A stretch of DNA of 64,000 bases, taken from NCBI GenBank assembly GCA_964653595.1, contig CAZZHH010000003.1:37957-101956 (forward strand), read 5' to 3'. The translations under genes were made by a program, and so were the position numbers. Numbering within the stretch: the stretch's first letter is position 1; each line of letters starts with the position of its first letter. The notes beneath the pieces were generated by a model, which had not been told where the DNA came from, did not search any database, and worked only from the letters and a program-made list of their open reading frames with translations. The DNA is from an uncultured Lentimicrobiaceae bacterium (GTDB lineage Bacteria > Bacteroidota > Bacteroidia > Bacteroidales > WCHB1-69). This document shows positions 1 through 64,000 of the stretch, one piece after another.

Positions 1-306
1 AAACGTTTTGACCTGGTAATTGTGGGCTTTACCAACCGCATCCATCACGTTCTTCAAGTCCACACGAGCAACGTATTGTTCACCATCTTTCAACTCAAAT
101 AATAAAACGCGTCTGTCGTTCTCGTCAATTTCCCCCTTGAAGATCATTCTTTTGACATCTGGAATATCCAGAACAAACAACCCCTCAGTGACGGTGTGTT
201 TTGAAACTTCCACATAAGCTGTTTTAATGTGATTCTTCAATGCGAATAAACACCACTTCACAAACTCGTTCATTTCATCCATAATCGTAATCGGTAAAAC
301 GTACAT
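1..306 (-). CDS. hypothetical protein, N-terminal part (gene runs off the left edge)
   Basis: ATG at 304-306 behind GAAAGGAA SD; frame open to position 1 (MYVLPITIMDEMNEF...); truncated, so absent from ORF track. Confidence 0.5.
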   Translation of the reverse strand, partial: MYVLPITIMDEMNEFVKWCLFALKNHIKTAYVEVSKHTVTEGLFVLDIPDVKRMIFKGEIDENDRRVLLFELKDGEQYVARVDLKNVMDAVGKAHNYQVKTF

Positions 307-310
307 GATT

Positions 311-1231
311 TTATTCCTTTCTCATCATCTGTTTTGATTTATACAACAAACCGCTATTTATATTCATTAATTTTTCGCTGTTCATTAAGATACGCACCAG
401 GTGCGAATCATTTTTGTTAACCGCAATACTTAACGCTTCATTATTTCTGGCCGACGGGTCAACGCGTGGATCGTCCAGTAACAGTTTTACAACACCGTAC
501 CTACCCAATGCGCATGCCCTGCGAATCGAATAATTATCTCCGTCAGTCGGATCCATATGTTTGAGTAAAAGTTTGACAACATGGTAATGACCATATTCGC
601 TCGCCATTCCGATACAACAATTGTCAAACTTGCAATCTGCGTTTGTCAAGAGGAAATTCACTACATCGAAACTCCCATGTCTGGCAGCTTCTCTCATCCC
701 CCACTTCAAATCACAAAAAGGCAATGTTGCTTTATTATGAAACATAATTTCTACAATCTGAATCTTATTGTGTTTACAAGCTTCAATGAAAACCTGACCA
801 ACATATTGTTCTGCCCTGAAAAATTGCGTCATCCAAATATACATGTCAACACTGGCATACTTCCCAATCAGCGGGAATATGACACCGATGTAAATATCAT
901 TCTTGTGCGTGTTTAAGATTTCCACGACACTTTTGATTTCGTTCTGTTTGATCAGCCATTCCAAAACGTTTTTCAGGGAATTGTAACTGTGTCGGAAAAG
1001 GCAGATCTCTTCTACATAATGCCTGGTAGTAATACTTTCCATAACAGTAAATTCTTTAGCAAGTTTAGTTCCCCCACTAAAATCAGATTTGTTTACGCGG
1101 ACTTTATAGACACCGTAACACACACCGAATTTGTCAAGGATTTCTTCGAGAAAGTTATAGTAAGGTACGATTAACTCATACATCTTGCCGATCTCATAAT
1201 CTTCGCTAAAGGATTTAATGTACGCCAGCAT
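311..1231 (-). CDS. ankyrin-repeat protein
   Basis: 306-aa ORF with tandem ~33-aa ankyrin-type units (AARHGSFDVVNFLL, ASEYGHYHVVKLLL, ACALGRYGVVKLLL, AVNKNDSHLVRILM). Confidence 0.8.
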   Translation of the reverse strand: MLAYIKSFSEDYEIGKMYELIVPYYNFLEEILDKFGVCYGVYKVRVNKSDFSGGTKLAKEFTVMESITTRHYVEEICLFRHSYNSLKNVLEWLIKQNEIKSVVEILNTHKNDIYIGVIFPLIGKYASVDMYIWMTQFFRAEQYVGQVFIEACKHNKIQIVEIMFHNKATLPFCDLKWGMREAARHGSFDVVNFLLTNADCKFDNCCIGMASEYGHYHVVKLLLKHMDPTDGDNYSIRRACALGRYGVVKLLLDDPRVDPSARNNEALSIAVNKNDSHLVRILMNSEKLMNINSGLLYKSKQMMRKE

Positions 1232-1652
1232 CTTTCTTTATCTTTCTATATGTATCTTGAAGTTCACAAAAATCTTTTAACATCGTCGTGCAACAGAAAG
1301 GAAGGTGTTTTTGACTTTCGTCTAATATTTTCTTAACTGTTGTTTTGTCAATTAAACCCTTTTCTGCATATAAATCCACTATAGAAATCATTCTGGTAAG
1401 CTCACCGATAGGTTCAATATCAACTGGTTTCACTTTATAGTTTCCATATATATCAATTAATGATTTATAGAAACACAGATTAATGTCATCACTTCCATAA
1501 AAGAAAAGCAGAAAATACACGACAGTGACATTCAATCGCTCAGCCATACGCCGAAGCGATTCTACTTCATTATTATCCACCAGGACCTGTCGCAGAGTTT
1601 CCAGCTGCACTCGCATAGCTTCCCATGTCGTATCTGGTGCGAATTCACTCAT
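1215..1652 (-). CDS. hypothetical protein (145 aa)
   Basis: Track ORF 1215..1682 trimmed to ATG 1650-1652; GGGGGAAA SD; ATGA overlap with stop of 1649..2524. Confidence 0.6.
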   Translation of the reverse strand: MSEFAPDTTWEAMRVQLETLRQVLVDNNEVESLRRMAERLNVTVVYFLLFFYGSDDINLCFYKSLIDIYGNYKVKPVDIEPIGELTRMISIVDLYAEKGLIDKTTVKKILDESQKHLPFCCTTMLKDFCELQDTYRKIKKDAGVH

Positions 1653-2524
1653 GACCAATTTCCCCCACGATCCTCTTCGCAAGAATCAGGTTCAACATAT
1701 TGCATAAGATATTTTGTTAAGTCGACAGTTTCCCCACCTGGTGTTTTCAGGAGAAATTCAAAATCATCACCGCAATCTACAAACGAACCATACCAAAAAG
1801 ATACTGTTGTTGAATTTAAGATCACCGTTTCAAGTTCTTCACAATGATCAAATGCACCTTGTTCAACACTGTCTAAGGATTCAGGCAATTCAATTTCACG
1901 AATACCGCAATAATAAAAATCCATCACTTTAATGGTTTCAAGAGATTCCGATAACCTGATTTTTCGAATATCGGAATACCAAAACGCGTTGTCGTCAATT
2001 TTTTCCACAGTGTCGGGCATTTCAATTTCTTTGGTTTCACATCCCATGAACGCGCTATACCCGATAACCTCAACTCCGTATGGAATAACATATTTATCCC
2101 TCTGGACCCTGGCTGGATAATTTACCAATGTTTTCATATCCTTTGAAAACAAGACTCCATCCACAGAGCAGAAATTCGGATTGTCTTTGTCAACAACTAT
2201 GGCATTCAAATCACAAAACAGATTGTCTCGCATAAAGGAAAATGACAAGCGTTCTACGGAGGCAGGAATATACAGCGTTGCGCCAACAGGATCAAAACTT
2301 CCCCCAATAGAAGAACAACCGATATGGGTCACAGGATAAACTTCCCCATTATCCAGAACAATCTCGCTCAGAACATGAATGTCTTCCATAACGGGAAGTT
2401 TATCATGTGTTTCTTTCCCATGGCACCTAACCTCAGCAAGCGTGGCCGAATTTTCATTAAGCCAATAAGTGGCACAACCGATCTTTACGGTTTTCATCCC
2501 ATGTTCATTAATAACGATGTCCAT
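1649..2524 (-). CDS. BspA-type leucine-rich-repeat (LRR_5-like) protein
   Basis: Repeats of form IP.sV..Ig..AF..C..L..I; NPNFCSVDGVLFSKDMKTLVNYP motif; GAAAGGAAAAAAC SD. Confidence 0.7.
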   Translation of the reverse strand: MDIVINEHGMKTVKIGCATYWLNENSATLAEVRCHGKETHDKLPVMEDIHVLSEIVLDNGEVYPVTHIGCSSIGGSFDPVGATLYIPASVERLSFSFMRDNLFCDLNAIVVDKDNPNFCSVDGVLFSKDMKTLVNYPARVQRDKYVIPYGVEVIGYSAFMGCETKEIEMPDTVEKIDDNAFWYSDIRKIRLSESLETIKVMDFYYCGIREIELPESLDSVEQGAFDHCEELETVILNSTTVSFWYGSFVDCGDDFEFLLKTPGGETVDLTKYLMQYVEPDSCEEDRGGNWS

Positions 2525-2554
2525 GTTTTTTCCTTTCGTATTTTATGCGAATTT

Positions 2555-3376
2555 TTAATAATCAACCAGGAAATTATATAAATCTGTCGCTTCAATAACA
2601 ACATTCCCATGATTGTCTTTTTTGGTTTGCTCTGGTGACAAAACCAATTCGAACTTGGCCTTATTACAGCTGTCAAATGCTGCATCGCCAAAAGCAACAT
2701 TAGCAGAACGAACGATAACGCGTTCCAATTTTTCACAACGGGCAAAAGAACGCTCACCAACATGTTCAAGAGCTTTCGACAGATCAACAAATTTCAGTTT
2801 ACCGCAATCCTCAAACGAATCATCACAGATAACTCTCAATTTCTCTGGCATAATGATTTCTCTGATCTTGCTGTCTCTAAATGCCTGCTGCTTAATCGTA
2901 TGCAAAGAATCTGGCAAATGAATATGCTTCAAACGGCTTTTCATGAACGCGCTTTCGCTAATAATCTCAACACCGTCAGGAACAGTATATTCTTGTTCCA
3001 TTCTGCCAATAGGATAAGATAACAAAACTGTTCCATCTTTGGTAAACAAAACGCCGTCAACAGATTTGAAATGTTTATTATCTGGAGATACATGGATGTT
3101 TTCCAGATCGACAAATTTGATAAACGCGTTCCCATTACCTCTGCTTGCGAAGATCTTCTTAACGGAATCTGGAATCATGATGGATTCAATATCGCAAATC
3201 GTATTGTATGATTCAGCACAAAGCCCAGTAACATGAAGATCCGTTCCGCAATCCAATGTAATCTTGTTTGGGATTTTCAAATCGTCATTCTGTGATGTCA
3301 AAATCTCCGCAGTGGCCTCGGCAGACTTCCCAGAGAAATTATAAGTGATATTGTCTATGCATACAGTTTGTTCCAT
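2555..3376 (-). CDS. BspA-type leucine-rich-repeat protein
   Basis: SPDNKHFKSVDGVLFTKDGTVLLSYP plus repeated IP.sl..I...AF..C..L units; paralog of 1649..2524. Confidence 0.7.
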   Translation of the reverse strand: MEQTVCIDNITYNFSGKSAEATAEILTSQNDDLKIPNKITLDCGTDLHVTGLCAESYNTICDIESIMIPDSVKKIFASRGNGNAFIKFVDLENIHVSPDNKHFKSVDGVLFTKDGTVLLSYPIGRMEQEYTVPDGVEIISESAFMKSRLKHIHLPDSLHTIKQQAFRDSKIREIIMPEKLRVICDDSFEDCGKLKFVDLSKALEHVGERSFARCEKLERVIVRSANVAFGDAAFDSCNKAKFELVLSPEQTKKDNHGNVVIEATDLYNFLVDY

Positions 3377-3380
3377 GATA

Positions 3381-3638
3381 TTAATCCTTATTAGCCCTTA
3401 AACCGAAAATAAAGCAGAGTAACCCCATCGGGATTGTAATAACAAGTTTCCCAAGGACCCAACCAATACTGGCTACGGCACCCCAGGCCATAATATTACA
3501 AAAAGGATGTTCAAACCAGATAAAGGATCTAGCCATATCGACGTCCTTCTGGTCCAGCATGACAAGCGTGGTTGTCGTTTCCTGAGCACTGCAAACTGCT
3601 GCGGCAGCCAAGATGAATACTAACATAATATATTTCAT
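3381..3638 (-). CDS. small secreted/membrane protein
   Basis: Signal-like N-terminus MKYIMLVFILAAAAVCSAQ and C-terminal hydrophobic helix; AAGGAAAAAG SD. Confidence 0.6.
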   Translation of the reverse strand: MKYIMLVFILAAAAVCSAQETTTTLVMLDQKDVDMARSFIWFEHPFCNIMAWGAVASIGWVLGKLVITIPMGLLCFIFGLRANKD

Positions 3639-3639
3639 T

Positions 3640-3858
3640 TTATTCTTTTTCCTTCATAATTTTTGCAACCGTCATGGCGATGAGTAGTTTACTTTCAGGG
3701 TTTTTAACGCGTTCTTCGTCGATCAGTTGCGTTAACAGATCCAGCGAATAATTTCCGTACGCACTCCAAGCCATCATGCAAATGTCTATAGAATTATCTT
3801 TAGACTTTTTAAGAATGGCCTTGACAGCGTTTATTTTACTTGTATCAAAATCTTCCAT
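3640..3858 (-). CDS. hypothetical protein (72 aa)
   Basis: Track ORF 3640..3963 trimmed to internal ATG 3856-3858; upstream part better explained by small membrane ORF 3861..4001 in another frame. Confidence 0.5.
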   Translation of the reverse strand: MEDFDTSKINAVKAILKKSKDNSIDICMMAWSAYGNYSLDLLTQLIDEERVKNPESKLLIAMTVAKIMKEKE

Positions 3859-3860
3859 GA

Positions 3861-4001
3861 TTATTTCTGTGTCTGTGATTGTGGCGGAGGTGCTGGGACC
3901 TGCTGTTTGTTTTCTGGTGTAAGTAAGACTACCAATAAAACAATAGCTAAAAAGACAGTCCATGCTGCGAATTTTGCCATATCTCTATCATCCATTATCA
4001 T
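3861..4001 (-). CDS. small membrane protein (46 aa)
   Basis: Below track cutoff; GAAAGGAAT SD + ATG 3999-4001; MIMDDRDMAKFAAWTVFLAIVLLVVLL helix; stop 2 nt before next ATG. Confidence 0.45.
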   Translation of the reverse strand: MIMDDRDMAKFAAWTVFLAIVLLVVLLTPENKQQVPAPPPQSQTQK

Positions 4002-4009
4002 ATTCCTTT

Positions 4010-4105
4010 CTATAGCTTAACGTTGTTGATTGTTGTAATAATAACGCAGATTAATGTGAAAAACGCAAGAAACATCAAACATACCGCCGCGGCCGACTTA
4101 TCCAT
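4010..4105 (-). CDS. small membrane peptide (31 aa)
   Basis: AAAGG SD + ATG 4103-4105; promoter motif 4127-4157 directly upstream; MDKSAAAVCLMFLAFFTLICVIITT. Confidence 0.4.
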   Translation of the reverse strand: MDKSAAAVCLMFLAFFTLICVIITTINNVKL

Positions 4106-4126
4106 ATTGTTGCCTTTAGTTTATTT

Positions 4127-4157
4127 GTGTATACATTAAGCTATAAAGTTTATTCAT
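4127..4157 (-). promoter_or_regulatory. promoter module (TGAATAAA-N13-TGTATAC)
   Basis: Overlaps stop of 4150..4974; precedes small ORF 4010..4105 and the coupled genes down to position 1. Confidence 0.55.
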
Positions 4158-4974
4158 AACTCTTTATTTTTTTACATAAACCGTTTTTGAATAAAATGTA
4201 TCCATTTTGCGCAACCTGTCGCCACTTGTCATTTTCAAGTAACTCTGCAATAGTTTGGCAAAATATGCCAGGGGTTGATTCTACAATGGCTCTCGAGAAG
4301 TAATTGACCTGTGACGTTTCGCTCACTACGCATTTCTTATTGCCAAGCAAAAAACCTATTCGTTCTTGCTCTTGTCTTGCGTATGGCGTAAAGGCGTGGA
4401 TATTAAGAATAATCTTACTGTTTTCTATAAACCTATGTGCTTGTTTAATAGATGTACCCATCACAGCGACAATATTAAACATATTATACATTTGCATTTG
4501 TATGTTTGATATAAGGACTGCTCTTCTTTCATTGAGATACCCATAGAATAAAACATCAATTTCTGGATTATCAACATTGTTTAAAGTTTCAATGTGTGAA
4601 AAATATTCAAAAGGATACACCTCAACATTTTCTATACCATAATAGAGTTTCAAATAGGCGGCATTCATATGATCGTGGCACCAAACTCTATCAGCCATCT
4701 TAATACCCTTACACATATAATCAACATTCATCCACTTATTAGAGTCGGACAATTGTTCCCAAGTATACGCAATAATTTCTTTTTCAGGATATTTTTCACG
4801 CAGTTCCGTAATGGACTTTTGGAAATTACCAGACACCAAAATAATAGAGTTTGAATATTCTTTTTTATCAAACTTGTATTTTATAAAGTTAATGACGTTA
4901 TGAAAATACGGATTTGAAACCACTGCGAGGATAATATGTTTACATTGCTCAATATTTAAATTTGTCAAAGACAT
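4150..4974 (-). CDS. hypothetical protein, weakly glycosyltransferase-like C-terminal half
   Basis: 274-aa ORF, GGAG SD; VLFYGYLNERR...NIHAFTP..EQERIGFLLGNKKCVVSE resembles GT1-type C-terminal fold (weak, by eye). Confidence 0.6.
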   Translation of the reverse strand: MSLTNLNIEQCKHIILAVVSNPYFHNVINFIKYKFDKKEYSNSIILVSGNFQKSITELREKYPEKEIIAYTWEQLSDSNKWMNVDYMCKGIKMADRVWCHDHMNAAYLKLYYGIENVEVYPFEYFSHIETLNNVDNPEIDVLFYGYLNERRAVLISNIQMQMYNMFNIVAVMGTSIKQAHRFIENSKIILNIHAFTPYARQEQERIGFLLGNKKCVVSETSQVNYFSRAIVESTPGIFCQTIAELLENDKWRQVAQNGYILFKNGLCKKIKSYE

Positions 4975-4980
4975 ATTCCG

Positions 4981-5151
4981 TTATTTTTCTCCCCAAAAGA
5001 AACCACACCAACATCCCCTGTGACAATATCTTTGTTCACATAACAATTCCAATGCAGTGTCCTGTTGATCTTCGATCGGTGTATCAACGCAGTATATTTT
5101 TACCTTTGCAGTGCATTCAAAGCATGGTTCGTCCAGTTCAAGCATAAACAT
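4981..5151 (-). CDS. small Cys-rich protein (~56 aa)
   Basis: Track ORF 4981..5196 trimmed to ATG near the stop of 5138..5272; CFEC...C...C..C..C pattern. Confidence 0.4.
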   Translation of the reverse strand: MFMLELDEPCFECTAKVKIYCVDTPIEDQQDTALELLCEQRYCHRGCWCGFFWGEK

Positions 5152-5272
5152 AATCCGTATCAACCTTATAAACATAGATTGTGGATTGTTTAGCAACGTC
5201 TTTGTATTCCATCAATTCGGAAATAGGAGATGCATATAGGATAAAAGTTTCTACATTTTTATTTTTGTTCAT
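5138..5272 (-). CDS. small hypothetical protein (44 aa)
   Basis: ATG 5270-5272 overlapping the end of 5259..5783; C-terminal part of track frame 5138..5497 (MNKNKNVETFILY...). Confidence 0.35.
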   Translation of the reverse strand: MNKNKNVETFILYASPISELMEYKDVAKQSTIYVYKVDTDYVYA

Positions 5273-5783
5273 TTTTCCACTTTTTAAATTCATCTTCAAG
5301 TTCGTCAGTGTTACCGTTTGTAAAGTTTTCAGTAAACACATCAAACCCGTGTGTGTCTGGTTTCTTTTCTTCGAAAAGGCTTTGCATGGGATGGATAGGC
5401 ATCTTGACGGGTTTCGTTTTGGGTTTTTCCACAACGGAGGCAGGTGTTTCCTCAACATCCTCTGGAATACTCCATTTAATAACGAGGTAAAGTACACATA
5501 CGATATTCGCTGTAACTAACGGATACATGGCTTTTTCCTGTCCAAGTGAAGCGCAAATCATGTTGATGAATGATCCCAACAGTATGCCGAACGAAACGAC
5601 TGTAAAACGGCGAGGAATAATATTGATGTTAAACACAGGGATGGCAATGAACGCAACAATCACAAGGAAATCCATCCAAAACATTACATCACAATCTTCT
5701 TCACCGACAAAGAGATAACAAACAGCAGCATTGATAAGAAAACACAACACAATGCCGAGCATAAACGCTGGTCGATTTCTCAT
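5259..5783 (-). CDS. membrane protein (about four TM helices, acidic tail)
   Basis: 174-aa ORF; AAAGAAAGG SD; four hydrophobic segments then EDVEETP...DELEDEF tail. Confidence 0.7.
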   Translation of the reverse strand: MRNRPAFMLGIVLCFLINAAVCYLFVGEEDCDVMFWMDFLVIVAFIAIPVFNINIIPRRFTVVSFGILLGSFINMICASLGQEKAMYPLVTANIVCVLYLVIKWSIPEDVEETPASVVEKPKTKPVKMPIHPMQSLFEEKKPDTHGFDVFTENFTNGNTDELEDEFKKWKNEQK

Positions 5784-5798
5784 TACTATAACCTTTCT

Positions 5799-5939
5799 TT
5801 AATAAGTGTGTTTGAGTAAAAGCATAATTCCAGATACGGGTGCCCAAAGCAAGATAACAAATAATACATATATCAAGACCCTGAAGAACCAACTTACCTG
5901 TCTTTCTCCATTATACAACTCATCGTCGTTTTTATTCAT
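5799..5939 (-). CDS. small membrane protein (46 aa)
   Basis: GAAAGGTAAAAAATT SD + ATG 5937-5939; MNKNDDELYNGERQVSWFFRVLIYVLFVILLWAPVSGIMLLL; below track cutoff. Confidence 0.45.
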   Translation of the reverse strand: MNKNDDELYNGERQVSWFFRVLIYVLFVILLWAPVSGIMLLLKHTY

Positions 5940-5962
5940 AATTTTTTACCTTTCTGTTGAAA

Positions 5963-6112
5963 CTAAAAACAAATCAGGAAGATCAGTAGGCACCATATGC
6001 ACCATAACACCGCAGTTAGTGCGAAAAATTCCCACTTGGTAATATATTCAAACTTGCGTTGAAACAATGTAATAAAAATATGCATACCGACTATTATAAT
6101 GATTGGCGGCAT
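5963..6112 (-). CDS. possible small membrane protein (49 aa)
   Basis: MPPIIIIVGMHIFITLF...LTAVLWCIWCLLIFLICF; SD is ~24 nt upstream, so the start is weakly supported. Confidence 0.3.
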   Translation of the reverse strand: MPPIIIIVGMHIFITLFQRKFEYITKWEFFALTAVLWCIWCLLIFLICF

Positions 6113-6156
6113 CGCTTCAAAGAGTCATTCCATAACCTTTCCTTTCTATGTTGTTT

Positions 6157-6186
6157 ACTACAATCGGGAAAAGAATTTATTCACAC
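6157..6186 (-). promoter_or_regulatory. promoter module (GTGAATAAA-N12-TTGTAGTA)
   Basis: Heads the 6112-to-4150 run of coupled small genes. Confidence 0.55.
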
Positions 6187-6240
6187 AAAAAAAGCAAACG
6201 GATAAACCGTTTGCTGAAAAAATTCCCATGTATAAACGGA

Positions 6241-6891
6241 TTACTCGAATTCGACTTTCTTTTCTACCTTTTCCCATCTGCATCCGTAATCGAATTTATT
6301 GTTCGCCCCGTATCGACAGTAGAAAAAGACACACTTCTCGCCAAAGTGACAATAGCTCCCAATTTCACAATCTTTATTGAATACACATTGTTGGCCAACA
6401 ACTGCACCATTTCCAATCGTGCACCCTATGCCAAATGTACATTTGGCACCGCAGTTGAGCGTTAAACCAATTTCACACTCTTCTTTGAAAGCACATTCGT
6501 CACCGACATGGCATCCTTTCCCGAGTTTACATTTGTCTCCAAACACGCATTGATAAGCAAAAATGCAACCAGGTTCAAACACACATTTCTTGTCGAACAA
6601 TCCATACGGGCCAAAAACGCAACCTTTTCCAAAGTAACAACCTTCACCGAAAAAACATTTTGATCCGAATTTTGTCTCCTCTGGAAAAACACCGAGCGAA
6701 CCGAAAGAACATCTCGGTCCGAATCTCGTGTTTGTTCCAAAGTGTGTACCCGCTTGAAATATTGACCCGCTGGCAAAACTCAGATCGGACGGCATATTTA
6801 AAATACTTTTATAATCACCTTGTGGACATTGTTTCAACCCGTCAGAACCGACAGGAAATTCTTCTAAGTCATCTAAACTGTAAGTGTTCAT
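6241..6891 (-). CDS. Cys-rich hexapeptide-repeat protein (Fam-Q)
   Basis: About 20 consecutive 6-residue units xxCx(F/V/I)G (SKCFFG EGCYFG KGCVFG ...); GGAG SD; TAATG overlap with upstream gene. Confidence 0.75.
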   Translation of the reverse strand: MNTYSLDDLEEFPVGSDGLKQCPQGDYKSILNMPSDLSFASGSIFQAGTHFGTNTRFGPRCSFGSLGVFPEETKFGSKCFFGEGCYFGKGCVFGPYGLFDKKCVFEPGCIFAYQCVFGDKCKLGKGCHVGDECAFKEECEIGLTLNCGAKCTFGIGCTIGNGAVVGQQCVFNKDCEIGSYCHFGEKCVFFYCRYGANNKFDYGCRWEKVEKKVEFE

Positions 6892-8264
6892 TATTCATCT
6901 CCTACATTTATATACATCTTATTCGCCGTTCTTTCAGCACATAAATCTGCCATCCCGAACACCTTGATGAATTTTATATACTCTTCTTTCGGCGACCCGC
7001 ACAGTGTGACATACAGATCTTCCTTGTTCAGAATTGTCATCCCGCTACGGACATGTTTCTTGTATTCTTTCTTTTCGGAGGGAGTACATCTCTTGTAGAG
7101 TTTAATCATTTCAAACGGTAGCATCTGTTCTTCGGAAAGATCCAACTCTTTAAGCGTCTTCAAATAATCCCACCCAATGAATCTTAACAGCGCGGATTTA
7201 CGAATGCGGCTTTTGCCGTAAGCGTTGACGAACTTCTTGAACTCGCACTGCGTGCGAAGAGTTTCGGAGAACCATAAACAATCGGATTCGTCATAAGAAA
7301 CATACTTCTGCATCAGCTGAAAATTTTCTGTTGTCCCGAGCATTTCATAAAAACCAAATGTATGGTTTCTCATATAAGATAAAACATCTGTGCGGATCGG
7401 TTCCATTTCTTTTTCCCTAAGAAACCTCGTCATGAATGCATGATCCATTACACCGACATCCCTAAGAATATCTTCATCGCTCTTGAACTTGAGTTTACCG
7501 TATCTGCGAATAAGGGATTTTTTAAACAACTCGTAGGTACTGTGCGGTTCAAGAAACTTATATGCAAACAAGTCATTTTGAAAGTAAACCATCAACTCGT
7601 CAATGCTTGTGTTGCGATCATCGTGATATCCGATACCGCTAATTTTTTCAAATCCGTATTGACCATAGACAAACTTAATCAACCTGTAAAGGTCATGGTA
7701 GTATGTACTTTCTACCTTGCTGTTCATAACACCCTTGAACTGCGAGATTACTTTTTCCTGTCTGTCAAGCGAAGCTGTTACGTAACACTTCCAATAATCG
7801 ACACCATTAATATTAATAATATCTCTCAGCGACAACAGATCATATCCCAACTGCTCACCACAATGGTTGAGCGACTTGGCATCCACGGCGGATCGCTGGA
7901 CCTTTTGGCCGTGGCAATAATACCACTTTCTTCCATCGTATCCGTCACAGATAAATTCATCTTTTTCATCGTTTGCCCCCACAGCAACCAGTCTGTCTTT
8001 TTCGATGTGCCTCTGTGTAACATGACCATATTGATTAGACGCGTCAAGTAATGGGTTTTTCTTATTTTTAAATTCGTGCCATTGAAGTTTCGGCCCGTAA
8101 TAAGACTTTACAAAGTTCTCTGTTTTGTCCAGCAGCATTAGCAGCTCGTGCGAATCTTTGCAAGGATACTGTTCCACACTTTTGTGGATACAAGACAAAA
8201 CATCGTTGCGGCATTCCCAGTCTTTGACATGCTGGTTTAATCTGTTAAGGGTTTTATCGACCAT
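6891..8264 (-). CDS. hypothetical protein (457 aa)
   Basis: Long ORF; AAGGAAA SD; no motif recognised. Confidence 0.8.
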   Translation of the reverse strand: MVDKTLNRLNQHVKDWECRNDVLSCIHKSVEQYPCKDSHELLMLLDKTENFVKSYYGPKLQWHEFKNKKNPLLDASNQYGHVTQRHIEKDRLVAVGANDEKDEFICDGYDGRKWYYCHGQKVQRSAVDAKSLNHCGEQLGYDLLSLRDIININGVDYWKCYVTASLDRQEKVISQFKGVMNSKVESTYYHDLYRLIKFVYGQYGFEKISGIGYHDDRNTSIDELMVYFQNDLFAYKFLEPHSTYELFKKSLIRRYGKLKFKSDEDILRDVGVMDHAFMTRFLREKEMEPIRTDVLSYMRNHTFGFYEMLGTTENFQLMQKYVSYDESDCLWFSETLRTQCEFKKFVNAYGKSRIRKSALLRFIGWDYLKTLKELDLSEEQMLPFEMIKLYKRCTPSEKKEYKKHVRSGMTILNKEDLYVTLCGSPKEEYIKFIKVFGMADLCAERTANKMYINVGDE

Positions 8265-8302
8265 AAAAAATTTCCTTATCTGTGTAACGCACCTGGTGCG
8301 AA

Positions 8303-8656
8303 TTATTTCTTATACTCAGCGTAGTTAGCTTCGAGCAACCGTTTGGCATTGTCGTAGTTTTCGATCTTCAACGGCACCATGAAATCTTCCACCTTCCACT
8401 TAGAACCAGCAAGTTCTTTCTTCGGCGATACAGCTACTTTATTGTGAGTACGGATGTGTGGGATAGACTTACCCAGTAGCCACAGGTTGACTGCGCCAGA
8501 TGTCAGACCAAAATGATCGGCAAGCCCTTTGGTTGAGATACCTTTTACGACCATGTAAATTTTCATTGCGGTTAGTTTTTCCATCTCCGCAAGTTTAATA
8601 CACATGTCGATGACATTTGTTTCATGAGTGTTTACTTCTAAGTTTTCCATTTTCAT
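8303..8656 (-). CDS. putative helix-turn-helix DNA-binding protein
   Basis: GISTKGLADHFGLTSGAVNLWLLGKSIP resembles an XRE/Cro-type HTH; GAAAGGAAA SD. Confidence 0.6.
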   Translation of the reverse strand: MKMENLEVNTHETNVIDMCIKLAEMEKLTAMKIYMVVKGISTKGLADHFGLTSGAVNLWLLGKSIPHIRTHNKVAVSPKKELAGSKWKVEDFMVPLKIENYDNAKRLLEANYAEYKK

Positions 8657-8672
8657 TTTCCTTTCTAATGAC

Positions 8673-8807
8673 TTAGTTTGTAATCGGCATTACTGTTTGT
8701 GTCGTCGTATATGACGGCGATGTTTTGGTGTGACAAAATACATACGCAACAAATGCGATTAGTAGAATTGTACCCACTGTTGTTGCGATGGTTTGAATTA
8801 CGTTCAT
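8673..8807 (-). CDS. small membrane protein (44 aa)
   Basis: AAGGA SD + ATG 8805-8807; MNVIQTIATTVGTILLIAFVAYVF; preferred over TTG-initiated track ORF 8665..8895. Confidence 0.4.
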   Translation of the reverse strand: MNVIQTIATTVGTILLIAFVAYVFCHTKTSPSYTTTQTVMPITN

Positions 8808-8878
8808 TGTTTGTTTGTCCTTGCATTTTGTGCGACTTGTTCTTGATTATGCAATCTTGTACACTCTTCCCTTTGTTC

Positions 8879-9349
8879 TTATCTATAAGCTTCAATTTTT
8901 GATTGTCTTAACGGATCGTTGTTGTGATAGATTTGGAGAAATAACCCACATATTGTCAGGATAATTGCTATTCCAACCTGGTACGTCAATGCAATGAAAA
9001 ACCATTTTTCATTCGAACTATCTGTTTGAACATCATCTGCACACATTATAACTGGGACAGCAATAATTAGTGTAAGAATATTTAATGTGCATGACGTATA
9101 CACATATTGAAAAATCGCAAAAACTATAGAAAAACAAGCAACAATATTAATAACCGCACCTATCGACATGCCGAGCATAAATCCCTTACTGTTAATGTCC
9201 ATTGACGCAAAGAACAACGATATCAATATAACAATATTTATTACTCCTATGATAAATTCATTACAAACTACTGACGACGTTGTGATATATAACACCATAT
9301 CAACTATAAAAATTAATAACCATCCAAATGCCAAAGCGAAAATATTCAT
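8879..9349 (-). CDS. multi-pass membrane protein
   Basis: 156 aa, almost entirely hydrophobic segments; AGGAAAAC SD. Confidence 0.75.
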   Translation of the reverse strand: MNIFALAFGWLLIFIVDMVLYITTSSVVCNEFIIGVINIVILISLFFASMDINSKGFMLGMSIGAVINIVACFSIVFAIFQYVYTSCTLNILTLIIAVPVIMCADDVQTDSSNEKWFFIALTYQVGIAIILTICGLFLQIYHNNDPLRQSKIEAYR

Positions 9350-9367
9350 TGTTTTCCTATACCTTTC

Positions 9368-9616
9368 CTAACATCTATTGCATATAAATGAAACACCAGC
9401 GGCCACAAATAAAACACAAGCCGTAATGGATCCGACAGGCGAACCTTTCATTATTCCAGCGACAACAATTCCCAGAATAACCAAGATAAGCGGGTGTGTG
9501 AAAAAACTTAATAGTCCACAGATGATTTCCTGACCGAAGTAACAGAACAATTTAAGTGTACACGCGGCGACGGCCAAAGAGGCCAGTGTGATAACAATAA
9601 TAGATGAAGTTTGCAT
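9368..9616 (-). CDS. small membrane protein
   Basis: 82 aa, hydrophobic throughout; GAAAGGAAAA SD. Confidence 0.7.
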   Translation of the reverse strand: MQTSSIIVITLASLAVAACTLKLFCYFGQEIICGLLSFFTHPLILVILGIVVAGIMKGSPVGSITACVLFVAAGVSFICNRC

Positions 9617-9649
9617 ATTTATTTTCCTTTCGTGTGATATGCGAATTAT

Positions 9650-9934
9650 TTATTTTTGAATTAAGGTGGGCGGCAATACAATTTGTATCTGCATTGTGTT
9701 CGTTGTGATTTTATCTTTGACAGCAGGATCAACTGATACATAAATCGGTTTTTCCGCAGACGGCAATTCTGATTTCACGAAGAATGGATGAAGCATAGAT
9801 GTTACGCCCAATACGAAAATAGAAAATCCCAACACCTCGGCAATCAAGTTACCCCCACATACAGATAACACTGCAATAGAAAGCATAATTAAGAGAATTC
9901 CAGCTAATATTCCAACTAATATTTCCATTTTCAT
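9650..9934 (-). CDS. small membrane protein (94 aa)
   Basis: Track ORF 9650..9985 trimmed to ATG 9932-9934 behind AAAGAAAGGG SD; MKMEILVGILAGILLIMLSIAVL. Confidence 0.65.
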   Translation of the reverse strand: MKMEILVGILAGILLIMLSIAVLSVCGGNLIAEVLGFSIFVLGVTSMLHPFFVKSELPSAEKPIYVSVDPAVKDKITTNTMQIQIVLPPTLIQK

Positions 9935-9945
9935 TATCCCTTTCT

Positions 9946-10110
9946 TTAATTTGAAAACAGTTCCATAAGTTTTTGTGTTACCCAAGATGACATTTCCGAT
10001 GAGTTGTTACTGATTATACAGTAAATTAAGTACACAAACATGATTGTAATTATAGCGTATAAAACGTAGAACATCAAATGCCATAAGGTATTTTTAGACA
10101 TAATATCCAT
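9946..10110 (-). CDS. small membrane protein (54 aa)
   Basis: Track ORF 9946..10176 trimmed to ATG 10108-10110 behind TAAGGAAT SD; one TM helix. Confidence 0.55.
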   Translation of the reverse strand: MDIMSKNTLWHLMFYVLYAIITIMFVYLIYCIISNNSSEMSSWVTQKLMELFSN

Positions 10111-10114
10111 TTTA

Positions 10115-10354
10115 TTATTCCTTATACTTGATTGTTTGCGTATTTGTTGTTTGATTGTCTTGCACAGTTTCAACATATGACGGCGCTTTTTCTATGAATC
10201 CAAGTTCTTGAGCACCACCTAAGATTATACATACTGCACCGCCAATAATGACAAATATATTTAGTGCGGTAAAGAAACGACCGTTATTTATTCCGTAGCG
10301 CAATATGATTACTGAATTTGCAATAACGAATAGACCATTTATAATAATAAGCAT
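10115..10354 (-). CDS. small membrane protein
   Basis: 79 aa, two hydrophobic helices; GAGAAAGGAAAG SD. Confidence 0.65.
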   Translation of the reverse strand: MLIIINGLFVIANSVIILRYGINNGRFFTALNIFVIIGGAVCIILGGAQELGFIEKAPSYVETVQDNQTTNTQTIKYKE

Positions 10355-10387
10355 TTTATTCTTTCCTTTCTCATGCGAATCCGATTT

Positions 10388-10409
10388 GCCCCACGGTGTT
10401 CTGTGGGGC
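10388..10409 (-). terminator. weak hairpin after 10427..11503
   Basis: GCCCCAC-loop-GTGGGGC, no U-tract; may be only an RNA stabiliser. Confidence 0.3.
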
Positions 10410-10426
10410 TATCGGTTACGGAGTTC

Positions 10427-11503
10427 CTACTTGTTAATCTTGCACGAAGCGGACGGCGTTACGCCACGAAGACAGTTCTCGTTGTCGATCTCGGCACGAA
10501 TCACATCTTCATTGACGTTTGCCTTGGCGGCGATATTACGAATAAGAATGTTGAAAGCCTCTGTGTTCGATTGTTCTTTCATTACTACGAGGTCATCGTA
10601 ATCCATATTGAATTTCTTTCCGATATGAGCAAGGAACGCTTCGGTATTGAAACTCAATTTCGGATTCGTAAAGACAAGGGACAAGAGTTTACCACAGAAT
10701 GTCAGGTTCTTTGTGATGACAAGCATTTGACTTTTCAGCTCATCCATCTTTTTCTTGAAAGCAGAATATTCTTTATAAACAACGTCATATTCTTTTTTCG
10801 TAGCAACATACTGTGTTTCCAAATCTTCAAACTGTTTCTGTTCATCCTCGGAAAGTTCAGCCATGACGTTCTTACGGTCAGACTTGTAAAATTCAGCGTC
10901 CGTCTGTGTGAATTCAGGAGCGACACCTTTGGCAACAGCGTCACGGAATTCGTTTACACGGTTGCGATACTGTGCCTGTTCTTTTTCGTCAAAGTGGAAA
11001 ACCCAAGCGTGTTCGGGGGGTTTATTACCCACAGCGACAACAACAATAGCGGATTTAAAGCGTTTGATGGACTGGAAATACATCAAGATTTTTGCTTTGA
11101 CTTCCAACCACTTTGGGCATTCGCCATCCTTGACATAATAATCAAAAACGTTTTCTCCCATTGTTGCGACTTCGATTACCAAACCAAGTTCATCATTCTG
11201 ATAATTGGGTTTAACGTCTGTTCCAAGTTCCTGATTGAAATACTCACGACCACGCACAAGCCCGTCTTTCAGGTTTGGGTACATTGTGGCAAGAAGAGGA
11301 ATTTCATGAAGTGTAACCTTCATATCATCCTCAAGTTTGCGTCCATAAGCACGGCGGCGAATGGTGAGGTAATCCATTTTTTCGTCAAGGTCTCTACCGT
11401 TTACAATTTTATCAAAAATCATATACGGTGTAACATTGTACCCAAAGCCCATGATGGCAAGGATATCGGAAGTTTTTAAAACGTAATCGTTATTTGTACT
11501 CAT
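10427..11503 (-). CDS. hypothetical protein; weak YqaJ/PD-(D/E)XK exonuclease-like N-terminal half plus coiled-coil tail
   Basis: 358 aa; own promoter and SD; SDILAIMG..TPYMIF..GRKLED..LVIEVAT order resembles YqaJ-type nucleases but lacks the canonical E-x-K. Confidence 0.75.
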   Translation of the reverse strand: MSTNNDYVLKTSDILAIMGFGYNVTPYMIFDKIVNGRDLDEKMDYLTIRRRAYGRKLEDDMKVTLHEIPLLATMYPNLKDGLVRGREYFNQELGTDVKPNYQNDELGLVIEVATMGENVFDYYVKDGECPKWLEVKAKILMYFQSIKRFKSAIVVVAVGNKPPEHAWVFHFDEKEQAQYRNRVNEFRDAVAKGVAPEFTQTDAEFYKSDRKNVMAELSEDEQKQFEDLETQYVATKKEYDVVYKEYSAFKKKMDELKSQMLVITKNLTFCGKLLSLVFTNPKLSFNTEAFLAHIGKKFNMDYDDLVVMKEQSNTEAFNILIRNIAAKANVNEDVIRAEIDNENCLRGVTPSASCKINK

Positions 11504-11539
11504 TGTGAGTAACCTTTCTTTGTTTGTTTTGTAATGTAT

Positions 11540-11568
11540 AACTACAATCGGCGTTACTTTTTATTCAG
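11540..11568 (-). promoter_or_regulatory. promoter module (CTGAATAAA-N13-TTGTAGTT)
   Basis: Upstream of 10427..11503; no further motif until 6.2 kb, so it may head a long operon. Confidence 0.6.
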
Positions 11569-11574
11569 AATTTT

Positions 11575-11946
11575 TCAGTTTTTATTCACAATGTCTTGCA
11601 TGATAATGTAAACAGCGTATTCCATAGGTGGCTCGGCATCTGCGACACCATCACGAATAATTTCATTTGTAATCTTATTGCGCATTTCTTCCCGAGCATC
11701 GTCATCATCAAAAAACCAACCATCATCACAATAATCTCCATGACAGCAAGCTGTTGCATACAAAGCATTTAAACGCTGAACGTTTTCTTCGTTTTTTTCG
11801 AGACTTTCGCATCTTTCAATTTCAGTTCTGATTTCTTTATTCGAATAATCATTGAATTCAATCATCATTCCGACAATTTCTAAAATTTCTTTGGCGGAAG
11901 AACTCTCAAAAGCCTTTGCTACTTTTTCACGTGTAACTTCTTTCAT
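11575..11946 (-). CDS. hypothetical acidic protein (123 aa)
   Basis: Track ORF 11575..11985 starts at a TTG inside the -10 element; trimmed to ATG 11944-11946 behind AAAGAAAGG SD. Confidence 0.7.
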   Translation of the reverse strand: MKEVTREKVAKAFESSSAKEILEIVGMMIEFNDYSNKEIRTEIERCESLEKNEENVQRLNALYATACCHGDYCDDGWFFDDDDAREEMRNKITNEIIRDGVADAEPPMEYAVYIIMQDIVNKN

Positions 11947-12012
11947 TATGTTAACCTTTCTTTGTTTTGTTATTTGATTATACAATCTGGATTATTTTTT
12001 ATTCATCAATTT

Positions 12013-12567
12013 TCAGTTAAAAATTTCAGTTGATTCTTTTTTATCTTTGCGAATATCGACAATAATATCTTGCATAAGTTCGTCTTTGATATCCTTAACA
12101 AGCTTATCAAATTTTTCATTGTTCTTGAATAACACAAAATCACAATTTTCCACTGCGGCTTTCATAATGCCCATGTATTGTTTTTTGCAGAATATCTGAC
12201 CGATGTATGCATTCCATAAATCAATGGAAAGTTTTTCTGCAATATCCGTTTCGTTCATTTGTTCTTTGCACAACACGGTAAGTTCGTCAATATTTGTTTC
12301 TACAAGAACAGTTTGGTTTTCATTATCAAATGATTCATACTTATGATTTGTGATTTTAACAAGTTCCATCAAAGCTCTTGTATATTCCTTCAAGATGTTA
12401 TGACGGCATTCATCGGTAATCATTGCTTCAAACCGACTGACAAACTCGCCGATCTGACGGTCATCAAAATAAGAAGTTAAATCATATTTCTTGATAAAAA
12501 CTTCTGTCGGATGGAGTGGGTATTCCCGTCTGAACCAAACCACTGGAAAGTGTACTGTTTTATTCAT
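12013..12567 (-). CDS. hypothetical protein (184 aa); N-terminus shared with 26607..26798
   Basis: Trimmed to ATG 12565-12567 (GAGGG SD; ATGA overlap with upstream stop); EYPLHPTEVFIKKYDL block repeated at 26.7 kb. Confidence 0.7.
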   Translation of the reverse strand: MNKTVHFPVVWFRREYPLHPTEVFIKKYDLTSYFDDRQIGEFVSRFEAMITDECRHNILKEYTRALMELVKITNHKYESFDNENQTVLVETNIDELTVLCKEQMNETDIAEKLSIDLWNAYIGQIFCKKQYMGIMKAAVENCDFVLFKNNEKFDKLVKDIKDELMQDIIVDIRKDKKESTEIFN

Positions 12568-12848
12568 TCTTGTATCCCTCGCACGTTTTTTGTTATTAAA
12601 CATAATCCTGTAATTTCATGACCATTACCAAACTCAATGTGTTCGAAATGCCCAATATAACTTTCATTGTAATTTTTATCCATTCCCATTCTGCAACACT
12701 TAAAGTTTGTGTTTTTCCCGAACAATTTATATGCGATAATATTGGTTATGTGTTCATCCGACTTGTCAATTGTTCTCTGCTGTAACTTGACAATATGTTC
12801 TTTGCCACTTTCGCGGTGTAACACTGTGTATACCTGCAACTTAGCCAT
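12564..12848 (-). CDS. hypothetical protein (94 aa)
   Basis: GAAAGGGAAT SD; TAATG overlap with 12848..13357. Confidence 0.7.
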   Translation of the reverse strand: MAKLQVYTVLHRESGKEHIVKLQQRTIDKSDEHITNIIAYKLFGKNTNFKCCRMGMDKNYNESYIGHFEHIEFGNGHEITGLCLITKNVRGIQE

Positions 12849-13357
12849 TATTCATTCCCTTTCATGATAATTTCAAAATCTGTTTCTTTGTATTCAAAAT
12901 TGTTTTTGTTGATTTCACAAAACTCGGTAATCAGTTTACTTGCGGCATCTCTGTTTGCGCCTAAGCGTTCATATTCGTCAAAAGTATCGTCATGGCAGAA
13001 AAACCCATCCGTCAAAAGTATTTCACTAAGTAATACGTTATCCCTTGGCGGGTTATAATATACAGTGCAATTACGACCGAAAAAATATTCAGCTTTGTAG
13101 TTTTTCCCAATTTCATCTTTATGATTGTTTTGTTTACCACACGCCACGACAACATACCCAGTTGATGAAGCAGCGTTGTCGAAAGCTGTTTGTGCAATTT
13201 TTGATAATAGTTCGTCACTTGGGTAATCAGGCTTTTCTGATATGGCATTTTCCACAGCCAGCCCAGCCGCCACAAGCCCTTCAAATATCTTATTGTCGTT
13301 TGTTGATTGGTTGCAATCAACTGCAATAATTGCATGTTCTGTTTTGTAATGCTTCAT
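12848..13357 (-). CDS. Fam-F paralog (unknown function)
   Basis: Shares the ..IAQ.AFD.....GY.v..C.. core with 13449..13904 and 14005..14532; own promoter inside an inverted repeat. Confidence 0.75.
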   Translation of the reverse strand: MKHYKTEHAIIAVDCNQSTNDNKIFEGLVAAGLAVENAISEKPDYPSDELLSKIAQTAFDNAASSTGYVVVACGKQNNHKDEIGKNYKAEYFFGRNCTVYYNPPRDNVLLSEILLTDGFFCHDDTFDEYERLGANRDAASKLITEFCEINKNNFEYKETDFEIIMKGNE

Positions 13358-13383
13358 TTTACCATTCCTTTCTGTTTGTAATT

Positions 13384-13414
13384 AGTAATACAAACGGGAA
13401 TGTGATTTATTCAT
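13384..13414 (-). promoter_or_regulatory. promoter module nested in a 14-bp inverted repeat
   Basis: GATGAATAAATCACATTCCCGTTTGTATTAC; same arrangement at 13937-13967 and 14564-14594. Confidence 0.6.
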
Positions 13415-13445
13415 CATTTATCAATTTTTTCTCACATTCCCGTTT
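13392..13445. repeat. inverted repeat enclosing a promoter
   Basis: AAACGGGAATGTGA ... TCACATTCCCGTTT (perfect 14 bp), 26-nt loop containing TTTATTCAT. Confidence 0.75.
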
Positions 13446-13448
13446 TAG

Positions 13449-13904
13449 TTAAACGTACAAATCGCAAGGGGCAACTTTAAGATACGACCTAAGGAAATCT
13501 CTCAGATTGTAGTTTATCCTGCCGTGTTCCTTATAAACTTTTTCAAGAGTATCTTTATCCATTGCGCCAAAGATTCTACTCCACCAAGCTACATACATCC
13601 TGTCTGTAAGCGAATCGGCATCATGCAGGAATGCCCCTTCACCAAAAACAACATGTTTAAAATGGCACACACTGATTGTGTAACCACCGCTGTAAGCTTC
13701 ACCGACAATGTCATCAAAAGCTTTTTGCGCAATCTCCGAAAGCTCACTATCTTCAATTTCTGGGTCTCCCTTTAACTGATCTTGAATTTCTTTCATGGCG
13801 ACTTCAACACCCTCTTGTTCTTTATCTCGGTCAATGTTATCCATGTATCCCGATGTCGGTTTATCAAAATCCACTGTCATTGTGAATTCTTCGTATGTTT
13901 CCAT
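13449..13904 (-). CDS. Fam-F paralog (unknown function)
   Basis: SEIAQKAFDDIVGEAYSGGYTISVCHFKHVVFGEG; own promoter/IR and SD. Confidence 0.75.
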   Translation of the reverse strand: METYEEFTMTVDFDKPTSGYMDNIDRDKEQEGVEVAMKEIQDQLKGDPEIEDSELSEIAQKAFDDIVGEAYSGGYTISVCHFKHVVFGEGAFLHDADSLTDRMYVAWWSRIFGAMDKDTLEKVYKEHGRINYNLRDFLRSYLKVAPCDLYV

Positions 13905-13944
13905 TATGTTTCTACCTTTCTTTCTTGTTTGTAATTAGTAATAC

Positions 13945-13999
13945 AAACGGAAATGTGATTTATTCATTAATAATGAATTTTTTTATCAAATTCCCGTTT
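13945..13999. repeat. inverted repeat enclosing a promoter (imperfect copy)
   Basis: AAACGGAAATGTGA ... TCAAATTCCCGTTT. Confidence 0.65.
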
Positions 14000-14004
14000 G
14001 GAAT

Positions 14005-14532
14005 TTAATCTTCTTCGATAACCAAATCTTCTGGGGCAAGTTTGAGATACCACTCGAGAAACAATCTTTTATTTGAATCTGAACCCAACTTTGTTTGAAC
14101 AATTCCTCTTGTGTAACTGTCCATTTGATTTAAAATTCGATACCAAAACATTTCGAGTTTAATATCATTAACATCTTGCGCTTCTATTGGGTCAAGTTCA
14201 AAATTTTCGATAGCTTCTTTTATGTTCTCTTGACCATCGTTGAATACGATATACTTATTACGACAAACATCCAACTTATAAATACCGCCACCTACAACTT
14301 CATCAAATGCACTTTGGGCAAGGCATGTAAATTCAAAATCATCATCAAAAGGACACTCGTTCATGTTCCTTTCAGTTACAGTTATTGCCGCTCCAATACC
14401 TTCCAACATTTTATTTAAGTCGACTTTAACCTTAACTTTTTGTTGTGGGTTATTGTCTAAGCTTATAGTTATCTTAAATTTTTCGTAAACGATTTCTGAT
14501 TCAATATGAACTACTTCTGTTATGTTACTCAT
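14005..14532 (-). CDS. Fam-F paralog (unknown function)
   Basis: CLAQSAFDEVVGGGIYKLDVCRNKYIVFNDG; own promoter/IR and SD. Confidence 0.75.
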   Translation of the reverse strand: MSNITEVVHIESEIVYEKFKITISLDNNPQQKVKVKVDLNKMLEGIGAAITVTERNMNECPFDDDFEFTCLAQSAFDEVVGGGIYKLDVCRNKYIVFNDGQENIKEAIENFELDPIEAQDVNDIKLEMFWYRILNQMDSYTRGIVQTKLGSDSNKRLFLEWYLKLAPEDLVIEED

Positions 14533-14571
14533 TGTATTTCTACCTTTCTTTCTGTTTGTAATTAGTAATAC

Positions 14572-14625
14572 AAACGGGAATGTGATTTATTCATCAGTTA
14601 TGAATTTTTTCTCACATTCCCGTTT
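14572..14625. repeat. inverted repeat enclosing a promoter
   Basis: AAACGGGAATGTGA ... TCACATTCCCGTTT (perfect). Confidence 0.75.
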
Positions 14626-14631
14626 GATTTT

Positions 14632-15789
14632 TTATGGACGGAACGTATAAGGACTGTCTTCGATGATGTCACAAAGTTTGTTATTGTACTCATCAACCGA
14701 ACAACTAAAGAACATCTTAAAATCTACACATTCAGTTTCCTCAGCTAATACTTTATTACAATCGTCCATGTGCGGTTTGATGTGTTTATCTAAAAATTCT
14801 TTCATATCTTTACATTCGAATTTTTTCAACATGTCTTCAATTTGCTTATGTGTTTTTGAATCAACTTCGTAATAAAAACACATATCGTTACAGAATGGTT
14901 CATAATAATAAAATCCACATCCGATAAAGTCGATCGGTTTCGTATTCAAATGTGTCATAATAACATAGTTAATCATTTTTATATGAACGGCGGCAAACCA
15001 AAGATAAAAATCTTCGTAAGTATTACTACAATCACCTAAAAGTTCGTTTACCTTTTTCCACTTCTTTTTCATCGCCTTATCTTTTGTATCTTCCTTCAAT
15101 CCGACAAAGCTAAGTTCCCTGTCCATTAAACTGTCGTGGACTTCATACCTTTTATCATCATCAACCAAACTCGGCATTTCAATGGAGTTACCATGATTGG
15201 CTACACCGATTCCCTTGATGATTCTGTCAACCAATCCGTCTTGTTTGCCGTCTGTCTTGAGGAAAGCCTTGATATTCATTTTATAGAATTCACCCCAAAA
15301 GGCTTCATCGCAATCCACATCAAAGTCTGTGTCTTCCAAAATTTTCGTGCCAGCACTTATTAAATTGCCTCCATAAATTTCTGGAAGAATTTCTTTATCG
15401 TCATGGTAACGATCAGCAAGTAATTTGATAGCTCTTTCATATTCTTGCGGCGTTACAAAATAACAGAACGTTGCGCCAGCATCACTTTTTTCGTACTTGA
15501 AAACATTTTTAATATCGCCGTGATATAGGTATGTTTGTTTAACAGCTTCAATCGGCTTTAAATTTTCTTCAAGAACCATTCGATTGAAAATATCAAAATT
15601 GACAATTGCAAGCCAATTGAAGAATTTATCATAATCAAAATTCTCCCAAAGGGATTGTGCGGTTTTATACTTCACTAAACCATCGACAATTTTTTCCCGT
15701 CCTACTTCAATGTCGATTAATTTCTGGATAGCTTCTTCTGGATAATTGAAGAGGCAGGGCAAATGCAAACACTTAACTACACTTTTCAT
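14632..15789 (-). CDS. hypothetical protein (385 aa)
   Basis: Long ORF; AAGAAAGAAAGG SD; own promoter variant. Confidence 0.8.
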   Translation of the reverse strand: MKSVVKCLHLPCLFNYPEEAIQKLIDIEVGREKIVDGLVKYKTAQSLWENFDYDKFFNWLAIVNFDIFNRMVLEENLKPIEAVKQTYLYHGDIKNVFKYEKSDAGATFCYFVTPQEYERAIKLLADRYHDDKEILPEIYGGNLISAGTKILEDTDFDVDCDEAFWGEFYKMNIKAFLKTDGKQDGLVDRIIKGIGVANHGNSIEMPSLVDDDKRYEVHDSLMDRELSFVGLKEDTKDKAMKKKWKKVNELLGDCSNTYEDFYLWFAAVHIKMINYVIMTHLNTKPIDFIGCGFYYYEPFCNDMCFYYEVDSKTHKQIEDMLKKFECKDMKEFLDKHIKPHMDDCNKVLAEETECVDFKMFFSCSVDEYNNKLCDIIEDSPYTFRP

Positions 15790-15875
15790 ATTTTTATACC
15801 TTTCTTTCTTGCTTGTAATTTAATACTACAATTGAGATTATTTTTCATTCAGAAATTGTGATTATTTCCTTCGCA

Positions 15876-16148
15876 TTAAACTCTTTGTCCAAAAATATAA
15901 CGAGGAATTACCTTTAATGCCGCTTCAATATTTACGGGAATCAAGCGTTTATGCTTCAAGAATGCATTTTTACTTATTCCTTTTACAGTATAAGAAACGC
16001 CTTCGTAAACAACCGTTTCAGGAATGTGGGCATATTTCTTTCTTTTCGAAATAGCAGGTTCAATACCGTTGCCAACATATACGGATTTCTTTCCAGTAAT
16101 CATATATGTAATGTTTTTACTCTTGAATGTTTTCTTCATCGGATTCAT
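15876..16148 (-). CDS. short BspA-type LRR fragment protein (90 aa)
   Basis: Trimmed to ATG 16146-16148; ITYMITGKKSVYVG...IPETVVYEGVSYTVKGISKNAF matches N-terminal unit of the LRR paralogs. Confidence 0.6.
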   Translation of the reverse strand: MNPMKKTFKSKNITYMITGKKSVYVGNGIEPAISKRKKYAHIPETVVYEGVSYTVKGISKNAFLKHKRLIPVNIEAALKVIPRYIFGQRV

Positions 16149-16362
16149 CTCTTTTCTTTGTATGATGTAATACAATCAAGAATGTTTTTATTCATCATTT
16201 TTGATTTTCTTGCATATATAAGAATGAGTACTTTTATTAACAAGCCAAAAACCAAAGCTTAATAATATTGTACTAAAATAAGTTTTTTCACTGTAGGAAT
16301 TACAGGTAGTGCTGACTTCGGTCGGAATAGAGTTATCACTTAGTTCAATCACAAATTTCTAA

Positions 16363-16397
16363 CAAAAAAACTGGGTACCTTTTTTAAAGATACCCAG
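16363..16397 (-). terminator. intrinsic terminator after 16411..17139
   Basis: CTGGGTA-loop-TACCCAG followed by T7 on the minus strand. Confidence 0.8.
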
Positions 16398-16410
16398 TTC
16401 ATGTGCGTCA

Positions 16411-17139
16411 TTAATTCTTCGGGTCGTGGAAATCAAACTGGTCGGAAATATCGTTGGCTTTTCTGAACAGCTCTTCCATATACTGATCGCCGTTTTTCCA
16501 TCGCAAGCTTTTATCACCCATCTTCATGGCTTTTAGTGTTTCATGATCCAATTCGACAATACTAAGCCCGTAACCGAGATTATCCATTGCCTTAAGCGCT
16601 TCTTCTACTTCATTGCGTTCAACCTCAATCTCTTCGTTTTCCTCATCGTCCGTTGCAACAGTGTCGTCATTCATGCCACACATTTCATCAATAACATGTT
16701 GGTCATTGTTTGCAATCCATACAATCATATCATGAAGCATTCCAGTATTTGTTATATAAAATGATAAATCATGATTGACATCCGAACTTGTATAAATGAA
16801 AAGATGTTTTCTTTCTTTAACGTTCCATTCCCTGTTGTTGCTATCAATTTCTTTGGGAATATACACATGAATTTTATCATCAAGGCTTTCGTTGACAATA
16901 AACTCAATATTGTTGTCCTTCAAACCCGCCGCATCTGCAAAAATAACAAAGTCCATTACTTCACCATCATCACCGATAAACTTATTGCTTGTTTGTTTGA
17001 GAACGGCGTTTGCAATTGAATCACAAAACGACCGACTTTCTTGTTCGGGTAAGATATCTGCATCAATAAAAATGCGAGTATCTTCATTTTTGAAATCGTA
17101 CCTTGCTACTGTGTTTAAGTTGTTGAATTTTATAATCAT
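16411..17139 (-). CDS. Fam-G paralog (unknown function, acidic C-terminus)
   Basis: 242 aa; own promoter, SD and strong terminator; paralog of 17198..17576. Confidence 0.8.
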   Translation of the reverse strand: MIIKFNNLNTVARYDFKNEDTRIFIDADILPEQESRSFCDSIANAVLKQTSNKFIGDDGEVMDFVIFADAAGLKDNNIEFIVNESLDDKIHVYIPKEIDSNNREWNVKERKHLFIYTSSDVNHDLSFYITNTGMLHDMIVWIANNDQHVIDEMCGMNDDTVATDDEENEEIEVERNEVEEALKAMDNLGYGLSIVELDHETLKAMKMGDKSLRWKNGDQYMEELFRKANDISDQFDFHDPKN

Positions 17140-17197
17140 TGTGTATCTACCTTTCTTTCTGTTTGTAATTAGTGATACAAACGAGAATGCTTTTTAT

Positions 17198-17576
17198 TCA
17201 CAAATTTTTAGTTTTTTCGTTAACATTCCATTTTTGTTCGCAACGCATCTGTTCTTCATCTGGATAATTTATTTTTATAGGAATATATACCGAAATCGTA
17301 TTGTCTCCGTCTTTGTTGACGACAAATTCAATATTATTATCTTTCAAATCCTTATCGGCGAAAAATTCAAAATTCATCACATAGCCATCGTCACGAATGA
17401 ACCTTTTATCTCGTTTCTTGAGAACGGCTTCCGTAATTGAGTCAAACATACTGTGAACATCTTCTAAGCGTAACCAGTTTGGACAATAAACGAATTTTGA
17501 TTCTTTTTTTTGAATCATATTCTGCAACCATGTCTAAGTTTTCAAATTCTATAATTTTTTCGAATTCTACAATCAT
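17198..17576 (-). CDS. Fam-G paralog interrupted by a frameshift in an A8 run
   Basis: ATG 17574-17576 (TAATG coupling) gives MIVEFEKIIEFENLDMVAEYDSKK. Frame then shifts at A8 (17504-17511) into track ORF 17198..17527. Both halves align to 16411..17139. Confidence 0.55.
17504..17511 (-). other. A8 homopolymer at a frame break
   Basis: T8 on + strand; removing one base restores a continuous Fam-G reading frame. Confidence 0.7.
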
Positions 17577-18178
17577 TATTGTTCACCTTTCTCTTTCACA
17601 TGCTCTGTGTATTCTTTCCACGCATAGTAAATCAAATCTTTAACTGACTCTTTTTGTGTACCCTGTAAAGTCCATGAGGTTCCATATTGAAATTCTTCTG
17701 TCGTGTTAGGTTCTTTTTTGAAATACACGCATATTGCCATCTCCATGAAAATTGAATTCGAAGCGGAACAACCTAAAAGAATGCTTTCCAAATCTTTTCC
17801 AATTTCGAAGTCAAACGGAAGAGGATATTCAAAAAATTCACAATCCTCAGTATTCTCTTCGCCTAATGCATTAACAATATTATCGCCTTCGGCTTGCATG
17901 GCAACAAACGTGGCCTGTAACATTGGAGCAAGAAGTTTGTTGTTTCCATATTGTTTATGCATGTCGCTAATCTTAAGCATGTTGGCACAAAGTCTGCCAA
18001 TATCATAGCATTTATTGACCATTGACTGTTCCCAATTTGTTAACATGTTATGGAATTCTTTGAACGAATCGTCATCCAAATCGTATCCGAACATTCCAAT
18101 AAGGAATCCTGTTGTTTGTATTGCAAGGTCATAATTCTCTTTAATGGATTTAATCCCTTTGTCTGTTAAAAATAACAT
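17576..18178 (-). CDS. Fam-B paralog (unknown function)
   Basis: Trimmed to ATG 18176-18178; N-terminus MLFLTDKGIKSIKENYDLAIQTTGFLIGMFG typical of Fam-B. Confidence 0.75.
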   Translation of the reverse strand: MLFLTDKGIKSIKENYDLAIQTTGFLIGMFGYDLDDDSFKEFHNMLTNWEQSMVNKCYDIGRLCANMLKISDMHKQYGNNKLLAPMLQATFVAMQAEGDNIVNALGEENTEDCEFFEYPLPFDFEIGKDLESILLGCSASNSIFMEMAICVYFKKEPNTTEEFQYGTSWTLQGTQKESVKDLIYYAWKEYTEHVKEKGEQ

Positions 18179-18211
18179 TGTGTATCTACCTTTCTTTCTG
18201 TTTGTAATTTG

Positions 18212-18244
18212 ATCATACAATTGAGATTACTTTTTATTCACAAA
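18212..18244 (-). promoter_or_regulatory. promoter module (GTGAATAAA-N12-TTGTATGAT)
   Basis: Typical copy; 35 nt leader to AGAAAGAAAGG SD of the CDS starting at 18178. Confidence 0.65.
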
Positions 18245-18249
18245 TTTTT

Positions 18250-18283
18250 AATAAAATATGGCGATTATTTCTAACCGCCATAT
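18250..18283 (-). terminator. intrinsic terminator after 18287..18922
   Basis: ATATGGCG-loop-CGCCATAT then TTTTATT. Confidence 0.7.
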
Positions 18284-18286
18284 TTC

Positions 18287-18922
18287 CTATCCCCGACTGC
18301 TTTCATATTGTTTCCATAATGCACTAAACAAATTAATCACATTATCTTTTGATTCGTCTGTGAAGATTTCTTTGATTCCACCATAGTTATCGCATAAGCA
18401 ATCAAACTTTTGGACATGATGTACGTTTGGGTGGAGATACCACCGCATACATGCCTGCATACAAACTGCAGTGGGGTCGTAACACATATTCTCGAATGCA
18501 CTCTTGAGATCGTAGTAAATAGTGAAACACCAAGGAATATGCATCCCGTTAAAGAATTCAGAATCAACAGCTATTTCACTATAGGTTGTATCTTCATCTA
18601 ATGTTTTCTTAATCTTGGCATTGATTTTATTCTGTAAGACTTGATACGCCGCTTCAAGGGATAATCTAATTTCTGGTTCATCGTTTTCTCGTCTGTAATG
18701 CCTGAAAACTTTTTCAATTCTAAACGTGTCGGCAGTAAGCCTTCCAATTTCATAACTGATATCGTTCAACCCTTGGTTTGGGTCAAGCATATCATTAAAC
18801 GGTTTCAAACGTTCATCATCTTTATCACACTCAAAAAGTCCAAGTATGAATGATGTAAAGTGTGTTTCCGATTCAAATCTTTCATTGATGGCATTAATGC
18901 CTTTTTCTGTTAAAATGTTCAT
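18287..18922 (-). CDS. Fam-B paralog (unknown function)
   Basis: MNILTEKGINAINERFESETHFTSFILGLFE; own promoter, SD and terminator. Confidence 0.8.
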   Translation of the reverse strand: MNILTEKGINAINERFESETHFTSFILGLFECDKDDERLKPFNDMLDPNQGLNDISYEIGRLTADTFRIEKVFRHYRRENDEPEIRLSLEAAYQVLQNKINAKIKKTLDEDTTYSEIAVDSEFFNGMHIPWCFTIYYDLKSAFENMCYDPTAVCMQACMRWYLHPNVHHVQKFDCLCDNYGGIKEIFTDESKDNVINLFSALWKQYESSRG

Positions 18923-18973
18923 GTTTCTACCTTTCTTTCTTTTGATACTTGATTATACAATCAGACTTACTTT

Positions 18974-19537
18974 TTATTCTTCAATTTTCAATTTTTTGGG
19001 GAAATATTTTTCCATGTACTTCTTTGCCTTACGGTTATACATGATTGTTTGTGCGCACAGGAGTTTCTTGACTAACCCGCCTTTAATATTCGGGCAAATG
19101 ATAATCCTGTCTGACGCACCGTCAATAAAGGATTTGTTTACAAATTCAGGAAGTTCCGAACCTAAGAAAACAATTCGCCTTAAGCTATAACAATGCGCAA
19201 ATGCCGAACCGCCGATACGTTTTACGGATTCTGGAATAATAATGGATTCCAGTTTGTTACATCCATAAAACGCAAAATGTCCAATTCCGACAATATTTCC
19301 AGTCAATTCGACAGATGTTAACGATTGACAACCCATAAACGCACAAGAACCGATATTTGTGACACGGTAGGGTACTTCTTCGTATTCTATTGATATTGGC
19401 GTATCAAATGTTTCCCTGTTAGTTCTGACGGCTTTCTTTTCGCCGTCACCAACCTGAAGATTTGCGTTGTCGATAAATTTGTAAATCGTATTGTCAACCT
19501 TCAGGATTGACTTAATTTCAAGTTCCGTAACTTCCAT
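18974..19537 (-). CDS. BspA-type leucine-rich-repeat protein
   Basis: IGSCAFMGCQSLTSVELTGNIVGIGHFAFYGCNKLESIIIPESVKRIGGSAFAHCYSLRRI; GAGGAAGG SD. Confidence 0.8.
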   Translation of the reverse strand: MEVTELEIKSILKVDNTIYKFIDNANLQVGDGEKKAVRTNRETFDTPISIEYEEVPYRVTNIGSCAFMGCQSLTSVELTGNIVGIGHFAFYGCNKLESIIIPESVKRIGGSAFAHCYSLRRIVFLGSELPEFVNKSFIDGASDRIIICPNIKGGLVKKLLCAQTIMYNRKAKKYMEKYFPKKLKIEE

Positions 19538-19609
19538 TCTCGCACCTTCCTCAACAGGGATTACATTTTCATTCCGCTTTTATTTATTACAAAGTAATCC
19601 GATTAATCG

Positions 19610-20158
19610 TCATTGCCCAAAAATTTCTTTCAGTTCCTGAAATGCCTTATCATCAATGAAAAGGAAATGGCTGGCGGTGTATCCGTCTAAAACATTCATA
19701 AGGTACCTAATAATATTCTTGATAATATTATTACCGTTTTCATCACGTATAACCGTTGCGAGAAAAACAAACGGGTCATCTTTAGTCTTACCGTCATTCC
19801 CGTAATTAAACGAAATAGCTTCCCATTTTTCTGCCTGTTCTTTGGGAACACTGATTTGGAAATCTTCATTACCGAAATACATTCCTACATATTCAAAGTC
19901 AAGATTTTCATCGCTCCCAGTTGCTTCATTAAAAAGTCTTACAAATTTCCGAATCATCATATTTGCAAGAAAGTTATGAAACTTACCACTGGAAAAGTTG
20001 TCTTCAACAAAGTTTGAATATCTTAACCATTGTTGTTCTGTGAAGTTGCTATGCTCTTTACGAAAATTGTTTACTTCGCGAATCCTCGAGGCATACATTT
20101 CTGAATATTCGTACGGCTGATAGAAATTCCTGAATTTGATTTTTACCATGTCGTTCAT
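19610..20158 (-). CDS. Fam-A paralog (unknown function)
   Basis: Fam-A signature: V.I.F.N.F near N-terminus, ..F...(T/S)G..E.L.F.(Y/F)V, then F.(I/V).(M/V)...(Y/F)..W..I(A/S); own promoter and SD. Confidence 0.8.
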   Translation of the reverse strand: MNDMVKIKFRNFYQPYEYSEMYASRIREVNNFRKEHSNFTEQQWLRYSNFVEDNFSSGKFHNFLANMMIRKFVRLFNEATGSDENLDFEYVGMYFGNEDFQISVPKEQAEKWEAISFNYGNDGKTKDDPFVFLATVIRDENGNNIIKNIIRYLMNVLDGYTASHFLFIDDKAFQELKEIFGQ

Positions 20159-20224
20159 TGTATTTGTAACCTTTCTTTGTTATGCTTGGTACTACAACTG
20201 GAATGGATTTTTATTCACAAATTC

Positions 20225-20779
20225 TCAATTTTCGTATTCGTGAATTGCTTGAAGTTCTGAACGCCATGTTACAGCATCAACCCTCATGAAGTCACATGCC
20301 GTATGTTTACCCATTAATTGAGAAATACGATTGACAATGTTTTTCCCGATATATCCGTCATAAGCTTTTTTGAGCATGAATGTAAACACGTCGTTTTCTT
20401 CGTTCTCACCATTGTTCCCGAGGTCGTAGGCAATACTTTTCCACTTATTAAATTCAGCATCGGTCATTTTGACAACAAAGTATTGTTTGCCGTTTTCGTT
20501 TTCCATTTCAATGTATTTGAGGTTCAGCTCTTCGTCATACCCAGAGACACATTTGTAAAGTTCAACAAACGCTTTTGCCGTATCCTGCACAAGATATCTG
20601 TGGAACATGTTATATGAAAAATGACCCCCAACCATGCAATAATACATTTGCGCTTTACCTTCGGTCGGATTATAAACCTTGCAAAACCTGTCAACTGCAC
20701 GTTTTGTAGAATCGTCAATTTCTTTTGATTCGTGTTCCTGAAAAAGATTTTCAAACCGAATTTCCACTGTATCGTACAT
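20225..20779 (-). CDS. Fam-A paralog (unknown function)
   Basis: Trimmed to second ATG (20777-20779), properly spaced from AAAGAAAGG; MYDTVEIRFENLF. Confidence 0.8.
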   Translation of the reverse strand: MYDTVEIRFENLFQEHESKEIDDSTKRAVDRFCKVYNPTEGKAQMYYCMVGGHFSYNMFHRYLVQDTAKAFVELYKCVSGYDEELNLKYIEMENENGKQYFVVKMTDAEFNKWKSIAYDLGNNGENEENDVFTFMLKKAYDGYIGKNIVNRISQLMGKHTACDFMRVDAVTWRSELQAIHEYEN

Positions 20780-20848
20780 TGTAATCATAACCTTTCTTTG
20801 TTTTGATACTTACACTTACAATCAGGATGGTTTTTTATTCACAAATTC

Positions 20849-21394
20849 TCAATTTTCGTATTCGTGAACGTCTTTAAGCCCAGCATACCAAGTACTGGCA
20901 TCGACGTCAAGCAACTTGTTTGCGGATTGGTCTGACAAATCATCTAAAATATCTTCAATGACGTTTTTTGCAATGTATCCTTCATACGTATTTCTGGCAA
21001 TGAAAGCAAACGTGTTATCGTCATTGTTCCCGTTGTCAGCCGCATAGTTATAAAACTCATCAAACTGTTCTCTTGAAACTTTAATGACGAAATACTGTTT
21101 ACCGTTTTCCGTTTCAGTTCTCACATATTCAAAATCCAATTTACTATGCGATTCTGAAATAAAGTTATGAAAAACAACAAATTTCGATACCATCATTTCA
21201 GCAAGAAGTTTGTTGAATTTTTCATACGAAAAATGTTTACTGATAAGGGCACGGTATTTCGACTCTGGTTCGTTCGTGGGATAGTTGTATGCCTTGCGAA
21301 AATTGTACACCGAATTATCCTTCAGTGTTTCGATCGTGTCAGATTCGTGTCCTTGAAAAAAATTCTCGAATCGAATTTCTATTGTATTGCCCAT
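20849..21394 (-). CDS. Fam-A paralog (unknown function)
   Basis: Trimmed to ATG 21392-21394; MGNTIEIRFENFF; close tandem paralog of 20225..20779. Confidence 0.8.
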   Translation of the reverse strand: MGNTIEIRFENFFQGHESDTIETLKDNSVYNFRKAYNYPTNEPESKYRALISKHFSYEKFNKLLAEMMVSKFVVFHNFISESHSKLDFEYVRTETENGKQYFVIKVSREQFDEFYNYAADNGNNDDNTFAFIARNTYEGYIAKNVIEDILDDLSDQSANKLLDVDASTWYAGLKDVHEYEN

Positions 21395-21473
21395 TGTAAT
21401 CATAACCTTTCTTTGTTTTGATACTTACACTTACAATCAGGATGGTTTTTTATTCATCATTTGTGAATTTTTT

Positions 21474-22103
21474 CTACACAGCTTGTTTGTCGTATCTCAT
21501 GCGACTTGCGCCGAAAAGTTTTTCACTTGCGTTTACGAAATACTCATCACCGCTTTCAAAGCATTCTCTAAACACATTCACGTTTTCTTGCGATTCGATA
21601 TTGTCACAAAGTGTCATAACTTTTACAAACAAACCGCCAAACACAATGTTCAACCTGCGTTCCACTTCTGCGTTCTCAATGAAATGCCCAGTGAAAACAC
21701 CTTTCAGGAATTCATTGTAAGAATCTTCTTCAATGGCTTTGAATGCACTTCTGATTGCTTCTATTCGCTTAACGTGCGAAAGATGTTTGATAAGTTCGCC
21801 GCATGAGTTTTGTGGCTTTATAAAATACCCACAAACGGTCAGCATACATTTTTCCAACATCTCGATGTCGTCTTGCGAGCTTTTTCGATAATACCAACTA
21901 AGGTTTTTGCACTTCTTTTTATAAAGTTCCCACTGCAAAACATTTTCGTTTTCATATTTTCTTGAAAATTCTCTGTAGCAAACGTAAACCTTAACCACTT
22001 TGCGTAAGGCTTCATCGAGAGTTTTTTTATCTATAACTTCGCTCATGTTCCAACCGCTCACATATTTTTCGTGAACGACCGACAGTTTGTCCATAATATT
22101 CAT
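21474..22103 (-). CDS. Fam-E paralog (unknown function)
   Basis: Trimmed to ATG 22101-22103 (GGAAAGG SD); HEKYVSGWNMSEV..YVCYREFSRKYENENV aligns with 28135..28767. Confidence 0.75.
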   Translation of the reverse strand: MNIMDKLSVVHEKYVSGWNMSEVIDKKTLDEALRKVVKVYVCYREFSRKYENENVLQWELYKKKCKNLSWYYRKSSQDDIEMLEKCMLTVCGYFIKPQNSCGELIKHLSHVKRIEAIRSAFKAIEEDSYNEFLKGVFTGHFIENAEVERRLNIVFGGLFVKVMTLCDNIESQENVNVFRECFESGDEYFVNASEKLFGASRMRYDKQAV

Positions 22104-22210
22104 GTGTTGTATCCTTTCCACACAATGTAGAATGCCGCTATAACAAGTATTGCATAAACCACATACAATACGTTAAAAGCATTTTGCAAAAATCCGTTTT
22201 CTCTGTTCAT
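22100..22210 (-). CDS. small membrane peptide (36 aa), partner of Fam-E gene
   Basis: GGAGGAAC SD; ATGA overlaps at both ends; MNRENGFLQNAFNVLYVVYAILVIAAFYIVWKGYNT; paralog at 28774..28872. Confidence 0.5.
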   Translation of the reverse strand: MNRENGFLQNAFNVLYVVYAILVIAAFYIVWKGYNT

Positions 22211-22506
22211 TGTTCCTCCACTGGCTTAATGACAACATACTCTGACGCAACCTTGCCGTAATTGTCAATCATTTTCCCAACAGCCCTATCGCTGGTACAT
22301 TCGTTTCGTTCTGGCTCAAAACTTTTAAATCCATATTTTTCAGTGGCGATATAGTTGGCAATGGCGATTAATTCGCCAGTTGTGTTCTTGACAACGGGAT
22401 TATGTTTGGCGCACCACGGCATGAACAAAGCGTTAATCACTACCATACGTGCGCCGTTTACGTCAAACACAACCATTTCAAAATCGTTCATATTATAAAG
22501 CAACAT
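22207..22506 (-). CDS. Fam-H paralog (unknown function)
   Basis: Tandem paralog of 22508..22816 (MLLYNMNDFEMVVFDVNG / MLIYNRSDVEYADFDLNG). Confidence 0.7.
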   Translation of the reverse strand: MLLYNMNDFEMVVFDVNGARMVVINALFMPWCAKHNPVVKNTTGELIAIANYIATEKYGFKSFEPERNECTSDRAVGKMIDNYGKVASEYVVIKPVEEQ

Positions 22507-22507
22507 C

Positions 22508-22816
22508 TTATTTCTGTTCCACCACTGGTTTAAGGACGGCTTTTTCTACTTTAACGATCGTTCCAAACCCAGCTGTGATTTTCCCAACAGCTTCATTTTT
22601 TGTACACCTATCCCAGTTTGGTTCGAAGTTACAAAACCCAAATCGAGTCATGGCAATATAATCAGCAATGGCGATTAATTCAATGGATTCATCTTCAATT
22701 CCTGTGGCGTCAAACTCCCTTACCCATTCCATGAAATCGGAACGTTGTACTCTTACCTTTGTGCCATTCAAGTCAAAATCGGCGTATTCAACATCACTTC
22801 TATTGTAAATTAACAT
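22508..22816 (-). CDS. Fam-H paralog (unknown function)
   Basis: GAAAGAAAGGATAAAG SD; promoter variant (GAACAAA) upstream. Confidence 0.75.
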   Translation of the reverse strand: MLIYNRSDVEYADFDLNGTKVRVQRSDFMEWVREFDATGIEDESIELIAIADYIAMTRFGFCNFEPNWDRCTKNEAVGKITAGFGTIVKVEKAVLKPVVEQK

Positions 22817-22970
22817 TTCTTTATCCTTTCTTTCAATATCTAACTACAATCTTGTTTCCGTTTTGTTCATCAATAATGAAATTTCGCTATGTCGGACTGC
22901 ATGGTTTCCAATTTGTCCAAACTTTGTTCAGCATGTAGTATGTTGTAAAATGTGTCATGGTTAAATTCTC

Positions 22971-23486
22971 CTACGCCAGTTCTTTTTTATAAGTTTCAGA
23001 CAAAAATGCATCATAATCGCCGCCGATAAACCTGCTGTACTGAACGAATTGTGCATTAAAATCAATAGATTCACAAGCTTCAAGTAATCCTTCTACATGG
23101 TTGATAATAAACTCAAAAGGATTTTCTACTGTTCGTCCCAGCTTTGTGGCGATATCAAACCATTTCTTGTATTCCGATTCGCCCATTTCGATAGTAAAGG
23201 ATTCGCTGTCACCCTCATGATTCATTTCAACAAAATTAAATACAAGAGATTCATTACTTCCAGTGATCTCATTATATCGTTCGGCGAAGTGATTAAGGCA
23301 AGTTTTTGCAAGCCATTTATAATAATCGGGATACTTAAAGTTCTTCTTTAAATACCGCTCATGCTCTTCATTGCGTGTTGTGTTGTTATAACACTCGGCA
23401 AAAGACGCCAGTTCGTCCTGCATAACGTTTTCTGCTTCAAAACGTGCTTCGCAAAACACGTTCGGGAAATTCATTGTCCTACTCAT
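22971..23486 (-). CDS. Fam-A paralog (unknown function)
   Basis: NFPNVFCEARFEAE...ITGSNESLVFNFVEM...FTIEMGESEYKKWFDIA. Confidence 0.8.
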   Translation of the reverse strand: MSRTMNFPNVFCEARFEAENVMQDELASFAECYNNTTRNEEHERYLKKNFKYPDYYKWLAKTCLNHFAERYNEITGSNESLVFNFVEMNHEGDSESFTIEMGESEYKKWFDIATKLGRTVENPFEFIINHVEGLLEACESIDFNAQFVQYSRFIGGDYDAFLSETYKKELA

Positions 23487-23539
23487 TGTTTCTACCTTTC
23501 TTTCTGTTTGTAATTGTATTCTACAATCGGCGTTGCTTT

Positions 23540-24097
23540 TTATTCACAATTTTTGATTTTTTTCAAAATGAACAACCGTTCGAATTCGGGAAGTGGGCAT
23601 TCAAGAATCCACTCCATCGGCTTAATCCGATTCCATACTTCAAGCGAATATCCATTTACCTGATTCATAATGCGTGTATCAATGTGCAAACGCAAATACG
23701 GTTTGTTTTCCAACGAATCTAAACTTTCTGTCAGCTGTTGTAACGCTTCATAATCTTTCTGCGTGGCTTCGTAGTGAAGTGTAAAAGTAAATCCATCAAG
23801 CAAGCTGAGAATTTCCATATACTGCGGTACAGGAATGTACAGCGCACTGTAAAGGATAATTTTGCTTTCTACGTTTTTCTCCCGCAAGTACTTAATGGTA
23901 TCAAGCGTGTTTTGAATTTGGTGCGCTGTTAACGGTTCGCCGCCTGTTAACAAGATTTCCGTAGGTTCCAGTGCGATAATTTCATCCATACTTTCAATCA
24001 TGGTATGATCGTTAAACACGTTTTGTTTGTTACAACATCCATCACAGTTTCTCGGGCAATCTGTGGTTAGTAAGACCCTCGCTTTAATTTGATTCAT
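23540..24097 (-). CDS. small radical SAM enzyme (NrdG/QueE-size class, specific function unknown)
   Basis: CPRNCDGC (CX3CX2C) at residues 14-21 and LLTGGEPL SAM-binding motif; 185 aa. Confidence 0.8.
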   Translation of the reverse strand: MNQIKARVLLTTDCPRNCDGCCNKQNVFNDHTMIESMDEIIALEPTEILLTGGEPLTAHQIQNTLDTIKYLREKNVESKIILYSALYIPVPQYMEILSLLDGFTFTLHYEATQKDYEALQQLTESLDSLENKPYLRLHIDTRIMNQVNGYSLEVWNRIKPMEWILECPLPEFERLFILKKIKNCE

Positions 24098-24154
24098 ATT
24101 TTACCTTTCTTTCTGTTTGTAATACAATTGAGATTACTTTTTATTCATCAATTT

Positions 24155-24604
24155 TCATTTTTTGTACGCCCGAGAATAATCCACATGTTCGTCGACGAAT
24201 TTCCCCAAAGCAACCTTGCGCACTGCAAACTTATCAGCACTACTCCAGTCACCACACCACTTGCGAAGAACATTATCCAAGTGTTCTTGACACGTAACCA
24301 TAATGTTTGCAAGGTGTCCAGCTTGAAGTTTTTCGTCCTTGCAGTACGTTCTCTTGCTGTGACACAAAATGTTATACAGTTTGTTAATCGCCGTTTGAAC
24401 AAGCGATGAATATTGTTTATTTTCAAGCTGTGCGTGAATGTTCATAACATTCCCGTAGTTCCAAGAAACTATCGCCTGTTCCTCCGTTTGTTCCATTCGT
24501 GTTGTAGCATGGCAAGTTCCGCATTCGCAATGATAAAATGTCTTACCGTCTTGTTTTATGCGTATTACATGTCCACGTCCTTCACAGGTTACACATGGCT
24601 CCAT
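24155..24604 (-). CDS. Lar-like zinc-ribbon (restriction alleviation-type) N-domain protein (Fam-O)
   Basis: MEPCVTCEGRGH...YHCECGTCHATTRMEQTEEQAIVSWNYG matches the Lar-family pattern C..C....C..C....eeAi..WN; paralog of 29893..30378. Confidence 0.7.
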   Translation of the reverse strand: MEPCVTCEGRGHVIRIKQDGKTFYHCECGTCHATTRMEQTEEQAIVSWNYGNVMNIHAQLENKQYSSLVQTAINKLYNILCHSKRTYCKDEKLQAGHLANIMVTCQEHLDNVLRKWCGDWSSADKFAVRKVALGKFVDEHVDYSRAYKK

Positions 24605-24630
24605 AATTATTACCTTTCTTTGTCTGGTAG

Positions 24631-24667
24631 GGTATTTTACATTTGTGTTGGCGCTTTATTCACAAAT
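24631..24667 (-). promoter_or_regulatory. promoter module for 24155..24604
   Basis: GTGAATAAA-N13-TGTAAAATAC; back to back with the + promoter at 24697. Confidence 0.6.
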
Positions 24668-24696
24668 GGTTAATTTTATTTTTTGTGCAAGAGAAA

Positions 24697-24726
24697 ATGA
24701 ATAAATTCCCTGCTCGTATGTAATGC
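24697..24726 (+). promoter_or_regulatory. plus-strand promoter module for 24755..25213
   Basis: ATGAATAAA-N13-TGTAATG in + orientation, then AAAGGAAAAA SD. Confidence 0.6.
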
Positions 24727-24754
24727 GAACAAAACATTACAAAGGAAAAATGTT

Positions 24755-25213
24755 ATGAACGAAGAACAAGTGCAATGGGCACTTAAAGCTCTGCAAGGCA
24801 ACATCCGTATGGAGATGATGACAATCTTGGCTGAATGTGTCAAGAATGTACCACAAGAAGAATTGATTGAAAATCCAGCCAAAATGATTTATACGGTGGA
24901 TTCCAACGGCGAAGTAAATTATATCTTTGATAACGACTTTGACGAAACATTAAGCGAAGAGCAGGTTGCCGAAATGGAAATTGCGCTTCAGGGAAACGCC
25001 AAAGAAGAAGCTATGACGATTATTAATCATTTCGACGAAAACGTAGACGCAAATTTGCGCACAGGGAATCCTATTCATCTTGTTTACTTGGCAAGTACTA
25101 ACGGATTCTGTACTGGATATTGCACTGACGAAATTGAAAACATGTCGGATAACCAAAAAGAACAATTGAAGAAAATGCTTTTTAGACTCGGCGCAATTGA
25201 CAGATTGGCCTAA
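24755..25213 (+). CDS. Fam-P protein (two tandem ~75-aa domains), plus-strand gene
   Basis: Own + oriented promoter motif and AAAGGAAAAA SD; internal duplication EEQV..AL.GN...E.MTI; strong terminator downstream. Confidence 0.75.
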   Translation: MNEEQVQWALKALQGNIRMEMMTILAECVKNVPQEELIENPAKMIYTVDSNGEVNYIFDNDFDETLSEEQVAEMEIALQGNAKEEAMTIINHFDENVDANLRTGNPIHLVYLASTNGFCTGYCTDEIENMSDNQKEQLKKMLFRLGAIDRLA

Positions 25214-25234
25214 TTCCAACGTTGAATAAGTAAA

Positions 25235-25280
25235 CGAAATCCCCTCTGTATGGAGAATGATACAGAGGGGATTTCGTTTT
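25235..25280. terminator. bidirectional terminator between convergent 24755..25213 and 25293..25892
   Basis: Perfect 16-bp stem CGAAATCCCCTCTGTA/TACAGAGGGGATTTCG; T-run on + side. Confidence 0.8.
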
Positions 25281-25292
25281 GAAGGGAAACTT

Positions 25293-25892
25293 TTATTTGT
25301 GTTTCTCATATTTCTTGTATTTCACGTATTCGTCCCAAAGTCTGGTAAGTATAAAAACGATATACGCTTCTGTCGTTTGACTAAATTCTCTATGTGGAAC
25401 ATTATTGCCATACATTTTTCGTAATTCGTCACGGGCATATCCACCCTCTTCACCATTACAACAACTATCACCCCCAACGATAATCGTATCAAAAACTACC
25501 GAACGATAACCTTGCTTTTGCATTGTCTTTGCCCAATCGTAAGCATCATAAACTTCAGGGTATAAGATGTCAGTGCCTGCAATGGCTTCAATAAGCGGTT
25601 TATATTTTTCGTATCCATATTGGCGTTGGATATCATATTGGAACATTCTTTCGGCAACACCTAATGCTTCGACTGTACCTAAAAAATAAAGACGCTTTTT
25701 CGCATTCTTGATTGCCAAAAATTCTCTCATAGCCACACCGAAATAATCATGACCGTCATAACTTTCGTAACCGACGGGAGGGAGCCTGTATTTATATCCC
25801 ATAAGCCCCATAGCGAACCGTGTGGTTCTCATTTCGCTTTCTTCGTTCTCTTTAATAAATTGAACGACTTCTGGACTAAGTGTGTTACTCAT
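25293..25892 (-). CDS. hypothetical protein with Fam-B-like N-terminus
   Basis: LSPEVVQFIKENEESEMRTTRFAMGLMG resembles Fam-B N-termini; remainder differs. Confidence 0.8.
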   Translation of the reverse strand: MSNTLSPEVVQFIKENEESEMRTTRFAMGLMGYKYRLPPVGYESYDGHDYFGVAMREFLAIKNAKKRLYFLGTVEALGVAERMFQYDIQRQYGYEKYKPLIEAIAGTDILYPEVYDAYDWAKTMQKQGYRSVVFDTIIVGGDSCCNGEEGGYARDELRKMYGNNVPHREFSQTTEAYIVFILTRLWDEYVKYKKYEKHK

Positions 25893-25945
25893 TGTCTCTA
25901 CCTTTCTTTGTGTTTGTAATGTTGTAATACAATCGGGAATACTTT

Positions 25946-26326
25946 TTATTCATTTCTTTTTACTAAACAGAATATCCAATCGTCAGCGGATTCACAGTCT
26001 ACACAAATGTGTTTACCTGTATAGACTATGCTTTTACTAAAACTATACTGTCCACAAAATTCACCTTCGCGGATTTTCAATTTCTTTTTACCATAATCGT
26101 TCAATCCGTTACAAACCTTATGGAACGCACCTGTTTCTTTTTTATAAGCTAAAACAAAACACATGCCTTTATCAATTTGACCATTGTAGAATATATCTTC
26201 ACGTTTAACTTTGGTCTTATTCGGCAATTCAGCAAGTCCGTAGAATGAATAATAAACTTGTAAAGACGTTAAAGTTTGTAATACTTCAATTACATTGGAT
26301 TTTCTTTTTACATCAATTTCGTTCAT
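25946..26326 (-). CDS. hypothetical protein (126 aa)
   Basis: Own promoter and AAGAAAGGAAAG SD; stop lies inside the next promoter motif. Confidence 0.75.
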   Translation of the reverse strand: MNEIDVKRKSNVIEVLQTLTSLQVYYSFYGLAELPNKTKVKREDIFYNGQIDKGMCFVLAYKKETGAFHKVCNGLNDYGKKKLKIREGEFCGQYSFSKSIVYTGKHICVDCESADDWIFCLVKRNE

Positions 26327-26384
26327 TGTTCTTTCCTTTCTTGTTATTTACTACAATCGGGGTTACTTTTTATTCATCAATTTT

Positions 26385-26423
26385 CACTAAAAATAATGGC
26401 GTCTGGTGCGAAAACCAAACGCC
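26385..26423 (-). terminator. intrinsic terminator after the mosaic gene
   Basis: 10-bp stem (one G-U, so minus-strand specific) then ATTATTTTT. Confidence 0.7.
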
Positions 26424-26430
26424 ACATTTA

Positions 26431-26798
26431 CTAATTCAACCGTGCCACAATGAATTCATGACGTTCTGTTCCGTCTTCCACATATCCCTTTGTACCTCCG
26501 TAAAGCTGATTGACTTCACGGTAAATTACTCTTTCGTTGAAATACTTTTCAGCCATAAACTGACCAATCTCTTTCGGGCTGACAATCTTGTTATAGCCCT
26601 TGGCTTTCAACCACTGACAGATTTCTTTGATATTGGTTGTAATTTTCGTTCCGTTCCATCTTCTTCACGTAAAAACAAACCGACTTGACGTTCGTCGAAA
26701 TTACTCATCAAGTCATACTTTTTAATAAAGACCTCGGTGGGATGAAGTGGGTATTCCTGCTGAAACACCTTGACTTTGAATGTAACAATCTGACTCAT
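26431..26798 (-). pseudogene. mosaic/frame-broken gene (N-terminus of the 12013..12567 family fused to unrelated sequence)
   Basis: Track ORF 26607..26798 stops at 26607. A different frame continues (..EICQWLKAKGYNKIVSPKEIGQFMAEKY..GTERHEFIVARLN) to 26431 without its own start. A 36-bp repeat lies at the junction. Confidence 0.4.
26647..26682. repeat. 36-bp perfect direct repeat, copy 1
   Basis: CGTTCCGTTCCATCTTCTTCACGTAAAAACAAACCG; copy 2 at 26905-26940. Confidence 0.8.
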
Positions 26799-26846
26799 TT
26801 GTTTTTCCCTTTCATTTTGTACTATACAATCAACACTGGATTTTAT

Positions 26847-27032
26847 TCACAATTTGTTATTTTTAATGTTACACATTTCAAGGATTTCTTCCAGTTCTAA
26901 TTTCCGTTCCGTTCCATCTTCTTCACGTAAAAACAAACCGCCTTGACATTTTGGTGCTTCAGTGACTTCTGCACCATGCTTTTTTATTACTTCATAGGTT
27001 CTTTCATAATTAATTACTTTTTTCGAATCCAT
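26847..27032 (-). CDS. hypothetical protein (61 aa)
   Basis: AGAGG SD; C-terminal GGLFLREEDGTERKL block repeated at 26.65 kb. Confidence 0.55.
   Translation of the reverse strand: MDSKKVINYERTYEVIKKHGAEVTEAPKCQGGLFLREEDGTERKLELEEILEMCNIKNNKL
26905..26940. repeat. 36-bp perfect direct repeat, copy 2
   Basis: Identical to 26647-26682; encodes GLFLREEDGTER in both ORFs. Confidence 0.8.
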
Positions 27033-27062
27033 TATTACAACCTCTTCATTGTCAAACTCATA

Positions 27063-27425
27063 TTAGGCACGTCCAATATTGTTTATTACGTCAAAAAACT
27101 TTTTCAACGCGCACTTTTCATCTGCATCCTGATTAACAATATAGAACAAGCCAAAACACGCACCGTGTTCAAATACCCATTCGTCTTGCACGTTTTTTGT
27201 TTTATTCACGCCTTTTTTATTAAATTTCTTCCTCGATACACACAATTGATTCTTTTCATTCAAATAAGTGTTGTATAATTCATTGGCAAAACCCAATTGA
27301 TAAAACACACAAACATTTAAGTTGTTTTTTAATAATTCAATTGCTTGTTTAGTGGAACACTGCATCAGCGGTTTGACACCAAAACTTCCGCACACTGCTT
27401 CAAATATTGAGTCGTGGTCACTCAT
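27063..27425 (-). CDS. hypothetical protein (120 aa)
   Basis: GAAAGGAC SD; overlaps the end of 27418..27678. Confidence 0.7.
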   Translation of the reverse strand: MSDHDSIFEAVCGSFGVKPLMQCSTKQAIELLKNNLNVCVFYQLGFANELYNTYLNEKNQLCVSRKKFNKKGVNKTKNVQDEWVFEHGACFGLFYIVNQDADEKCALKKFFDVINNIGRA

Positions 27426-27678
27426 CTGATTGTCCTTTCAGTTCTTTAATAGATAATTCTTTGATGAACTTGCCGTCTTTCACAATAACGATCTTTTCAG
27501 TTCGCTCCATCAGGTCTTTATGCCAGCAGATTCCTGAATTCTTTTGAAAATATGCTTTGAATTGTTTTTCTACTGTTTCAAGTTTCGCATAGCTGTAATC
27601 GACCCAATCTTGTACTTTGTTGCTTCCGATATACTGCACGGAAAACGTTACCTTTTTAGGCTTCGCACGGAATGGCAT
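27418..27678 (-). CDS. hypothetical protein (86 aa)
   Basis: Own promoter; GAAAGGAAAC SD. Confidence 0.7.
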   Translation of the reverse strand: MPFRAKPKKVTFSVQYIGSNKVQDWVDYSYAKLETVEKQFKAYFQKNSGICWHKDLMERTEKIVIVKDGKFIKELSIKELKGQSDE

Positions 27679-27749
27679 TGTTCTGTTTCCTTTCTGTTTC
27701 CTTTCTGTATCTAATACAATTGAACCGAATCTTTATTCACAATTTGTTA

Positions 27750-28076
27750 TTATCCTGCGGAAACAAGTCCGATTTCGTAGCAAAATCCCAAGAATTCCCT
27801 GTCGAGGTCAAATTCGTCAACATCATAACACGTATGCTCTGCACGCCATTCAATCAATTTTGCACGCTTGCCGTCTGTAATGTTTTTATCCCAACAATAA
27901 CGGTCACGAATGGTAATACTCCCGCCATCATCAGTAAAGAATTGCTCCAACTGTCCTACCGTTTTAATTTCGTTGTTAAAAACACATGAGGCAGGTAAGC
28001 TTTTATTGGCATAACTGTCAAAGTATTTACACATCCATTCGTGTGCTGTTAATTTTCTGTTCATTTTTATTTCCAT
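27750..28076 (-). CDS. hypothetical protein (~104-108 aa)
   Basis: Own promoter; alternative start ATG 28062-28064 has the better GGAAA spacing. Confidence 0.7.
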   Translation of the reverse strand: MEIKMNRKLTAHEWMCKYFDSYANKSLPASCVFNNEIKTVGQLEQFFTDDGGSITIRDRYCWDKNITDGKRAKLIEWRAEHTCYDVDEFDLDREFLGFCYEIGLVSAG

Positions 28077-28134
28077 TTTATTTTGTAATACCTAATACCA
28101 TTGACGATAAATTTTATTCACAAATTTTGAATAA

Positions 28135-28767
28135 CTACACAACTTTTCTTTCGTCACGGGCAAAACGGAAGTATGGATGGACAAAATAATCCTTGACGCT
28201 CTCTGGTAACCTGTCTGCATTTTTAATGACAAATTCTTCAAAAACATCGACATTGCTTTGCGATTCCATAAAGTCACAATAATTATTGACTTTCAGAAAC
28301 AGACTTCCAATCATCATATTGACTTTGCGTTCAGCACTTGGGCATTCAAGCAAACAACGTTCAAGGGCTTTTTTTATGAATTTCTTATCTTTAGCAAACA
28401 CGATATTCTTAAACGCCTGTGTAATTGCTTCAGTTCGCTTTGTGTGCGAATAGATTTTCCCAATTGCACTGTTGAGGTATTGCGGTTTCAAAACGTACCC
28501 ATGAATATTGAACATCACGTTTTCAAAAGAGTTTGTGTTATTTGGCGAATTGGTTTTGTAATAGTAAGCCAAGTTCTTATATTTATATCTCAAGAAGTTC
28601 TTTGATTCATTTTCATATCTGTTTGACAGGTGTCTGTAATACACATACGCCAACACCAAACATCTAAGTTTTTCATCAAGTTCTTCTTTGCTGATTGACT
28701 GAACGACATTCCATTTCTCTACATATCCCTCATGAATATGGAATAGCGGTTCCACAGTAGAATTCAT
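28135..28767 (-). CDS. Fam-E paralog (unknown function)
   Basis: HEGYVEKWNVVQSI..YVYYRHLSNRYENESK aligns with 21474..22103; AGGAAAGG SD. Confidence 0.8.
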   Translation of the reverse strand: MNSTVEPLFHIHEGYVEKWNVVQSISKEELDEKLRCLVLAYVYYRHLSNRYENESKNFLRYKYKNLAYYYKTNSPNNTNSFENVMFNIHGYVLKPQYLNSAIGKIYSHTKRTEAITQAFKNIVFAKDKKFIKKALERCLLECPSAERKVNMMIGSLFLKVNNYCDFMESQSNVDVFEEFVIKNADRLPESVKDYFVHPYFRFARDERKVV

Positions 28768-28773
28768 TTTTCA

Positions 28774-28872
28774 TTATCCTTTCCTAATAGCCCACAAGGC
28801 AGTTAATACCAAAGCCCAGTAGATGATATATAAAACATTATAAACGCCGTCAAAAGCGCCTTTATTCTTCAT
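28774..28872 (-). CDS. small membrane peptide (32 aa), partner of Fam-E gene
   Basis: AAAGGAC SD + ATG 28870-28872, own promoter; MKNKGAFDGVYNVLYIIYWALVLTALWAIRKG, paralog of 22100..22210. Confidence 0.5.
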   Translation of the reverse strand: MKNKGAFDGVYNVLYIIYWALVLTALWAIRKG

Positions 28873-28945
28873 TTACAGCTGTCCTTTATCTTTATTCGTT
28901 TGTTATGATAAATACCGTTGAGCGTGAGATTTATTCACGGTTTAT

Positions 28946-28978
28946 AAAAAAAATCGCAACGAATATACCGTTGCGATT
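28946..28978 (-). terminator. intrinsic terminator after 29066..29305
   Basis: AATCGCAAC-loop-GTTGCGATT followed by T8. Confidence 0.8.
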
Positions 28979-29065
28979 ATGAGCTTAATAAGAATAATAT
29001 AACATTGCGCTAAGTTGGTGTTTCCGCTTGACCTTCAATCATTTTCATAGTGTGCGTTTTAGTAG

Positions 29066-29305
29066 TCATTTTGAATCTCCTTCGTTCTTGGGCGGTGCGC
29101 CTTGCCACCACATTAATTTTCCGCCGCTATATCGTTTTTCAAAGTTAGCTTTGGTTCCAGTGTAACAGATAACTTCAATATCGCATTTGCTACATTTTAG
29201 TGAATGGAATGTGCAGTAGTGAATTCCGTTTTTTCTTTCGTGAATCAAACCAACTGTTTTGTGTTCATATACCATTTCACCGTTACATTTCTTACATGTA
29301 CACAT
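29066..29305 (-). CDS. small zinc-ribbon protein
   Basis: CTCKKCNG ... CSKCD cysteine pairs; GAGGAGGAAG SD; TAATG coupling to 29305..29856. Confidence 0.65.
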   Translation of the reverse strand: MCTCKKCNGEMVYEHKTVGLIHERKNGIHYCTFHSLKCSKCDIEVICYTGTKANFEKRYSGGKLMWWQGAPPKNEGDSK

Positions 29306-29856
29306 TATTCTTCCTCCTCAATTTCTTGTCCATAGCAACTGTCAAGGAATTCTTGATAGTTGCCAACATCAAGAAAATCTTCCATGCCGTTTGAGTCATG
29401 TTCAATGTTATATTGAGTATCGCAATCTTCACAGGTTGTTTCCAAGTATTCCACACCGCCAACAATACGCTCAAAGGGGTTTTGGTTGGTGCTTCCGTAT
29501 TGACTTGCGATTTCATACCACCGCCGATATTGCTCAACGGGAATTGTAATGCAAAAGGCTTCTTTGCCATTGTCTTTGACCATCTGCACGAACCTTGGTG
29601 TTAAAACTTCGTGCGACCCTGTAATATCATTAAAACTCCGAACAAAGTGTCCGATACAAACTCCTGCAAGACAGCGGTAAAACTCGTTATATTTGAAATG
29701 ACTTGTAAGATATCGTAAGTGTTTTTCTTCCTTATCTTTGTCACTGTTTCTCATTTCTACAATTGCTTCCACTTCATTCTGCATGAAGATTTCTGCTTCC
29801 TGACGGCTTTCGCAGTTAAATATATTGGGAAAACCGATTGTTACTTCTGTATTCAT
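29305..29856 (-). CDS. Fam-A paralog (unknown function)
   Basis: VTIGFPNIFNCESRQEAE...ITGSHEVLTPRFVQM...FCITIPVEQYRRWYEIA. Confidence 0.8.
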   Translation of the reverse strand: MNTEVTIGFPNIFNCESRQEAEIFMQNEVEAIVEMRNSDKDKEEKHLRYLTSHFKYNEFYRCLAGVCIGHFVRSFNDITGSHEVLTPRFVQMVKDNGKEAFCITIPVEQYRRWYEIASQYGSTNQNPFERIVGGVEYLETTCEDCDTQYNIEHDSNGMEDFLDVGNYQEFLDSCYGQEIEEEE

Positions 29857-29892
29857 GATTCTTTATCTACCTTTCATTTTAGATACTGTATA

Positions 29893-30378
29893 TTACATTT
29901 GAGCTTGTGCTTTATTCACAATTTCTGAATCTTTTACATGATTAGCGAAGAATTTATCATTAGCCTTACGTGAGATGATAAGAAAATCATCTAACGACCA
30001 ACCCGTACACCACTTTGAAAAGACGTGATTGAATTGATGTTCACAAAGTGCGCTAATGAAAAGCATATCAACGGTTTTCACGTAATTACCGAATCCAGAC
30101 GCATTCTTTTGTTTAACTATTACGTCATATAGTTTATCAATAGTTTTCTGTACGTGCCATGAGTAAATCCCGTTTTTGATCTGTTCATGGACTTTCATAA
30201 GCGATACTCCGAAGTTCCAAACGTTTTCGGCTTGTTGTTCTGTGTATTCACGACTTGTGATGGCATGACAATGCATACATTCTCCATGGTACATTTTCGT
30301 TTTATCACCATGAGTATTTGTTTCGATAGTCATCACAATGATACCTTCATGATTACATAAGTTACAGCTGTTTAGCAT
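29893..30378 (-). CDS. Lar-like zinc-ribbon N-domain protein (Fam-O)
   Basis: CNLCNHEG...YHGECMHCHAITSREYTEQQAENVWNFG; C-terminal half aligns with 24155..24604; its last codons contain the next promoter. Confidence 0.7.
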   Translation of the reverse strand: MLNSCNLCNHEGIIVMTIETNTHGDKTKMYHGECMHCHAITSREYTEQQAENVWNFGVSLMKVHEQIKNGIYSWHVQKTIDKLYDVIVKQKNASGFGNYVKTVDMLFISALCEHQFNHVFSKWCTGWSLDDFLIISRKANDKFFANHVKDSEIVNKAQAQM

Positions 30379-30447
30379 ATTGTTTATTACCTTCCATTTA
30401 ATACAGTACCGTACATTTGAGTTGATATTTTATTCACAAATTGTTAA

Positions 30448-31668
30448 TTATTCGTTTGGTAATGTTTGTTTTTCATATTGAATATTTTCTTCAGACGGTT
30501 CGCTCAATGAAAATTTACACGTTCCGTCATTGAAGTATTTGACGAAAATTTCTTTATAAGAATCAGTGTTTAATGTAATAACGTCTGAAATGTCGTTAAG
30601 ATTGATTTTATCATAACTGTTTTCATCTGCCATGTAAATACTTCCACATTTTGATAATACGAATGTTGCGATTTTTGCTTTTGTTTTACTGACCACAACA
30701 TCTAAAACAGAAATAATATCTTTTTGGGATTTCTTTTCCCTATTGTCAAGAAGTTTAATCTCATGAACTCCATCATCTTCATCCTCATCTTCATCATCTT
30801 TTGGAATCACAAGAATGTTTTTGTAAAAACTACCAGTATCAGTGATAATATCGTCAATTGATTTCCCGTACGTTTCAGTATCTGTCAAGATATAGTAATC
30901 ACAAACATAATTTTTATTTTCTGTGTCTAAGATTGGTACCATGGTCGGCATTTCAACTGCGTTTTCCGTGAGCCATTTTTCAAGGTCAAACGTGTCACTC
31001 ATATTCATTTCATGATTTTCAACTTCTTCAACCATTCTTGCTGTCAGTTCGAAATAACGGTCTTCAGACAAAAAGCAAGGATACTCCACAATTCCAACTT
31101 GGTCATTAAGTTCCAGTCTGCATGTTCCGTCACGTAAACGTTCTACAAAAATATTGTGTTTGTCCTTTGAGATAAACGCAAACCCTACAACATAGTTTTC
31201 GTTCGGATTACAGCGGTCATTGCACAATTCATAATAATAATTGGCAAATAAATTATCCTGTCTGTAACCGTCAATGTCACGTGAATAAACATAACAATCG
31301 TTATAAAAGTAATTCTCGTTAGGATATTTTTTTTCGTCAATAAATCCAAAATTATCGACGCTGTAATATTTATTTTGTGAATTCGTGTTGATAGGTACGT
31401 TATATTCCACCTCTTTGAAATGGTTTTTCATCCAATTCGTAACATTAAATGGCGTGTCTCCGCATCTGCGTTTTTTTACATCGTTTATTTCTTTTTCTGT
31501 CGCAATGTAAATATATTGATTGTGTTTTTGCCAAAAACACGGTTTGAGTTGAACGTTATTGCTATCCCCTTTACAAACTGTGCCGTCTTTCAAAAGTACT
31601 ACAAACTGCATATCTTTACTGTCGCATCTTCCGAAAACATAATCTTGGCTGGGTGTAACTAATTCCAT
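30448..31668 (-). CDS. Fam-D paralog (unknown function, internally duplicated)
   Basis: 406 aa; VVLLKDGTVCKGDSNNVQLKPCFW and RLRDGTCRLEL / FNDGTCKFSL repeats; paralog of 34410..35282. Confidence 0.8.
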   Translation of the reverse strand: MELVTPSQDYVFGRCDSKDMQFVVLLKDGTVCKGDSNNVQLKPCFWQKHNQYIYIATEKEINDVKKRRCGDTPFNVTNWMKNHFKEVEYNVPINTNSQNKYYSVDNFGFIDEKKYPNENYFYNDCYVYSRDIDGYRQDNLFANYYYELCNDRCNPNENYVVGFAFISKDKHNIFVERLRDGTCRLELNDQVGIVEYPCFLSEDRYFELTARMVEEVENHEMNMSDTFDLEKWLTENAVEMPTMVPILDTENKNYVCDYYILTDTETYGKSIDDIITDTGSFYKNILVIPKDDEDEDEDDGVHEIKLLDNREKKSQKDIISVLDVVVSKTKAKIATFVLSKCGSIYMADENSYDKINLNDISDVITLNTDSYKEIFVKYFNDGTCKFSLSEPSEENIQYEKQTLPNE

Positions 31669-31734
31669 TTTTCTATCTACCTTTCATTTTAGATATTTGA
31701 TACTACAATTGAAGATGTACTTTATTCACAAATT

Positions 31735-31770
31735 ATAAAAAATTCAGGCTGGGTATTTCACCAACCTGAA
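31735..31770 (-). terminator. intrinsic terminator after 31776..32384
   Basis: TTCAGGTTGG-loop-CCAGCCTGAA then TTTTTT. Confidence 0.75.
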
Positions 31771-31775
31771 TTGTT

Positions 31776-32384
31776 TTAACTCTCATCGTCAATAAATTCT
31801 TTTGCTTCAAGAATTGAACGCTCAATAATGTCTTTATCATCGTCTTTAAATCCCCAATCCACAATACGTATTTCTGTATCAAGATATGCGACGGTTGCGT
31901 AAAGTTCATTGTTTTCGTTTCTGTCAATCGATTCAATGGTTTCTTCAAGGAATTGTAAAGACTGTTCTTCTGTCCATCCGTTTTTCGTTGCGTCTTCACG
32001 TGTAATATAAATAAATCCAGCCAATCCCGAATCGAATGTATCATTAAACGGGTGTACGGAGAATCGTTTACAACTATGAATTAACATATAAACAGGCAAG
32101 AAAATGCAATCACGCTCTTTCAATTCCTGTTCCAATTCTTTTACGGAAGTAATGTGACTCATACATTCTTCTGTTTTATGGCATAATCCCATGTTATGAT
32201 TGCGCAATATTGTATGGATACGAATATTGTTTTCGCCTACAACTTCTGCGATTTCCATTGTCCATGGTTTAACAACAATATATCCGCCTTTATAGGGCTC
32301 CGTATAAATGGCACCTTCCACCATTTCTCTCAATTCGGAAAGACGGCTTTCAAGTAACCGAATTTCTTTTTCAATTTCATTCAT
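31776..32384 (-). CDS. Fam-C paralog (unknown function)
   Basis: CIFLPVY...FDSGLAGFIYITRED...ELYATVAY...DWGF; paralog of 33745..34356. Confidence 0.8.
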   Translation of the reverse strand: MNEIEKEIRLLESRLSELREMVEGAIYTEPYKGGYIVVKPWTMEIAEVVGENNIRIHTILRNHNMGLCHKTEECMSHITSVKELEQELKERDCIFLPVYMLIHSCKRFSVHPFNDTFDSGLAGFIYITREDATKNGWTEEQSLQFLEETIESIDRNENNELYATVAYLDTEIRIVDWGFKDDDKDIIERSILEAKEFIDDES

Positions 32385-32451
32385 TTTTTTATCTACCTTT
32401 CATTTTAGATATTACTTACTACAATTGAAGATGTACTTTATTCACAAAATA

Positions 32452-32487
32452 TAAAAAATTCGGATTGTTCACTTCACCAATCCGAAT
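32452..32487 (-). terminator. intrinsic terminator after 32494..33030
   Basis: TTCGGATTG-loop-CAATCCGAA then TTTTTT. Confidence 0.75.
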
Positions 32488-32493
32488 AGTTCT

Positions 32494-33030
32494 TTACAAC
32501 GAAATGCATATTTTGTAAATATCATTAAGTCTTTTGTAATATTGTTCTTTATCCATAATCATAAAGTCTCTGATCGAAAATGAAGTTTGTAGCATATCAT
32601 CGACTATCTTTTCTTTCATTTCGAACATATTTTCCACGATTGCAGCGAATGGTGTCGCGTTTTGGGTTGCGTGATTAAAAAATTCTTCCGCAAGGATTTC
32701 CCATTTATCCGCATCATCTTGTGAAATACTAATCAGAAACGATTGACCTTCGTTTTCCGATTTTACGTATTCATAATCCAAGGATTCGTTTGTCTCTTTT
32801 ACAAAGTTAAACCAATCGACAAACCCCTTAATGGTAACCTTGGCAACAGCTTCACGATATTTTTCAACAGAAAGCAACGTTTCAGCAAAATCGGCATGTG
32901 CTTGCGACAATTCAATAGGCGGGTTGTACAATCTCTGAAAGTGCGTTATTTCCTCTTGTACCATGCCAAAAATATTCGCTTCCTCATAGTCACGATAAAC
33001 GTTTGGGAAACTTACCTGAATTTTGTTCAT
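32494..33030 (-). CDS. Fam-A paralog (unknown function)
   Basis: IQVSFPNVYRDYEEANIF...ETNESLDYEYVKS...FLISISQDDADKWEILA. Confidence 0.8.
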   Translation of the reverse strand: MNKIQVSFPNVYRDYEEANIFGMVQEEITHFQRLYNPPIELSQAHADFAETLLSVEKYREAVAKVTIKGFVDWFNFVKETNESLDYEYVKSENEGQSFLISISQDDADKWEILAEEFFNHATQNATPFAAIVENMFEMKEKIVDDMLQTSFSIRDFMIMDKEQYYKRLNDIYKICISL

Positions 33031-33086
33031 TTTTTATCTACCTTTCATTTTAGATACTGTATATTACAATTAAGGTTGTACTTTAT

Positions 33087-33638
33087 TCACAAAATATCAA
33101 TTCCTAATTCTTCAACGGCATCCTTATGGATAACTTCACACATGACGGCTTCAAGGATATCGGCAATATTAACTTCTCTTTTGTAATCTTCACGTATGCG
33201 CTTCAATCCTTCCTTACTCAAGAAAACAGAATCCTCGTTATTGCAAAAGATATCATTGGCGATATGCAGTAAAACACTGTTTTTGAGAAACAACATTCCT
33301 TTTACAACTTTATCCAATGAATTTTTCAAGACCGCATGATACATAAGAGTATAAAGCAACTTACTGCCTTGACAATTTTCGATTTTACATCCGATTTCCG
33401 TGAGCAACTTTTTATTTTCTCGAATATAGTCTTCCATTTCGCTATCACTTTGCGCCTTTTCAGACTTTTCTATATGATTGAAACACCTTTGCCCAGCCTC
33501 ATAAAAATTCGGGCTCGTTTCGTTAACGCCATCACTGTCACAGAATCCCATAACGAAAGCAAGAACGTCATTCTCAACTTCCTGATTGTTCTGCATTACT
33601 TTGAATCCTAAATCCGACAAATACTGAAATTCATTCAT
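33087..33638 (-). CDS. Fam-B paralog (unknown function)
   Basis: LSDLGFKVMQNNQEVENDVLAFVMGFCDSDG. Confidence 0.8.
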   Translation of the reverse strand: MNEFQYLSDLGFKVMQNNQEVENDVLAFVMGFCDSDGVNETSPNFYEAGQRCFNHIEKSEKAQSDSEMEDYIRENKKLLTEIGCKIENCQGSKLLYTLMYHAVLKNSLDKVVKGMLFLKNSVLLHIANDIFCNNEDSVFLSKEGLKRIREDYKREVNIADILEAVMCEVIHKDAVEELGIDIL

Positions 33639-33704
33639 TTTTCATCTACCTTTCATTTTAGATATTACGTATTACAATTGAGATTGCACTTTATTCACAA
33701 AATA

Positions 33705-33738
33705 TAAAAAACTCAGGTTGGGTATTTCACCAACCTGA
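33705..33738 (-). terminator. intrinsic terminator after 33745..34356
   Basis: TCAGGTTGG-loop-CCAACCTGA then GTTTTTT. Confidence 0.75.
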
Positions 33739-33744
33739 ATTATC

Positions 33745-34356
33745 TTAATATTCCGAATCAATAAACCTTCTTGCCTCTTTGATTTGACGGTCAATCTCTT
33801 CGGTATTGTTTACGTCAAAGCCCCAATCAATAATGTCTTTGCCTTCACTTCCGTAAACAACAGTTGTGTAAAGTTCATCATTTTGGTTTTTGTCGATAAT
33901 GTCAATGACTTTTCTCATGTAGTTTAGACACTGTTCTTCGTTTTCATAACCGACCTCTTCAAAGCCCTCACGTGTCATGTAGATGTAACCCGTCAATCCT
34001 GAATCCCACTGGCAACCAAACGGTTTGGTTGATAATCTTGTACATCCATGGCGATAACCATATACGGGAAGGAAAATACACTGACGCTCTTTCAGTACGT
34101 TTGATAAATTACTTTCACGAACAGAACAATCGTCCTCCTCGTTGTAATCAAACAGTTTTGTTGTAATGTGCAAGGCGCTATCACTAATCAATTCTTCAAT
34201 ATCCATTTGTTCTGGTTTTATAGTGATATAACAACCTTTATTCTTTTCAATATAAACCGAACCGTCTGAAACCTGTTCTAAAAAATTGAGACGCCTACGA
34301 AGTGACTTAATCTCGTTCTTGATTTCTTCGTAAATCTCTTCGCTGATTTCGTTCAT
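33745..34356 (-). CDS. Fam-C paralog (unknown function)
   Basis: CIFLPVYGYRH...WDSGLTGYIYMTREG...ELYTTVVY...DWGF. Confidence 0.8.
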   Translation of the reverse strand: MNEISEEIYEEIKNEIKSLRRRLNFLEQVSDGSVYIEKNKGCYITIKPEQMDIEELISDSALHITTKLFDYNEEDDCSVRESNLSNVLKERQCIFLPVYGYRHGCTRLSTKPFGCQWDSGLTGYIYMTREGFEEVGYENEEQCLNYMRKVIDIIDKNQNDELYTTVVYGSEGKDIIDWGFDVNNTEEIDRQIKEARRFIDSEY

Positions 34357-34409
34357 TTTTCTATCTACCTTTCATTTTAGATATTACTTACTACAATTGA
34401 AGATGTACT

Positions 34410-35282
34410 TTATTCACAAATTGTAAGCGAATTAAATCCGATAATGTCTTTATGTGTTTTTTCTTCATTATCTTCATCGAATAGAATTTCCATATCGTTT
34501 TCAGAATAGAATTTCCCCTTGTAAGAAATCATTGCGTCAATATGTTGTACAATATCATTGCCATCTTCTGAATAACAACCATAATCGTCAAGGTTTAAAG
34601 GCACATTATATTCTACTTCGGTAGCATTGTTCTCCAACCATTCTGAAGCGTCAATTTCTTCGCCGTTTTTCTCTGCTTGCTCTTTGCATTTTTGGAATTC
34701 ATCACATTGTTCTTGTGTCAATTTATAAACAAGACCCTCGTCTTCCCACACGCACAGCACTTCCCAATCCACATCCACTTTTCCGAGTTCCAATCTATGC
34801 GAACCGTCACGAAGGTGTTCAACAAAAACTTCGGTACCTACTGGAACCATTGCAATACCAACAGGACAATTGTCGTTTTCATTGTCATAATCGTTGTTGA
34901 GTTCGTAGTAAGTGTTTTCCTGTAAATCGGTATCATCTCCCATGTGAATATAACGATCCTGATAAAAATCCCTATTGTCAAAAATGGCTTCGCTAATATC
35001 ATTTTCATCTCTATTGAGTTCATAATAGAGTTTGCCATTGTTTGTATCAACAGATACTTCACAAGGTGCTTCTTCGCAGAGGTCTTCCAACCAATCTTCG
35101 GCATAAAACTCTTCACCATCACGCTTCTTTGCAATATAAAAAGCCTGTACTTCTGCATCTGTCATCATAAAGACTCTGTTTGCGTCAGTTAAATCAAAAC
35201 ATTCCTTACGTATAATATCACTTTTGTTTCCATATTCGATCGTCCCATCTTTAAACAATACTACCAATTGTGTGTTATTCAT
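34410..35282 (-). CDS. Fam-D paralog (unknown function)
   Basis: LVVLFKDGTIEYGNKSDIIRKECF; HLRDGSHRLEL. Confidence 0.8.
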   Translation of the reverse strand: MNNTQLVVLFKDGTIEYGNKSDIIRKECFDLTDANRVFMMTDAEVQAFYIAKKRDGEEFYAEDWLEDLCEEAPCEVSVDTNNGKLYYELNRDENDISEAIFDNRDFYQDRYIHMGDDTDLQENTYYELNNDYDNENDNCPVGIAMVPVGTEVFVEHLRDGSHRLELGKVDVDWEVLCVWEDEGLVYKLTQEQCDEFQKCKEQAEKNGEEIDASEWLENNATEVEYNVPLNLDDYGCYSEDGNDIVQHIDAMISYKGKFYSENDMEILFDEDNEEKTHKDIIGFNSLTICE

Positions 35283-35354
35283 TTTTTTATCTACCTTTCA
35301 TTTTAGATATTTGATACTACAATTGGGATTGTATTTTATTCATCAAATGCGAAT

Positions 35355-35930
35355 TTATTCAATTGGTGTAATATTTATACTGCTTATAAATGTATCATAG
35401 TTTGATCGATCGATTGTGATTTTCAGTTTTTGTTTTTTAACTATGTTGTCTTTAAACATTTCATCATCAAGCATTGCGGGTTTTTTAAATTTTATTAAAG
35501 TGACAAAATGCTCTAATCCGCAAATTTCATAAAGATATAATTTATTGCGCCTGTAATGTTCTAAAGATTTCAATGCAGAGTTGTTCTTTTCCAGTCTTAA
35601 CTTGAAGTCACCAATCACATCCTTATAACTATCTATCGGAAAGCATGATCGGTGTACTTTGTACATACAATCCTGTAAATACAAATTGTCTTTTCCCTTT
35701 ATTTGCATAATGAGTGTATTTACCGCATCCATCAATACAAGTTCCGACATAAACTCGATATTGCCCAATTTATCGTCAAGTTTATTAAATTGCTTTATTT
35801 TTTCATCTGTGATATCAATTTCCAAATCATAAAATTGATACAAAATTTCAGAACCTCTATCTTGTGCAATGAACTCTTTAATGTATTTAATGATTTTTTC
35901 TTTCAATTCTTTTGACATATAAGCAACCAT
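35355..35930 (-). CDS. hypothetical protein (191 aa)
   Basis: Follows 35931..36263 directly (TAAATG); GAAAG SD. Confidence 0.75.
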   Translation of the reverse strand: MVAYMSKELKEKIIKYIKEFIAQDRGSEILYQFYDLEIDITDEKIKQFNKLDDKLGNIEFMSELVLMDAVNTLIMQIKGKDNLYLQDCMYKVHRSCFPIDSYKDVIGDFKLRLEKNNSALKSLEHYRRNKLYLYEICGLEHFVTLIKFKKPAMLDDEMFKDNIVKKQKLKITIDRSNYDTFISSINITPIE

Positions 35931-36263
35931 TTAACTTTCATGAACTTGTTTGAATTCGATAGTATTCGTTACCAATTTCGAGTATTTACCTCTATGGATA
36001 ACTTGTTTAGGATTACAGTCTGGACCATATTTGGCAACCTGACCAAACAACCTATCTTCTACCCAGTTTTGAATGTTCTTTCCCGTTGTACGCAAATCCA
36101 CCAAGAACCTATAATTCTTTCCGAATACTGTCCATGCGCAAAAATCCGCAATATCCCTTAGTGTAATTTCGCTCGTGGGGATTGACATACACCTCGCCCA
36201 ACCGTGTAATTGTTCCTGTGAAAACTCCACAGTCTTATCGCCAATTTGAAACTTATAATTCAT
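35931..36263 (-). CDS. hypothetical protein (110 aa)
   Basis: AAGAAAGG SD; co-transcribed with the LRR gene upstream. Confidence 0.75.
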   Translation of the reverse strand: MNYKFQIGDKTVEFSQEQLHGWARCMSIPTSEITLRDIADFCAWTVFGKNYRFLVDLRTTGKNIQNWVEDRLFGQVAKYGPDCNPKQVIHRGKYSKLVTNTIEFKQVHES

Positions 36264-36275
36264 TTTTTACCTTTC

Positions 36276-37457
36276 TTATTTTTTATTCCATTTTTCAAGA
36301 AATTCTTTATCTAATTTTGTACATCCACAAAATACATAATTGCCAATACTTTCAATCGAGTTTGGTAATGTAACATTTGTTAAATTTGTACAATTTTGAA
36401 ATGCACCGTCACCAATACTCTTAATCGAATTAGGCAATATAACATTTGTTAAACTTATACATCCATAAAATACATAATTACCAACACTCTCAATTGAATC
36501 AGGCAATATAACATTTGTTAAATTTGTACAACCATCAAACACATAACCACCAATACTCTTAATCGAATCAGGCAATATAATGTTTGTCAAACTTGTACAC
36601 CACAAGAATGCACCGTTACCAATACTCTTAATCGAATCAGGCAATATAACATTTGTTAAACTTGTACATCCATAAAATACATAATTACCAATACTCTTAA
36701 TCGAATCAGGCAATACAACACTCGTTAGATTTATACAATATTCAAATGCACCATATCCAATGTTCTCAACCGAATCTGGTATCACAATATCTGTAAAATT
36801 CCAACATCTATCAAACGCATAACCACCAATACTCTTAATCGAATCAGGCAATATAATGTTTGTCAAACTTGTACATCCACAAAATACATAATTGCCAATA
36901 CTTTCAATCGAGTTTGGTAATGTAACATTTGTTAAATTTGTACAATTTTGAAATGCACCGTCACCAATACTCTTAATCGAGTTTGGCAATATAATGTTTG
37001 TCAAACTTGTACACCCCAAGAATGCACCGTCACCAATACTATTAATCGAATTAGGTAGCGTAACATTTGTTAAACTTGTACATCCATAAAATACATAATT
37101 ACCAATACTTTCAATCGAATCAGGCAATATAACACTTGTTAAATTTGTACATCCATAAAATACATAATTACCAATACTTTCAATCGAGTTTGGCAATATA
37201 ATGTTTGTCAAACTTGTACAACCATCAAACACATAACCACCAATACTTTCAATTGAATCGGGTAATATAACGTTTGTCAGGCTTGTGCAGCGAAAAAATG
37301 ATTTATTTAAAACGCCTACAACTCTGTATGCAATATTGTCAATATTTAAAATACGAGGAATTGTTACATTAACAACACTCCTGTCTGCCTTATAGACTTT
37401 GGCTGTGTTATTTTTATATAATTTATATGTGATACCATCTTGTGTGAATTGTTTCAT
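36276..37457 (-). CDS. BspA-type LRR protein made of ~15 near-identical 23-aa units
   Basis: Trimmed to ATG 37455-37457; LP(D/N)SI(E/K)SIGNYVF(Y/C)GCTSLTN(V/I)I repeated; contains a perfect 110-bp internal DNA repeat. Confidence 0.85.
   Translation of the reverse strand: MKQFTQDGITYKLYKNNTAKVYKADRSVVNVTIPRILNIDNIAYRVVGVLNKSFFRCTSLTNVILPDSIESIGGYVFDGCTSLTNIILPNSIESIGNYVFYGCTNLTSVILPDSIESIGNYVFYGCTSLTNVTLPNSINSIGDGAFLGCTSLTNIILPNSIKSIGDGAFQNCTNLTNVTLPNSIESIGNYVFCGCTSLTNIILPDSIKSIGGYAFDRCWNFTDIVIPDSVENIGYGAFEYCINLTSVVLPDSIKSIGNYVFYGCTSLTNVILPDSIKSIGNGAFLWCTSLTNIILPDSIKSIGGYVFDGCTNLTNVILPDSIESVGNYVFYGCISLTNVILPNSIKSIGDGAFQNCTNLTNVTLPNSIESIGNYVFCGCTKLDKEFLEKWNKK
36319..36428. repeat. 110-bp perfect direct repeat, copy 1 (inside LRR gene)
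   Basis: Identical to 36871-36980; offset 552 bp = 8 LRR units, in frame. Confidence 0.8.
36871..36980. repeat. 110-bp perfect direct repeat, copy 2
   Basis: Identical to 36319-36428. Confidence 0.8.
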
Positions 37458-37494
37458 TTTAAAATAACCTTTCATTTTGTTGTTTTGTATAATG

Positions 37495-37527
37495 AGATTA
37501 CAATTGAGCTGATACTTTATTCACAAA
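37495..37527 (-). promoter_or_regulatory. promoter module for the 37457-35355 three-gene unit
   Basis: GTGAATAAA-N12-TTGTAATC; divergent partner at 37569. Confidence 0.6.
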
Positions 37528-37568
37528 TTTTGAATTTTTGTTTCATGAAGAAGAAAATAAAAAATTCC

Positions 37569-37598
37569 ATGAATAAAAATTAATTGCCACTGTATAGA
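37569..37598 (+). promoter_or_regulatory. plus-strand promoter module for 37635..37913
   Basis: ATGAATAAA-N13-TGTATAGAAC in + orientation. Confidence 0.6.
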
Positions 37599-37634
37599 AC
37601 AGGTACTAAATACAAATACTAAAGGAAATGTATT

Positions 37635-37913
37635 ATGAACGAAGATGCATTGAAACAAGTGTATCAGGTGGTTCTTACAGAAGGAAAAGACGTTATCGTA
37701 AAGATTGCAGATATTTTTGCCAAAAACGTTGAACAGGAAAATAAAACAAATAAGCCTATTACGGTTTTTGTTTTCGGAACACAAGATGGGGCCGTAGGTT
37801 GTCAATGTATGGACGAATTAATCACCATGAGCGATGAAGACAAAGTGAAGACAATGAATTTGTTTATTGATCACCTTACCATGGTTTCAAAAATGCAAGA
37901 AATGTTGAATTAA
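37635..37913 (+). CDS. Fam-P protein (single domain), plus-strand gene
   Basis: Own + oriented promoter, AAAGGAAAT SD and terminator; MNEDALKQVYQVVLTEG... aligns with each half of 24755..25213. Confidence 0.7.
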   Translation: MNEDALKQVYQVVLTEGKDVIVKIADIFAKNVEQENKTNKPITVFVFGTQDGAVGCQCMDELITMSDEDKVKTMNLFIDHLTMVSKMQEMLN

Positions 37914-37943
37914 TGTAAACAAGACGAAGCACCAGAATAATAT

Positions 37944-37972
37944 AACGCCCTGTGAAAATAGGGCGTTTTTTC
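37944..37972 (+). terminator. intrinsic terminator after 37635..37913
   Basis: AACGCCCT-loop-AGGGCGTT then TTTTT. Confidence 0.8.
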
Positions 37973-37991
37973 TTAAAAACATTCAAATTTC

Positions 37992-38021
37992 ATGAATAAG
38001 TATTCGTTTCGGTGGTAATAC
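37992..38021 (+). promoter_or_regulatory. plus-strand promoter module for 38100..38561
   Basis: ATGAATAAG-N12-TGGTAATAC in + orientation. Confidence 0.5.
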
Positions 38022-38099
38022 GTATTCACAGAAGACGCATTCCGTGCGACAAAAAACAATCAAGACGATGAACGTAATGTAACAAATTTTGTCTCTGGA

Positions 38100-38561
38100 T
38101 TGTATAATGAACTCCCCTACTTTACACGGGAAGATAATCAATATTATGAAGCAGGCAGGTTATGTGCAAGATATATTCATGCATTTCATGCGAATTCGGC
38201 TGATAAACCACAGTTGTTACAAGACGCAAATACGATAAAATATCATCATGAATCTGAAAATCTTATTTGCGACCTTATTGATTCGGCTACTAAGCATTTA
38301 GAACAAAACCGTTCTGTTATAGAACTGACTGACAATGCCTTGAAGAACATGCCCGAATCATATAACCTTACAACCGTTAAAATTGTCAACAGCATGTATA
38401 ACATGGAAGAGTTAGGTAAATATATCCATCGTGACACTTTAAATTTCATTAATGATTGGCAAGATGAACTTATTTGCAACCATGGTAATGAATACCAATT
38501 CAATATTGCCCGTGGGTTGATTAATATCATGATGGGGTTCGAACACATGCTCGATGAATAA
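38100..38561 (+). CDS. Fam-B paralog on the plus strand, canonical start missing
   Basis: Track start is a TTG. Similarity to Fam-B N-termini (FTEDAFRATKNNQDDERNVTNFVSGLYNE) extends in frame up to 38019, with no ATG/GTG/TTG there. Promoter motif at 37992-38021. Confidence 0.5.
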   Translation: MYNELPYFTREDNQYYEAGRLCARYIHAFHANSADKPQLLQDANTIKYHHESENLICDLIDSATKHLEQNRSVIELTDNALKNMPESYNLTTVKIVNSMYNMEELGKYIHRDTLNFINDWQDELICNHGNEYQFNIARGLINIMMGFEHMLDE

Positions 38562-38566
38562 AGAAC

Positions 38567-38597
38567 AGGCGGTCATTTCTGACCGCCTAAATTTTTT
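38567..38597 (+). terminator. intrinsic terminator after 38100..38561
   Basis: AGGCGGTC-ATTTCT-GACCGCCT then AAATTTTTT. Confidence 0.75.
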
Positions 38598-38610
38598 ACG
38601 TGGGGTTGTG
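38594..38610 (+). repeat. 17-mer family, degenerate copy
   Basis: TTTTACGTGGGGTTGTG. Confidence 0.4.
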
Positions 38611-38615
38611 GGTTT

Positions 38616-39329
38616 TTAAATTGAAGTTATTTGTTTCCTAAATAACGGCTTCATCTCAATGCAATGAAACGACATAAATCCGTGTTCAATATTATTATAA
38701 ACACATAGTTTTTTAATAGATTTACAGTTTTCAAAAGCTCGTTGTCCGACAACTTGAAGTGCATAAGGCAACGAAGTTAATTTCATTTTCACACAGTTGA
38801 AGAATGCGGATTCACCAAGACATTGCAAAGAAACAGGTAATGTATACATGGTCATTTTCTTACAGTTCCAAAACGCCCTGTCCAAAATAGCTTCAACGGT
38901 TTTCGGTAACATAATGTGTTCAAGGTTTTCACAATCAAAAAACGCTTCATGGTAAATATACTTCAACTCATCATTAAAATCTACATACCGTAAGTTTGTA
39001 CAACTTCCGAATGCCAGCCGTCCAATTGTCTGCAAGGATTTTGGAAGTTTAATGCGTAATAGGTTTTTACAAAAACGAAATACACATGCGCCAATTTCTA
39101 CAATCGTATCGGGCAATTCAATATGTTCAAGTTTGTCACAGTCGGAAAACGCATGGTCAAAAATCTTCACAACAGAATAGGTCACATTCTCATGAACAAC
39201 TTCACTGGGAATAACAATCTTTTCCTGATTATGTAATTCGATTACACGTTTGCATTTATAATACGCACACACCTGTGCTGTCCCATTCGGGAACAGGTCA
39301 TAAAGAATGCCGTCAATAATTGTTTTCAT
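38616..39329 (-). CDS. BspA-type leucine-rich-repeat protein (237 aa)
   Basis: Trimmed to ATG 39327-39329 (MKTIIDGILYDLFPNGTAQV, like other LRR paralog N-termini); no SD; ATG ~6 nt from the -10 (leaderless?). Confidence 0.7.
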   Translation of the reverse strand: MKTIIDGILYDLFPNGTAQVCAYYKCKRVIELHNQEKIVIPSEVVHENVTYSVVKIFDHAFSDCDKLEHIELPDTIVEIGACVFRFCKNLLRIKLPKSLQTIGRLAFGSCTNLRYVDFNDELKYIYHEAFFDCENLEHIMLPKTVEAILDRAFWNCKKMTMYTLPVSLQCLGESAFFNCVKMKLTSLPYALQVVGQRAFENCKSIKKLCVYNNIEHGFMSFHCIEMKPLFRKQITSI

Positions 39330-39357
39330 ACTACATAATACAATTATTGACGGCATT
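39306..39357. repeat. perfect 18-bp inverted repeat centred on a start codon
   Basis: AATGCCGTCAATAATTGT - 16 nt - ACAATTATTGACGGCATT; the spacer contains the ATG (39327-39329) and the -10. Confidence 0.8.
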
Positions 39358-39366
39358 TTATTCAGA
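39335..39366 (-). promoter_or_regulatory. promoter module placed ~6 nt from the ATG of 38616..39329
   Basis: CTGAATAAA-N13-TTGTATTATG TAGT ATG; no SD; spacer forms one arm of an 18-bp inverted repeat. Confidence 0.5.
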
Positions 39367-39394
39367 ACAAAGTGTAGCATTTGGTGCGAATTTT

Positions 39395-39973
39395 TTAACC
39401 CAACCTGCATTCAAAGCTGATTTCCAATAAAATCTTAACAACCACAACCTCTGGGCGATAACAATATTGACCACGAGGCCAAAGTGCCCCGTCATACAAC
39501 ATACCTCTCAACTCACTGTAATCATTCACGTATTCTTTTACGTCTTCCAAATAACAACTCCAATCATTGAAAACCACATGAAGCAGTTGCAGAATAAAAC
39601 TATCTCCCAAGATTGTGTCATGAGTTTCTTCCAAACTGTTCAACCATTGATGAATGTGCGCAATTCCATAATCATGAATCGTGTCGCCAATTACGGAAAA
39701 CACAAGGCCAGCTACAGACTCATAATCACATAGTCGTTTAATATTATAGGCAATTAAATCTTTTGCCGTGTCCAAAGACCTCTGAACTTGCAATGATGGA
39801 ATACAATCCTTTGCGCGCTGGAGTTCCATGTGATGACCGCAATACACACCAAACTGATTCGCCATACCGTCATTGGATATCCCACACATTCCATAGAGGA
39901 AGTCGATAATGGCTTTTTCCTTTTCAATATTCTCTTTAATAAGAGCAATACCTTTTGCGCTTAAAACTTGCAT
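39395..39973 (-). CDS. Fam-B paralog (unknown function)
   Basis: MQVLSAKGIALIKENIEKEKAIIDFLYGMCG. Confidence 0.8.
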   Translation of the reverse strand: MQVLSAKGIALIKENIEKEKAIIDFLYGMCGISNDGMANQFGVYCGHHMELQRAKDCIPSLQVQRSLDTAKDLIAYNIKRLCDYESVAGLVFSVIGDTIHDYGIAHIHQWLNSLEETHDTILGDSFILQLLHVVFNDWSCYLEDVKEYVNDYSELRGMLYDGALWPRGQYCYRPEVVVVKILLEISFECRLG

Positions 39974-40004
39974 GTTTCTAACCTTTCATTTTATTTTGTT
40001 AATA

Positions 40005-40038
40005 TCTAATACAAACAACGCCGTACTTTATTCACAAA
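40005..40038 (-). promoter_or_regulatory. promoter module for 39395..39973
   Basis: GTGAATAAAGTACGG...TTGTATTAG; -35-side element lies in the terminator arm. Confidence 0.6.
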
Positions 40039-40055
40039 TTTCCAATAAAGTACGG
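40021..40055 (-). terminator. hairpin after 40062..40613 whose 3' arm is the next promoter's GAATAAAG element
   Basis: Perfect 12-bp inverted repeat CCGTACTTTATT / AATAAAGTACGG, 11-nt loop. Confidence 0.5.
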
Positions 40056-40061
40056 CTATTA

Positions 40062-40613
40062 TTATTTCACTTGCTCTTTAATATCTGTTAAGAAATCAAT
40101 TATCCATGCCTGTACATGATGGATATCGCAATTCTTTTCAGGAAACGATGTTTCTTTCATGAACATATTCTCTGTGAAATACACATAACCTGTTGATTGG
40201 TCACGAAATTCTTCATGTTTAATGTGTTCCATACCTGCGTACAAAAGATGAAGAACGATACTGCAAACATAAACCGAATGCATATTCGTTTCCATCCATG
40301 TAATCCATTGCCGAATATTATACAGTGTTACTGTGTTGCGAACAACAGAGTCGGTCAGTTCTTCACAAATTCCCTGATTATGCATTTGGTAAAGCTTATT
40401 CAGCAACACACCTTTTGCCTCAATCACATGATTATTCATTAAGCAATTGTATGCACGTTCCAAATCCATATAAATACCACAATGACGACCAACGATATTT
40501 GCCGTATTGTTATTTGGAATGTTGCACAAACCGAGTATGAATTCCACAACCTCCAATTCATTCTCGATATTGTTCTTGATAAGTTCATAACCTTGTTCGG
40601 TTAAAAATTTCAT
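40062..40613 (-). CDS. Fam-B paralog (unknown function)
   Basis: MKFLTEQGYELIKNNIENELEVVEFILGLCN. Confidence 0.8.
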   Translation of the reverse strand: MKFLTEQGYELIKNNIENELEVVEFILGLCNIPNNNTANIVGRHCGIYMDLERAYNCLMNNHVIEAKGVLLNKLYQMHNQGICEELTDSVVRNTVTLYNIRQWITWMETNMHSVYVCSIVLHLLYAGMEHIKHEEFRDQSTGYVYFTENMFMKETSFPEKNCDIHHVQAWIIDFLTDIKEQVK

Positions 40614-40681
40614 TGCTTGATACCTTTCGTTTTGTTTTGTAATATCTAATACAAACCGTGAGGATAATTATTCACAATTTC

Positions 40682-41446
40682 TTACTTTTTCTTTTTCAGT
40701 GTTTTTTCGTACTCTTCCAGTCTGATTTTGCGAATATATGTTCTGTCGAAACTGCGAACAACAAGACCTTCAGCCGTTCCGCAAGTATCAATCCCTGCTT
40801 GCGTATTGGCATACTGTTTCAGGAATTCGTACATATCTTCCACATTTTGCGGCAACTGTGAAATATCCACCTCACACAATGACGGAACCATATATAAGCC
40901 GTTCTGCTTGCAGAAATTTTCAATTTCCGTTACGTTCATAAAACCCAACCCGCCATTTTCCCGCCAATGTGAGATGGCATCTAACGGCATGGCTTGAATA
41001 CGTTCCATTGTCTCTTTGCTGATTCTTGCAACGTCAAAAACTCTATAACCAACCTGATTGGAATTCGTATAATTGATTTTCCCTTTACCGATATTCCCGC
41101 CATAAACTTCACCATAGACAATGACAATATCATCACCAGTATCAACCGACATAAGCTTTTCAGCAACGGGAATGAGATTTTCCACAATGCCCAGTGTCGG
41201 ATTAAGAATCCTGTCGCCCTTTGCATGGAGCATGTGTTCCCTTGAACCGATAATATAATCATTTTTATAAAGAATGATTCGTGTATTCGTTCCGTCAACT
41301 TTTTCTGTGATATAACCCTTTAACGAGCTATCTACTTTGACCAAAACGTTTTCTTTCAATCCACCTTTACCATCCAATTCGTGATAGGTAAAGATTGACG
41401 GATATTTTGTTGCTGTGTTTGATTTTTCCAAATTTTTAAAAAGCAT
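40682..41446 (-). CDS. ATP-dependent RNA ligase-type nucleotidyltransferase
   Basis: Motif I EKVDGTN (KxDGxN), VIVYGEVYG, motif IV AEGLVVR, motif V IRKIRLEEY; 254 aa. Confidence 0.8.
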   Translation of the reverse strand: MLFKNLEKSNTATKYPSIFTYHELDGKGGLKENVLVKVDSSLKGYITEKVDGTNTRIILYKNDYIIGSREHMLHAKGDRILNPTLGIVENLIPVAEKLMSVDTGDDIVIVYGEVYGGNIGKGKINYTNSNQVGYRVFDVARISKETMERIQAMPLDAISHWRENGGLGFMNVTEIENFCKQNGLYMVPSLCEVDISQLPQNVEDMYEFLKQYANTQAGIDTCGTAEGLVVRSFDRTYIRKIRLEEYEKTLKKKK

Positions 41447-41456
41447 ATCATTAAAC

Positions 41457-41502
41457 CTTTCGTTTCATAATGTTTAATACAATTAAAGCTGAACTTTATT
41501 CA
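41457..41502. repeat. 46-nt exact intergenic duplicate, copy 1
   Basis: CTTTCGTTTCATAATGTTTAATACAATTAAAGCTGAACTTTATTCA; copy 2 at 42521-42566. Confidence 0.75.
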
Positions 41503-41506
41503 CAAG
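41475..41506 (-). promoter_or_regulatory. promoter module for the RNA ligase gene
   Basis: GTGAATAAAGTTCAGCTTTAATTGTATTAAAC; 46-nt block repeated exactly at 42521-42566. Confidence 0.6.
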
Positions 41507-41521
41507 TTCTTAAAAAAGTTA

Positions 41522-41543
41522 GGGGATTCACTTCTGAATCCCC
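41522..41543 (-). terminator. terminator after 41553..42200
   Basis: GGGGATTCA-GAAG-TGAATCCCC then TAACTTTTTT. Confidence 0.75.
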
Positions 41544-41552
41544 CATTTTTAA

Positions 41553-42200
41553 TTAGTCAATTGTACAGTTTTTACACATGATATATGGACCAAAAGAACA
41601 ATCATCAAACCTACAATTCTTCCAAAAGAAACAATCTTCAGCAAACGAGCATGAACTGAATTTAGAGTAACCATCAAACAGTTCTCTGTTACCAAAAGCA
41701 CATTCGTAAAAAGTAATTCCATTGTTAAAATAACACTCGTCACCGAATTTACAGCCACTGCCAAACTCTTTTGTGTCTTCAAATCTACAATGCTCACCGA
41801 ATGTATTGTTATTGCCGAATGTTGTTTCCTGTTCACGTGCATCATCATCAAACCATAGCCCAGTAAATAAACAATCATTGCCGAATGTATTGCCATCACC
41901 GTATGATGTGACATTGTAAAATTGGCATTTGTTTTTAAATTTATTATTATTCCCGATTGTAATACTGTCTGAATTCACAAGACCGACAACATCTCCATCG
42001 TAATCAGCACGCAACTGACACCCACTCGGAAATACACAATTATAAATGTGCCCACCAAAAATAGTGATTTTATTTTTGAAAATAACTTTGTCTAAAAAAA
42101 AGTTATAATCGAGTCGGAGTGTACCTTCAAATTCACAAACGGTATAGCCATCTGCATTTCTTTCAAGTGCTTCAAAATCCTGCTGTGTATATTGATTCAT
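41553..42200 (-). CDS. Cys-rich hexapeptide-repeat protein (Fam-Q)
   Basis: Trimmed to ATG 42198-42200; NKCQFYNVTSYGDGNTFGNDCLFTG...GSGCKFGDECYFNNG; diverged paralog of 6241..6891. Confidence 0.75.
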   Translation of the reverse strand: MNQYTQQDFEALERNADGYTVCEFEGTLRLDYNFFLDKVIFKNKITIFGGHIYNCVFPSGCQLRADYDGDVVGLVNSDSITIGNNNKFKNKCQFYNVTSYGDGNTFGNDCLFTGLWFDDDAREQETTFGNNNTFGEHCRFEDTKEFGSGCKFGDECYFNNGITFYECAFGNRELFDGYSKFSSCSFAEDCFFWKNCRFDDCSFGPYIMCKNCTID

Positions 42201-42344
42201 TGTTTTGATACCTTTCATTTTGTTTTATTTGTTTTATAATATCTGATACAGTTTAAATTCGATTTTATTCATGAATTTTCAATTTTTAATTGCGAAATAT
42301 GACCACCTCCAATATTAATAATATTAATTATTGCCAATATTGCC

Positions 42345-42509
42345 TTATATAACTCTCTTACAGTTGCATCGGCAATGATATATTCCACTGTAGGACGTAA
42401 AGTTAAATGGTATGAGCCGCTGCCGCTTTTTTTCAATAGCATAATCTCTTTTAGTTATACTTTTTAATACACTGAATGCATGTTGAATTTTCTTCTTTGT
42501 TACATTCAT
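42345..42509 (-). CDS. possible small basic protein (54 aa)
   Basis: GAAAGAGAAT SD + ATG 42507-42509 behind an exact 46-nt copy of the RNA-ligase promoter/leader; below track cutoff. Confidence 0.35.
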   Translation of the reverse strand: MNVTKKKIQHAFSVLKSITKRDYAIEKKRQRLIPFNFTSYSGIYHCRCNCKRVI

Positions 42510-42537
42510 GTTTCTATTCTCTTTCGTTTCATAATGT

Positions 42538-42570
42538 TTAATACAATTAAAGCTGAACTTTATTCATAAT
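42538..42570 (-). promoter_or_regulatory. duplicate of the RNA-ligase promoter/leader
   Basis: Exact 46-nt copy; followed by the 54-codon ORF 42345..42509. Confidence 0.55.
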
Positions 42571-42613
42571 TTGTTAGTATTTTATGCGAATAAGTTTTAG
42601 GGGAAGTAAAAAC

Positions 42614-43195
42614 TTACACCCTATCAATCGTTGTCAGTATTGGAAAAGCATTTTTCCCGATGCTTGTTACCGATGCAGGAATCGTCACAAAAGGTAGATA
42701 GATGCAGTTGTAAAACGCACATTTTCCAATACTTTTCAGTGACGCAGGTAACGTCACGGAAGTTAGACCCATACAGAATGAAAACGCATGGTCTCCGATA
42801 CTCGTCAGTGATGTGGGAAATGACACCGAAGTCAGAGAAGAACAGTGCCAAAACGCCCAGTTTCCGATATTCGTCACGCCGTCATGTATCATTATTGAAG
42901 TTAAATTCGCACACCCTTGAAAAGCCCCGTCTCCAATACTCGTCAGCGACACGGATAGCATTATCGAAGTCAAATCCCAACAGTAGACAAACGCATTGCT
43001 CCCGATACTCGTTACTTTATATTGTTTTTTATTATAGGTAACAAAATTTGGTATTTTACAACTGTCAATATTATTTTGTACAGCACAGACCTTTCCGTCA
43101 CCTACTTGTACCTCTGTATATGATATAACTTTGTATGTAATCTTGTTACGTTTAAATGTTTTTCCTATAACACTTTGTTCCAATACCTCATCCAT
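42614..43195 (-). CDS. BspA-type leucine-rich-repeat protein
   Basis: SIGSNAFVYCWDLTSIMLSVSLTSIGDGAFQGCANLTSIMIHDGVTNIGNWAFWHCSSLTSV. Confidence 0.8.
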   Translation of the reverse strand: MDEVLEQSVIGKTFKRNKITYKVISYTEVQVGDGKVCAVQNNIDSCKIPNFVTYNKKQYKVTSIGSNAFVYCWDLTSIMLSVSLTSIGDGAFQGCANLTSIMIHDGVTNIGNWAFWHCSSLTSVSFPTSLTSIGDHAFSFCMGLTSVTLPASLKSIGKCAFYNCIYLPFVTIPASVTSIGKNAFPILTTIDRV

Positions 43196-43273
43196 ATCCC
43201 ACGTTTCCTTTCATTCTATAATACCTAATACCATTGAGATTAAACTTTATTCATAAATTCTTAAAAAAGTTAG

Positions 43274-43293
43274 GGGATTCAGGAATGAATCCC
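43274..43293 (-). terminator. terminator after 43303..43869
   Basis: GGGATTCA-loop-TGAATCCC then CTAACTTTTTT. Confidence 0.7.
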
Positions 43294-43302
43294 TTTTTAC
43301 AA

Positions 43303-43869
43303 TTATTTCGGTTCAGTAGATTCATACAGACATATCAAGGCAGCTTCGTATGCATTATGACTACATGTTAAAAAGTTTGTAATACAAAATTTATCATGTG
43401 TCCATACATTGTCCTCCGCATAATCTGCGAGCCCTTCAACAGCATAGTAAATAATGTCAAACGGATTATCTGGACAATCTGGATTGAGTTTCTTGGCAAT
43501 TGCACACCATGCGAAATATTGTTCTTCAGGCATTTCAATTTCAAACGCTTTGCCTGTAACAGTAGCAACATCAGGATCGGCAACTGTAAAATCGAGTTTC
43601 AGATTAGAACCTGTAAGCTCATTATATTTTTCGACAAAACTCTTAATCAGAATATTGGCACAAAATACGCCAAACTTATTGCCATCAAAATGATTCTCAA
43701 GAAAACGGCGGTGAAGCGTTGGAATTAAATTATAGTCTTCCATATCATGACTGCTATAACTTTCAACTTCACGGTCCATCATAATGTCACAAGGTTCTGT
43801 TTTTACATTGTACTTATACAGGTTGTTATAAAATAATACTTTGATTGTTTTATTAGTTGCTGTGTTCAT
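43303..43869 (-). CDS. Fam-A paralog (unknown function)
   Basis: IKVLFYNNLY...LTGSNLKLDFTVAD...FEIEMPEEQYFAWCAIA. Confidence 0.8.
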   Translation of the reverse strand: MNTATNKTIKVLFYNNLYKYNVKTEPCDIMMDREVESYSSHDMEDYNLIPTLHRRFLENHFDGNKFGVFCANILIKSFVEKYNELTGSNLKLDFTVADPDVATVTGKAFEIEMPEEQYFAWCAIAKKLNPDCPDNPFDIIYYAVEGLADYAEDNVWTHDKFCITNFLTCSHNAYEAALICLYESTEPK

Positions 43870-43990
43870 GTTTGATACCTTTCATTTATTTTGTTAATAC
43901 CTAATATACATAAGCAGGTACTTTATTCATCAATTTTGATTTTTTATTTCATGCGAAGCGTTTTTATTTATTACATATAAACACATTACA

Positions 43991-44006
43991 TTTTACGTGT
44001 GGTATA
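43991..44006 (+). repeat. 17-mer family, degenerate copy
   Basis: TTTTACGTGTGGTATA. Confidence 0.4.
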
Positions 44007-44042
44007 AGATAGAATATCTTGCACAAAATGCGAATGAGTTTT

Positions 44043-44064
44043 AGGGGAAGCCGAAACTTCCCCT
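44043..44064 (-). terminator. terminator after 44071..44601
   Basis: AGGGGAAG-loop-CTTCCCCT. Confidence 0.7.
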
Positions 44065-44070
44065 GTCAAT

Positions 44071-44601
44071 CTATTTCAATACTCCCCGATACTGTTCCAT
44101 TTCCTTATAGTAATCACATTCTACAATATGATACATATTTTGTTTGATAAACCCAAGGCAATTGTTTATATCATCATCACTTGCAAGGAATGCGAATATG
44201 TTCCCGTCCGTAGATTCATAATAGCGGCGGTCGTCTGCAAGGTCAAGGAATTCTTTATATACATCGCTGGGCATTTCAACAAGAAACATGTTCCCATTTA
44301 CATGGTGAATGTATTTGACAAATTGACAATTTTCACTTCGCAAATTATCCCCGAACAAACATTCAAAGTATTTAAACAGGAAATATTCGATTAACCTTTT
44401 GTAACTTTTCACATAATCTACTTTCTCCATCATGAAGTCATAGATATCCCCTGCAGGCTTCGTGATTCCGTACCGTTCGCATTCCGTACAAGCCCGACTA
44501 TACAGTTGTGACGTAATGTAATTTGTTGCGCCTTGATTCCTCGTATCTCGTGCGAAAAAGTCAGGGAAATAAACTTGTACTGTGTCTTTCGTGTTGCTCA
44601 T
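44071..44601 (-). CDS. Fam-A paralog (unknown function)
   Basis: Trimmed to ATG 44599-44601 (AAAGAGAGAAC SD); VQVYFPDFFARD...FLVEMPSDVYKEFLDLA; track N-terminus is read from the promoter. Confidence 0.75.
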   Translation of the reverse strand: MSNTKDTVQVYFPDFFARDTRNQGATNYITSQLYSRACTECERYGITKPAGDIYDFMMEKVDYVKSYKRLIEYFLFKYFECLFGDNLRSENCQFVKYIHHVNGNMFLVEMPSDVYKEFLDLADDRRYYESTDGNIFAFLASDDDINNCLGFIKQNMYHIVECDYYKEMEQYRGVLK

Positions 44602-44676
44602 GTTGTTCTCTCTTTCTTTGTGTGTCATATTATACAATTGGCATTCAGATTTATTCACAATATTTAAGAAAAGTTT

Positions 44677-44698
44677 GGGGATTCATTTCTGAATCCCC
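44677..44698 (-). terminator. terminator after 44708..45673
   Basis: GGGGATTCA-GAAA-TGAATCCCC (minus strand). Confidence 0.75.
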
Positions 44699-44707
44699 AT
44701 TCAGAGT

Positions 44708-45673
44708 TTAGGCTACCTGTTCGGTTTCTTGTTTAACTTCCTTGCCTTCCAGTTTGTTTGTGAGATACATAACGTTTTCACTGACACGTTTCATAAGTCT
44801 GCTGACTGCTTTCATAGCCGCTTCAGGTTCTTTATCGTTCCACGAAGTGATGTAATCAAGAACGCCGCTCAAGTCAACCTTATTTTCATAACCCAAGTAA
44901 GCCAACAGGACAGCCGAGCCGAATTCAGCAACCGTTTCACATGTTTTTCTGCATTCGATATCTTTGTGATAGTTTTTAACATGATTCGGATAATTCACTT
45001 CATCGGCGGCATGAATAAGCTCATGAGCGAACACGGTTTCTGTTTTGGCCTTCAGGTAAATAGCGTTAGCTTTTGCGCTATAACCGCCCCAAGCTTCGCC
45101 AAGGTTCCGTGCCGAAACAGTGATATTCAACAGCCTTGCAATTTCCAACAGCGGCGCAGTGTTTTCTCCGTTATAATACTGTTCTACAGATTCGTTCTCT
45201 TCAAGAGGTTTTCCATCCGTTTGAGATACGTCGAATTGCGGTGTAAGCGTGAAACGCATTCCCTTGACAACTTTTTCTTTTTCGCCGTTTTCGTTAATTT
45301 CTTCGTCCAAGATAGGAACAGGCTTAAAAACAAACAAGGCTTTTTCGCCGCTTTTCACATAACGTCCAGCTTTTTTCCATTCATTATAGTTTCTTGCGTC
45401 TGTTGCGCCTTGGGCAATAAGTAACAAGCGATTAAAAACGCTTAATTTATCTTGTGGAAGTTTGGCGATACGGAAAGTCTCATGACAAACACTTTTCACT
45501 AATGTACCATTTTCACACATTTCTTTTAACATGTTAAAAATCTTCGAAGCGCAACCTTGCATTCTAACGGCTTTATCTTCAGCGGCTTTCGGTGTAACGT
45601 TCCAACTTGTCTTGTTGTTATTCCAAGGCATTTTAACCGAATTGCGGTTGTTGCGGCTGTAACTGTTGTTCAT
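44708..45673 (-). CDS. ArdC-like anti-restriction protein (ssDNA-binding N-domain plus HExxH metallopeptidase-like domain)
   Basis: NRLLLIAQGATDARNYNEWKKAGRYVKSGEKALFVFKPV (ArdC-N pattern), VFAHELIHAADE (HExxH) and ETVAEFGSAVLLAYLG. Confidence 0.8.
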   Translation of the reverse strand: MNNSYSRNNRNSVKMPWNNNKTSWNVTPKAAEDKAVRMQGCASKIFNMLKEMCENGTLVKSVCHETFRIAKLPQDKLSVFNRLLLIAQGATDARNYNEWKKAGRYVKSGEKALFVFKPVPILDEEINENGEKEKVVKGMRFTLTPQFDVSQTDGKPLEENESVEQYYNGENTAPLLEIARLLNITVSARNLGEAWGGYSAKANAIYLKAKTETVFAHELIHAADEVNYPNHVKNYHKDIECRKTCETVAEFGSAVLLAYLGYENKVDLSGVLDYITSWNDKEPEAAMKAVSRLMKRVSENVMYLTNKLEGKEVKQETEQVA

Positions 45674-45798
45674 GTTTCTATTTCCCTTCGTTTTGTGTTT
45701 GCTATATATTACAATCGAGATGAGAATTTATTCACAAATTCAGAATTTTTTTCTTTTGTTTCTGCACTGCTTTGATTCTGTTCTCTCTTGTTTCGCCT

Positions 45799-45833
45799 AT
45801 ATATTACAACTCAAGCGGATATTTATTCATGAA
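45799..45833 (-). promoter_or_regulatory. orphan promoter module (no ORF behind it)
   Basis: ATGAATAAATATCCGCTTGAGTTGTAATATATAGG plus SD-like AAGAGAGAAC, then the next promoter (45704-45738) with no ATG between. Confidence 0.5.
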
Positions 45834-45869
45834 TTTTTAACATTTTTTATTCCATATAATAGTTTTACA

Positions 45870-45886
45870 TTTTACGTGGGGGGTAC
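45870..45886 (+). repeat. 17-mer copy
   Basis: TTTTACGTGGGGGGTAC; first of a tandem pair. Confidence 0.6.
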
Positions 45887-45891
45887 CCAAA

Positions 45892-45908
45892 TTTTACGTG
45901 GGGTACAG
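45892..45908 (+). repeat. 17-mer copy
   Basis: TTTTACGTGGGGTACAG. Confidence 0.7.
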
Positions 45909-45930
45909 GTTTTTTTCTGAATAAGAAATT

Positions 45931-45952
45931 GGGGATTCATTTCTGAATCCCC
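45931..45952 (-). terminator. terminator after 45959..46618
   Basis: GGGGATTCA-GAAA-TGAATCCCC. Confidence 0.75.
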
Positions 45953-45958
45953 GTTGTT

Positions 45959-46618
45959 TTACTTCACGATAATTTGAATTGGTTCATGATCCCAAAACTT
46001 ATGGCCTATTGTGAATAAGTCGTTTGCTGGGCAATGCGCTAATTTCATCATGATATTAAACAGGCTTTGCAAACAATCTCTATAAGAGCCTTCTTCACAA
46101 CCGTCGTATGCGAGTCCTGAAATAATTTCAACTTGTTCGGTAAAAACATCCAAGGCTTCCAAATAATGTTTAGTGTGCAAACCATAAGGGAATATGACTT
46201 TTGCTTTTTCACGAGATCCAATACTTATTTCAACGACGTGCGGTTTATTAAATTTGCCCACAATGTAGTTTTCAAGAACATCATCTTCTTTCATTGCTAT
46301 AGCTTCTGCGATAATCTGTATCAAATCTACATGGACAAATACATTTTGCGAAACAGCTTCACGAGAGCAGTTAAACTTTTTCATTGCTTCTTCAAAAATT
46401 CCCAACACGTGGTTTTCATCAATGCATATATCCGCAAGAGGTTGGGTTGATTCAGGTTTTTTATTTCCGTAAGTTATAACATACTTCAACGCCGTATAAA
46501 AATAAGGCAACATTTCATCATGATTAACTCTGTTAAAAATTTTTTCAGCGTCAATTTCAAATTCTCTCAAAAACTGCTCAAGTCTTGTTGTTCCTTCTTT
46601 GAATTCCTGAAGTATCAT
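45959..46618 (-). CDS. hypothetical protein (219 aa)
   Basis: Trimmed to ATG 46616-46618; the MKGIKKM prefix in the track is the SD read as codons. Confidence 0.75.
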   Translation of the reverse strand: MILQEFKEGTTRLEQFLREFEIDAEKIFNRVNHDEMLPYFYTALKYVITYGNKKPESTQPLADICIDENHVLGIFEEAMKKFNCSREAVSQNVFVHVDLIQIIAEAIAMKEDDVLENYIVGKFNKPHVVEISIGSREKAKVIFPYGLHTKHYLEALDVFTEQVEIISGLAYDGCEEGSYRDCLQSLFNIMMKLAHCPANDLFTIGHKFWDHEPIQIIVK

Positions 46619-46711
46619 TTTCTTAATTCCTTTCATTTGGTAATACTTAATACAATTGACGCTACATTTTATTCACTAATTGTTAATTTTTATCCCATGA
46701 ATTATACAGAA

Positions 46712-46729
46712 TTTTGCGTGGGGGTACAG
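46712..46729 (+). repeat. 17-mer copy
   Basis: TTTTGCGTGGGGGTACAG. Confidence 0.6.
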
Positions 46730-46756
46730 GATGTTCTGTTTTGCGTAATATGCTAA

Positions 46757-46783
46757 TAGGCGGGGAATTTTCACCCCCGCCTA
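46757..46783 (-). terminator. terminator ~85 nt after 46868..47158
   Basis: TAGGCGGGG-loop-CCCCGCCTA. Confidence 0.65.
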
Positions 46784-46867
46784 CAAAATTCACAAGTTTA
46801 GTTATATTTGTTACTTTTCACTAATCGTTTAAACACTCTTTAATTTGTCTATATTTAAACAAATTTT

Positions 46868-47158
46868 TCAGATTGTATCACTTTTGTTTTTTCTTTCTTC
46901 TATTTCATTTTTTAACGAAAACAATCGTACAATAGACTGAAGAGTTTGCCTTGCGTTTTTAACTGGTATTTGAGGAAGATATCCTATATTCATACGTTCT
47001 ACTGGTTCAAGGCAATAACTGTCACCTATTTTGACAATGACAAATTCTATACCGATAATTTTGTTTAATATTTTTATATATTCTTTTATCCAGAAATCAT
47101 CTTCCATTTCGTGTTTTTTCTTCATTTCTGCTTTTTGTCTTTTAAGGCTGTCGTCCAT
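46868..47158 (-). CDS. hypothetical protein (96 aa)
   Basis: Own promoter; GAAAGGTTTAG SD. Confidence 0.7.
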   Translation of the reverse strand: MDDSLKRQKAEMKKKHEMEDDFWIKEYIKILNKIIGIEFVIVKIGDSYCLEPVERMNIGYLPQIPVKNARQTLQSIVRLFSLKNEIEERKNKSDTI

Positions 47159-47233
47159 ATTTCTAAACCTTTCATTTTTGTGTTTGCTATATATTACAAT
47201 CGAACAGGTACTTTATTCACAAATTGTTATTTT

Positions 47234-47602
47234 TCATCTAATGTATTCTTCAGGGAAATATTTTCTTACACAATCTTGAGTAAATTTGTATTTTGTTTTT
47301 CCAACAATGGCAACGGTGTTTATTTGCGAATGTACAGCCTGTACGGCATTTGCAACACATGCGATACTGTCAGAACAAAAAGTGAACAACATGGCAATAT
47401 CCACAGGTGTTAAACGTTTTCCGTAAGAATCCGAAGCGTGTCTGTGACGGGTAACCAAATAATAAATGTGGTTTTCGAGAAATTTCTCAGCTTCGCCCTG
47501 TGTCATTCTTGAGAATGTTTCATGCATATTTTCATAGACTTTTGCCTCTGCTTCGTTTCGTACGGAAATTTCTTTCTGTACGCTTTCGAAAAATGTGTTC
47601 AT
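47234..47602 (-). CDS. Fam-J paralog (unknown function)
   Basis: YENMHETFSRMTQGEAEKFLENHIYYLVTRHR block identical in 53344..53706. Confidence 0.75.
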   Translation of the reverse strand: MNTFFESVQKEISVRNEAEAKVYENMHETFSRMTQGEAEKFLENHIYYLVTRHRHASDSYGKRLTPVDIAMLFTFCSDSIACVANAVQAVHSQINTVAIVGKTKYKFTQDCVRKYFPEEYIR

Positions 47603-47674
47603 GATTTTAAACCTTTCATCTTGTGAAGTTACTTATTATTACAATTAGTGCGGATATTTATTCATAAACTTTGA

Positions 47675-48220
47675 TTACTTTGTTGTGTTCAATGCGAATA
47701 TTTCTTTAAGTTCCGATAAAAGATTTATAACCACAGGAAATTCTATACCGTATTCTAAAGGCTGAAACAACTCCGAAATGCCTGTATCTTTATTTAACGC
47801 ACATTCAATAATATTATTTATTAAATATAATGTTATGGTTTGTTTTGATTCTTCAAATCCGTTTAATTCATCTAAATGCTGAAACAACGTTTGATAGTCG
47901 ATAATCCAAGGGGATTCAAGTACATTGCCCACAAAATCAGATTCATGTATATCCATGCCGTCATAATCATCTGGATTCCCTTCATAATCTTTGCAATGTT
48001 TTTCACTGATTTCTTTGAATTTTTTACAAATATCGGCTTTTTCTTCAGGTGTTCCTGTAACGTAATTTTGTTTCATGGATAAAATTTGGTTGCACAAACC
48101 TTCAGGCGTATTTTTATCTTCAAAAAACGCAAGCGCAAAGTTAACTACTTTCATTTCCAGTTTGTTTTGCCCTGTTAAAGCCAAGATATTACGAACATGC
48201 TGTTTCAATACCTGATTCAT
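47675..48220 (-). CDS. hypothetical protein (181 aa)
   Basis: Own promoter; AAAGGAAAT SD. Confidence 0.75.
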   Translation of the reverse strand: MNQVLKQHVRNILALTGQNKLEMKVVNFALAFFEDKNTPEGLCNQILSMKQNYVTGTPEEKADICKKFKEISEKHCKDYEGNPDDYDGMDIHESDFVGNVLESPWIIDYQTLFQHLDELNGFEESKQTITLYLINNIIECALNKDTGISELFQPLEYGIEFPVVINLLSELKEIFALNTTK

Positions 48221-48303
48221 TTTCTTATTTCCTTTGTGAATTTTTCTTGTTTCGTTATTGTATTACAATTGGTGCGGATATTTATTCATGAATTATTATC
48301 ATT

Positions 48304-48762
48304 TTATGCGAATGGAATGTTAAAGACTTTTCTAACTCCACTTAGAATTTTGTCCTGTGCCGCTATGGAATCCATATAATTTAACTTCATAAGTTCTAAT
48401 ACATGACTCACGTGCCAATGAGATATTTCAGAAATCAAAGAAACACTATCGTGCGTATCATGCGACTGAAGTACATTAATCAATATCTCAATAAAACATT
48501 TTTTAATTTTACGCTCTTCGGCGTCCATCATTTCTTTTAATTCCGCAAGAATATTTTTCATGCGGTTTTCAAACTCTGTAGCAATGACCGTATTTTCATC
48601 TTGTGCGAACGGTTTGCAAATCAAATACATATTTGCAAGTTTTCCGATTTTGTTTTGATTAGTGTAGATATCTCTTGCAATATAATATGCTTCAATTTCA
48701 TATTCAGGATGGTTAAACAATTCCCGCTTGAGTTTTTTATTCGCTTCACTCTGTGACTGCAT
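48304..48762 (-). CDS. Fam-K paralog (unknown function)
   Basis: Own promoter and SD; distant paralog of 52142..52618 (N-terminal ..EIEA....R......G......YL..K pattern). Confidence 0.75.
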   Translation of the reverse strand: MQSQSEANKKLKRELFNHPEYEIEAYYIARDIYTNQNKIGKLANMYLICKPFAQDENTVIATEFENRMKNILAELKEMMDAEERKIKKCFIEILINVLQSHDTHDSVSLISEISHWHVSHVLELMKLNYMDSIAAQDKILSGVRKVFNIPFA

Positions 48763-48865
48763 AATATTGATTTTCTTCCTTTCTTTCTTGTGTCACTATA
48801 TTACAGTTGAAGCAGTATTTTATTCACAAATTTTGAATATTTTTATTCCATGTAATTCATGGTCA

Positions 48866-48883
48866 TTTTACGTGGGGATACAT
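48866..48883 (+). repeat. 17-mer copy
   Basis: TTTTACGTGGGGATACAT. Confidence 0.6.
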
Positions 48884-48900
48884 AATTGCATGGAATGCGA

Positions 48901-48926
48901 ATAAGGGGAACTTTCGTTCCCCTTAT
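48901..48926 (-). terminator. terminator after 48928..49374
   Basis: 11-bp stem ATAAGGGGAAC/GTTCCCCTTAT, GAAA loop. Confidence 0.75.
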
Positions 48927-48927
48927 T

Positions 48928-49374
48928 TTATCGAATTTGCATCATTTGGTCAACAATTTTTTGTCGCTTTGCTACATTTGCATGAACCCCAAAACAAGAT
49001 TTTTTAATTGTTTCTTTCTGGTCATCTTCCATGAATTCCATACAAAGAGATATCAGTTTGTTTTCTGCGCTGTATAGCTTCTGCTTCTCGTCGTCCGAAT
49101 GAACATTATCGATCTCACGTTCCGTATCATTAACAGCCTGATTGAAAACATCTTCGTCTTCAATATCATCGAATCTTTCTGGAACGCTTCCATCGTCGTT
49201 TGTAATGCCTTTTTCTTTGATATACTTCACTTCAATCGCTATAACCTGTTGAGTCTTTTCTTTCCACTGTGTTTTAGCGGCATTGTATTCTTTTTGCGCC
49301 TGCAAAATATCAGGAAATACTTTATTAAATTTTTGTTTCATTTCTGGCGATAAATCTTTATCAAAAGTACTCAT
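48928..49374 (-). CDS. hypothetical protein (148 aa)
   Basis: Trimmed to ATG 49372-49374 behind TAAGGAAC SD; track N-terminus is read from the promoter. Confidence 0.7.
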   Translation of the reverse strand: MSTFDKDLSPEMKQKFNKVFPDILQAQKEYNAAKTQWKEKTQQVIAIEVKYIKEKGITNDDGSVPERFDDIEDEDVFNQAVNDTEREIDNVHSDDEKQKLYSAENKLISLCMEFMEDDQKETIKKSCFGVHANVAKRQKIVDQMMQIR

Positions 49375-49460
49375 ATTTAAGTTCCTTATTGTTTTGGTTT
49401 CATGTATTATATACAATTTGAAACAGTTTTTTATTCATGGGTTATTATTTTTTTAAGTCT

Positions 49461-49482
49461 TGGGGATTCTTTCGAATCCCCA
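49461..49482 (-). terminator. terminator after 49491..49709
   Basis: TGGGGATTC-GAAA-GAATCCCCA. Confidence 0.75.
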
Positions 49483-49490
49483 GTTTGTTC

Positions 49491-49709
49491 TTACTTTGCT
49501 CTGCGGACAACTTCAAGAGTCAATCCAATAGCATTATAAAGCTCTTTTTTCGTCATAGGTGCAGTTAGCTCTCTTTCACCTCCGCCAACGCAACTAATAA
49601 CTAACCTGTACCCGCTAAGCGTTTGTGAAATTCCATATTTGCCTTCTGCGGTTTCGGGCAATTGCTTGATAATTCCTTCAAGGTCCTTGTTTGTAATACG
49701 GTCACTCAT
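49491..49709 (-). CDS. Fam-L paralog (72 aa, unknown function)
   Basis: ITNKDLEGIIKQLPE..GKY.....L.G..L......GG aligns with 57256..57477. Confidence 0.7.
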   Translation of the reverse strand: MSDRITNKDLEGIIKQLPETAEGKYGISQTLSGYRLVISCVGGGERELTAPMTKKELYNAIGLTLEVVRRAK

Positions 49710-49786
49710 GTTTCTAAACCTTTCATTTTATGTATTGTTTCGCAATTATACTACAATCAAAGAGAATGTTTATTCACAAATTCTTA

Positions 49787-50416
49787 TTATTTTTTCGGAT
49801 AGACTTGCAAGAAATATTTTGCTGTTTGTCCAGTCGTATCTTCAATGTTTGTAAATTCTATTTCGCTCGGCGTGCGATAAGTAGTTTCGATTTTTCCGTT
49901 TTCTTTTTTCTCACTAATCAATTTACATTTATCAATATTAACATGCAAAGAAATCTCAAAATACCTAACATCTATAACCATAGGTGCATTCAATTCTGTA
50001 GCAAGCTCTTGAAGCCTTTCGAGAATGCGACCTGAATCAATGTATTCACACTGGAAAGAATTATCTGGACTTGTCATTTTCATGCCGTGCGAATCCGTAT
50101 TTTCACAAATAAGGTGATTGAGCATAAATGTTCCTTCATGTGTCGGATAAACAGTTTTTAACTTGCCGCCTTCAATAATGAAACAACCTAACTCAAGCGG
50201 CATAAAATCGTATGCATTTACTTTTTTTAAATTCAAAGACTGAAGATTTTTGTGCAAATTAAAAACCTTTTTAACTTTTTTACGTTCGTCAAAATCAATA
50301 GGCCACATGTACATATTTGTATTCGGTGTAACAAAATAGCCGCCTTGGTAGGTACCTATTTTTCTATCGGTAATATTATACTGATTGTCTTGTTTGATTA
50401 ATGTACATATACTCAT
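49787..50416 (-). CDS. hypothetical protein (209 aa)
   Basis: Own promoter; GAAGGGAAAT SD. Confidence 0.8.
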   Translation of the reverse strand: MSICTLIKQDNQYNITDRKIGTYQGGYFVTPNTNMYMWPIDFDERKKVKKVFNLHKNLQSLNLKKVNAYDFMPLELGCFIIEGGKLKTVYPTHEGTFMLNHLICENTDSHGMKMTSPDNSFQCEYIDSGRILERLQELATELNAPMVIDVRYFEISLHVNIDKCKLISEKKENGKIETTYRTPSEIEFTNIEDTTGQTAKYFLQVYPKK

Positions 50417-50520
50417 GTTTCTATTTCCCTTCGTTTTAGTGTTGCTATATATTACAACCGAGCAAGTACTTTATTCACAAACTCTGAATTTTTTTTCTTA
50501 TAAGCGTTGCTAAAAAAATC

Positions 50521-50538
50521 CTGTACCCCACGCAAAAT
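50521..50538 (-). repeat. 17-mer copy, opposite orientation
   Basis: + strand reads CTGTACCCCACGCAAAAT, followed by TAAGTGAATAAAAA. Confidence 0.7.
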
Positions 50539-50553
50539 TAAGTGAATAAAAAG

Positions 50554-50581
50554 CAGGCGGGGAATTTTCATTCCCCGCCTG
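50554..50581 (-). terminator. terminator after 50587..51117
   Basis: 12-bp stem CAGGCGGGGAAT/ATTCCCCGCCTG, GAAA loop. Confidence 0.8.
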
Positions 50582-50586
50582 AATTG

Positions 50587-51117
50587 CTATTCAATAGCTT
50601 TGTTAAACCTTTCATGAAAATTCATTCTGTACCATTCTTTCGAGCGATTCTTCATTATGTTAATACATTCATCATAAACATCATCAATAACGATTTTACA
50701 GGTTCCGAGCATTCCATTAATCTGAGGGTCTTCTTCATTGTCATAACTAAAATACCCGTCTTCATTCCAACTTTTTCTTGTCAGGTCTTCAAGATTCGAA
50801 TCTTCCATGTACTTTCTTTTATAGATTCGGTTCATTGACTTAAAAATCTGTTCCATTTTTTCCTCAGGGATATCCAAAACTCTAAAAATAATACCCTCAT
50901 AATCGGAGACTCGGATAATTTCATCGGTATCAAAATCGGCGTCTTCAAAGTCGGGTTGTGTTGGTTCGTAATCTTCATCATAATATTCGTCTCTCATGGC
51001 TTCGTTGACACAATCAAAGTTTTCAAACACGTCCTGAGCGGTATTTTCAATGTTTATATTATTATATACCATTGTAGTACCGTTTTCTTTATCAACTACA
51101 CATATAACTAAACTCAT
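50587..51117 (-). CDS. Fam-M paralog (acidic, unknown function)
   Basis: Trimmed to ATG 51115-51117 (GGAG SD); MSLVICVVDKENGTTMVYNN aligns with 55762..56259. Confidence 0.75.
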   Translation of the reverse strand: MSLVICVVDKENGTTMVYNNINIENTAQDVFENFDCVNEAMRDEYYDEDYEPTQPDFEDADFDTDEIIRVSDYEGIIFRVLDIPEEKMEQIFKSMNRIYKRKYMEDSNLEDLTRKSWNEDGYFSYDNEEDPQINGMLGTCKIVIDDVYDECINIMKNRSKEWYRMNFHERFNKAIE

Positions 51118-51159
51118 GGTTCGAACTCCGTTCATTTTATTTTGTTTCTTGTTTCGTAG

Positions 51160-51193
51160 TTATATTACAATTGAGTAGGTACTTTATTCAGAA
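51160..51193 (-). promoter_or_regulatory. promoter module for 50587..51117
   Basis: CTGAATAAAGTACCTACTCAATTGTAATATAAC; typical right-zone copy. Confidence 0.6.
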
Positions 51194-51248
51194 ATTCAGA
51201 ATCTTTTTTTTATAGGTATGTTTTTTAATTCCATATAATAGCTCTACA

Positions 51249-51265
51249 TTTTACGTGGGGTACAG
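51249..51265 (+). repeat. 17-mer copy
   Basis: TTTTACGTGGGGTACAG. Confidence 0.7.
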
Positions 51266-51290
51266 AAAAATTTTTCTGAATAAAAAAATT

Positions 51291-51312
51291 GGGGATTCAT
51301 TTCTGAATCCCC
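51291..51312 (-). terminator. terminator after 51321..51947
   Basis: GGGGATTCA-GAAA-TGAATCCCC; T-rich on both sides. Confidence 0.75.
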
Positions 51313-51320
51313 GTTATTTT

Positions 51321-51947
51321 TTAGTGATTGCGATATACTGTTAGTGATCTGCTTGACTCTTTTATCAATTTCACTTTTACATATTCCCCTCCAAAGTCGC
51401 TCCGATTAATATTTGTCAATGGTGTGTAAAATTCTATCCTATCAAATTTCACAGAATGAAAAGCCATATTGCCAATATTAGAGACGTTATATAGAATACT
51501 CTTAGCATTGTCGCCACAGTCTGTATTAAATTGATTAAAGCAATAACACGCATAGAATGCGAAGTCTCCAATAAATAACACGTTTGGACATTGAATCAGC
51601 GTCACAGAATAACATCCTGAAAAAGCCCCGTTACCAATATTTTTTACAGAAAAGCCGTTTCTAACTTCCAATAAATGTTTACATCCTGCGAATGCGAAGT
51701 CTTCAATGGAAACAACATTCGAGCCGATATAAATATTTGTTAACATCGATCCAGCGAATGCGGCATTTCCGATCTTCGTAACGGTGTAAATTTTATCTCG
51801 GTATTCAATTTTGTTAGGGATAGTAATTGTGTTACAAAATGCGCCACAATATTTATCATAAACAGGCGTACCGCCAACAACTTTAGCTTCCATAGCAATA
51901 TTAATAACATAATTAATGCCGTCAATTGTGACTTGTTCCGAATTCAT
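51321..51947 (-). CDS. BspA-type leucine-rich-repeat protein
   Basis: Trimmed to ATG 51945-51947 (GGAG SD); VTIDGINYVIN...KIGNAAFAGSMLTNIYIGSNVVSIEDFAFAGCKHL. Confidence 0.75.
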   Translation of the reverse strand: MNSEQVTIDGINYVINIAMEAKVVGGTPVYDKYCGAFCNTITIPNKIEYRDKIYTVTKIGNAAFAGSMLTNIYIGSNVVSIEDFAFAGCKHLLEVRNGFSVKNIGNGAFSGCYSVTLIQCPNVLFIGDFAFYACYCFNQFNTDCGDNAKSILYNVSNIGNMAFHSVKFDRIEFYTPLTNINRSDFGGEYVKVKLIKESSRSLTVYRNH

Positions 51948-52075
51948 TTTGTTACTCCATTCATTTTGTATTTTCTTGTTTCGCAATTATACTACAATTG
52001 AGTAGGTACTTTATTCATAAATTCTTAATTTTTTTCTTATAGGTATGTTTTTTAATTCCATATAATAGCTTTACA

Positions 52076-52092
52076 TTTTACGTGGGGTACAT
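52076..52092 (+). repeat. 17-mer copy
   Basis: TTTTACGTGGGGTACAT. Confidence 0.7.
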
Positions 52093-52111
52093 GTTTTGCA
52101 TGGAATGCGAA

Positions 52112-52135
52112 TAAGGGGAACTTTCGTTCCCCTTA
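52112..52135 (-). terminator. terminator after 52142..52618
   Basis: TAAGGGGAAC-GAAA-GTTCCCCTTA. Confidence 0.75.
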
Positions 52136-52141
52136 CATTTA

Positions 52142-52618
52142 TTAATTTTTTAACGCTTTCTCAATTTCCCATGTGGCATTCCGAATTTGACTATTGATAT
52201 TATGCCGTCCGAATGCTGCTCCAAAGGCGTATTGTATGTTATTGCCGTACATGATATCAGCCATGAGTTTAAACGTTTTACAACCTGTTTTTCTATGCAT
52301 AAAATCCATAACATCTATTTGATTCAACACAGATTCATATTGTAATATAGTTTTAAGACTGTTAATCATATACTCAAAATTTTCTGAATTGCCATGTTTA
52401 AATTTTTCCAAATTTTCCAAAACGCCATTACAATATTCTTGCGTATTTTCTTTAGCTTGCTTTTGTGTGATATTGTTTAAAACGACCTTATAGGCAAGAT
52501 AAACTTTTGAAATTAAACCTACTCCATTGTTTGTATCATGAAGTTTCCGCACAAGTTTGCAAGCCTCAATTTCGAGTTGCTTGTTTTCCTGTAATTTATC
52601 CTTGAATTCTTTCTTCAT
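52142..52618 (-). CDS. Fam-K paralog (unknown function)
   Basis: Trimmed to ATG 52616-52618; distant paralog of 48304..48762. Confidence 0.7.
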   Translation of the reverse strand: MKKEFKDKLQENKQLEIEACKLVRKLHDTNNGVGLISKVYLAYKVVLNNITQKQAKENTQEYCNGVLENLEKFKHGNSENFEYMINSLKTILQYESVLNQIDVMDFMHRKTGCKTFKLMADIMYGNNIQYAFGAAFGRHNINSQIRNATWEIEKALKN

Positions 52619-52722
52619 GTTTCTCTTTTCCATTCGTTTTAGTGTTGCTATATATTACACCCAAGTAGATACTTTATTCACAAATTCTTAATTTTTTTAT
52701 CGCTTGTCATGCGAATAAAAAC

Positions 52723-52743
52723 GGGGGCTTTTTCAAGCCCCCC
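52723..52743 (-). terminator. terminator after 52752..53195
   Basis: GGGGGCTT-GAAA-AAGCCCCC. Confidence 0.75.
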
Positions 52744-52751
52744 TCAATTAT

Positions 52752-53195
52752 TTAAAATCTTATATGGAAGTCCTTCAAGTCTTCTTCATCGAATCCTGCA
52801 GTCTCTTTAATGAATTCTTCCACTATTGTAATACCCGCTGTATTCAAGTCATGATAGCAGTCACACAATCCGTCAAAATGTTCGCCTTGTCCATCAAAAA
52901 AGTCTCTCATGCCGCCTGTGTACTTTTGTCCAGTATATTCGATCACAATACTATTATACATTGACGCAATAGTGTAATTGAAAATAATACCAAAGTCTTC
53001 CAAATCACATTGACCATTTTTTTCTATATAACCCTCTAAGGCAATTTCAACGGCTTTATGAGGATCAAAACACAATGACAATTGTTCTATATTAACACTG
53101 TATCTAAAAAGATAATCCTCAAGGCCTTCAGTGGATTTATTTCCAGTATAAACCACTGTAATTTCATCATTAATTTGAAAGCGTTGAACGTTCAT
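52752..53195 (-). CDS. hypothetical protein (147 aa)
   Basis: Own promoter; AAAGGAAAAAG SD; terminator. Confidence 0.75.
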   Translation of the reverse strand: MNVQRFQINDEITVVYTGNKSTEGLEDYLFRYSVNIEQLSLCFDPHKAVEIALEGYIEKNGQCDLEDFGIIFNYTIASMYNSIVIEYTGQKYTGGMRDFFDGQGEHFDGLCDCYHDLNTAGITIVEEFIKETAGFDEEDLKDFHIRF

Positions 53196-53295
53196 ATTCT
53201 TTTTCCTTTATGGTTTATTTTTTTGTTTCGTAGTTATATTACAGTTGAAGCAGTATTTTATTCACAAATTCTTATTTTTTATTTTCAGAAAATCC

Positions 53296-53313
53296 CTGTA
53301 CCACACACAAAAT
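53296..53313 (-). repeat. 17-mer family, degenerate, opposite orientation
   Basis: + strand CTGTACCACACACAAAAT. Confidence 0.45.
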
Positions 53314-53318
53314 GAAAC

Positions 53319-53339
53319 TGGAGTCATTGCTGACTCCAG
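53319..53339 (-). terminator. terminator after 53344..53706
   Basis: CTGGAGTCA-GCAA-TGACTCCAG. Confidence 0.75.
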
Positions 53340-53343
53340 CATT

Positions 53344-53706
53344 TTATTTTTGTTCACAAGCGTGTTTTTCTGGGAAATATTTTCTTACGCAATCTTGAGT
53401 GAATTTGTATTTTGTTTTTCCGACAATGGCAACGGTGTTTATTTGCGGATGTACTGTTTGTATAGCCTTGGAGGCGGCTTGAATGGCGTTAGAACAAAAC
53501 ACAAATAACATAGCAATGCTCACGCCATAAGAATTAGAAGCATACCTGTGACGGGTAACCAAATAATAAATGTGGTTTTCAAGGAATTTCTCGGCTTCGC
53601 CTTGCGTCATACGTGAAAATGTTTCATGCATGTTTTCATAAATTTCTGTTTCTAATGCAATCTGTGCGGACTCTTGTTCCACAACTTCTTCAAAGAATGT
53701 ATTCAT
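53344..53706 (-). CDS. Fam-J paralog (unknown function)
   Basis: Trimmed to ATG 53704-53706; shares long identical blocks with 47234..47602. Confidence 0.75.
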   Translation of the reverse strand: MNTFFEEVVEQESAQIALETEIYENMHETFSRMTQGEAEKFLENHIYYLVTRHRYASNSYGVSIAMLFVFCSNAIQAASKAIQTVHPQINTVAIVGKTKYKFTQDCVRKYFPEKHACEQK

Positions 53707-53816
53707 GATTTTTCCTTTCATGTTTATTATGCACTACAATTGAAACAGTGCTTTATTCAGAAATTCTTAATTTTTATCATTTACGAATAAATTCCAGAAA
53801 AACGGTTTAAAAAATT

Positions 53817-53834
53817 CTGTACCCCACGTAAAAT
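53817..53834 (-). repeat. 17-mer copy, opposite orientation
   Basis: + strand CTGTACCCCACGTAAAAT then TAAGTGAATAAAAA. Confidence 0.7.
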
Positions 53835-53851
53835 TAAGTGAATAAAAATTA

Positions 53852-53871
53852 CCCAGTCATTTCTGACTGGG
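53852..53871 (-). terminator. terminator after 53881..54204
   Basis: CCCAGTCA-GAAA-TGACTGGG then TAATTTTTATT. Confidence 0.7.
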
Positions 53872-53880
53872 CGTTTTTAT

Positions 53881-54204
53881 TTATGCCGCTTGCGTCATTC
53901 TTGCATACGTAACTTTGAATTCTTCCAAACGGTCATTCATATCTTTATCGACAACACATTCAGTATACACCTCAATGAACCTATTCCATGCCACACGTTG
54001 GGAAAGTGCGGGGTCAATTTGCGGATATTGAACACGCAGGCAAAGGTACTCATATTCAAAACGCCGCATACATTTTTCAAAAACCAACTTCGCCAACCAC
54101 GAATTCATATATTGGCGGCGCATTTTCTTCATTTGCCGTACGGCAATATCAAACATACGATTCGAAAGGTTGAATTGAGCATACATTAAATTGTTTTCGC
54201 ACAT
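53881..54204 (-). CDS. hypothetical basic protein (~107 aa)
   Basis: Trimmed to ATG 54202-54204 behind GAGGT; the start choice is uncertain (ATG 54217-54219 also possible). Confidence 0.6.
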   Translation of the reverse strand: MCENNLMYAQFNLSNRMFDIAVRQMKKMRRQYMNSWLAKLVFEKCMRRFEYEYLCLRVQYPQIDPALSQRVAWNRFIEVYTECVVDKDMNDRLEEFKVTYARMTQAA

Positions 54205-54326
54205 GGTACATGACCTCATAAGGTAAAATGTGAACTGAATCGGTTTTCTGTTCGTTCGCAATTATAATACAAACGAGATGAAAGTTTATTCATAAAAGAT
54301 GAATTTTTTTTGCAGGTAGTCATTTT

Positions 54327-54344
54327 TTCTTGTCCACTGTACCC
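54327..54344 (-). repeat. 17-mer copy, opposite orientation
   Basis: + strand CTGTACCCCACGTAAAAT then TAAGTGAATAAAAA. Confidence 0.7.
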
Positions 54345-54370
54345 CACGTAAAATTAAGTGAATAAAAAAA

Positions 54371-54394
54371 ACTGGAGTCATTTCTGACTCCAGT
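54371..54394 (-). terminator. terminator after 54402..55073
   Basis: ACTGGAGTCA-GAAA-TGACTCCAGT then T8. Confidence 0.8.
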
Positions 54395-54401
54395 CCGTTG
54401 T

Positions 54402-55073
54402 TTAGTTACTTTTTACTTTCACCTCGTTTCTTGTAACTATTTGCATTTCGTCTTTGTATGTTCTACTAACTCTTGTGATGTGGTCAAAAATGCCGCCCTC
54501 GTAAAAGCCGCCGAATATACTATCGAGCTTAAACTTAGTTTTGATGTTACATAATATGATAGTGTCAAAACCTGTGTTATAAAACGCACGCACGCCTATG
54601 GATTTAACACAGTAAAGCGTTTTACATTTTTCTCCACCAAACCTGTGGTGTCCGAAATGGTCTAAGCTACAACAATCATAAAAGGCAAAATCACTTATTG
54701 TTTCAACTAAAGGGCAATCAATTGATGTAACACAACCACAACCCGCGAATGCGCCTGTGCCAATTACTCTTACTCTATCATACCCAACAACTTTACACAG
54801 ACTTGCACAACCCGCAAATGCGTAATTACCAATGGTTTCAATATTGCTTAAACGAACCGTGCGCACGTCGGAACCTGCAAATGCGCCATCTGCAATGTGT
54901 TTCACAGCGTATTTTTTGCCCTCATACTCGAATTCACAGGGAATTTCAATCTCGGCGGTGTTGTAATAATCGGACTTAATAACAGGCATTGAAAGAACTG
55001 TTGCTTCCATGCGATATGGATTCAGTTGAAACGATCCAGCAAATTCTGTTTTGACTGTGATATAGATAGACAT
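54402..55073 (-). CDS. BspA-type leucine-rich-repeat protein
   Basis: Trimmed to ATG 55071-55073 (AGGGG SD); HIADGAFAGSDVRTVRLSNIETIGNYAFAGCASL. Confidence 0.75.
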   Translation of the reverse strand: MSIYITVKTEFAGSFQLNPYRMEATVLSMPVIKSDYYNTAEIEIPCEFEYEGKKYAVKHIADGAFAGSDVRTVRLSNIETIGNYAFAGCASLCKVVGYDRVRVIGTGAFAGCGCVTSIDCPLVETISDFAFYDCCSLDHFGHHRFGGEKCKTLYCVKSIGVRAFYNTGFDTIILCNIKTKFKLDSIFGGFYEGGIFDHITRVSRTYKDEMQIVTRNEVKVKSN

Positions 55074-55198
55074 GGTATTACCCCTATAAGAATTTTTTAA
55101 CTTCACTACATAACTACAATCGAACAGGTACTTTATTCATAAAAGATGAATTTTTTTGCTTTATATGCGAATTGTTAATTCAAGAAAACCAGTTGTAT

Positions 55199-55215
55199 TT
55201 TTACGTGGGGTACAG
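55199..55215 (+). repeat. 17-mer copy
   Basis: TTTTACGTGGGGTACAG. Confidence 0.7.
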
Positions 55216-55237
55216 GGCAAAAAAATCGCCAAAAAAA

Positions 55238-55261
55238 ACTGGAGTCATTTCTGACTCCAGT
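55238..55261 (-). terminator. terminator after 55269..55574
   Basis: ACTGGAGTCA-GAAA-TGACTCCAGT then T8. Confidence 0.8.
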
Positions 55262-55268
55262 CTGTTTC

Positions 55269-55574
55269 TTAGTAGTTTGATTTGATTTTCCATTTGTTGC
55301 CTTCAGGAATTGTTACGTTTGAAGGCATGGCGATAGTATAAAACGTTCCATCGTCGCTTCTTGTGACTTCAGCATTATGATCGGTCAATCTATCATAAGC
55401 GACAAAAATAAAACAATTGTCGTTCATATCGTCCATCTCACTATCGTCAAAATTGTCCGATTGAAAAATGGAATTGCACAATGATTTTATTTCTTCACTT
55501 GCACAGCGCCAACCTTGCGAATCGCAACATGTTGCAATTCTTTTTCCGTCTTTAAAGTGAAACACTTCATTCAT
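55269..55574 (-). CDS. hypothetical protein (101 aa)
   Basis: GAGGT SD; own promoter and terminator. Confidence 0.7.
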   Translation of the reverse strand: MNEVFHFKDGKRIATCCDSQGWRCASEEIKSLCNSIFQSDNFDDSEMDDMNDNCFIFVAYDRLTDHNAEVTRSDDGTFYTIAMPSNVTIPEGNKWKIKSNY

Positions 55575-55687
55575 AATACAAACCTCATAGAGTTTATTTT
55601 GTTTCTTGTTTCGTAATCATAATACAATTAAGACGAAAGCTTATTCATAAATTTTTTAATATTTTTTATTCCAGAAAACCCGTTGCA

Positions 55688-55704
55688 TTTTACGTGGGGT
55701 ACAG
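55688..55704 (+). repeat. 17-mer copy
   Basis: TTTTACGTGGGGTACAG; starts a 46-nt block identical to 56358-56403. Confidence 0.7.
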
Positions 55705-55733
55705 GATATTCTATTTTGCGCAATATGCGAAAA

Positions 55734-55751
55734 GGGGAATTTGCATTCCCC
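55734..55751 (-). terminator. terminator after 55762..56259
   Basis: GGGGAAT-GCAA-ATTCCCC then TTTTCGCAT. Confidence 0.7.
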
Positions 55752-55761
55752 CGTTTGTTTA

Positions 55762-56259
55762 TTATCTCATAGAGTCCACAAGTTTCATTACGGCGGTATC
55801 GTACGACAATAAAGTTCTGTGTTCTTGAGGATCGAATAGGATTTTACAACCGTTAACAAATGTTTCAAGTTGCGAACAATCTTCTTCATTCCATCCGAAA
55901 TAATTGTCATTTTCCAAATCGTTCTTCTGTTCTTGCGTCATATGCGAAAATACTTCATCCGTCACTTCAATTAAGCGAACATGCATTCCAGCAAACGAAA
56001 CGGCTTCAGCAATTTCACTCGGTTCAAACTCATATTCGTCATTTACGGAAGAATGATAGGGTAAATGTTCAATCCCGCTACCACTTGCATAGTGGGGATT
56101 TTCTACCGTTAAATTATCAGACACTTCAGAATATTCTTCAGCTACCCAATTTAAAACGGAGTCAATAGTAATTTTTTCATAGCTTCCATCTTGCCACATC
56201 TTATTATAGGCAAGCAACATTCCGCCCGTGGAATCTTTCAAGTGAATCATTAAAGCCAT
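55762..56259 (-). CDS. Fam-M paralog (acidic, unknown function)
   Basis: Trimmed to ATG 56257-56259; MALMIHLKDSTGGMLLAYNK. Confidence 0.75.
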   Translation of the reverse strand: MALMIHLKDSTGGMLLAYNKMWQDGSYEKITIDSVLNWVAEEYSEVSDNLTVENPHYASGSGIEHLPYHSSVNDEYEFEPSEIAEAVSFAGMHVRLIEVTDEVFSHMTQEQKNDLENDNYFGWNEEDCSQLETFVNGCKILFDPQEHRTLLSYDTAVMKLVDSMR

Positions 56260-56357
56260 TTTTCTAATCCCTTTCATCTTTTGAAGTTACTTATATCTAC
56301 AATCAAGTGGAAACTTTATTCACAAATTGTTATTTTTATTCTATGAGTTTTATGGTA

Positions 56358-56374
56358 TTTTACGTGGGGTACAG
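56358..56374 (+). repeat. 17-mer copy
   Basis: TTTTACGTGGGGTACAG. Confidence 0.7.
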
Positions 56375-56402
56375 GATATTCTATTTTGCGCAATATGCGA
56401 AA

Positions 56403-56426
56403 AGGGGATTCATTTCTGAATCCCCT
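56403..56426 (-). terminator. terminator after 56431..57135
   Basis: AGGGGATTCA-GAAA-TGAATCCCCT then TTTCGCAT. Confidence 0.75.
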
Positions 56427-56430
56427 ATTT

Positions 56431-57135
56431 TTAAATCCAAGCTGGTTGTGTTTTTGTATCTGGCAAACTGAATAACCAATCAATAACATCTTGAGGAACC
56501 TGTGCAAACTTTTTCTCTACCCCGAATATATGCCCACAAACTGGACAAGGTTTTCTGCATAATCCATCTGGGTGGTCATCTTCACGAAGATACAAAAGTT
56601 TGCTTTTTTTCATAAATGGAATATCCTTTTTATAGAATTCACTAATAGATTCATCAAGTTCTTCCTTATCGCTTTCACGGATTAACCGCAATAACGGTAT
56701 AATATGCGCTTTTTCTGTAAGTTGGAAATAAGTATGATTCTTATCTATTTTATTAATTTTCTTTATAGCGTCAAAAATTTCAGACGCTTCTCTTGTAATA
56801 ACAAATTGATACACATCTACTTCTTTCCAACACTGCTCAGGCCAACCCAACTCTTTTTGGTGTTCGCAATATGTACGCCTGTGATTTAAATTCCATTCAT
56901 TCCAAATTTGAATTAATCTTTCAACTTTCTCTTGATTAAATCCATCATTAAAACATTTAACGTTATTAAGTAATGCATTTTGAATTTGGTCACGATGACC
57001 TGTACAGCGCCCAAAAATTCTCGGCCCCTCAACTCCAGTAATTGTTAATGCGCCTTGTTCGTCCAATTCAATTTTAACATAAACTTGCATTTCTGTATTA
57101 CTGCACTTTTCCAATGGATTGATAATTTTAATCAT
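56431..57135 (-). CDS. hypothetical protein (234 aa) with C-terminal CxxC
   Basis: Trimmed to ATG 57133-57135; CRKPCPVCGH near the C-terminus; no family recognised. Confidence 0.75.
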   Translation of the reverse strand: MIKIINPLEKCSNTEMQVYVKIELDEQGALTITGVEGPRIFGRCTGHRDQIQNALLNNVKCFNDGFNQEKVERLIQIWNEWNLNHRRTYCEHQKELGWPEQCWKEVDVYQFVITREASEIFDAIKKINKIDKNHTYFQLTEKAHIIPLLRLIRESDKEELDESISEFYKKDIPFMKKSKLLYLREDDHPDGLCRKPCPVCGHIFGVEKKFAQVPQDVIDWLFSLPDTKTQPAWI

Positions 57136-57221
57136 TACTGTACTCTCTTTCATTTTTAAGGTTACTTATTATTACAACCGAACAGAAATTTTATTCACAA
57201 ATTACTATTATATGCGAATAA

Positions 57222-57247
57222 GGGGGAATTCATTTCTGAATCCCCCC
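57222..57247 (-). terminator. terminator after 57256..57477
   Basis: GGGGGATTCA-GAAA-TGAATTCCCCC (one bulge). Confidence 0.7.
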
Positions 57248-57255
57248 ATTATGAA

Positions 57256-57477
57256 TTACTTGTGATTGATTTCATCAAGAATACGTGTCACTACATCCAA
57301 AGCATCACGCAATTGGCTTTTAGTCATTGATTTAGATAAATCCACAACACCGCCGCCATTAAGGTGCAGTTCAAGTTTATTTCCGTTTATGGTTTTCGTT
57401 ACTTCAAATTTGCCATGCGGCAATTCAGGCAAACGCCTCAAGCAAATTTCAATTTCTTTGTTTGTTGCTCTGTTCAT
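57256..57477 (-). CDS. Fam-L paralog (73 aa, unknown function)
   Basis: Aligns with 49491..49709; own promoter and terminator. Confidence 0.7.
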   Translation of the reverse strand: MNRATNKEIEICLRRLPELPHGKFEVTKTINGNKLELHLNGGGVVDLSKSMTKSQLRDALDVVTRILDEINHK

Positions 57478-57562
57478 GATAGGATTCCTTTCATCCTTTG
57501 AAGTTACTTATATCTACAATCGAGTAGAAACTTTATTCACAAATTGTTATTTTTTTATGGTA

Positions 57563-57579
57563 TTTTACGTGGGGTACAA
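57563..57579 (+). repeat. 17-mer copy
   Basis: TTTTACGTGGGGTACAA. Confidence 0.65.
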
Positions 57580-57655
57580 AATGCATTACAAAAAAAGGGG
57601 GATTCATTTCTGTTCATAATCCCTACCACTGTATAATGTCGGGAGTTTCCCGTGT

Positions 57656-57690
57656 TGTAATACAACTAAAGGGGGTATTTTTATCCACAA
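57656..57690 (-). promoter_or_regulatory. orphan promoter module (variant GTGGATAAA)
   Basis: Followed by a CGGG-loop-CCCG leader hairpin, an ATG with only 20 codons, and a degenerate terminator. Confidence 0.45.
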
Positions 57691-57722
57691 ATTGTTATTT
57701 TTATTTGGGAATTGTTCCGCCC

Positions 57723-57757
57723 CTCCCCATGTAAAATATTTCAACCCCACGCAAAAT
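57723..57757 (-). repeat. double half-site version, opposite orientation
   Basis: + strand CTCCCCATGTAAAATATTTCAACCCCACGCAAAAT; inverted relative to 58809-58842. Confidence 0.55.
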
Positions 57758-57780
57758 GAGGGATTTTTCAGAACAAAAAA

Positions 57781-57810
57781 ACAGGCGGGGAATTTTCATT
57801 CCCCGCCTGT
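57781..57810 (-). terminator. terminator after 57815..58615
   Basis: 13-bp stem ACAGGCGGGGAAT/ATTCCCCGCCTGT, GAAA loop, T7 tail. Confidence 0.8.
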
Positions 57811-57814
57811 GGTA

Positions 57815-58615
57815 TTAGCAACATTCCTCCAACATGTATAAAACATCTTTAGCGCCGAGAAGCCGTTTTTTCTTTTTATACACCTTAACTGTGATTGTCC
57901 CCTCGTTGTTGTCTTGAATTTTTACCCTCGTCACCAACTCACCACTGAATGCCTGACTGTGAATTTCTGGTTTTTCGCCATTATACTTAAATGTCAAATC
58001 GTCAAATCTTGTGTTACAAAATGCCGATTTCCCAATATGCTTCACGTTGAAAAACACGTGTTCCCAATCAAACAAAACAGAAGTATTCTCATAGACCTTG
58101 TTCAAACGTTCGCAATTATAAAAAGCATAATCCCCAATATCGACAACGCCATGAATGCAACATTGAGAAATATTACTTGACTCAAACGCAAATTTTCCAA
58201 TTCGTGTAACATGCGAGAAACAACTGTAAAAGCTAATCAGTTCTCTCGTGTATGCAAAAGCATGATCGCCAACATATTTCAAATTCGATCCGAATAACAC
58301 TCTTTTGAACATTGTGCCTGAAAATGCATAATCAGCTATAGCAGTAACTTTGATTTTTTCGCCGTCATACAGAACATCATTAGCTAATGATAATTCACCC
58401 TCAAAATTCCGAGCTTCAGGCATAACTCGATTGACTATCATCCCAAGGCACTTGGTTTCTTGATGGTCAAAATAATACTTTGCATATTCAATGCCATTAC
58501 AAATAACCGTTTTTTGGTCTACCTGATAGCACAAACCAAATAAAGAGTTTGAAATTCCGCAATTTCCAATATTACTATAAACAAACTCATTTGTATTCTT
58601 TGTTTCCGTAGTCAT
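57815..58615 (-). CDS. BspA-type leucine-rich-repeat protein
   Basis: AGGAG SD; AIADYAFSGTMFKRVLFGSNLKYVGDHAFAYTRELISF; unusually long structured leader. Confidence 0.8.
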   Translation of the reverse strand: MTTETKNTNEFVYSNIGNCGISNSLFGLCYQVDQKTVICNGIEYAKYYFDHQETKCLGMIVNRVMPEARNFEGELSLANDVLYDGEKIKVTAIADYAFSGTMFKRVLFGSNLKYVGDHAFAYTRELISFYSCFSHVTRIGKFAFESSNISQCCIHGVVDIGDYAFYNCERLNKVYENTSVLFDWEHVFFNVKHIGKSAFCNTRFDDLTFKYNGEKPEIHSQAFSGELVTRVKIQDNNEGTITVKVYKKKKRLLGAKDVLYMLEECC

Positions 58616-58808
58616 GATATGACTCTCCTATATATTATATGGTTTTTACACACAAGGAACGCCGCCCGTGGCGTTCCGATTCATTGAGATGTCAAAGAGC
58701 GGTGTTCCTTGTTGCGTAATATATCTACAGTTGAGTAGGCACTTTATTCATGAAAGATGAATTTTTTGTTATATGCAGTCTTTTTTTTATTCTATGAGTT
58801 TTGTGGAA

Positions 58809-58842
58809 TTTTGCGTGGGGGAGAGATATTTTACATGGGGAG
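58809..58842 (+). repeat. double half-site version
   Basis: TTTTGCGTGGGGGAGAGATATTTTACATGGGGAG. Confidence 0.55.
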
Positions 58843-58874
58843 GAAAATGTGGGATTCTTCAGAACAAAAAAAAT

Positions 58875-58900
58875 AGGGGGATTCATTTCTGAATCCCCCT
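58875..58900 (-). terminator. terminator after 58908..59774
   Basis: AGGGGGATTCA-GAAA-TGAATCCCCCT then T8. Confidence 0.8.
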
Positions 58901-58907
58901 ATGTTCA

Positions 58908-59774
58908 TTATGCTGGAATGGCTTCCTGTTCGGTTTTTCCCTCCAGTGCGTTCACAAGATACGTGACATTCTTTTCAACACGTTTAATTAGCCTACTAAC
59001 GGCAATAAGTGCCTGTTTAGGGGATTTATCGTTCCAACTGGTTAAATAGCTTAAAACGCCGTTTAAATCGCAATGGGATTCATAACCCAAGTAGGACATT
59101 AAAACCGCCGCCCCGAATTCTGCAACCGTCTCACACATTTGACGGCATTCCATATTATTATGATAATCCTCATTCTGTTTTTTGTAGTTGACGTAATCGG
59201 CGGCATGAATCAGTTCATGAGCGAAAACGGATTCATCTTTTGACTTCAAAGTGATTTTATTGCTCAATGCGTAATACCCGCCCAATGCACTTCCTGAATC
59301 TTCGGCAATCACTTTAATGTCAAGTTGTTTTGCAATTTCATACAAGGGGGCTTTATTCCCGCCCTCATAAAATGTTTCAATCATTTTTTCGGATTCAAGG
59401 GGTTCTCCGTCTGTTTGGGAAACGTCGAAACGGGGCGACAATGTAAAGCCTATGCATTTATTTTTATCGTCTTCGTTTTCATCTTTTTCTTTGATAATAA
59501 GGGGCTTGAAAATGAAGACGGCTTTTTCGCCGCCCTTGACAAACCGTTTAACTTTTTTCCATTCATTGTAAGTTCTTGCGTCCGTGGCGCCTTGTGCCAT
59601 TAAAAGCAGTTGATTAAAAACGCTTAACTTCGTTTGAGACAATCTTTTGACATTGAAAACTTCATGACGGACGTTAGAAACGAGGGTACCGTTTTCGCAC
59701 ATTGTTTTCATCATGTTAAAAAGTTTTGCGGCGCAATCTTGCATTCTGAATTCTTTTTCTTCCATTGTAGCCAT
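58908..59774 (-). CDS. ArdC-like anti-restriction protein (second copy)
   Basis: Trimmed to ATG 59772-59774 (AGGAG SD); NQLLLMAQGATDARTYNEWKKVKRFVKGGEKAVFIFKPL, VFAHELIHAADY, ETVAEFGAAVLMSYLG. Confidence 0.8.
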   Translation of the reverse strand: MATMEEKEFRMQDCAAKLFNMMKTMCENGTLVSNVRHEVFNVKRLSQTKLSVFNQLLLMAQGATDARTYNEWKKVKRFVKGGEKAVFIFKPLIIKEKDENEDDKNKCIGFTLSPRFDVSQTDGEPLESEKMIETFYEGGNKAPLYEIAKQLDIKVIAEDSGSALGGYYALSNKITLKSKDESVFAHELIHAADYVNYKKQNEDYHNNMECRQMCETVAEFGAAVLMSYLGYESHCDLNGVLSYLTSWNDKSPKQALIAVSRLIKRVEKNVTYLVNALEGKTEQEAIPA

Positions 59775-59911
59775 AGTCAAGCTCCTAAATGTATATTATC
59801 GGGTTTTTCCCGTGTTCGCAATTATATTACAACTGAAGGAGTATTTTTATTCACAAAAAATGAATCTTTTTTTTGTTATAGGTAATTTTTTTATAAATGA
59901 GTTTTGTGGAA

Positions 59912-59945
59912 TTTTACGTGGGGGAGAGATATTTTACATGGGGAG
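59912..59945 (+). repeat. double half-site version
   Basis: TTTTACGTGGGGGAGAGATATTTTACATGGGGAG. Confidence 0.55.
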
Positions 59946-59951
59946 GAATAA

Positions 59952-59971
59952 GGGGATTCATTCGAATCCCC
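59952..59971 (-). terminator. terminator after 59980..60249
   Basis: GGGGATTC-GAAT-GAATCCCC. Confidence 0.7.
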
Positions 59972-59979
59972 CAAATGAA

Positions 59980-60249
59980 TTAAATCTCCTTTGCAAGAAA
60001 TATGAATATGTCGTCGGGTCTTGAATCCGAGTCGGCATGATCGATTTTCAACGAATCATAAAGCGGGAAAACGCCATATGTGCGGCAACATTCTCGGCGC
60101 AATGTAAAACATTCAGGTTTCCATTCACCACATGTAAAAACATCACGTGACGGAATATGTAACGCCATAACACTCTGTGGCGAATGTTCAATTATTTTGT
60201 GAGCTTGTACAGCTGTCACTAAACTGCAACCGTGTCTATTGAATTCCAT
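59980..60249 (-). CDS. Fam-I paralog (unknown function)
   Basis: AGGAG SD; TCGEWKPECFTL block shared with 62827..63117. Confidence 0.65.
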   Translation of the reverse strand: MEFNRHGCSLVTAVQAHKIIEHSPQSVMALHIPSRDVFTCGEWKPECFTLRRECCRTYGVFPLYDSLKIDHADSDSRPDDIFIFLAKEI

Positions 60250-60380
60250 GATTCCTACTCCTGTATAATATCGGGTTTTCCCGTGTTCGCTATTATATTA
60301 CAATTGGGGAGAATCTTTATTCATAAAAAATGAATCTTTTTTTATAAATGAATCTTTTTTAACAAATGAGTTTTGTGGAA

Positions 60381-60443
60381 TTTTACGTGGGGTACAGGGC
60401 AAAAAATTTGGTCTGTATAAAAAACCCTGTACCCCACGTAAAA
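60381..60443. repeat. perfect 19-bp inverted pair of the 17-mer
   Basis: TTTTACGTGGGGTACAGGG - 25 nt - CCCTGTACCCCACGTAAAA. Confidence 0.8.
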
Positions 60444-60447
60444 TAGG

Positions 60448-60488
60448 GAAATTTTCCCGCCCAGTTTTTCACTGGGCGGGAAAATTTC
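60448..60488 (-). terminator. terminator after 60494..60922
   Basis: Perfect 17-bp stem GAAATTTTCCCGCCCAG/CTGGGCGGGAAAATTTC, 7-nt loop. Confidence 0.75.
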
Positions 60489-60493
60489 ATTTG

Positions 60494-60922
60494 TTAATAG
60501 GTCTTTCTGCTCATGTAGCGATCGAAATCGTCCGTATAATGGATATTGATGCATCCAGATTCTTTAGCGGTTTTAATGAACAGCGTATCTAACTCGTTTA
60601 GTGTGCTAACGGGAATGGCATAATCAAATTGCTCTTGAGTCACTCTTCTGTTAAACCATTCGGCATTACTATTTTTCCCGTTGACGTAGTTGACGTATTC
60701 GGCTTTAGTCATAAACTCAATGGCATAAGGTTCACAATCAGTACCCCCGCATTGCTCTATCGACTGCAAAGGGTCGGAAGCGGTAATCATAATGACACCA
60801 GCAAAATATCCACTTCGCCCGACACGGCGTATATAAAGATCATCACAGAATTCTTCTTTGTTTAACTCAACTGTTTTGAGCTGAAAAGAGGCGGAAGAAC
60901 TAAGTACGGAAACGGTAATCAT
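60494..60922 (-). CDS. hypothetical protein (142 aa)
   Basis: GGAG SD; leader shares a block with that of 54402..55073; 17-bp-stem terminator. Confidence 0.7.
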   Translation of the reverse strand: MITVSVLSSSASFQLKTVELNKEEFCDDLYIRRVGRSGYFAGVIMITASDPLQSIEQCGGTDCEPYAIEFMTKAEYVNYVNGKNSNAEWFNRRVTQEQFDYAIPVSTLNELDTLFIKTAKESGCINIHYTDDFDRYMSRKTY

Positions 60923-61050
60923 AATATACTACTCCAATAAGGATTTTTTAACTTCACTACATAACTACAACCAAGTAGGAACTTTATTCACAAAAGATGA
61001 ATTTTTTTCTTAACTATGTTGATTTTTTGTTCCAGAAAATACCTGGACGA

Positions 61051-61067
61051 TTTTGCATGGGGTACAC
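61051..61067 (+). repeat. 17-mer copy (variant)
   Basis: TTTTGCATGGGGTACAC. Confidence 0.55.
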
Positions 61068-61075
61068 AAAGATTT

Positions 61076-61099
61076 CAGGCGGGAAGAAATTCCCGCCTG
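61076..61099 (-). terminator. terminator after 61111..61698
   Basis: CAGGCGGGAA-loop-TTCCCGCCTG. Confidence 0.75.
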
Positions 61100-61110
61100 T
61101 GAATGAATTC

Positions 61111-61698
61111 TTATTCCTTTACTCCAATTTTGTTCAATCCGAATTTTACGGCTTCCTCGAGTGTTTCAAAATCGTAATAAGATTCTGTATAAGCGTTTTC
61201 AATATCGTAAACATTCACTTGAAAGAATCTGTTTTGAATGTTCTTTTCAATCAACCTTAAAGAACTCTCAAGGAACTCCTTATCAATCTTTTCGAACATG
61301 CTACTTTTAACATCGTCTGGAGTTGAAAAAATAAATCCGATTACTTTTGAGATTGCCTGTTCTGTGCTAAAAAGAATATTGTCATTTGCATAAATCGGCA
61401 AATAGATACAGTTATTTTTAATTAAATGTTTTTCAAATTCCTCAACATTTTTAAAATCCATCATATTAAAGCCAGCAAGAGGATGATGATTAATACGGAA
61501 ATTATTATTCGGAAAATGCACAATGTGTACGCGTCTCAACGCCAACAATTCACCAATAGACTTTTTATACCCTGTGACTGTGAATATTTTGTTGTCTGTT
61601 GTTTCACGATGTAAAACACTGTTTGAGAAAAATTCCGTTAACATTTTATACTTTTCTTCCCAGTGTGATAAAGAATGATACGGCGTTACTCTTTCCAT
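61111..61698 (-). CDS. hypothetical protein, distant Fam-C-like
   Basis: NCIYLPIY...VIGFIFSTPDD...FFQVNVY resembles CIFLPVY...GFIYITRED...LYATVAY of Fam-C (weak). Confidence 0.75.
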   Translation of the reverse strand: MERVTPYHSLSHWEEKYKMLTEFFSNSVLHRETTDNKIFTVTGYKKSIGELLALRRVHIVHFPNNNFRINHHPLAGFNMMDFKNVEEFEKHLIKNNCIYLPIYANDNILFSTEQAISKVIGFIFSTPDDVKSSMFEKIDKEFLESSLRLIEKNIQNRFFQVNVYDIENAYTESYYDFETLEEAVKFGLNKIGVKE

Positions 61699-61778
61699 GA
61701 TTCTAATACCTTTTCTTGTTTTGGCTTTACCTGTACTTACAATTAAGATTGATTTTTATTCGCAAATATTTAATAAAA

Positions 61779-61810
61779 TTCAGGACGGGAGTTTTTGTTC
61801 CCGTCCTGAA
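61779..61810 (-). terminator. terminator after 61819..62124
   Basis: 12-bp stem TTCAGGACGGGA/TCCCGTCCTGAA then ATTTTATT. Confidence 0.75.
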
Positions 61811-61818
61811 TTCGTTTA

Positions 61819-62124
61819 TCACGCTACGCCGAACGTAAAATATTCATCCGCCGAAGTTCCAATTGGCATATTAGAATCTCCAGCGTTCTGCAATATTTTT
61901 CCATCCTTGGAGATTCGCACAATGGACACACCGAATTCCATTGACATATGGCACATTACAAACTCTTCAGGTTGCCAAACGAAATTCGCCCAGCCGCGAC
62001 GATATCCATTCGTTAAAGCGTTCTTATCGACCACTTCAAAACACTTTCTACCCTTATTCTCAAGCTCTGCATGAAATTCCTGTGCCGTCATAACTTTAGT
62101 AACTTCTCTTGTTGTGCCGTTCAT
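61819..62124 (-). CDS. Fam-I paralog (unknown function)
   Basis: VWQPEEFVMC..GVSIVRISKDGKIL...ADEYFTF aligns with 62827..63117. Confidence 0.7.
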   Translation of the reverse strand: MNGTTREVTKVMTAQEFHAELENKGRKCFEVVDKNALTNGYRRGWANFVWQPEEFVMCHMSMEFGVSIVRISKDGKILQNAGDSNMPIGTSADEYFTFGVA

Positions 62125-62223
62125 GTTGTGCCGTCCTTAGTTTTAATGTGAAGTTATCAGCTTCGCTATATACCTACAGTTAGGATAATTTTTTATTCAC
62201 CAATAATGAATTTTTTTATTCTG

Positions 62224-62238
62224 CAACCCCATGTAAAA
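62224..62238 (-). repeat. 17-mer half-site, opposite orientation
   Basis: + strand CAACCCCATGTAAAA. Confidence 0.4.
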
Positions 62239-62243
62239 AACAT

Positions 62244-62266
62244 AGGCGGGAAATTTCTTCCCGCCT
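62244..62266 (-). terminator. terminator after 62272..62652
   Basis: AGGCGGGAA-loop-TTCCCGCCT. Confidence 0.7.
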
Positions 62267-62271
62267 TGATT

Positions 62272-62652
62272 TTATTCTGTGACTGCCTTTGCCCAAGTTT
62301 TTATTAAATCCTCTTTAATTTCAGAAGTTTCTGCCGCATTCGCCGCACTGCATTGTTCGCCTGTTTTCCAATGATAAGAGTTTCGTGTCATTCTGTTGCA
62401 TATAAGTAATTGCGCTTTACAATCCATACGCAACATAGCGCGAATGTAATCATAAACATCAGGCTCAAAATCACCAAGCCGACTCAATGGTTTTGCCAAG
62501 AAAAACATTTTAACGTTTTCCGTGAGTGTTTTTTGATCCATGACAATTTCTTCAACTGCTATGTCAACATTTTCTGCATGGTCACCGTCATTTTCAAGCC
62601 GCTGAAGATAATGGTCATTGCCCACTACAATGTAAACGAATTCGTTATTCAT
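62272..62652 (-). CDS. hypothetical protein (126 aa)
   Basis: TAAGGAC SD; own promoter and terminator. Confidence 0.7.
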   Translation of the reverse strand: MNNEFVYIVVGNDHYLQRLENDGDHAENVDIAVEEIVMDQKTLTENVKMFFLAKPLSRLGDFEPDVYDYIRAMLRMDCKAQLLICNRMTRNSYHWKTGEQCSAANAAETSEIKEDLIKTWAKAVTE

Positions 62653-62775
62653 GTTAAAAACCGTCCTTATAAAAGTATGGCGAAGTATGTTCCCTGTCGC
62701 TCGCCGTATACATACAAACAGGAATATTTTTTATTCATCATTTTTTTCGCCAGATAATTATTTTTTTGATATGTT

Positions 62776-62790
62776 CCAACCCCATGTTAT
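62776..62790 (-). repeat. 17-mer half-site, opposite orientation
   Basis: + strand CCAACCCCATGTTAT. Confidence 0.35.
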
Positions 62791-62793
62791 ATA

Positions 62794-62822
62794 ATCGGAC
62801 GGTGAATTCTCCGCCGTCCGAT
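62794..62822 (-). terminator. terminator after 62827..63117
   Basis: ATCGGACGG(T)G-loop-C(G)CCGTCCGAT. Confidence 0.7.
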
Positions 62823-62826
62823 CTGC

Positions 62827-63117
62827 TTATCCTATCATTCTTAGGAATGTAAAGTATTTTTCTGCATTATCTCCCGCCTTGGCGGTTGTATCGCCGTTTA
62901 CATGCATGATCGTTCCATCTTTTGCAACTCTTACACTGAAGCCATTCTCTTCCATTCCGCGCACTACAAAACACTCGGGCTTCCATTCGCCACAAACACA
63001 AACATCGCCAGTCTTTAATTCTACAGCTTTAATATTTACATAATTACTGTAATCACTGCTGATTTCAAGCAGACTATGCGCCTGTGTTGGCGTTGCCCTT
63101 TCAATCTTTGTAAACAT
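62827..63117 (-). CDS. Fam-I paralog (unknown function)
   Basis: VCGEWKPECFVV..GFSVRVAKDGTIM...AEKYFTF; last (most upstream) minus-strand cassette left of the non-coding region (another minus-strand gene ends at 63901). Confidence 0.7.
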   Translation of the reverse strand: MFTKIERATPTQAHSLLEISSDYSNYVNIKAVELKTGDVCVCGEWKPECFVVRGMEENGFSVRVAKDGTIMHVNGDTTAKAGDNAEKYFTFLRMIG

Positions 63118-63157
63118 AATACCGTGACCTTTCTTTATGTGAATTTCTTAACTTCGC

Positions 63158-63192
63158 TATATACCTACAATTAAGTATTCGTTTTATTCAAA
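63158..63192 (-). promoter_or_regulatory. promoter module for 62827..63117
   Basis: TTGAATAAAACGAATACTTAATTGTAGGTAT. Confidence 0.55.
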
Positions 63193-63223
63193 ACTCATGA
63201 AGAAAAAACATTTCTGAATATGG

Positions 63224-63254
63224 CAATACAAACAGTAATTCTTTTTATTCAGAA
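63224..63254 (-). promoter_or_regulatory. second, upstream minus-strand promoter module
   Basis: CTGAATAAA-N12-TTGTATTGCC, 65 nt upstream of the previous one; no ORF of its own. Confidence 0.45.
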
Positions 63255-63292
63255 AACCCTGAAAATAAACATTTAAAAAACCCAAAAAACCT

Positions 63293-63323
63293 CATGAATA
63301 AAAATCCAAAAAGATTGTATACA
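63293..63323 (+). promoter_or_regulatory. plus-strand promoter module facing the non-coding repeat region
   Basis: ATGAATAAA-N12-TTGTATACAG in + orientation; no convincing ORF downstream. Confidence 0.5.
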
Positions 63324-63365
63324 GGGAAACGTAATGGGGCCGTGGAGGAAACCTAATGGCCGCCC

Positions 63366-63377
63366 CTGTTACCCCAC
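63366..63377 (-). repeat. 17-mer-like fragment
   Basis: + strand CTGTTACCCCAC inside the candidate + transcript. Confidence 0.3.
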
Positions 63378-63400
63378 CCCTCTAAAAACATCAAAAAATC

Positions 63401-63426
63401 TGGGGAAAACCCATTTTTTCTTTTTT
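63401..63426 (+). terminator. weak plus-strand terminator-like element
   Basis: TGGG-GAAAA-CCCA followed by TTTTTTCTTTTTT, ~75-100 nt downstream of the + promoter at 63293-63323. Confidence 0.3.
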
Positions 63427-63472
63427 AAAATTTCTTTTTATTTTCGCCCAGAAATTCTTCCCTATAGGTAAA

Positions 63473-63503
63473 GAAAAAATAATTTTGTAAAAACTTTCCT
63501 GTA
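63473..63503. repeat. ~30-nt direct repeat, copy 1
   Basis: GAAAAAATAATTTTGTAAAAACTTTCCTGTA; near-identical copy at 63859-63888. Confidence 0.7.
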
Positions 63504-63582
63504 ACCTCATTCACCCAATAGAATCCCCTTCACATTCCCTTTGTTCTACGCACAATTATTTGTGATCCCGCCAATCCACAAC

Positions 63583-63607
63583 TTTCCCTTCTTTCCCTTC
63601 TTTCCTT
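63583..63607. repeat. 9-mer tandem repeat (TTTCCCTTC x ~2.7)
   Basis: Read directly. Confidence 0.7.
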
Positions 63608-63616
63608 AAAGTCAAA

Positions 63617-63660
63617 CCGAATTCTTTCCGAATTCTTTCCGAATTCTTTCCGAACTTTCC
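63617..63660. repeat. 11-mer tandem repeat (CCGAATTCTTT x ~4)
   Basis: Three perfect copies plus a variant; helical-period spacing; each copy carries GAATTC. Confidence 0.8.
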
Positions 63661-63714
63661 ACGCGCCCACAATTCCCTTCCTTCTCAGGCCGTTTCTTTC
63701 TTTTCCCGATAACT

Positions 63715-63741
63715 TTCCCCTATCCTTCCCCTATCCTCCCC
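63715..63741. repeat. 11-mer tandem repeat (TTCCCCTATCC x ~2.5)
   Basis: Read directly. Confidence 0.7.
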
Positions 63742-63797
63742 AAAGAAACCCCTGAAATTGCCTTCTTTCCCGTATTCTTTCCATATAAAAAAAGACA

Positions 63798-63821
63798 GGC
63801 CTATGAAAAATACCATAGGCC
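63798..63821 (-). terminator. terminator after the gene entering from the right edge
   Basis: GGCCTATG-loop-CATAGGCC then TGTCTTTTTTT on the minus strand. Confidence 0.7.
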
Positions 63822-63858
63822 ATAATTCCTTCCCAGCAAAACTCCCCTTGGATACTTT

Positions 63859-63888
63859 GAAAAATAATTTTGTAAAAAGTTTTCTGTA
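63859..63888. repeat. ~30-nt direct repeat, copy 2
   Basis: GAAAAATAATTTTGTAAAAAGTTTTCTGTA. Confidence 0.7.
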
Positions 63889-63900
63889 CTTATATTCTTT

Positions 63901-64000
63901 TCAATCTGCATTGTATTTTCTTTTTAACTCATCTCGCCAAGACAGAAATATCAACTCATCATCGTGAATATAAAAATCTCCATAAATCTTTGCATTGATT
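63901..64000 (-). CDS. hypothetical protein, C-terminal 32 codons (gene enters from the right edge)
   Basis: Frame open from 64000 to TGA 63901-63903 (..IYGDFYIHDDELIFLSWRDELKRKYNAD); hairpin terminator 80 nt downstream. Confidence 0.45.
   Translation of the reverse strand, partial: INAKIYGDFYIHDDELIFLSWRDELKRKYNAD

Follow-up and report, generated by a model that had tools for sequence, protein, structure and literature searches.

A shuffling gene-cassette array in a genome above 340 kb, probably that of a huge phage

Layout and gene content

The window, the whole stretch of 64,000 nucleotides analysed here, belongs to a contig of 103,198 bp and carries, from ~11.5 to ~63.3 kb (at least 52 kb), an array of ~90-95 small, mostly unique genes with a median ORF length of 183 aa. 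The interval 24155-59774 delimited in a preliminary description lies within this array and forms its middle, or core, but the array itself is far longer. In that interval we counted ~54 genes, 51 on the minus and 3 on the plus strand, ~42 of them without annotation, fewer than the more than 60 small unannotated genes described before.

11500..63320, minus strand: cassette array, ~90 co-oriented short genes, 74 copies of a promoter-like module
63320..64000: non-coding purine-rich short-repeat region directly upstream of the first cassette
24755..25213, plus strand: inverted cassette, preceded at 57 nt by the module in plus orientation
~38100-38561, plus strand: third plus-strand ORF

By eye the inverted cassette at 24755..25213 resembles the plus-strand cassette at 37635-37913, and blastp at E<=0.01 gave no link to minus-strand genes. 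The minus-strand ORFs 24676, 24950, 37521, 37983 and 38246 were rejected as spurious, inverted plus-strand cassettes taking their place. Small membrane proteins cluster at 3.3-10.4 kb, and the chimeric small ORFs 26607 and 26847 have segments in common with 12013. The recognisable products are as follows.

44708..45673, minus strand: ArdC-like protein 1, 321 aa, ArdC-N-type domain and gluzincin domain, phrog_7245
58908..59774, minus strand: ArdC-like protein 2, 288 aa, phrog_7245 (E 2e-12)
24155..24604, minus strand: Lar-type zinc-ribbon N-domain (residues 2-51) and helical C-domain, PF14354 (E 2.8e-4, 21.5 bits)
29893..30378, minus strand: second Lar-type zinc-ribbon protein, PF14354 (E 6.3e-5, 23.6 bits)
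40682..41446, minus strand: RNA ligase, nucleotidyltransferase domain, motif I EKVDG
23540..24097, minus strand: small radical-SAM / 4Fe-4S protein, CPRNCDGC, phrog_31524 (1e-24), Fer4_12 (35.8 bits)
36276..37475, minus strand: largest BspA-type LRR_5 protein, 14 tandem 69-nt repeats
1649-2524, 2555-3376, 18974-19537, 38616-39329, 42614-43195, 51321-51947, 54402-55073, 57815-58615: LRR_5 paralogs
41553..42218, minus strand: Cys-rich hexapeptide-repeat protein, paralog of 6241-6891
6241-6891: hexapeptide gene, Pfam-positive (Hexapep E 5.7e-11)
311-1231: ankyrin gene

Both ArdC-like genes named in the preliminary description are present, with 59% identity and an invariant AHELIHA motif. Either protein alone falls below the Pfam cut-off for ArdcN, so that membership needs a profile built with homologues, and a single-sequence search with a window ArdC-like protein gave no PDB match. 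The profile of both genes and their homologues, however, matched the R388 ArdC structures 6I89 and 6SNA at E 2e-5, covering the ssDNA-binding domain and the metalloprotease. The five key residues of R388 ArdC (H201, E202, H205, E229 and Y255; PMC7213743) all have conserved equivalents, which in protein 1 are H217, E218, H221, E246 and Y274, and the catalytic residues are intact in both copies; for ArdC, the claimed anti-restriction content holds. The ArdC of R388/pSa (IncW) has the same two-domain layout, an ArdC-N-type ssDNA-binding region followed by a gluzincin domain, and is by sequence a very distant relative; unlike it, the window copies are promoter cassettes within a gene array. By homology, the ArdC-type proteins would bind ssDNA and shield an entering or replicating genome from restriction.

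The RNA ligase of the earlier account is confirmed by PF09414 at 63.6 bits. Its two Lar-family proteins are indeed paralogs (E 2e-23), and the four-Cys ribbon at their N-terminus has Lar_restr_allev as its best match in Pfam, but both fall short of the PF14354 gathering score of 28.6. The radical SAM enzyme and the LRR, ankyrin and hexapeptide scaffolds exist as well, although the first, the ankyrin gene and the Pfam-positive hexapeptide gene lie outside the interval to which they had been assigned. Acidic proteins are common (pI < 5 in 38 of 101 by composition), which is not a specific property.

The diversified paralog families proved real. At least 18 mutually unrelated families were found: LRR_5 with ten members, Fam-B with eight (seven in the earlier count), the helical 'LTEKG' family with six, four families with three and about eleven with two.

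32494..33030, minus strand: Fam-B reference member
19610-20158, 20225-20788, 20849-21403, 22971-23486, 29305-29856, 43303-43869, 44071-44601: other Fam-B members
39395..39973, minus strand: 'LTEKG' reference member
17576-18178, 18287-18922, 25293-25892, 33087-33638, 40062-40613: other 'LTEKG' members

The largest unannotated families are lineage-restricted. Fam-B has 15 matches among 1.84 billion representatives, and its structural model is confident (pLDDT 90) with no match to its fold in the PDB. Profile searches of the unannotated families against Pfam, PHROGs, NCBIfam, PADLOC and the PDB assigned no function, ordinary roles included, and tblastn against 50,697 phages assigned nothing either. 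Sixteen representative unannotated proteins had no match in the phage collection, and a ten-protein query (six from these 16) against the plasmid collection listed matches only to RNA ligase and ArdC-like segments.

The repeated module and its accompanying elements

Almost every gene between ~11.5 and 63.2 kb is preceded, ~60 nt before its ATG, by the module AATTTGTGAATAAA-N13-TTGTA. Searching for TGAATAAA-N13-TGTA with at most one mismatch gave 77 matches against 1.64 expected, 74 of the 77 on the gene strand, and a repeat search independently found families of 33, 29 and 22 copies. The consensus, aaaAaaAtTnAnAATTTgTGAATAAA-N11-ATTGTAnTA, extends over ~45 nt and mostly lies 50-65 nt upstream of the ATG; plus-strand ORFs likewise have it in plus orientation. 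Between module and ORF lies a leader of 25-30 nt with an SD-like GAAAGG. The individual promoters claimed earlier are borne out as a promoter-like motif. The module does not fit the sigma-70 consensus, a scan for which returned 78 sites against 78.6 expected; nor, compared by eye, does it fit the Bacteroidetes -33/-7 consensus. Judged by position only, the module would be a promoter and the expression that it drives would be early; in part it could be a processing or regulator site.

44676..44699, minus strand: example of the conserved GC hairpin terminator GGGGATTCAGAAATGAATCCCC, one repeat family
41520-41545, 45931-45952, 51291-51312, 56403-56426, 58873-58902: further hairpin terminator copies
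38593..60444, both orientations, sometimes paired: second intergenic box CCCCACGTAAAAT, 23 copies against 0.05 expected

In the right half of the array the conserved hairpin often precedes the module, and hairpin terminators number 41 where 12.3 were expected. The CCCCACGTAAAAT box lies ~40 or ~58 nt upstream of promoter cores.

Cassette turnover between strains and known parallels

Related strains (L277, L001/L003, L291 and L284) are 87-99% identical in common blocks and differ by whole cassettes, which in three of them are inserted, deleted, permuted or replaced. The homology blocks end within the module in 23 of 29 cases, the module making up 15.6% of the array (p = 5e-14). Paralogs are frequently in tandem, and of all cassettes those with LRR genes vary most between strains. 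In 26 of 28 orthologue comparisons, those with a computable ratio, dN/dS was 0.00-0.55, mostly 0.07-0.3; the orthologues are under purifying selection, a sign of real genes that is otherwise not specific, with no gene-wide positive selection. Diversification proceeds through gain, loss and swapping of cassettes, and a module-mediated cassette-shuffling array is directly shown.

A close parallel in layout is offered by the promoter-early stem-loop (PeSL) regulatory cassettes that T4-type phages carry in their hyperplastic regions; in these cassettes an upstream stop codon in AT-rich DNA is followed by promoter, stem-loop, SD and ATG, and they number ~52 per whole genome in phi1 and RB49 (Arbiol et al. 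2010, PMC2839356; Comeau et al. 2014, PMC4122927). There too, ORFans are immediately preceded by a repeated composite motif, which is concentrated in plastic regions; where close relatives differ by an insertion, a deletion or a replacement, the ends fall in this motif. The array differs in its promoter-like module, which is not sigma-70-like, in its far greater density (~74 modules in 52 kb) and in the additional CCCCACGTAAAAT box, and it belongs to a genome of more than 340 kb with no detectable relationship to T4. The terminator half of a PeSL-type cassette is moreover not universal in the array, a hairpin being found within 105 nt for only 24 of 74 modules, or one third.

Integron arrays are likewise long, one-directional series of short, variable, mostly unannotated genes with whole-cassette differences between strains. 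Here, however, neither an integrase nor attC sites are present, every cassette comes with a promoter-like module of its own, and exchange appears to be homologous at the repeated module and not site-specific. Comparable, too, are phage anti-restriction regions that act early or enter first (gene 0.3, Ocr, in T7; the pre-early region in T5; the host-takeover module in SPO1) and the anti-defence islands of plasmid leading regions, where small, individually promoted, co-oriented and mostly unannotated genes, anti-restriction genes included, are clustered. The likeness is one of gene content and layout. The array differs in its scale of ~95 genes, its extensive paralog expansion and a conserved promoter-like module that doubles as a recombination site.

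Nature of the genome and role of the cargo

The reading that we consider probable is that of a hyperplastic accessory-gene array, recombined through its module. Its genome, uncultivated and larger than 340 kb, is most likely that of a huge phage from the gut. In this array each gene would be an autonomous cassette of promoter-like module, leader and ORF, to which the right half of the array adds the hairpin and the CCCCACGTAAAAT box. Because ~75 repeats lie in one orientation, the module may act as portable homology; recombination within it would duplicate, delete, permute, invert or replace whole cassettes with their expression signals undisturbed, and from this would come both the tandem paralogs and the gene content that varies from strain to strain. 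The cargo would consist of cytoplasmic proteins from a pool specific to this lineage, which are under purifying selection and would serve host interaction or counter-defence.

It is possible, if doubtful, that the array is mainly an anti-defence arsenal, with Fam-B, LTEKG, LRR and other families as immune inhibitors diversified by an arms race. The two ArdC homologues and the Lar-type ribbons would suit such a role, as would the RNA ligase, a candidate for the repair of nuclease-cut tRNA, the binder scaffolds, the many acidic proteins, strain-to-strain differences in cassette presence, the lack of an ordinary role for any family and lineage restriction, which is typical of known anti-defence genes. 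Yet the unannotated families match no characterised anti-defence protein (by sequence and, for Fam-B, by fold), dN/dS is well below 1, the Lar matches are below threshold and the RNA ligase has no Pnkp partner in the window. We found no positive counter-defence evidence for the unannotated families, and the only link from the cargo to a tested counter-defence activity is through ArdC. Since profile databases and the PDB assign no function to these families, the searches neither contradict nor establish an anti-defence role beyond ArdC; a shuffling array is compatible with such a role and, to the same degree, with functions in host range, superinfection exclusion or host takeover.

Alternatively, the cassettes might form a mostly neutral or selfish 'ORFanage' of mixed dispensable functions (host takeover, superinfection exclusion), mobile via the repeated module and spreading perhaps in the manner of PeSL mini-circles. 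Breakpoints at the module, tandem duplications, permutations and inversions, the chimeric ORFs, the small-membrane-protein cluster and the precedent of T4-type hyperplastic regions all fit this. We regard it as unlikely, as nearly all orthologue pairs are under purifying selection, the Fam-B model is well folded and both ArdC copies have been kept with intact catalytic residues.

The genome to which the preferred array reading refers is probably a huge gut phage; this identity is circumstantial, because the ~100 kb of sequence covered show no gene for a capsid, terminase, portal or polymerase. IMG/VR contains no relative. The ankyrin gene is carried by a scaffold of 322,919 bp that also encodes tRNAs. 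PHROG and phage tblastn matches were obtained for the radical-SAM protein (~30% identical to homologues in crAss-like phages, LoVEphage and a 735-kb phage), the RNA ligase, LRR proteins, ArdC and a 240-aa protein. A conjugative megaplasmid or ICE, with the array as an oversized leading region that would be expressed first to blunt recipient defences, is a quite improbable alternative. Uniform gene orientation is in keeping with it, as is ArdC-N, a domain usually met in conjugative elements and seldom in polyvalent proteins of phage type (PMC5512222), and the ArdC-like genes have their nearest outside relatives on plasmids of Enterococcus and Lactococcus and in an integrase-bearing island. Against this stand the above searches of the phage and plasmid collections and the PHROG and phage matches of several genes; relaxase, T4SS, ssb, psiB and ardA have no match in the window or its flanks, tRNAs adjoin the array, and the array, at more than 50 kb, is far above described leading regions. 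ArdC is, besides, reported from ~100 huge phage genomes, likewise above 200 kb, one of them with two copies (bioRxiv 10.1101/2025.02.27.640493).

That the proteins with LRR_5 or ankyrin repeats serve as effectors against a eukaryotic host or cell surfaces (BspA-type adhesins, 'Ankyphage'), and the array a symbiosis or virulence module, is very improbable: ten BspA-type LRR genes and one ankyrin gene, the variability of the former among strains and a gut origin judged from sample names and relatives would agree with it, but by eye these proteins have no signal peptide, lipobox or anchor, and they account for just ~11 of ~97 genes.

In the relative L277, proteins with the 'LTEKG' N-terminal pattern, recognised by eye, are located upstream of the array, and positions 5140-5925 are 76% identical to the non-coding region at 63320..64000.

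Promoter-like module of the cassette array

From about 11.5 to 63.2 kb, nearly all genes have one common sequence ahead of them, with the consensus aaaAaaAtTnAnAATTTgTGAATAAA-N11-ATTGTAnTA. Scanning with TGAATAAA-N13-TGTA at no more than one mismatch gave 77 occurrences (74 in the orientation of the genes, minus), against 1.64 in dinucleotide-preserving shuffles, and an independent repeat search recovered the module as families of 33, 29 and 22 copies. The conserved core mostly lies 50-65 nt before the ATG and is followed by an SD-like GAAAGG(T). Shorter core-to-ATG distances are artefacts in which the start was miscalled at the TTG within TTGTA or the GTG within GTGAAT; in the genes concerned, the true starts are ATGs 30-60 nt downstream.

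Examples of genes with a start miscalled inside the module
11575-11985
17576-18220
44071-44658
48928-49416
51321-51986
54402-55106
58908-59780

The three module copies on the plus strand lie 57-65 nt upstream of plus-strand ORFs, next to which another ORF follows on the same strand.

Plus-strand ORFs
24755-25213, plus strand, behind a plus-oriented module
37635-37913, plus strand, behind a plus-oriented module
about 38100-38561, plus strand, the next ORF

These plus-strand ORFs represent inverted cassettes, and the products of the first two appear alike by eye. Minus-strand ORFs called at 24676, 24950, 37521, 37983 and 38246, which overlap the inverted cassettes, were rejected as spurious.

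With regard to the type of promoter, a sigma-70 consensus scan showed no enrichment (78 matches, 78.6 expected), and by eye the Bacteroidetes -33/-7 consensus (TTTG ... TAnnTTTG) did not fit the module. Its two conserved blocks, TGAATA and TGTA, are separated by 15 nt, a non-canonical geometry (TGAATA-N15-TGTA). The sigma-W pattern is TGAAAC-N16-CGTA, and by this analogy the module may be ECF-sigma-like, which we take as only a lead. The preliminary description had credited the small genes with strong individual promoters; this is confirmed as regards a conserved motif with the right placement and a specific orientation, its promoter function, strength and early timing being presumed.

Two further elements accompany the modules. 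Terminator-like hairpins are enriched (41 versus 12.3 expected), many having GGGGATTCAGAAATGAATCCCC in common, and one lies within 105 nt upstream in 24 of the 74 modules, mainly at 41-62 kb. Another box, CCCCACGTAAAAT, has 23 copies (0.05 expected), all confined to the right half at 38.6-60.4 kb (38593-60444). They precede cores by about 40 or 58 nt, in both orientations and with some pairs 20 nt apart, and may serve a regulator as operator or label a temporal class of their own.

Examples of the CCCCACGTAAAAT box
45869-45881
45891-45903
56357-56369
59911-59923

In public collections, scanning IMG/VR with TTGTGAATAAA-N12-ATTGTA gave single chance matches only, and the same pattern in metagenome and genome collections gave chance single matches and no relatives among the matches listed.

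Cassette turnover at the module

Alignment of related contigs to the window revealed common blocks that are 87-99% identical, between which whole cassettes differ. The 15.9-kb scaffold L277 lacks 56431-57153 and 57256-57477, has the LRR genes 57815-58615 and 54402-55106 either exchanged or missing, and carries a different LRR cassette in place of 59980-60922. In the related contig L001 an identical ArdC gene is preceded by different cassettes. A third relative, L291, exchanges the order of the cassettes starting at 34410 and 32494, lacks 33745, 33087, 31776 and 27750, and carries an extra 181/182-aa gene pair in place of the single Fam-B gene 29305-29856. The ends of the blocks are regular, the upstream ones falling 0-20 nt before a core and the downstream ones about 57-68 nt past the next core, that is, at the next ATG. 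With all strains pooled, 23 of 29 block ends fell in the zone from 80 nt before to 35 nt after the start of a core, which makes up 15.6% of the array's length (p = 5e-14, binomial); in an earlier, stricter test, 9 of 12 ends lay within +/-35 nt (p = 4e-7).

The hyperplastic regions of T4-type phages are described as behaving in this way, with promoter/stem-loop (PeSL) motifs ahead of ORFans driving modular shuffling (PMC2839356, PMC4122927). In both cases the ORFans of a plastic region are immediately preceded by a repeated promoter-like motif, and it is in this motif that close relatives have their indel and replacement breakpoints. The PeSL promoter, however, fits host sigma-70, for which the module has no enrichment; the array packs about 74 modules into 52 kb compared with about 52 per genome; and whereas the stem-loop is part of each PeSL motif, the hairpins of the array, enriched as they are, lie near only a third of the modules. 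An integron was rejected, as no integrase was matched in the window by Pfam and the cassettes bring their own promoter module, while integron cassettes are promoterless, attC-bounded and accompanied by an integrase.

Two small genes, 26607-26798 and 26847-27032 (63 and 61 aa), have 17 aa in common at 88% identity and, in different segments, match the N-terminus of the 196-aa protein of 12013-12603 (43 aa at 65% identity); cassette recombination seems to have left them chimeric or truncated. Separately, the 399-aa LRR_5 gene includes, at 36317-37286, about 14 tandem 69-nt (23-aa) repeats of 75-85% identity. Close to these repeats the 97-kb contig begins, and the 323-kb scaffold of the relatives does so a few kb away, at about 32 kb of the window; assemblies thus probably break in this stretch.

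Recognisable genes and lineage-specific cargo

The preliminary description had read the interval 24155-59774 as an anti-defence arsenal, naming four anti-restriction genes.

44708-45673, ArdC-like
58908-59774, ArdC-like
24155-24604, Lar-type zinc ribbon
29893-30378, Lar-type zinc ribbon

The two ArdC-like products are 59% identical to each other. Singly, they scored 17.1 and 19.6 bits against ArdcN (PF08401; gathering score 22.6), each also stayed under the Pfam cut-off for the zincin MPTase-PolyVal domain, and a PDB search with a profile of this single pair found nothing. The ssDNA-binding N-domain was recognised through the homologue alignment and not in the window proteins alone: ArdcN was matched by 10 of the 11 members (best 8.6e-9), and five database homologues carry a precomputed PF08401 match. 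Both proteins also matched phrog_7245 ('anti-restriction protein') over nearly their full length, and the 11-sequence profile found the R388 ArdC structures 6I89 and 6SNA (E 2e-5) across both domains, its alignment to 6I89 starting at residue 74. In R388 ArdC, H201, E202, H205, E229 and Y255 provide the metal ligands, the catalytic base and the substrate-stabilising tyrosine (PMC7213743). HMMER aligned to these five residues H217, E218, H221, E246 and Y274, which are invariant among the homologues, so that the C-terminal part has the gluzincin arrangement of HExxH, a glutamate on the next helix and a conserved tyrosine. We therefore accept the two genes as distant ArdC-family members as judged from sequence, and for ArdC the predicted anti-restriction content of the array is real.

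The Lar-type proteins are less clear. Together with a third one from L277, they have Lar_restr_allev as top Pfam match over positions 2-57 of the 58-position model, at 21.5 (24155-24604), 23.6 (29893-30378) and 24.4 bits (L277), all below the gathering threshold of 28.6 (PF14354). Read from the sequences, a four-Cys ribbon is followed by (A)xxxWN (CVTC...CECGTC...AIVSWNYG and CNLC...CMHC...AENVWNFG). We thus regard all three as Lar-type ribbons by pattern rather than certified members, for which an anti-restriction function is plausible. To our knowledge, the only Lar that has been characterised is that of the Rac prophage.

The RNA ligase also held up, with 63.6 bits against PF09414 (Rnl2-like nucleotidyltransferase; threshold 27), motif I EKVDG containing the KxDG lysine, and a phrog_548 match; no Pnkp-type companion, as in T4 Rnl1/Pnkp-type tRNA repair, was found among the window proteins by Pfam or PHROGs. 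The radical-SAM protein was correctly named (CPRNCDGC, Fer4_12 35.8 bits, phrog_31524), though it lies just outside the interval, as do the ankyrin gene and the Pfam-positive hexapeptide gene. Instead of the more than 60 small unknown genes claimed, we count about 54 genes in 24155-59780, of which about 42 have no annotation whatsoever.

Beyond these products, Pfam, PHROGs, NCBIfam and PADLOC provided almost no annotation. NCBIfam gave 0 matches for the window proteins, and so did PADLOC for the window, indicating that the array is not a defence island. Sixteen representative unknown proteins had no tblastn match in the phage collection. When ten proteins (six of the sixteen, ArdC-like 1, the RNA ligase, the radical-SAM protein and a 240-aa protein) were queried against the plasmid collection, only RNA ligase and ArdC-like segments were among the matches listed.

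BLASTP with HMM iteration grouped the products into BspA-type LRR_5 proteins (10), Fam-B (8), a helical family with an 'LTEKG...F.LG' N-terminus (6), four families of three and about eleven pairs. Comparing 18 families by hhalign revealed no hidden superfamily (maximum probability 19%, versus 99.7% for the positive control). Paralogs are often adjacent, as in 19610/20225/20849, 12848/13449/14005, 17576/18287, 39395/40062 and 22207/22508. A word-indexed search of 5.8 billion proteins found no Fam-B outside the array lineage, and searching 1.84 billion representatives exhaustively with an HMM yielded 15 Fam-B proteins; the LTEKG family is likewise confined to this lineage. The AF2 model of Fam-B, built on eight paralogs, is confident (pLDDT 90, pTM 0.83); it had no structural match in the PDB (best E 0.39, TM 0.22) and in BFVD only marginal ones, to uncharacterised phage proteins (E 1.7e-3). 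The model of the 31776/33745/61111 family is poor (pLDDT 50.5), and PDB profile searches for this family, Fam-B and LTEKG gave nothing below E 0.02. Orthologue pairs between strains have dN/dS values of 0.00-0.55, mostly 0.07-0.3, indicating that the ORFans are real genes under purifying selection and free of gene-wide positive selection. The LRR and ankyrin proteins, read by eye, have no signal peptides. A pI below 5, in 38 of 101 products, is suggestive at best as a functional hint.

Upstream of the array, past window position 64000, L277 1-4960 holds eight tightly packed genes with one module among them. By eye, five have an LTEKG-type N-terminus, two form a 149/135-aa pair, and one encodes the 85-aa ribbon whose best Pfam match is Lar; paralog expansion thus goes beyond the promoter-cassette part.

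The genome and the reading of the array

The window is about 85% coding at a GC content of about 0.35, and its minus strand carries nearly all long ORFs. Neither tRNAs nor Rfam matches (0) were found in the 64 kb, and megablast of 20 kb against 50,697 phage records detected no relative. Proteins identical to those of the window are encoded on short metagenome contigs of several samples and on three long ones.

Long contigs encoding identical proteins
103,198 bp, the window's own contig
97,448 bp, ENA contig, ERZ15185583 NODE_140
322,919 bp, ENA scaffold, ERZ28614953 scaffold_10, with the ankyrin gene of window 311-1231

The 322,919-bp scaffold contains the equivalent of about 1-32 kb followed by about 290 kb more, and L277, a separate scaffold from the same sample, that of 52-64 kb and 5 kb beyond; because of this combined span, the genome exceeds 340 kb. 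Adjoining the array in the relative are tRNA-Arg, tRNA-Phe, a 569-aa LRR_5 protein and, on the other strand, an 813-aa acidic repeat protein.

On indirect evidence, the element is probably a huge phage genome; the roughly 100 kb covered showed no hallmark gene of virion or replication. PHROG matches occur among the window proteins; the RNA ligase has phage-type homologues, as have the radical-SAM protein, in crAss-like phages, LoVEphage and a 735-kb phage, and the 240-aa protein, in Enterocloster phages; and ArdC has been reported from about 100 huge phage genomes, one of which has two copies (bioRxiv 10.1101/2025.02.27.640493). A related-locus search in IMG/VR with ArdC-like protein 1 and a 457-aa protein found no relatives, and the distant Fam-B homologues P0020, P0024 and P0026 sit on contigs below 2 kb only.

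The reading with the best support is that autonomous cassettes make up a hyperplastic accessory array, that the genome around it is huge and probably that of a phage, and that the repeated promoter-like module doubles as the homologous-recombination substrate. What the cargo does is a separate matter. For the families other than the ArdC- and Lar-type genes an anti-defence role is suggested by context only; our searches assigned them no ordinary role, and those for positive anti-defence evidence came back equally empty. The cargo may also be a mixed or partly selfish 'ORFanage'. The original observation is confirmed in part, and its interpretation is supported in part. Less likely is a conjugative megaplasmid with the array as its oversized leading region, since neither Pfam nor PHROGs detected the relaxase, oriT and T4SS that usually neighbour such regions, or ssb, psiB and ardA, in the window and its flanks (about 100 kb of the >340-kb genome).

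Returning to the phage array, a more far-reaching proposal, which we consider rather doubtful as a whole, is an array of cassettes kept without an integrase in a huge phage. Its promoter, specific to the phage and perhaps recognised by a sigma factor or RNA polymerase that the phage encodes, would also be the recombination site, through which about 95 lineage-specific genes would be freely duplicated, swapped and reordered. Several of the expanded families, namely Fam-B (its fold absent from the PDB), LTEKG and the BspA-type LRR proteins of the cytoplasm, would form new inhibitor classes against bacterial immunity. If the shuffling reading is right, the array would be the densest known case of promoter-mediated modular shuffling, extend the PeSL principle past T4-type phages and past sigma-70 promoters, and offer a concrete mechanism whereby huge phages build and renew very large ORFan sets. 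Its main value lies in the cassette architecture and the well-defined lineage-specific candidate set: about 95 presumably individually expressed candidates for counter-defence and host-takeover screens, including two ArdC variants, a confidently folded family without PDB analogue and ten cytoplasmic LRR binders, with the module as a sequence tag for finding more cassettes of this lineage in metagenomes.

Some minor features surround the array. In the 323-kb relative, tRNA-Arg(TCT) and tRNA-Phe(GAA) (L279 15836-15912 and 19203-19277) lie about 5-9 kb past the window's left end, and the 364-aa ORF at L279 15940-17034, which has no Pfam match, resembles by eye a TnpB/OrfB-type transposase remnant. 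The equivalent of the region just beyond window position 1 (L270 13477-15933, minus), on the opposite strand, encodes an extremely acidic 818-aa protein of about 8 copies of a ~75-aa domain (YYTG..L(T/S)..Q...FF.S.E....F......EDAA...I.DFCE.N..F...DF), two copies of which seem by eye to occur in the 147-aa window protein 52752-53195. Directly upstream of the first cassette, the non-coding purine-rich stretch 63320-64000, with the short repeats GGAAAGAATTC (x3.5) and GGGGAAGGATAGGGGAAAG, is kept at about 76% in L277 and could be an origin, terminus or regulatory region. Outside the module array, 3381-10354 encodes about eight tightly packed, small predicted membrane proteins without database matches.

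Examples of small predicted membrane proteins
3381-3638
5259-5783
8879-9349
9368-9616
9650-9985
10115-10354

Follow-up and report, generated by a model that had tools for sequence, protein, structure and literature searches.

Promoter-early stem-loop (PeSL) cassettes are known from the hyperplastic regions of T4-type phages, for which a modular shuffling model has been put forward (Arbiol 2010, PMC2839356; Comeau 2014, PMC4122927). The locus described here resembles them in several ways. ORFans are preceded by composite intergenic repeats that combine an A/T-rich tract and a bipartite promoter with a stem-loop terminator and an SD; the motifs are concentrated in the variable region; and indels or replacements in close relatives are bounded by motifs, with recombination proposed to shuffle the self-regulated genes. 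Cassette shuffling at promoter motifs is already a known idea, that of the PeSL model of 2010 and 2014, and the locus is a new instance of PeSL-like shuffling, in an unclassified lineage and with a putative promoter that is not of the sigma-70 type. We consider it likely that its cassettes are gained, lost and swapped between relatives by recombination at a promoter module repeated before each gene.

To our knowledge, promoter-bounded cassette exchange has been documented chiefly in T4-like phages. The early regions of SPO1, T5 and T4 are host-takeover modules with many strong early promoters and have been described mainly for transcription. Our array resembles these modules in its dense small early ORFans, in the highly conserved, presumably strong promoter of each, and in its anti-restriction functions. 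Lambdoid and other phages carry morons, insertions that stand alone and whose regulatory sequences are diverse (Juhala et al. 2000; Hendrix et al.). A moron is a single gene that brings its promoter and terminator along and whose presence varies among similar genomes, and one cassette of the array, LRRb, is a moron by that definition. Unlike those of morons, the regulatory sequences here are one repeated family that itself appears to be the recombination substrate.

The gene array and its intergenic sequences

The window, i.e., the whole stretch analysed, is 64,000 nt long, and all of its ~105 genes lie on one strand. It is probably part of a large uncultivated phage, and the owner of the region, whose contig measures 103 kb, is probably a virulent one. 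That the element is a phage is suggested by a few family matches in its gene content: RNA ligase, NrdG-like, Lar and ArdC-like. For the majority of the 105 ORFs, neither Pfam nor PHROG gave a match. No T4 core genes were found in the window or in the related contigs L005 and L012, only the RNA ligase, NrdG-like and Lar matches. Searches of IMG/VR, the phage collection and the GTDB genome collection with the terminator 22-mer (see below), the region (megablast) and three proteins returned no relatives; tblastn of three window proteins against the phage collection gave only matches of ~30% for the ArdC-like one and none for the other two. Among 5.8 billion proteins, the J family (see below) has 4 clusters and a 181-aa gene 1 cluster.

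An array of ~95 small same-strand genes extends from 11500 to 63300 (minus strand), with a bipartite promoter-like motif upstream of ~70 of them. The motif consists of an A-rich tract, T.A.AAtTtgTGAATAAA, 12 variable nt and aaTTGTA.ta, at fixed spacing, or, in short form, A-rich, TTTGTGAATAAA, 12 nt, TTGTA. A loose version of the pattern matches 72 times on the minus strand versus 3 times on the plus strand. A sigma-70 scan (TTGACA/TATAAT) finds 69 sites versus 71.9 expected, and the motif differs from TTGACA/TATAAT. Almost every gene has its own copy, giving ~70 motifs over 52 kb, all in direct orientation. Judged from its sequence, the motif is presumably a promoter. The repeated module comprises A-rich tract, promoter and leader (~60–110 nt), in which the 12-nt spacer and the leader are free to vary, as a comparison of 62 promoters indicates.

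Between 38594 and 62238 the spacers are composite. That is, each holds a terminator hairpin, a 17-mer, an A-rich upstream tract, the promoter and an SD-like leader. Terminator-like hairpins, with perfect GC stems followed by T-runs, number 41 in the 43–61 kb segment versus 11.2 ± 3.3 expected. The original prediction gave every cassette both a promoter and a terminator; the promoter motif is indeed present at almost every gene, but a terminator of its own follows each gene only in the 38.6–63 kb zone, and terminator-like sites are few at 12–30 kb. One 22-nt terminator, GGGGATTCA-GAAA-TGAATCCCC, occurs exactly at 5 sites. Three copies lie behind genes that have no relationship with one another or with the ArdC-like genes, as had been noted, and two behind the ArdC-like paralogs.

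The stem-loop terminators (38.6–63 kb only), the ORFan-rich variable region and the motif-bounded indels are all PeSL features. The locus differs from PeSL in its promoter-like motif, which is not the sigma-70 consensus; in its hairpin, which is separate and upstream of the promoter, whereas the PeSL stem-loop usually overlaps it; in the additional 17-mer; in the very long, strictly one-directional array of ~70 motifs in 52 kb; and in its phage lineage, which is unclassified, with no T4 core genes seen.

Paralog families and mosaic spacers

The original prediction held that five families each occur twice in a shuffled order. For J, L, M and the LRR proteins, true paralogs in that order were confirmed. 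J1 (47234..47602) and J2 (53344..53721), both on the minus strand, are 72% identical at the amino acid level (E 5e-62); their DNA homology is confined to the stretch from RBS to stop codon, and promoters, leaders and 3′ flanks differ. J2 has orthologs ~97% identical in contigs L010, L011 and L012. L1 (49491..49709, minus strand), which encodes 72 aa and has a weak HTH match, is 38% identical (E 8e-13) to L2 (57256..57477, minus strand), which is missing in L012. M1 (50587..51135) and M2 (55762..56277), again on the minus strand, are distant paralogs (23% aa identity, E 9e-7). The LRR genes at 51321, 54402 and 57815 all match Pfam LRR_5, and the family has six further members elsewhere in the window; the first, LRRa (51321..51986, minus strand), is BspA-type, with the true ATG probably near 51947. 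The K pair (48304 vs 52142) is marginal: 31% identity over 42 aa, with a pairwise E of 2e-4, falls under the all-versus-all threshold. The further ArdC copy that had been reported at 44708 is real. This ArdC-like anti-restriction paralog 1 (44708..45673, minus strand; weak Pfam ArdcN match, phrog_7245 match) is 59% identical to paralog 2 (58908..59780, minus strand), and the same 22-nt terminator follows.

The gene order of the J, L, M, BspA-type LRR and ArdC-like paralogs is non-collinear. At the DNA level paralogy never exceeds one ORF, no multi-gene duplicated blocks were found in the window, and no inverted repeats were found there at E<1e-10, all window genes keeping one orientation. Thus, as the original prediction held, a single en-bloc duplication is excluded. 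At 23–72% amino acid identity the paralogs are old, and the shuffled order may therefore date from the distant past. Recent reshuffling inside one genome is not supported: the paralogs are old, and a cassette found in one strain but not in another is a distant member of its family rather than a moved copy. The order swaps (L-M vs M-L, J-K vs K-J) may have arisen through circular intermediates or unequal crossing-over.

One exact 46-nt block (41457..41502, minus strand), which extends from the -35-like element as far as the leader, is repeated at 42521-42566 before non-homologous ORFs. A second block, also proposed as 46 nt, is exact and extends to 52 nt; it contains a terminator tail and the 17-mer (55687..55738, minus strand) and is repeated at 56357-56408 behind unrelated genes. 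The leader said to be shared by the 54402 and 60494 genes is a partial case: its 29-nt form occurs once, but an 18-mer is shared with the copy at 60.9 kb, and at variable positions the promoter-leaders of the two show 84% identity. Overall, 26 pairs of promoters reach 78% identity or more at otherwise variable positions, against a background of 41.5 ± 12%, and in 20 of the 26 the flanking genes are non-homologous. In addition, there are spacer mosaics within the window, in which the best partner of the terminator half is not that of the promoter half; one of them changes partner near the 17-mer. Mosaics and promoter pairs together uphold the view that intergenic modules are exchanged independently of the genes.

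A static array of ancient paralogs, with the identical blocks kept by purifying selection on regulatory sequence and no cassette recombination, would account for the low paralog identity (23–72%), and it is plausible that promoter, terminator and 17-mer have functions that constrain them. It would also suit the 1–15 kb segment, which is collinear and 99.95–100% identical in five contigs, save one divergent contig end in L006. Yet spacer and leader vary over the 62 promoters and are nonetheless identical in certain pairs with unrelated genes, and strains 94–98% identical differ by at least seven cassette events in ~20 kb. Contradicted by contigs L001, L010 and L012, to which we now turn, this explanation is very unlikely.

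Cassette differences between strains

The comparison set consists of related metagenomic contigs that are 94–98% identical to the window (94–97.5% in the shared segments of L012) and differ from it by whole-cassette insertions, deletions and replacements. The LRRb cassette (54285..55160, minus strand), comprising promoter core, leader, ORF 54402-55106, terminator and inverted 17-mer, is missing in L010 and L012, which come from different studies. Direct copies of a 29-nt repeat, GCAAAAAAAATTCATCTTTTATGAATAAA, at 55132-55160 and 54285-54313, mark its two limits. The repeat covers the upstream tract and the -35-like element, and the crossover lies inside it, at a junction common to both contigs.

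Besides this absence, L012 carries two replacements and one insertion; in addition, one gene is replaced at a start codon, and one cassette is inserted in inverted orientation. A three-cassette block (56336..58781, minus strand; LRRc at 57815-58615, L2, and the 240-aa gene at 56431-57153) and a two-cassette segment (59873..61022, minus strand; genes 60494-60922 and 59980-60249) are each represented in L012 by one different LRR cassette. The promoter and leader of the 101-aa gene (55569..55655, minus strand; 87 nt) are doubled there, with the copies flanking an extra 137-aa cassette, and the LRRa slot holds an unrelated gene with its breakpoint at the start codon. In L001 and L003, homology begins exactly at TGAATAAA in the promoter of the 225-aa gene (promoter 46674; 46636..46690, minus strand), upstream of which their genes differ from those of the window. 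Cassettes in which the strains differ have just 27–41% identity to window genes; they are thus evidence of exchange with a wider gene pool, but not of cassette movement inside this genome.

All 12 breakpoint coordinates fall in the upstream A-rich tract, promoter, leader or start codon, at +34 to −77 nt relative to the -35-like element, and 0 of the 12 lie in ORF bodies or terminators. This module accounts for 14% of the region as a whole and for 54% of its intergenic DNA; the clustering has P ~6e-10 if breakpoints are uniform over the region and ~1e-3 if uniform over intergenic DNA. Two of the junctions, at start codons, are outside the promoter core. The original prediction of cassette gain, loss and swap at conserved spacers is borne out by the whole-cassette changes in L001/L003, L010 and L012, all with breakpoints in the promoter module. 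Its converse, collinear relatives with breakpoints off the spacers, was not what we found: the relatives differ by cassettes. The cassette architecture, the mosaic spacers and the strain-level differences with promoter-module breakpoints are thus directly observed.

Selection against breakpoints within ORFs alone would enrich intergenic junctions. Random illegitimate breaks might leave as survivors the intergenic junctions that keep a promoter before each gene; intergenic DNA is 24% of the region, so that viability filtering is expected, and the two start-codon junctions fit as well. However, the resolvable junctions lie within tracts shared by both parents (the 29-nt repeat, the 87-nt repeat and the TGAATAAA element), and the terminator/17-mer half of the spacers, 46% of intergenic DNA, has no junction. 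We regard random breakage as highly improbable.

The related contigs are metagenome assemblies, possibly strain chimeras joined at repeats. Mis-joining of the window or the related contigs at repeated 50–120-nt promoter/terminator blocks would be in keeping with where same-strain short-read contigs stop: L002 in the 46-nt block, L018 in the 52-nt block and in a double 17-mer. In the window, 51.0–56.4 kb and the part beyond 58.8 kb are spanned by no independent contig at 100% identity. But contigs of other runs (L002, L019, L016 and L018) match the window order at 100% over 42.5–51.0 and 56.4–58.8 kb, across many spacers, with L018 confirming the arrangement in the 56336..58781 block, and misassembly is thereby excluded over most of 42.5–58.8 kb. 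Further, the LRRb junction is common to two separate projects, the L001/L003 junction is likewise common to both contigs, and the differing cassettes hold genes missing from the window, which mis-joining cannot make. An assembly artefact is extremely unlikely.

Mode of recombination

The 17-mer CTGTACCCCACGTAAAA has 24 core sites versus 0.27 expected, in either orientation and sometimes doubled, in nearly every composite spacer and in the variable zone only. Inverted copies bracket each of LRRb, LRRc and the LRR212 cassette of L012. Together with the mosaic that changes partner near a 17-mer and the inverted cassette in L012, this distribution would suit an integron- or shufflon-like site-specific system, with a recombinase encoded beyond the window acting on the 17-mer or the hairpins. 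Against it, no integrase, recombinase or transposase family was found among the 105 window ORFs (E<=1e-4), in agreement with the original prediction, which saw no integrase in the window. Inter-strain homology passes through the 17-mer and is lost 20–35 nt beyond it, within either the A-rich tract or the -35-like element; start codons are the site of other junctions; the 12–38 kb zone has tandem paralogs and shared promoters without the 17-mer; and all window genes have a single orientation. Such a system is improbable. A shufflon or other invertible system was rejected on the one-strand genes, the lack of inverted repeats and the lack of a recombinase among the window ORFs, despite the inverted 17-mers at LRRb and LRRc.

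The array is like an integron array in its one-orientation single-gene cassettes and in content that varies among relatives. Unlike integrons, it has no IntI (among the 105 window ORFs), attC (judged by crossover positions and hairpin shape) or attI. Each cassette has its own promoter, whereas integron cassettes are promoterless under a common Pc, and crossovers lie in A-rich/TGAATAAA promoter sequence or at start codons, not in the hairpins or the GTT core of attC. The integron-like label once proposed was therefore dropped. The mechanism of cassette exchange is most likely homologous, not site-specific, recombination, and phage or host enzymes may carry it out.

There is a slim chance that the 17-mer is a site for a phage factor that targets or stimulates recombination, e.g., a nuclease- or recombinase-directed hotspot beside each promoter. 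If so, the phage would possess a dedicated, self-regulating cassette-exchange system instead of passive homologous recombination at promoters.

We suggest that this is a hyperplastic region made up of accessory and early genes. Each gene would be an autonomous cassette with a strong conserved promoter and an SD-like leader and, from 38.6 kb, also an intrinsic terminator and the 17-mer. Homologous recombination between module repeats would delete or duplicate the intervening cassettes, and the same process would swap in divergent cassettes of co-infecting relatives and graft promoters onto unrelated genes. Over time it would scramble paralog order, with all genes staying on the same strand. The exact protein of ArdC-like paralog 1 is present in four other contigs, two of which have a different upstream neighbour.

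Gene content and spacer architecture

The minus strand of the window (GC ~0.35) carries ~105 non-overlapping ORFs, which make up 84% of its sequence. A family scan of all 105 ORFs found BspA-type LRR_5 repeats in nine proteins, two ArdC-like anti-restriction proteins, and single matches to RNA ligase, an NrdG-like radical-SAM protein, Lar restriction alleviation, ankyrin, and a hexapeptide transferase. The RNA ligase, NrdG-like, and Lar matches are known at the level of the 105-ORF set rather than for individual ORFs. One BspA-LRR gene (36276–37475, 399 aa) consists of 13 tandem 69-nt (23-aa) repeats that are 65–85% identical. Searches of the window for tRNAs and Rfam families found none. Among 5.8 billion proteins, the sole match of a 181-aa protein (47675–48220) is itself, and the J family (47234–47602) forms only four clusters. 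The gene content, the strictly one-directional packing of ORFans, and the length of the source contig (103,198 nt) suggest a large virulent phage, of which this would be the accessory or early part. Stop codons across the window are TAA (72), TGA (22), and TAG (11). SD-like GAAAGG leaders precede 69 of the 105 genes. Such strong SD usage speaks against a host from the Bacteroidota, even though BspA-LRR genes are present.

A minus-strand motif lies ahead of ~70 genes, as follows: aaaaaaatT.A.AAtTtgTGAATAAA, 12 variable nt, aaTTGTA.ta, a leader ending in GAAAGG, and ATG. A loose version of the pattern has 72 matches on the minus strand vs. 3 on the plus strand. Judged by its geometry, which is two-part as in a sigma-factor promoter, the motif is a putative promoter. 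It is not the sigma-70 promoter (TTGACA/TATAAT), a scan for which gave 69 sites vs. 71.9 expected. Inspection led to rejection of a Bacteroidota-type −33/−7 promoter; strong SD leaders also speak against that host. A single small gene with its own promoter-like motif is called a cassette here.

The spacers are of two kinds. Between 12 and 38 kb they are ~50–110 nt long and contain the promoter motif only, with 16 terminator-like sites vs. 10.0 expected. From 38.6 to 63 kb they extend to 100–340 nt and contain, in order, a terminator hairpin, a 17-mer, an A-rich tract, and the promoter; this zone has 41 terminator-like sites vs. 11.2 expected. The two architectures (12000–38000 and 38600–63300) may represent different temporal or regulatory classes. 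The original prediction had reported sequence blocks common to several spacers. Both of its 46-nt blocks are exact, the second extending to 52 nt, and identical terminators are indeed found, with a 22-nt terminator exact at five sites. The leader said to be shared by two genes did not hold up, as the 29-nt sequence occurs once and only 18 nt of it recur. Promoter 42565 shares 46 identical nt with the promoter of gene 40682–41446; behind it are two short overlapping ORFs of 54 and 57 aa (42269–42509), probably a frameshifted cassette remnant.

Paralog order and mosaic spacers

Paralogy was assessed by all-versus-all BLASTP and pairwise comparisons. The families with copies at different places in the array are J (47234 and 53344, 72% amino acid identity), ArdC-like (44708 and 58908, 59%), L (49491 and 57256, 38%), M (50587 and 55762, 23%, E about 1e-6), and LRR (51321, 54402, and 57815, 32–44%, within a nine-member family). 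The K pair (48304 and 52142) is marginal, at 31% over 42 aa. Thus, of five families proposed to occur twice, J, L, M, and LRR stand, and K is doubtful. Read in the direction of transcription, the array is ArdC2-LRR-L2-x-M2-x-LRR-x-J2-x-K2-LRR-M1-x-L1-x-K1-x-J1-x-x-ArdC1, where x is an intervening gene. That is, the copies are non-collinear, and the shuffled order that had been proposed is borne out. A single en-bloc duplication, already doubted in the original prediction, is excluded, because no homologous segment at the DNA level is longer than one ORF and no inverted repeats appear in a DNA-level self-comparison of the window. The 23–72% spread of divergence likewise speaks against one duplication event. 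Many tandem paralog pairs are found by BLASTP at 12–40 kb, and these fit an origin in which promoter repeats underwent unequal crossing-over.

Several comparisons within the window indicate that the spacers evolved independently of the genes. J1 (47234) and J2 (53344) are homologous only between RBS and stop codon; outside these limits, promoter, leader, and 3′ flank are all different. The ArdC genes are ~66% identical in nucleotide sequence, yet the same exact terminator follows both. Spacer 51987–52141 shares its terminator half with spacer 48763–48927 and its 17-mer-promoter half with spacer 51136–51320, and the promoter of spacer 48763–48927 is identical to that of spacer 53196–53343. The spacers are mosaics. 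Over the 12-nt spacer and first 20 leader nt of 62 promoters, mean identity is 41.5% (sd 12%); 26 promoter pairs are at least 78% identical, and in 20 of these both flanking genes are non-homologous. Since the same positions vary freely elsewhere, such pairwise identity indicates common descent via recombination or conversion, not convergence. A pair of tandem paralogs (20225–20788 and 20849–21403), with 39% protein identity and an identical 53-nt promoter-leader, suggests promoter homogenisation or replacement.

Cassette differences between related contigs

Relatives were sought in several collections. Megablast of the region against a phage collection found none, nor did tblastn searches of phages with the 385-aa and 457-aa proteins or a search of IMG/VR for related loci with the ArdC-like protein. 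The terminator 22-mer had 0 matches each in IMG/VR, JGI metagenome contigs, and GTDB genomes; its pattern is present in the related metagenomic contig L001, the sample of which lies outside the scanned collection. A literature search with the motif sequences returned unrelated papers only. A candidate relative, P0007, with 36% identity to the ArdC-like protein, was ruled out by its unrelated bacterial context.

Contigs from other samples were recovered by exact-protein look-ups and two homolog searches. Four of them are 100% identical to the window and confirm its order: L002 (42537–47471), L019 (47447–48826), L016 (48896–51007), and L018 (56379–58843). These contigs cross many spacers, so misassembly is unlikely at 42.5–51.0 and 56.4–58.8 kb; none was recovered across 51.0–56.4 kb or past 58.8 kb.

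Diverged contigs differ from the window by whole cassettes. L001 (95.7%) and L003 (98.4%) align from window 46675 downward, and their divergence point is exactly at TGAATAAA of promoter 46674. Upstream of this promoter, L001 has three other cassettes, 26–41% identical to window genes located elsewhere. The LRRb cassette (gene 54402–55106) is absent from L010 (96.7%) and from L012, a contig from a different study; the crossover for its loss lies within a 29-nt direct repeat, GCAAAAAAAATTCATCTTTTATGAATAAA, at 55132–55160 and 54285–54313. L012, with shared segments 94–97.5% identical to the window, shows further changes. One LRR cassette replaces 60494–60922 plus 59980–60249, and another replaces LRRc (57815–58615), L2, and a 240-aa gene. 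The 87-nt promoter-leader 55569–55655 is present twice, with an extra 137-aa cassette in between, and the LRRa slot (51321–51986) holds a different gene from the start codon on. One LRR cassette is inverted together with its own promoter (L012:5945–6454, minus strand) and lies between two promoters that neighbour each other in the window (~63189–63250); it is the sole opposite-strand cassette seen. Pfam and PHROG searches of the L005 and L012 genes flanking the window gave a Lar-like match and one further LRR_5 domain and were otherwise uninformative.

The relatives are not collinear with the window, and the breakpoints fall in spacers, in keeping with the cassette-level recombination originally proposed. 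All 12 breakpoint coordinates, taken from alignment ends and accurate to a few nt each, lie between +34 and −77 nt, counted from the −35-like element, a stretch that comprises A-rich tract, promoter, leader, and start codon. The module makes up 14% of 43.0–63.3 kb and 54% of that region's intergenic DNA, so that the clustering has P ~6e-10 under a uniform model and ~1e-3 when restricted to intergenic DNA, with the two ends of one replacement being non-independent. What the comparison demonstrates is exchange, at the boundaries set by promoters, between the array and a divergent cassette pool.

Outside this region, L006 is 99.95% identical to window 15383–5530 and then diverges inside an ORF (window 5259–5783; L006:9622–10185). 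About 77 N-terminal residues are common and the C-terminus differs, which places that breakpoint within a gene.

Mechanism, known systems, and the 17-mer

On the best-supported reading, the directly repeated promoter modules would undergo homologous recombination, either inside one genome or with co-infecting relatives. Recombination of direct repeats would delete, duplicate, excise, or re-insert cassettes and would never invert them, which fits the uniform strand of the window genes. If a two-cassette circle re-inserted at its internal promoter, the order would be swapped (L-M to M-L, J-K to K-J); a tandem duplication that then lost its outer copies would have the same effect.

The original prediction holds in its main substance, but its integron-like comparison does not survive. 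No integrase, recombinase, or transposase family match is found among the 105 ORFs, as the original prediction had noted for integrase; no attC site is apparent, and the cassettes have their own promoters, unlike the promoterless cassettes of integrons. The array matches the promoter-early stem-loop (PeSL) model, described for T4-type phages, of composite promoter/stem-loop elements that bound indels and replacements between close relatives in hyperplastic regions and generate mini-circles (Arbiol et al. 2010, PMC2839356; Comeau et al. 2014, PMC4122927). The motif-bounded indels and replacements are shared features. The window array differs in its non-sigma-70 promoter, separate upstream terminator, 17-mer, scale, and unclassified lineage. 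Individual cassettes also qualify as morons. The array is a real and well-supported feature, and the shuffling process is already known in principle from the PeSL model. Its occurrence here extends promoter-bounded cassette shuffling beyond T4-like coliphages and vibriophages to an unclassified lineage of different promoter type, with very clean breakpoints. As the cassettes include anti-restriction (ArdC-like and Lar), BspA-LRR, and ankyrin genes, the array probably stores genes for counter-defence and host takeover, with fast turnover. In practice, such cassettes could be amplified and catalogued from metagenomes by means of their conserved promoter.

Core sites of the 17-mer, CTGTACCCCACGTAAAA, number 24 (38594–62238) vs. 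0.27 expected, in both orientations and doubled at some sites; examples are 55688–55699, 56358–56369, and 60381/60432. It is restricted to the terminator-containing zone, where in every case a terminator precedes it and the next promoter follows, and its zone coincides exactly with the most variable one. None of the observed crossovers took place at the 17-mer, as between-strain homology continues through it and breakpoints lie 20–35 nt beyond. By default it is taken as a putative regulator-binding site; the more novel reading is that it could be a recombination-stimulating site. Inverted 17-mers bracket LRRb (54342–55210), LRRc (57725–58840), and LRR212, an LRR cassette of L012 (L012:10548–11430), even though the LRR genes of these cassettes are only 30–40% identical.
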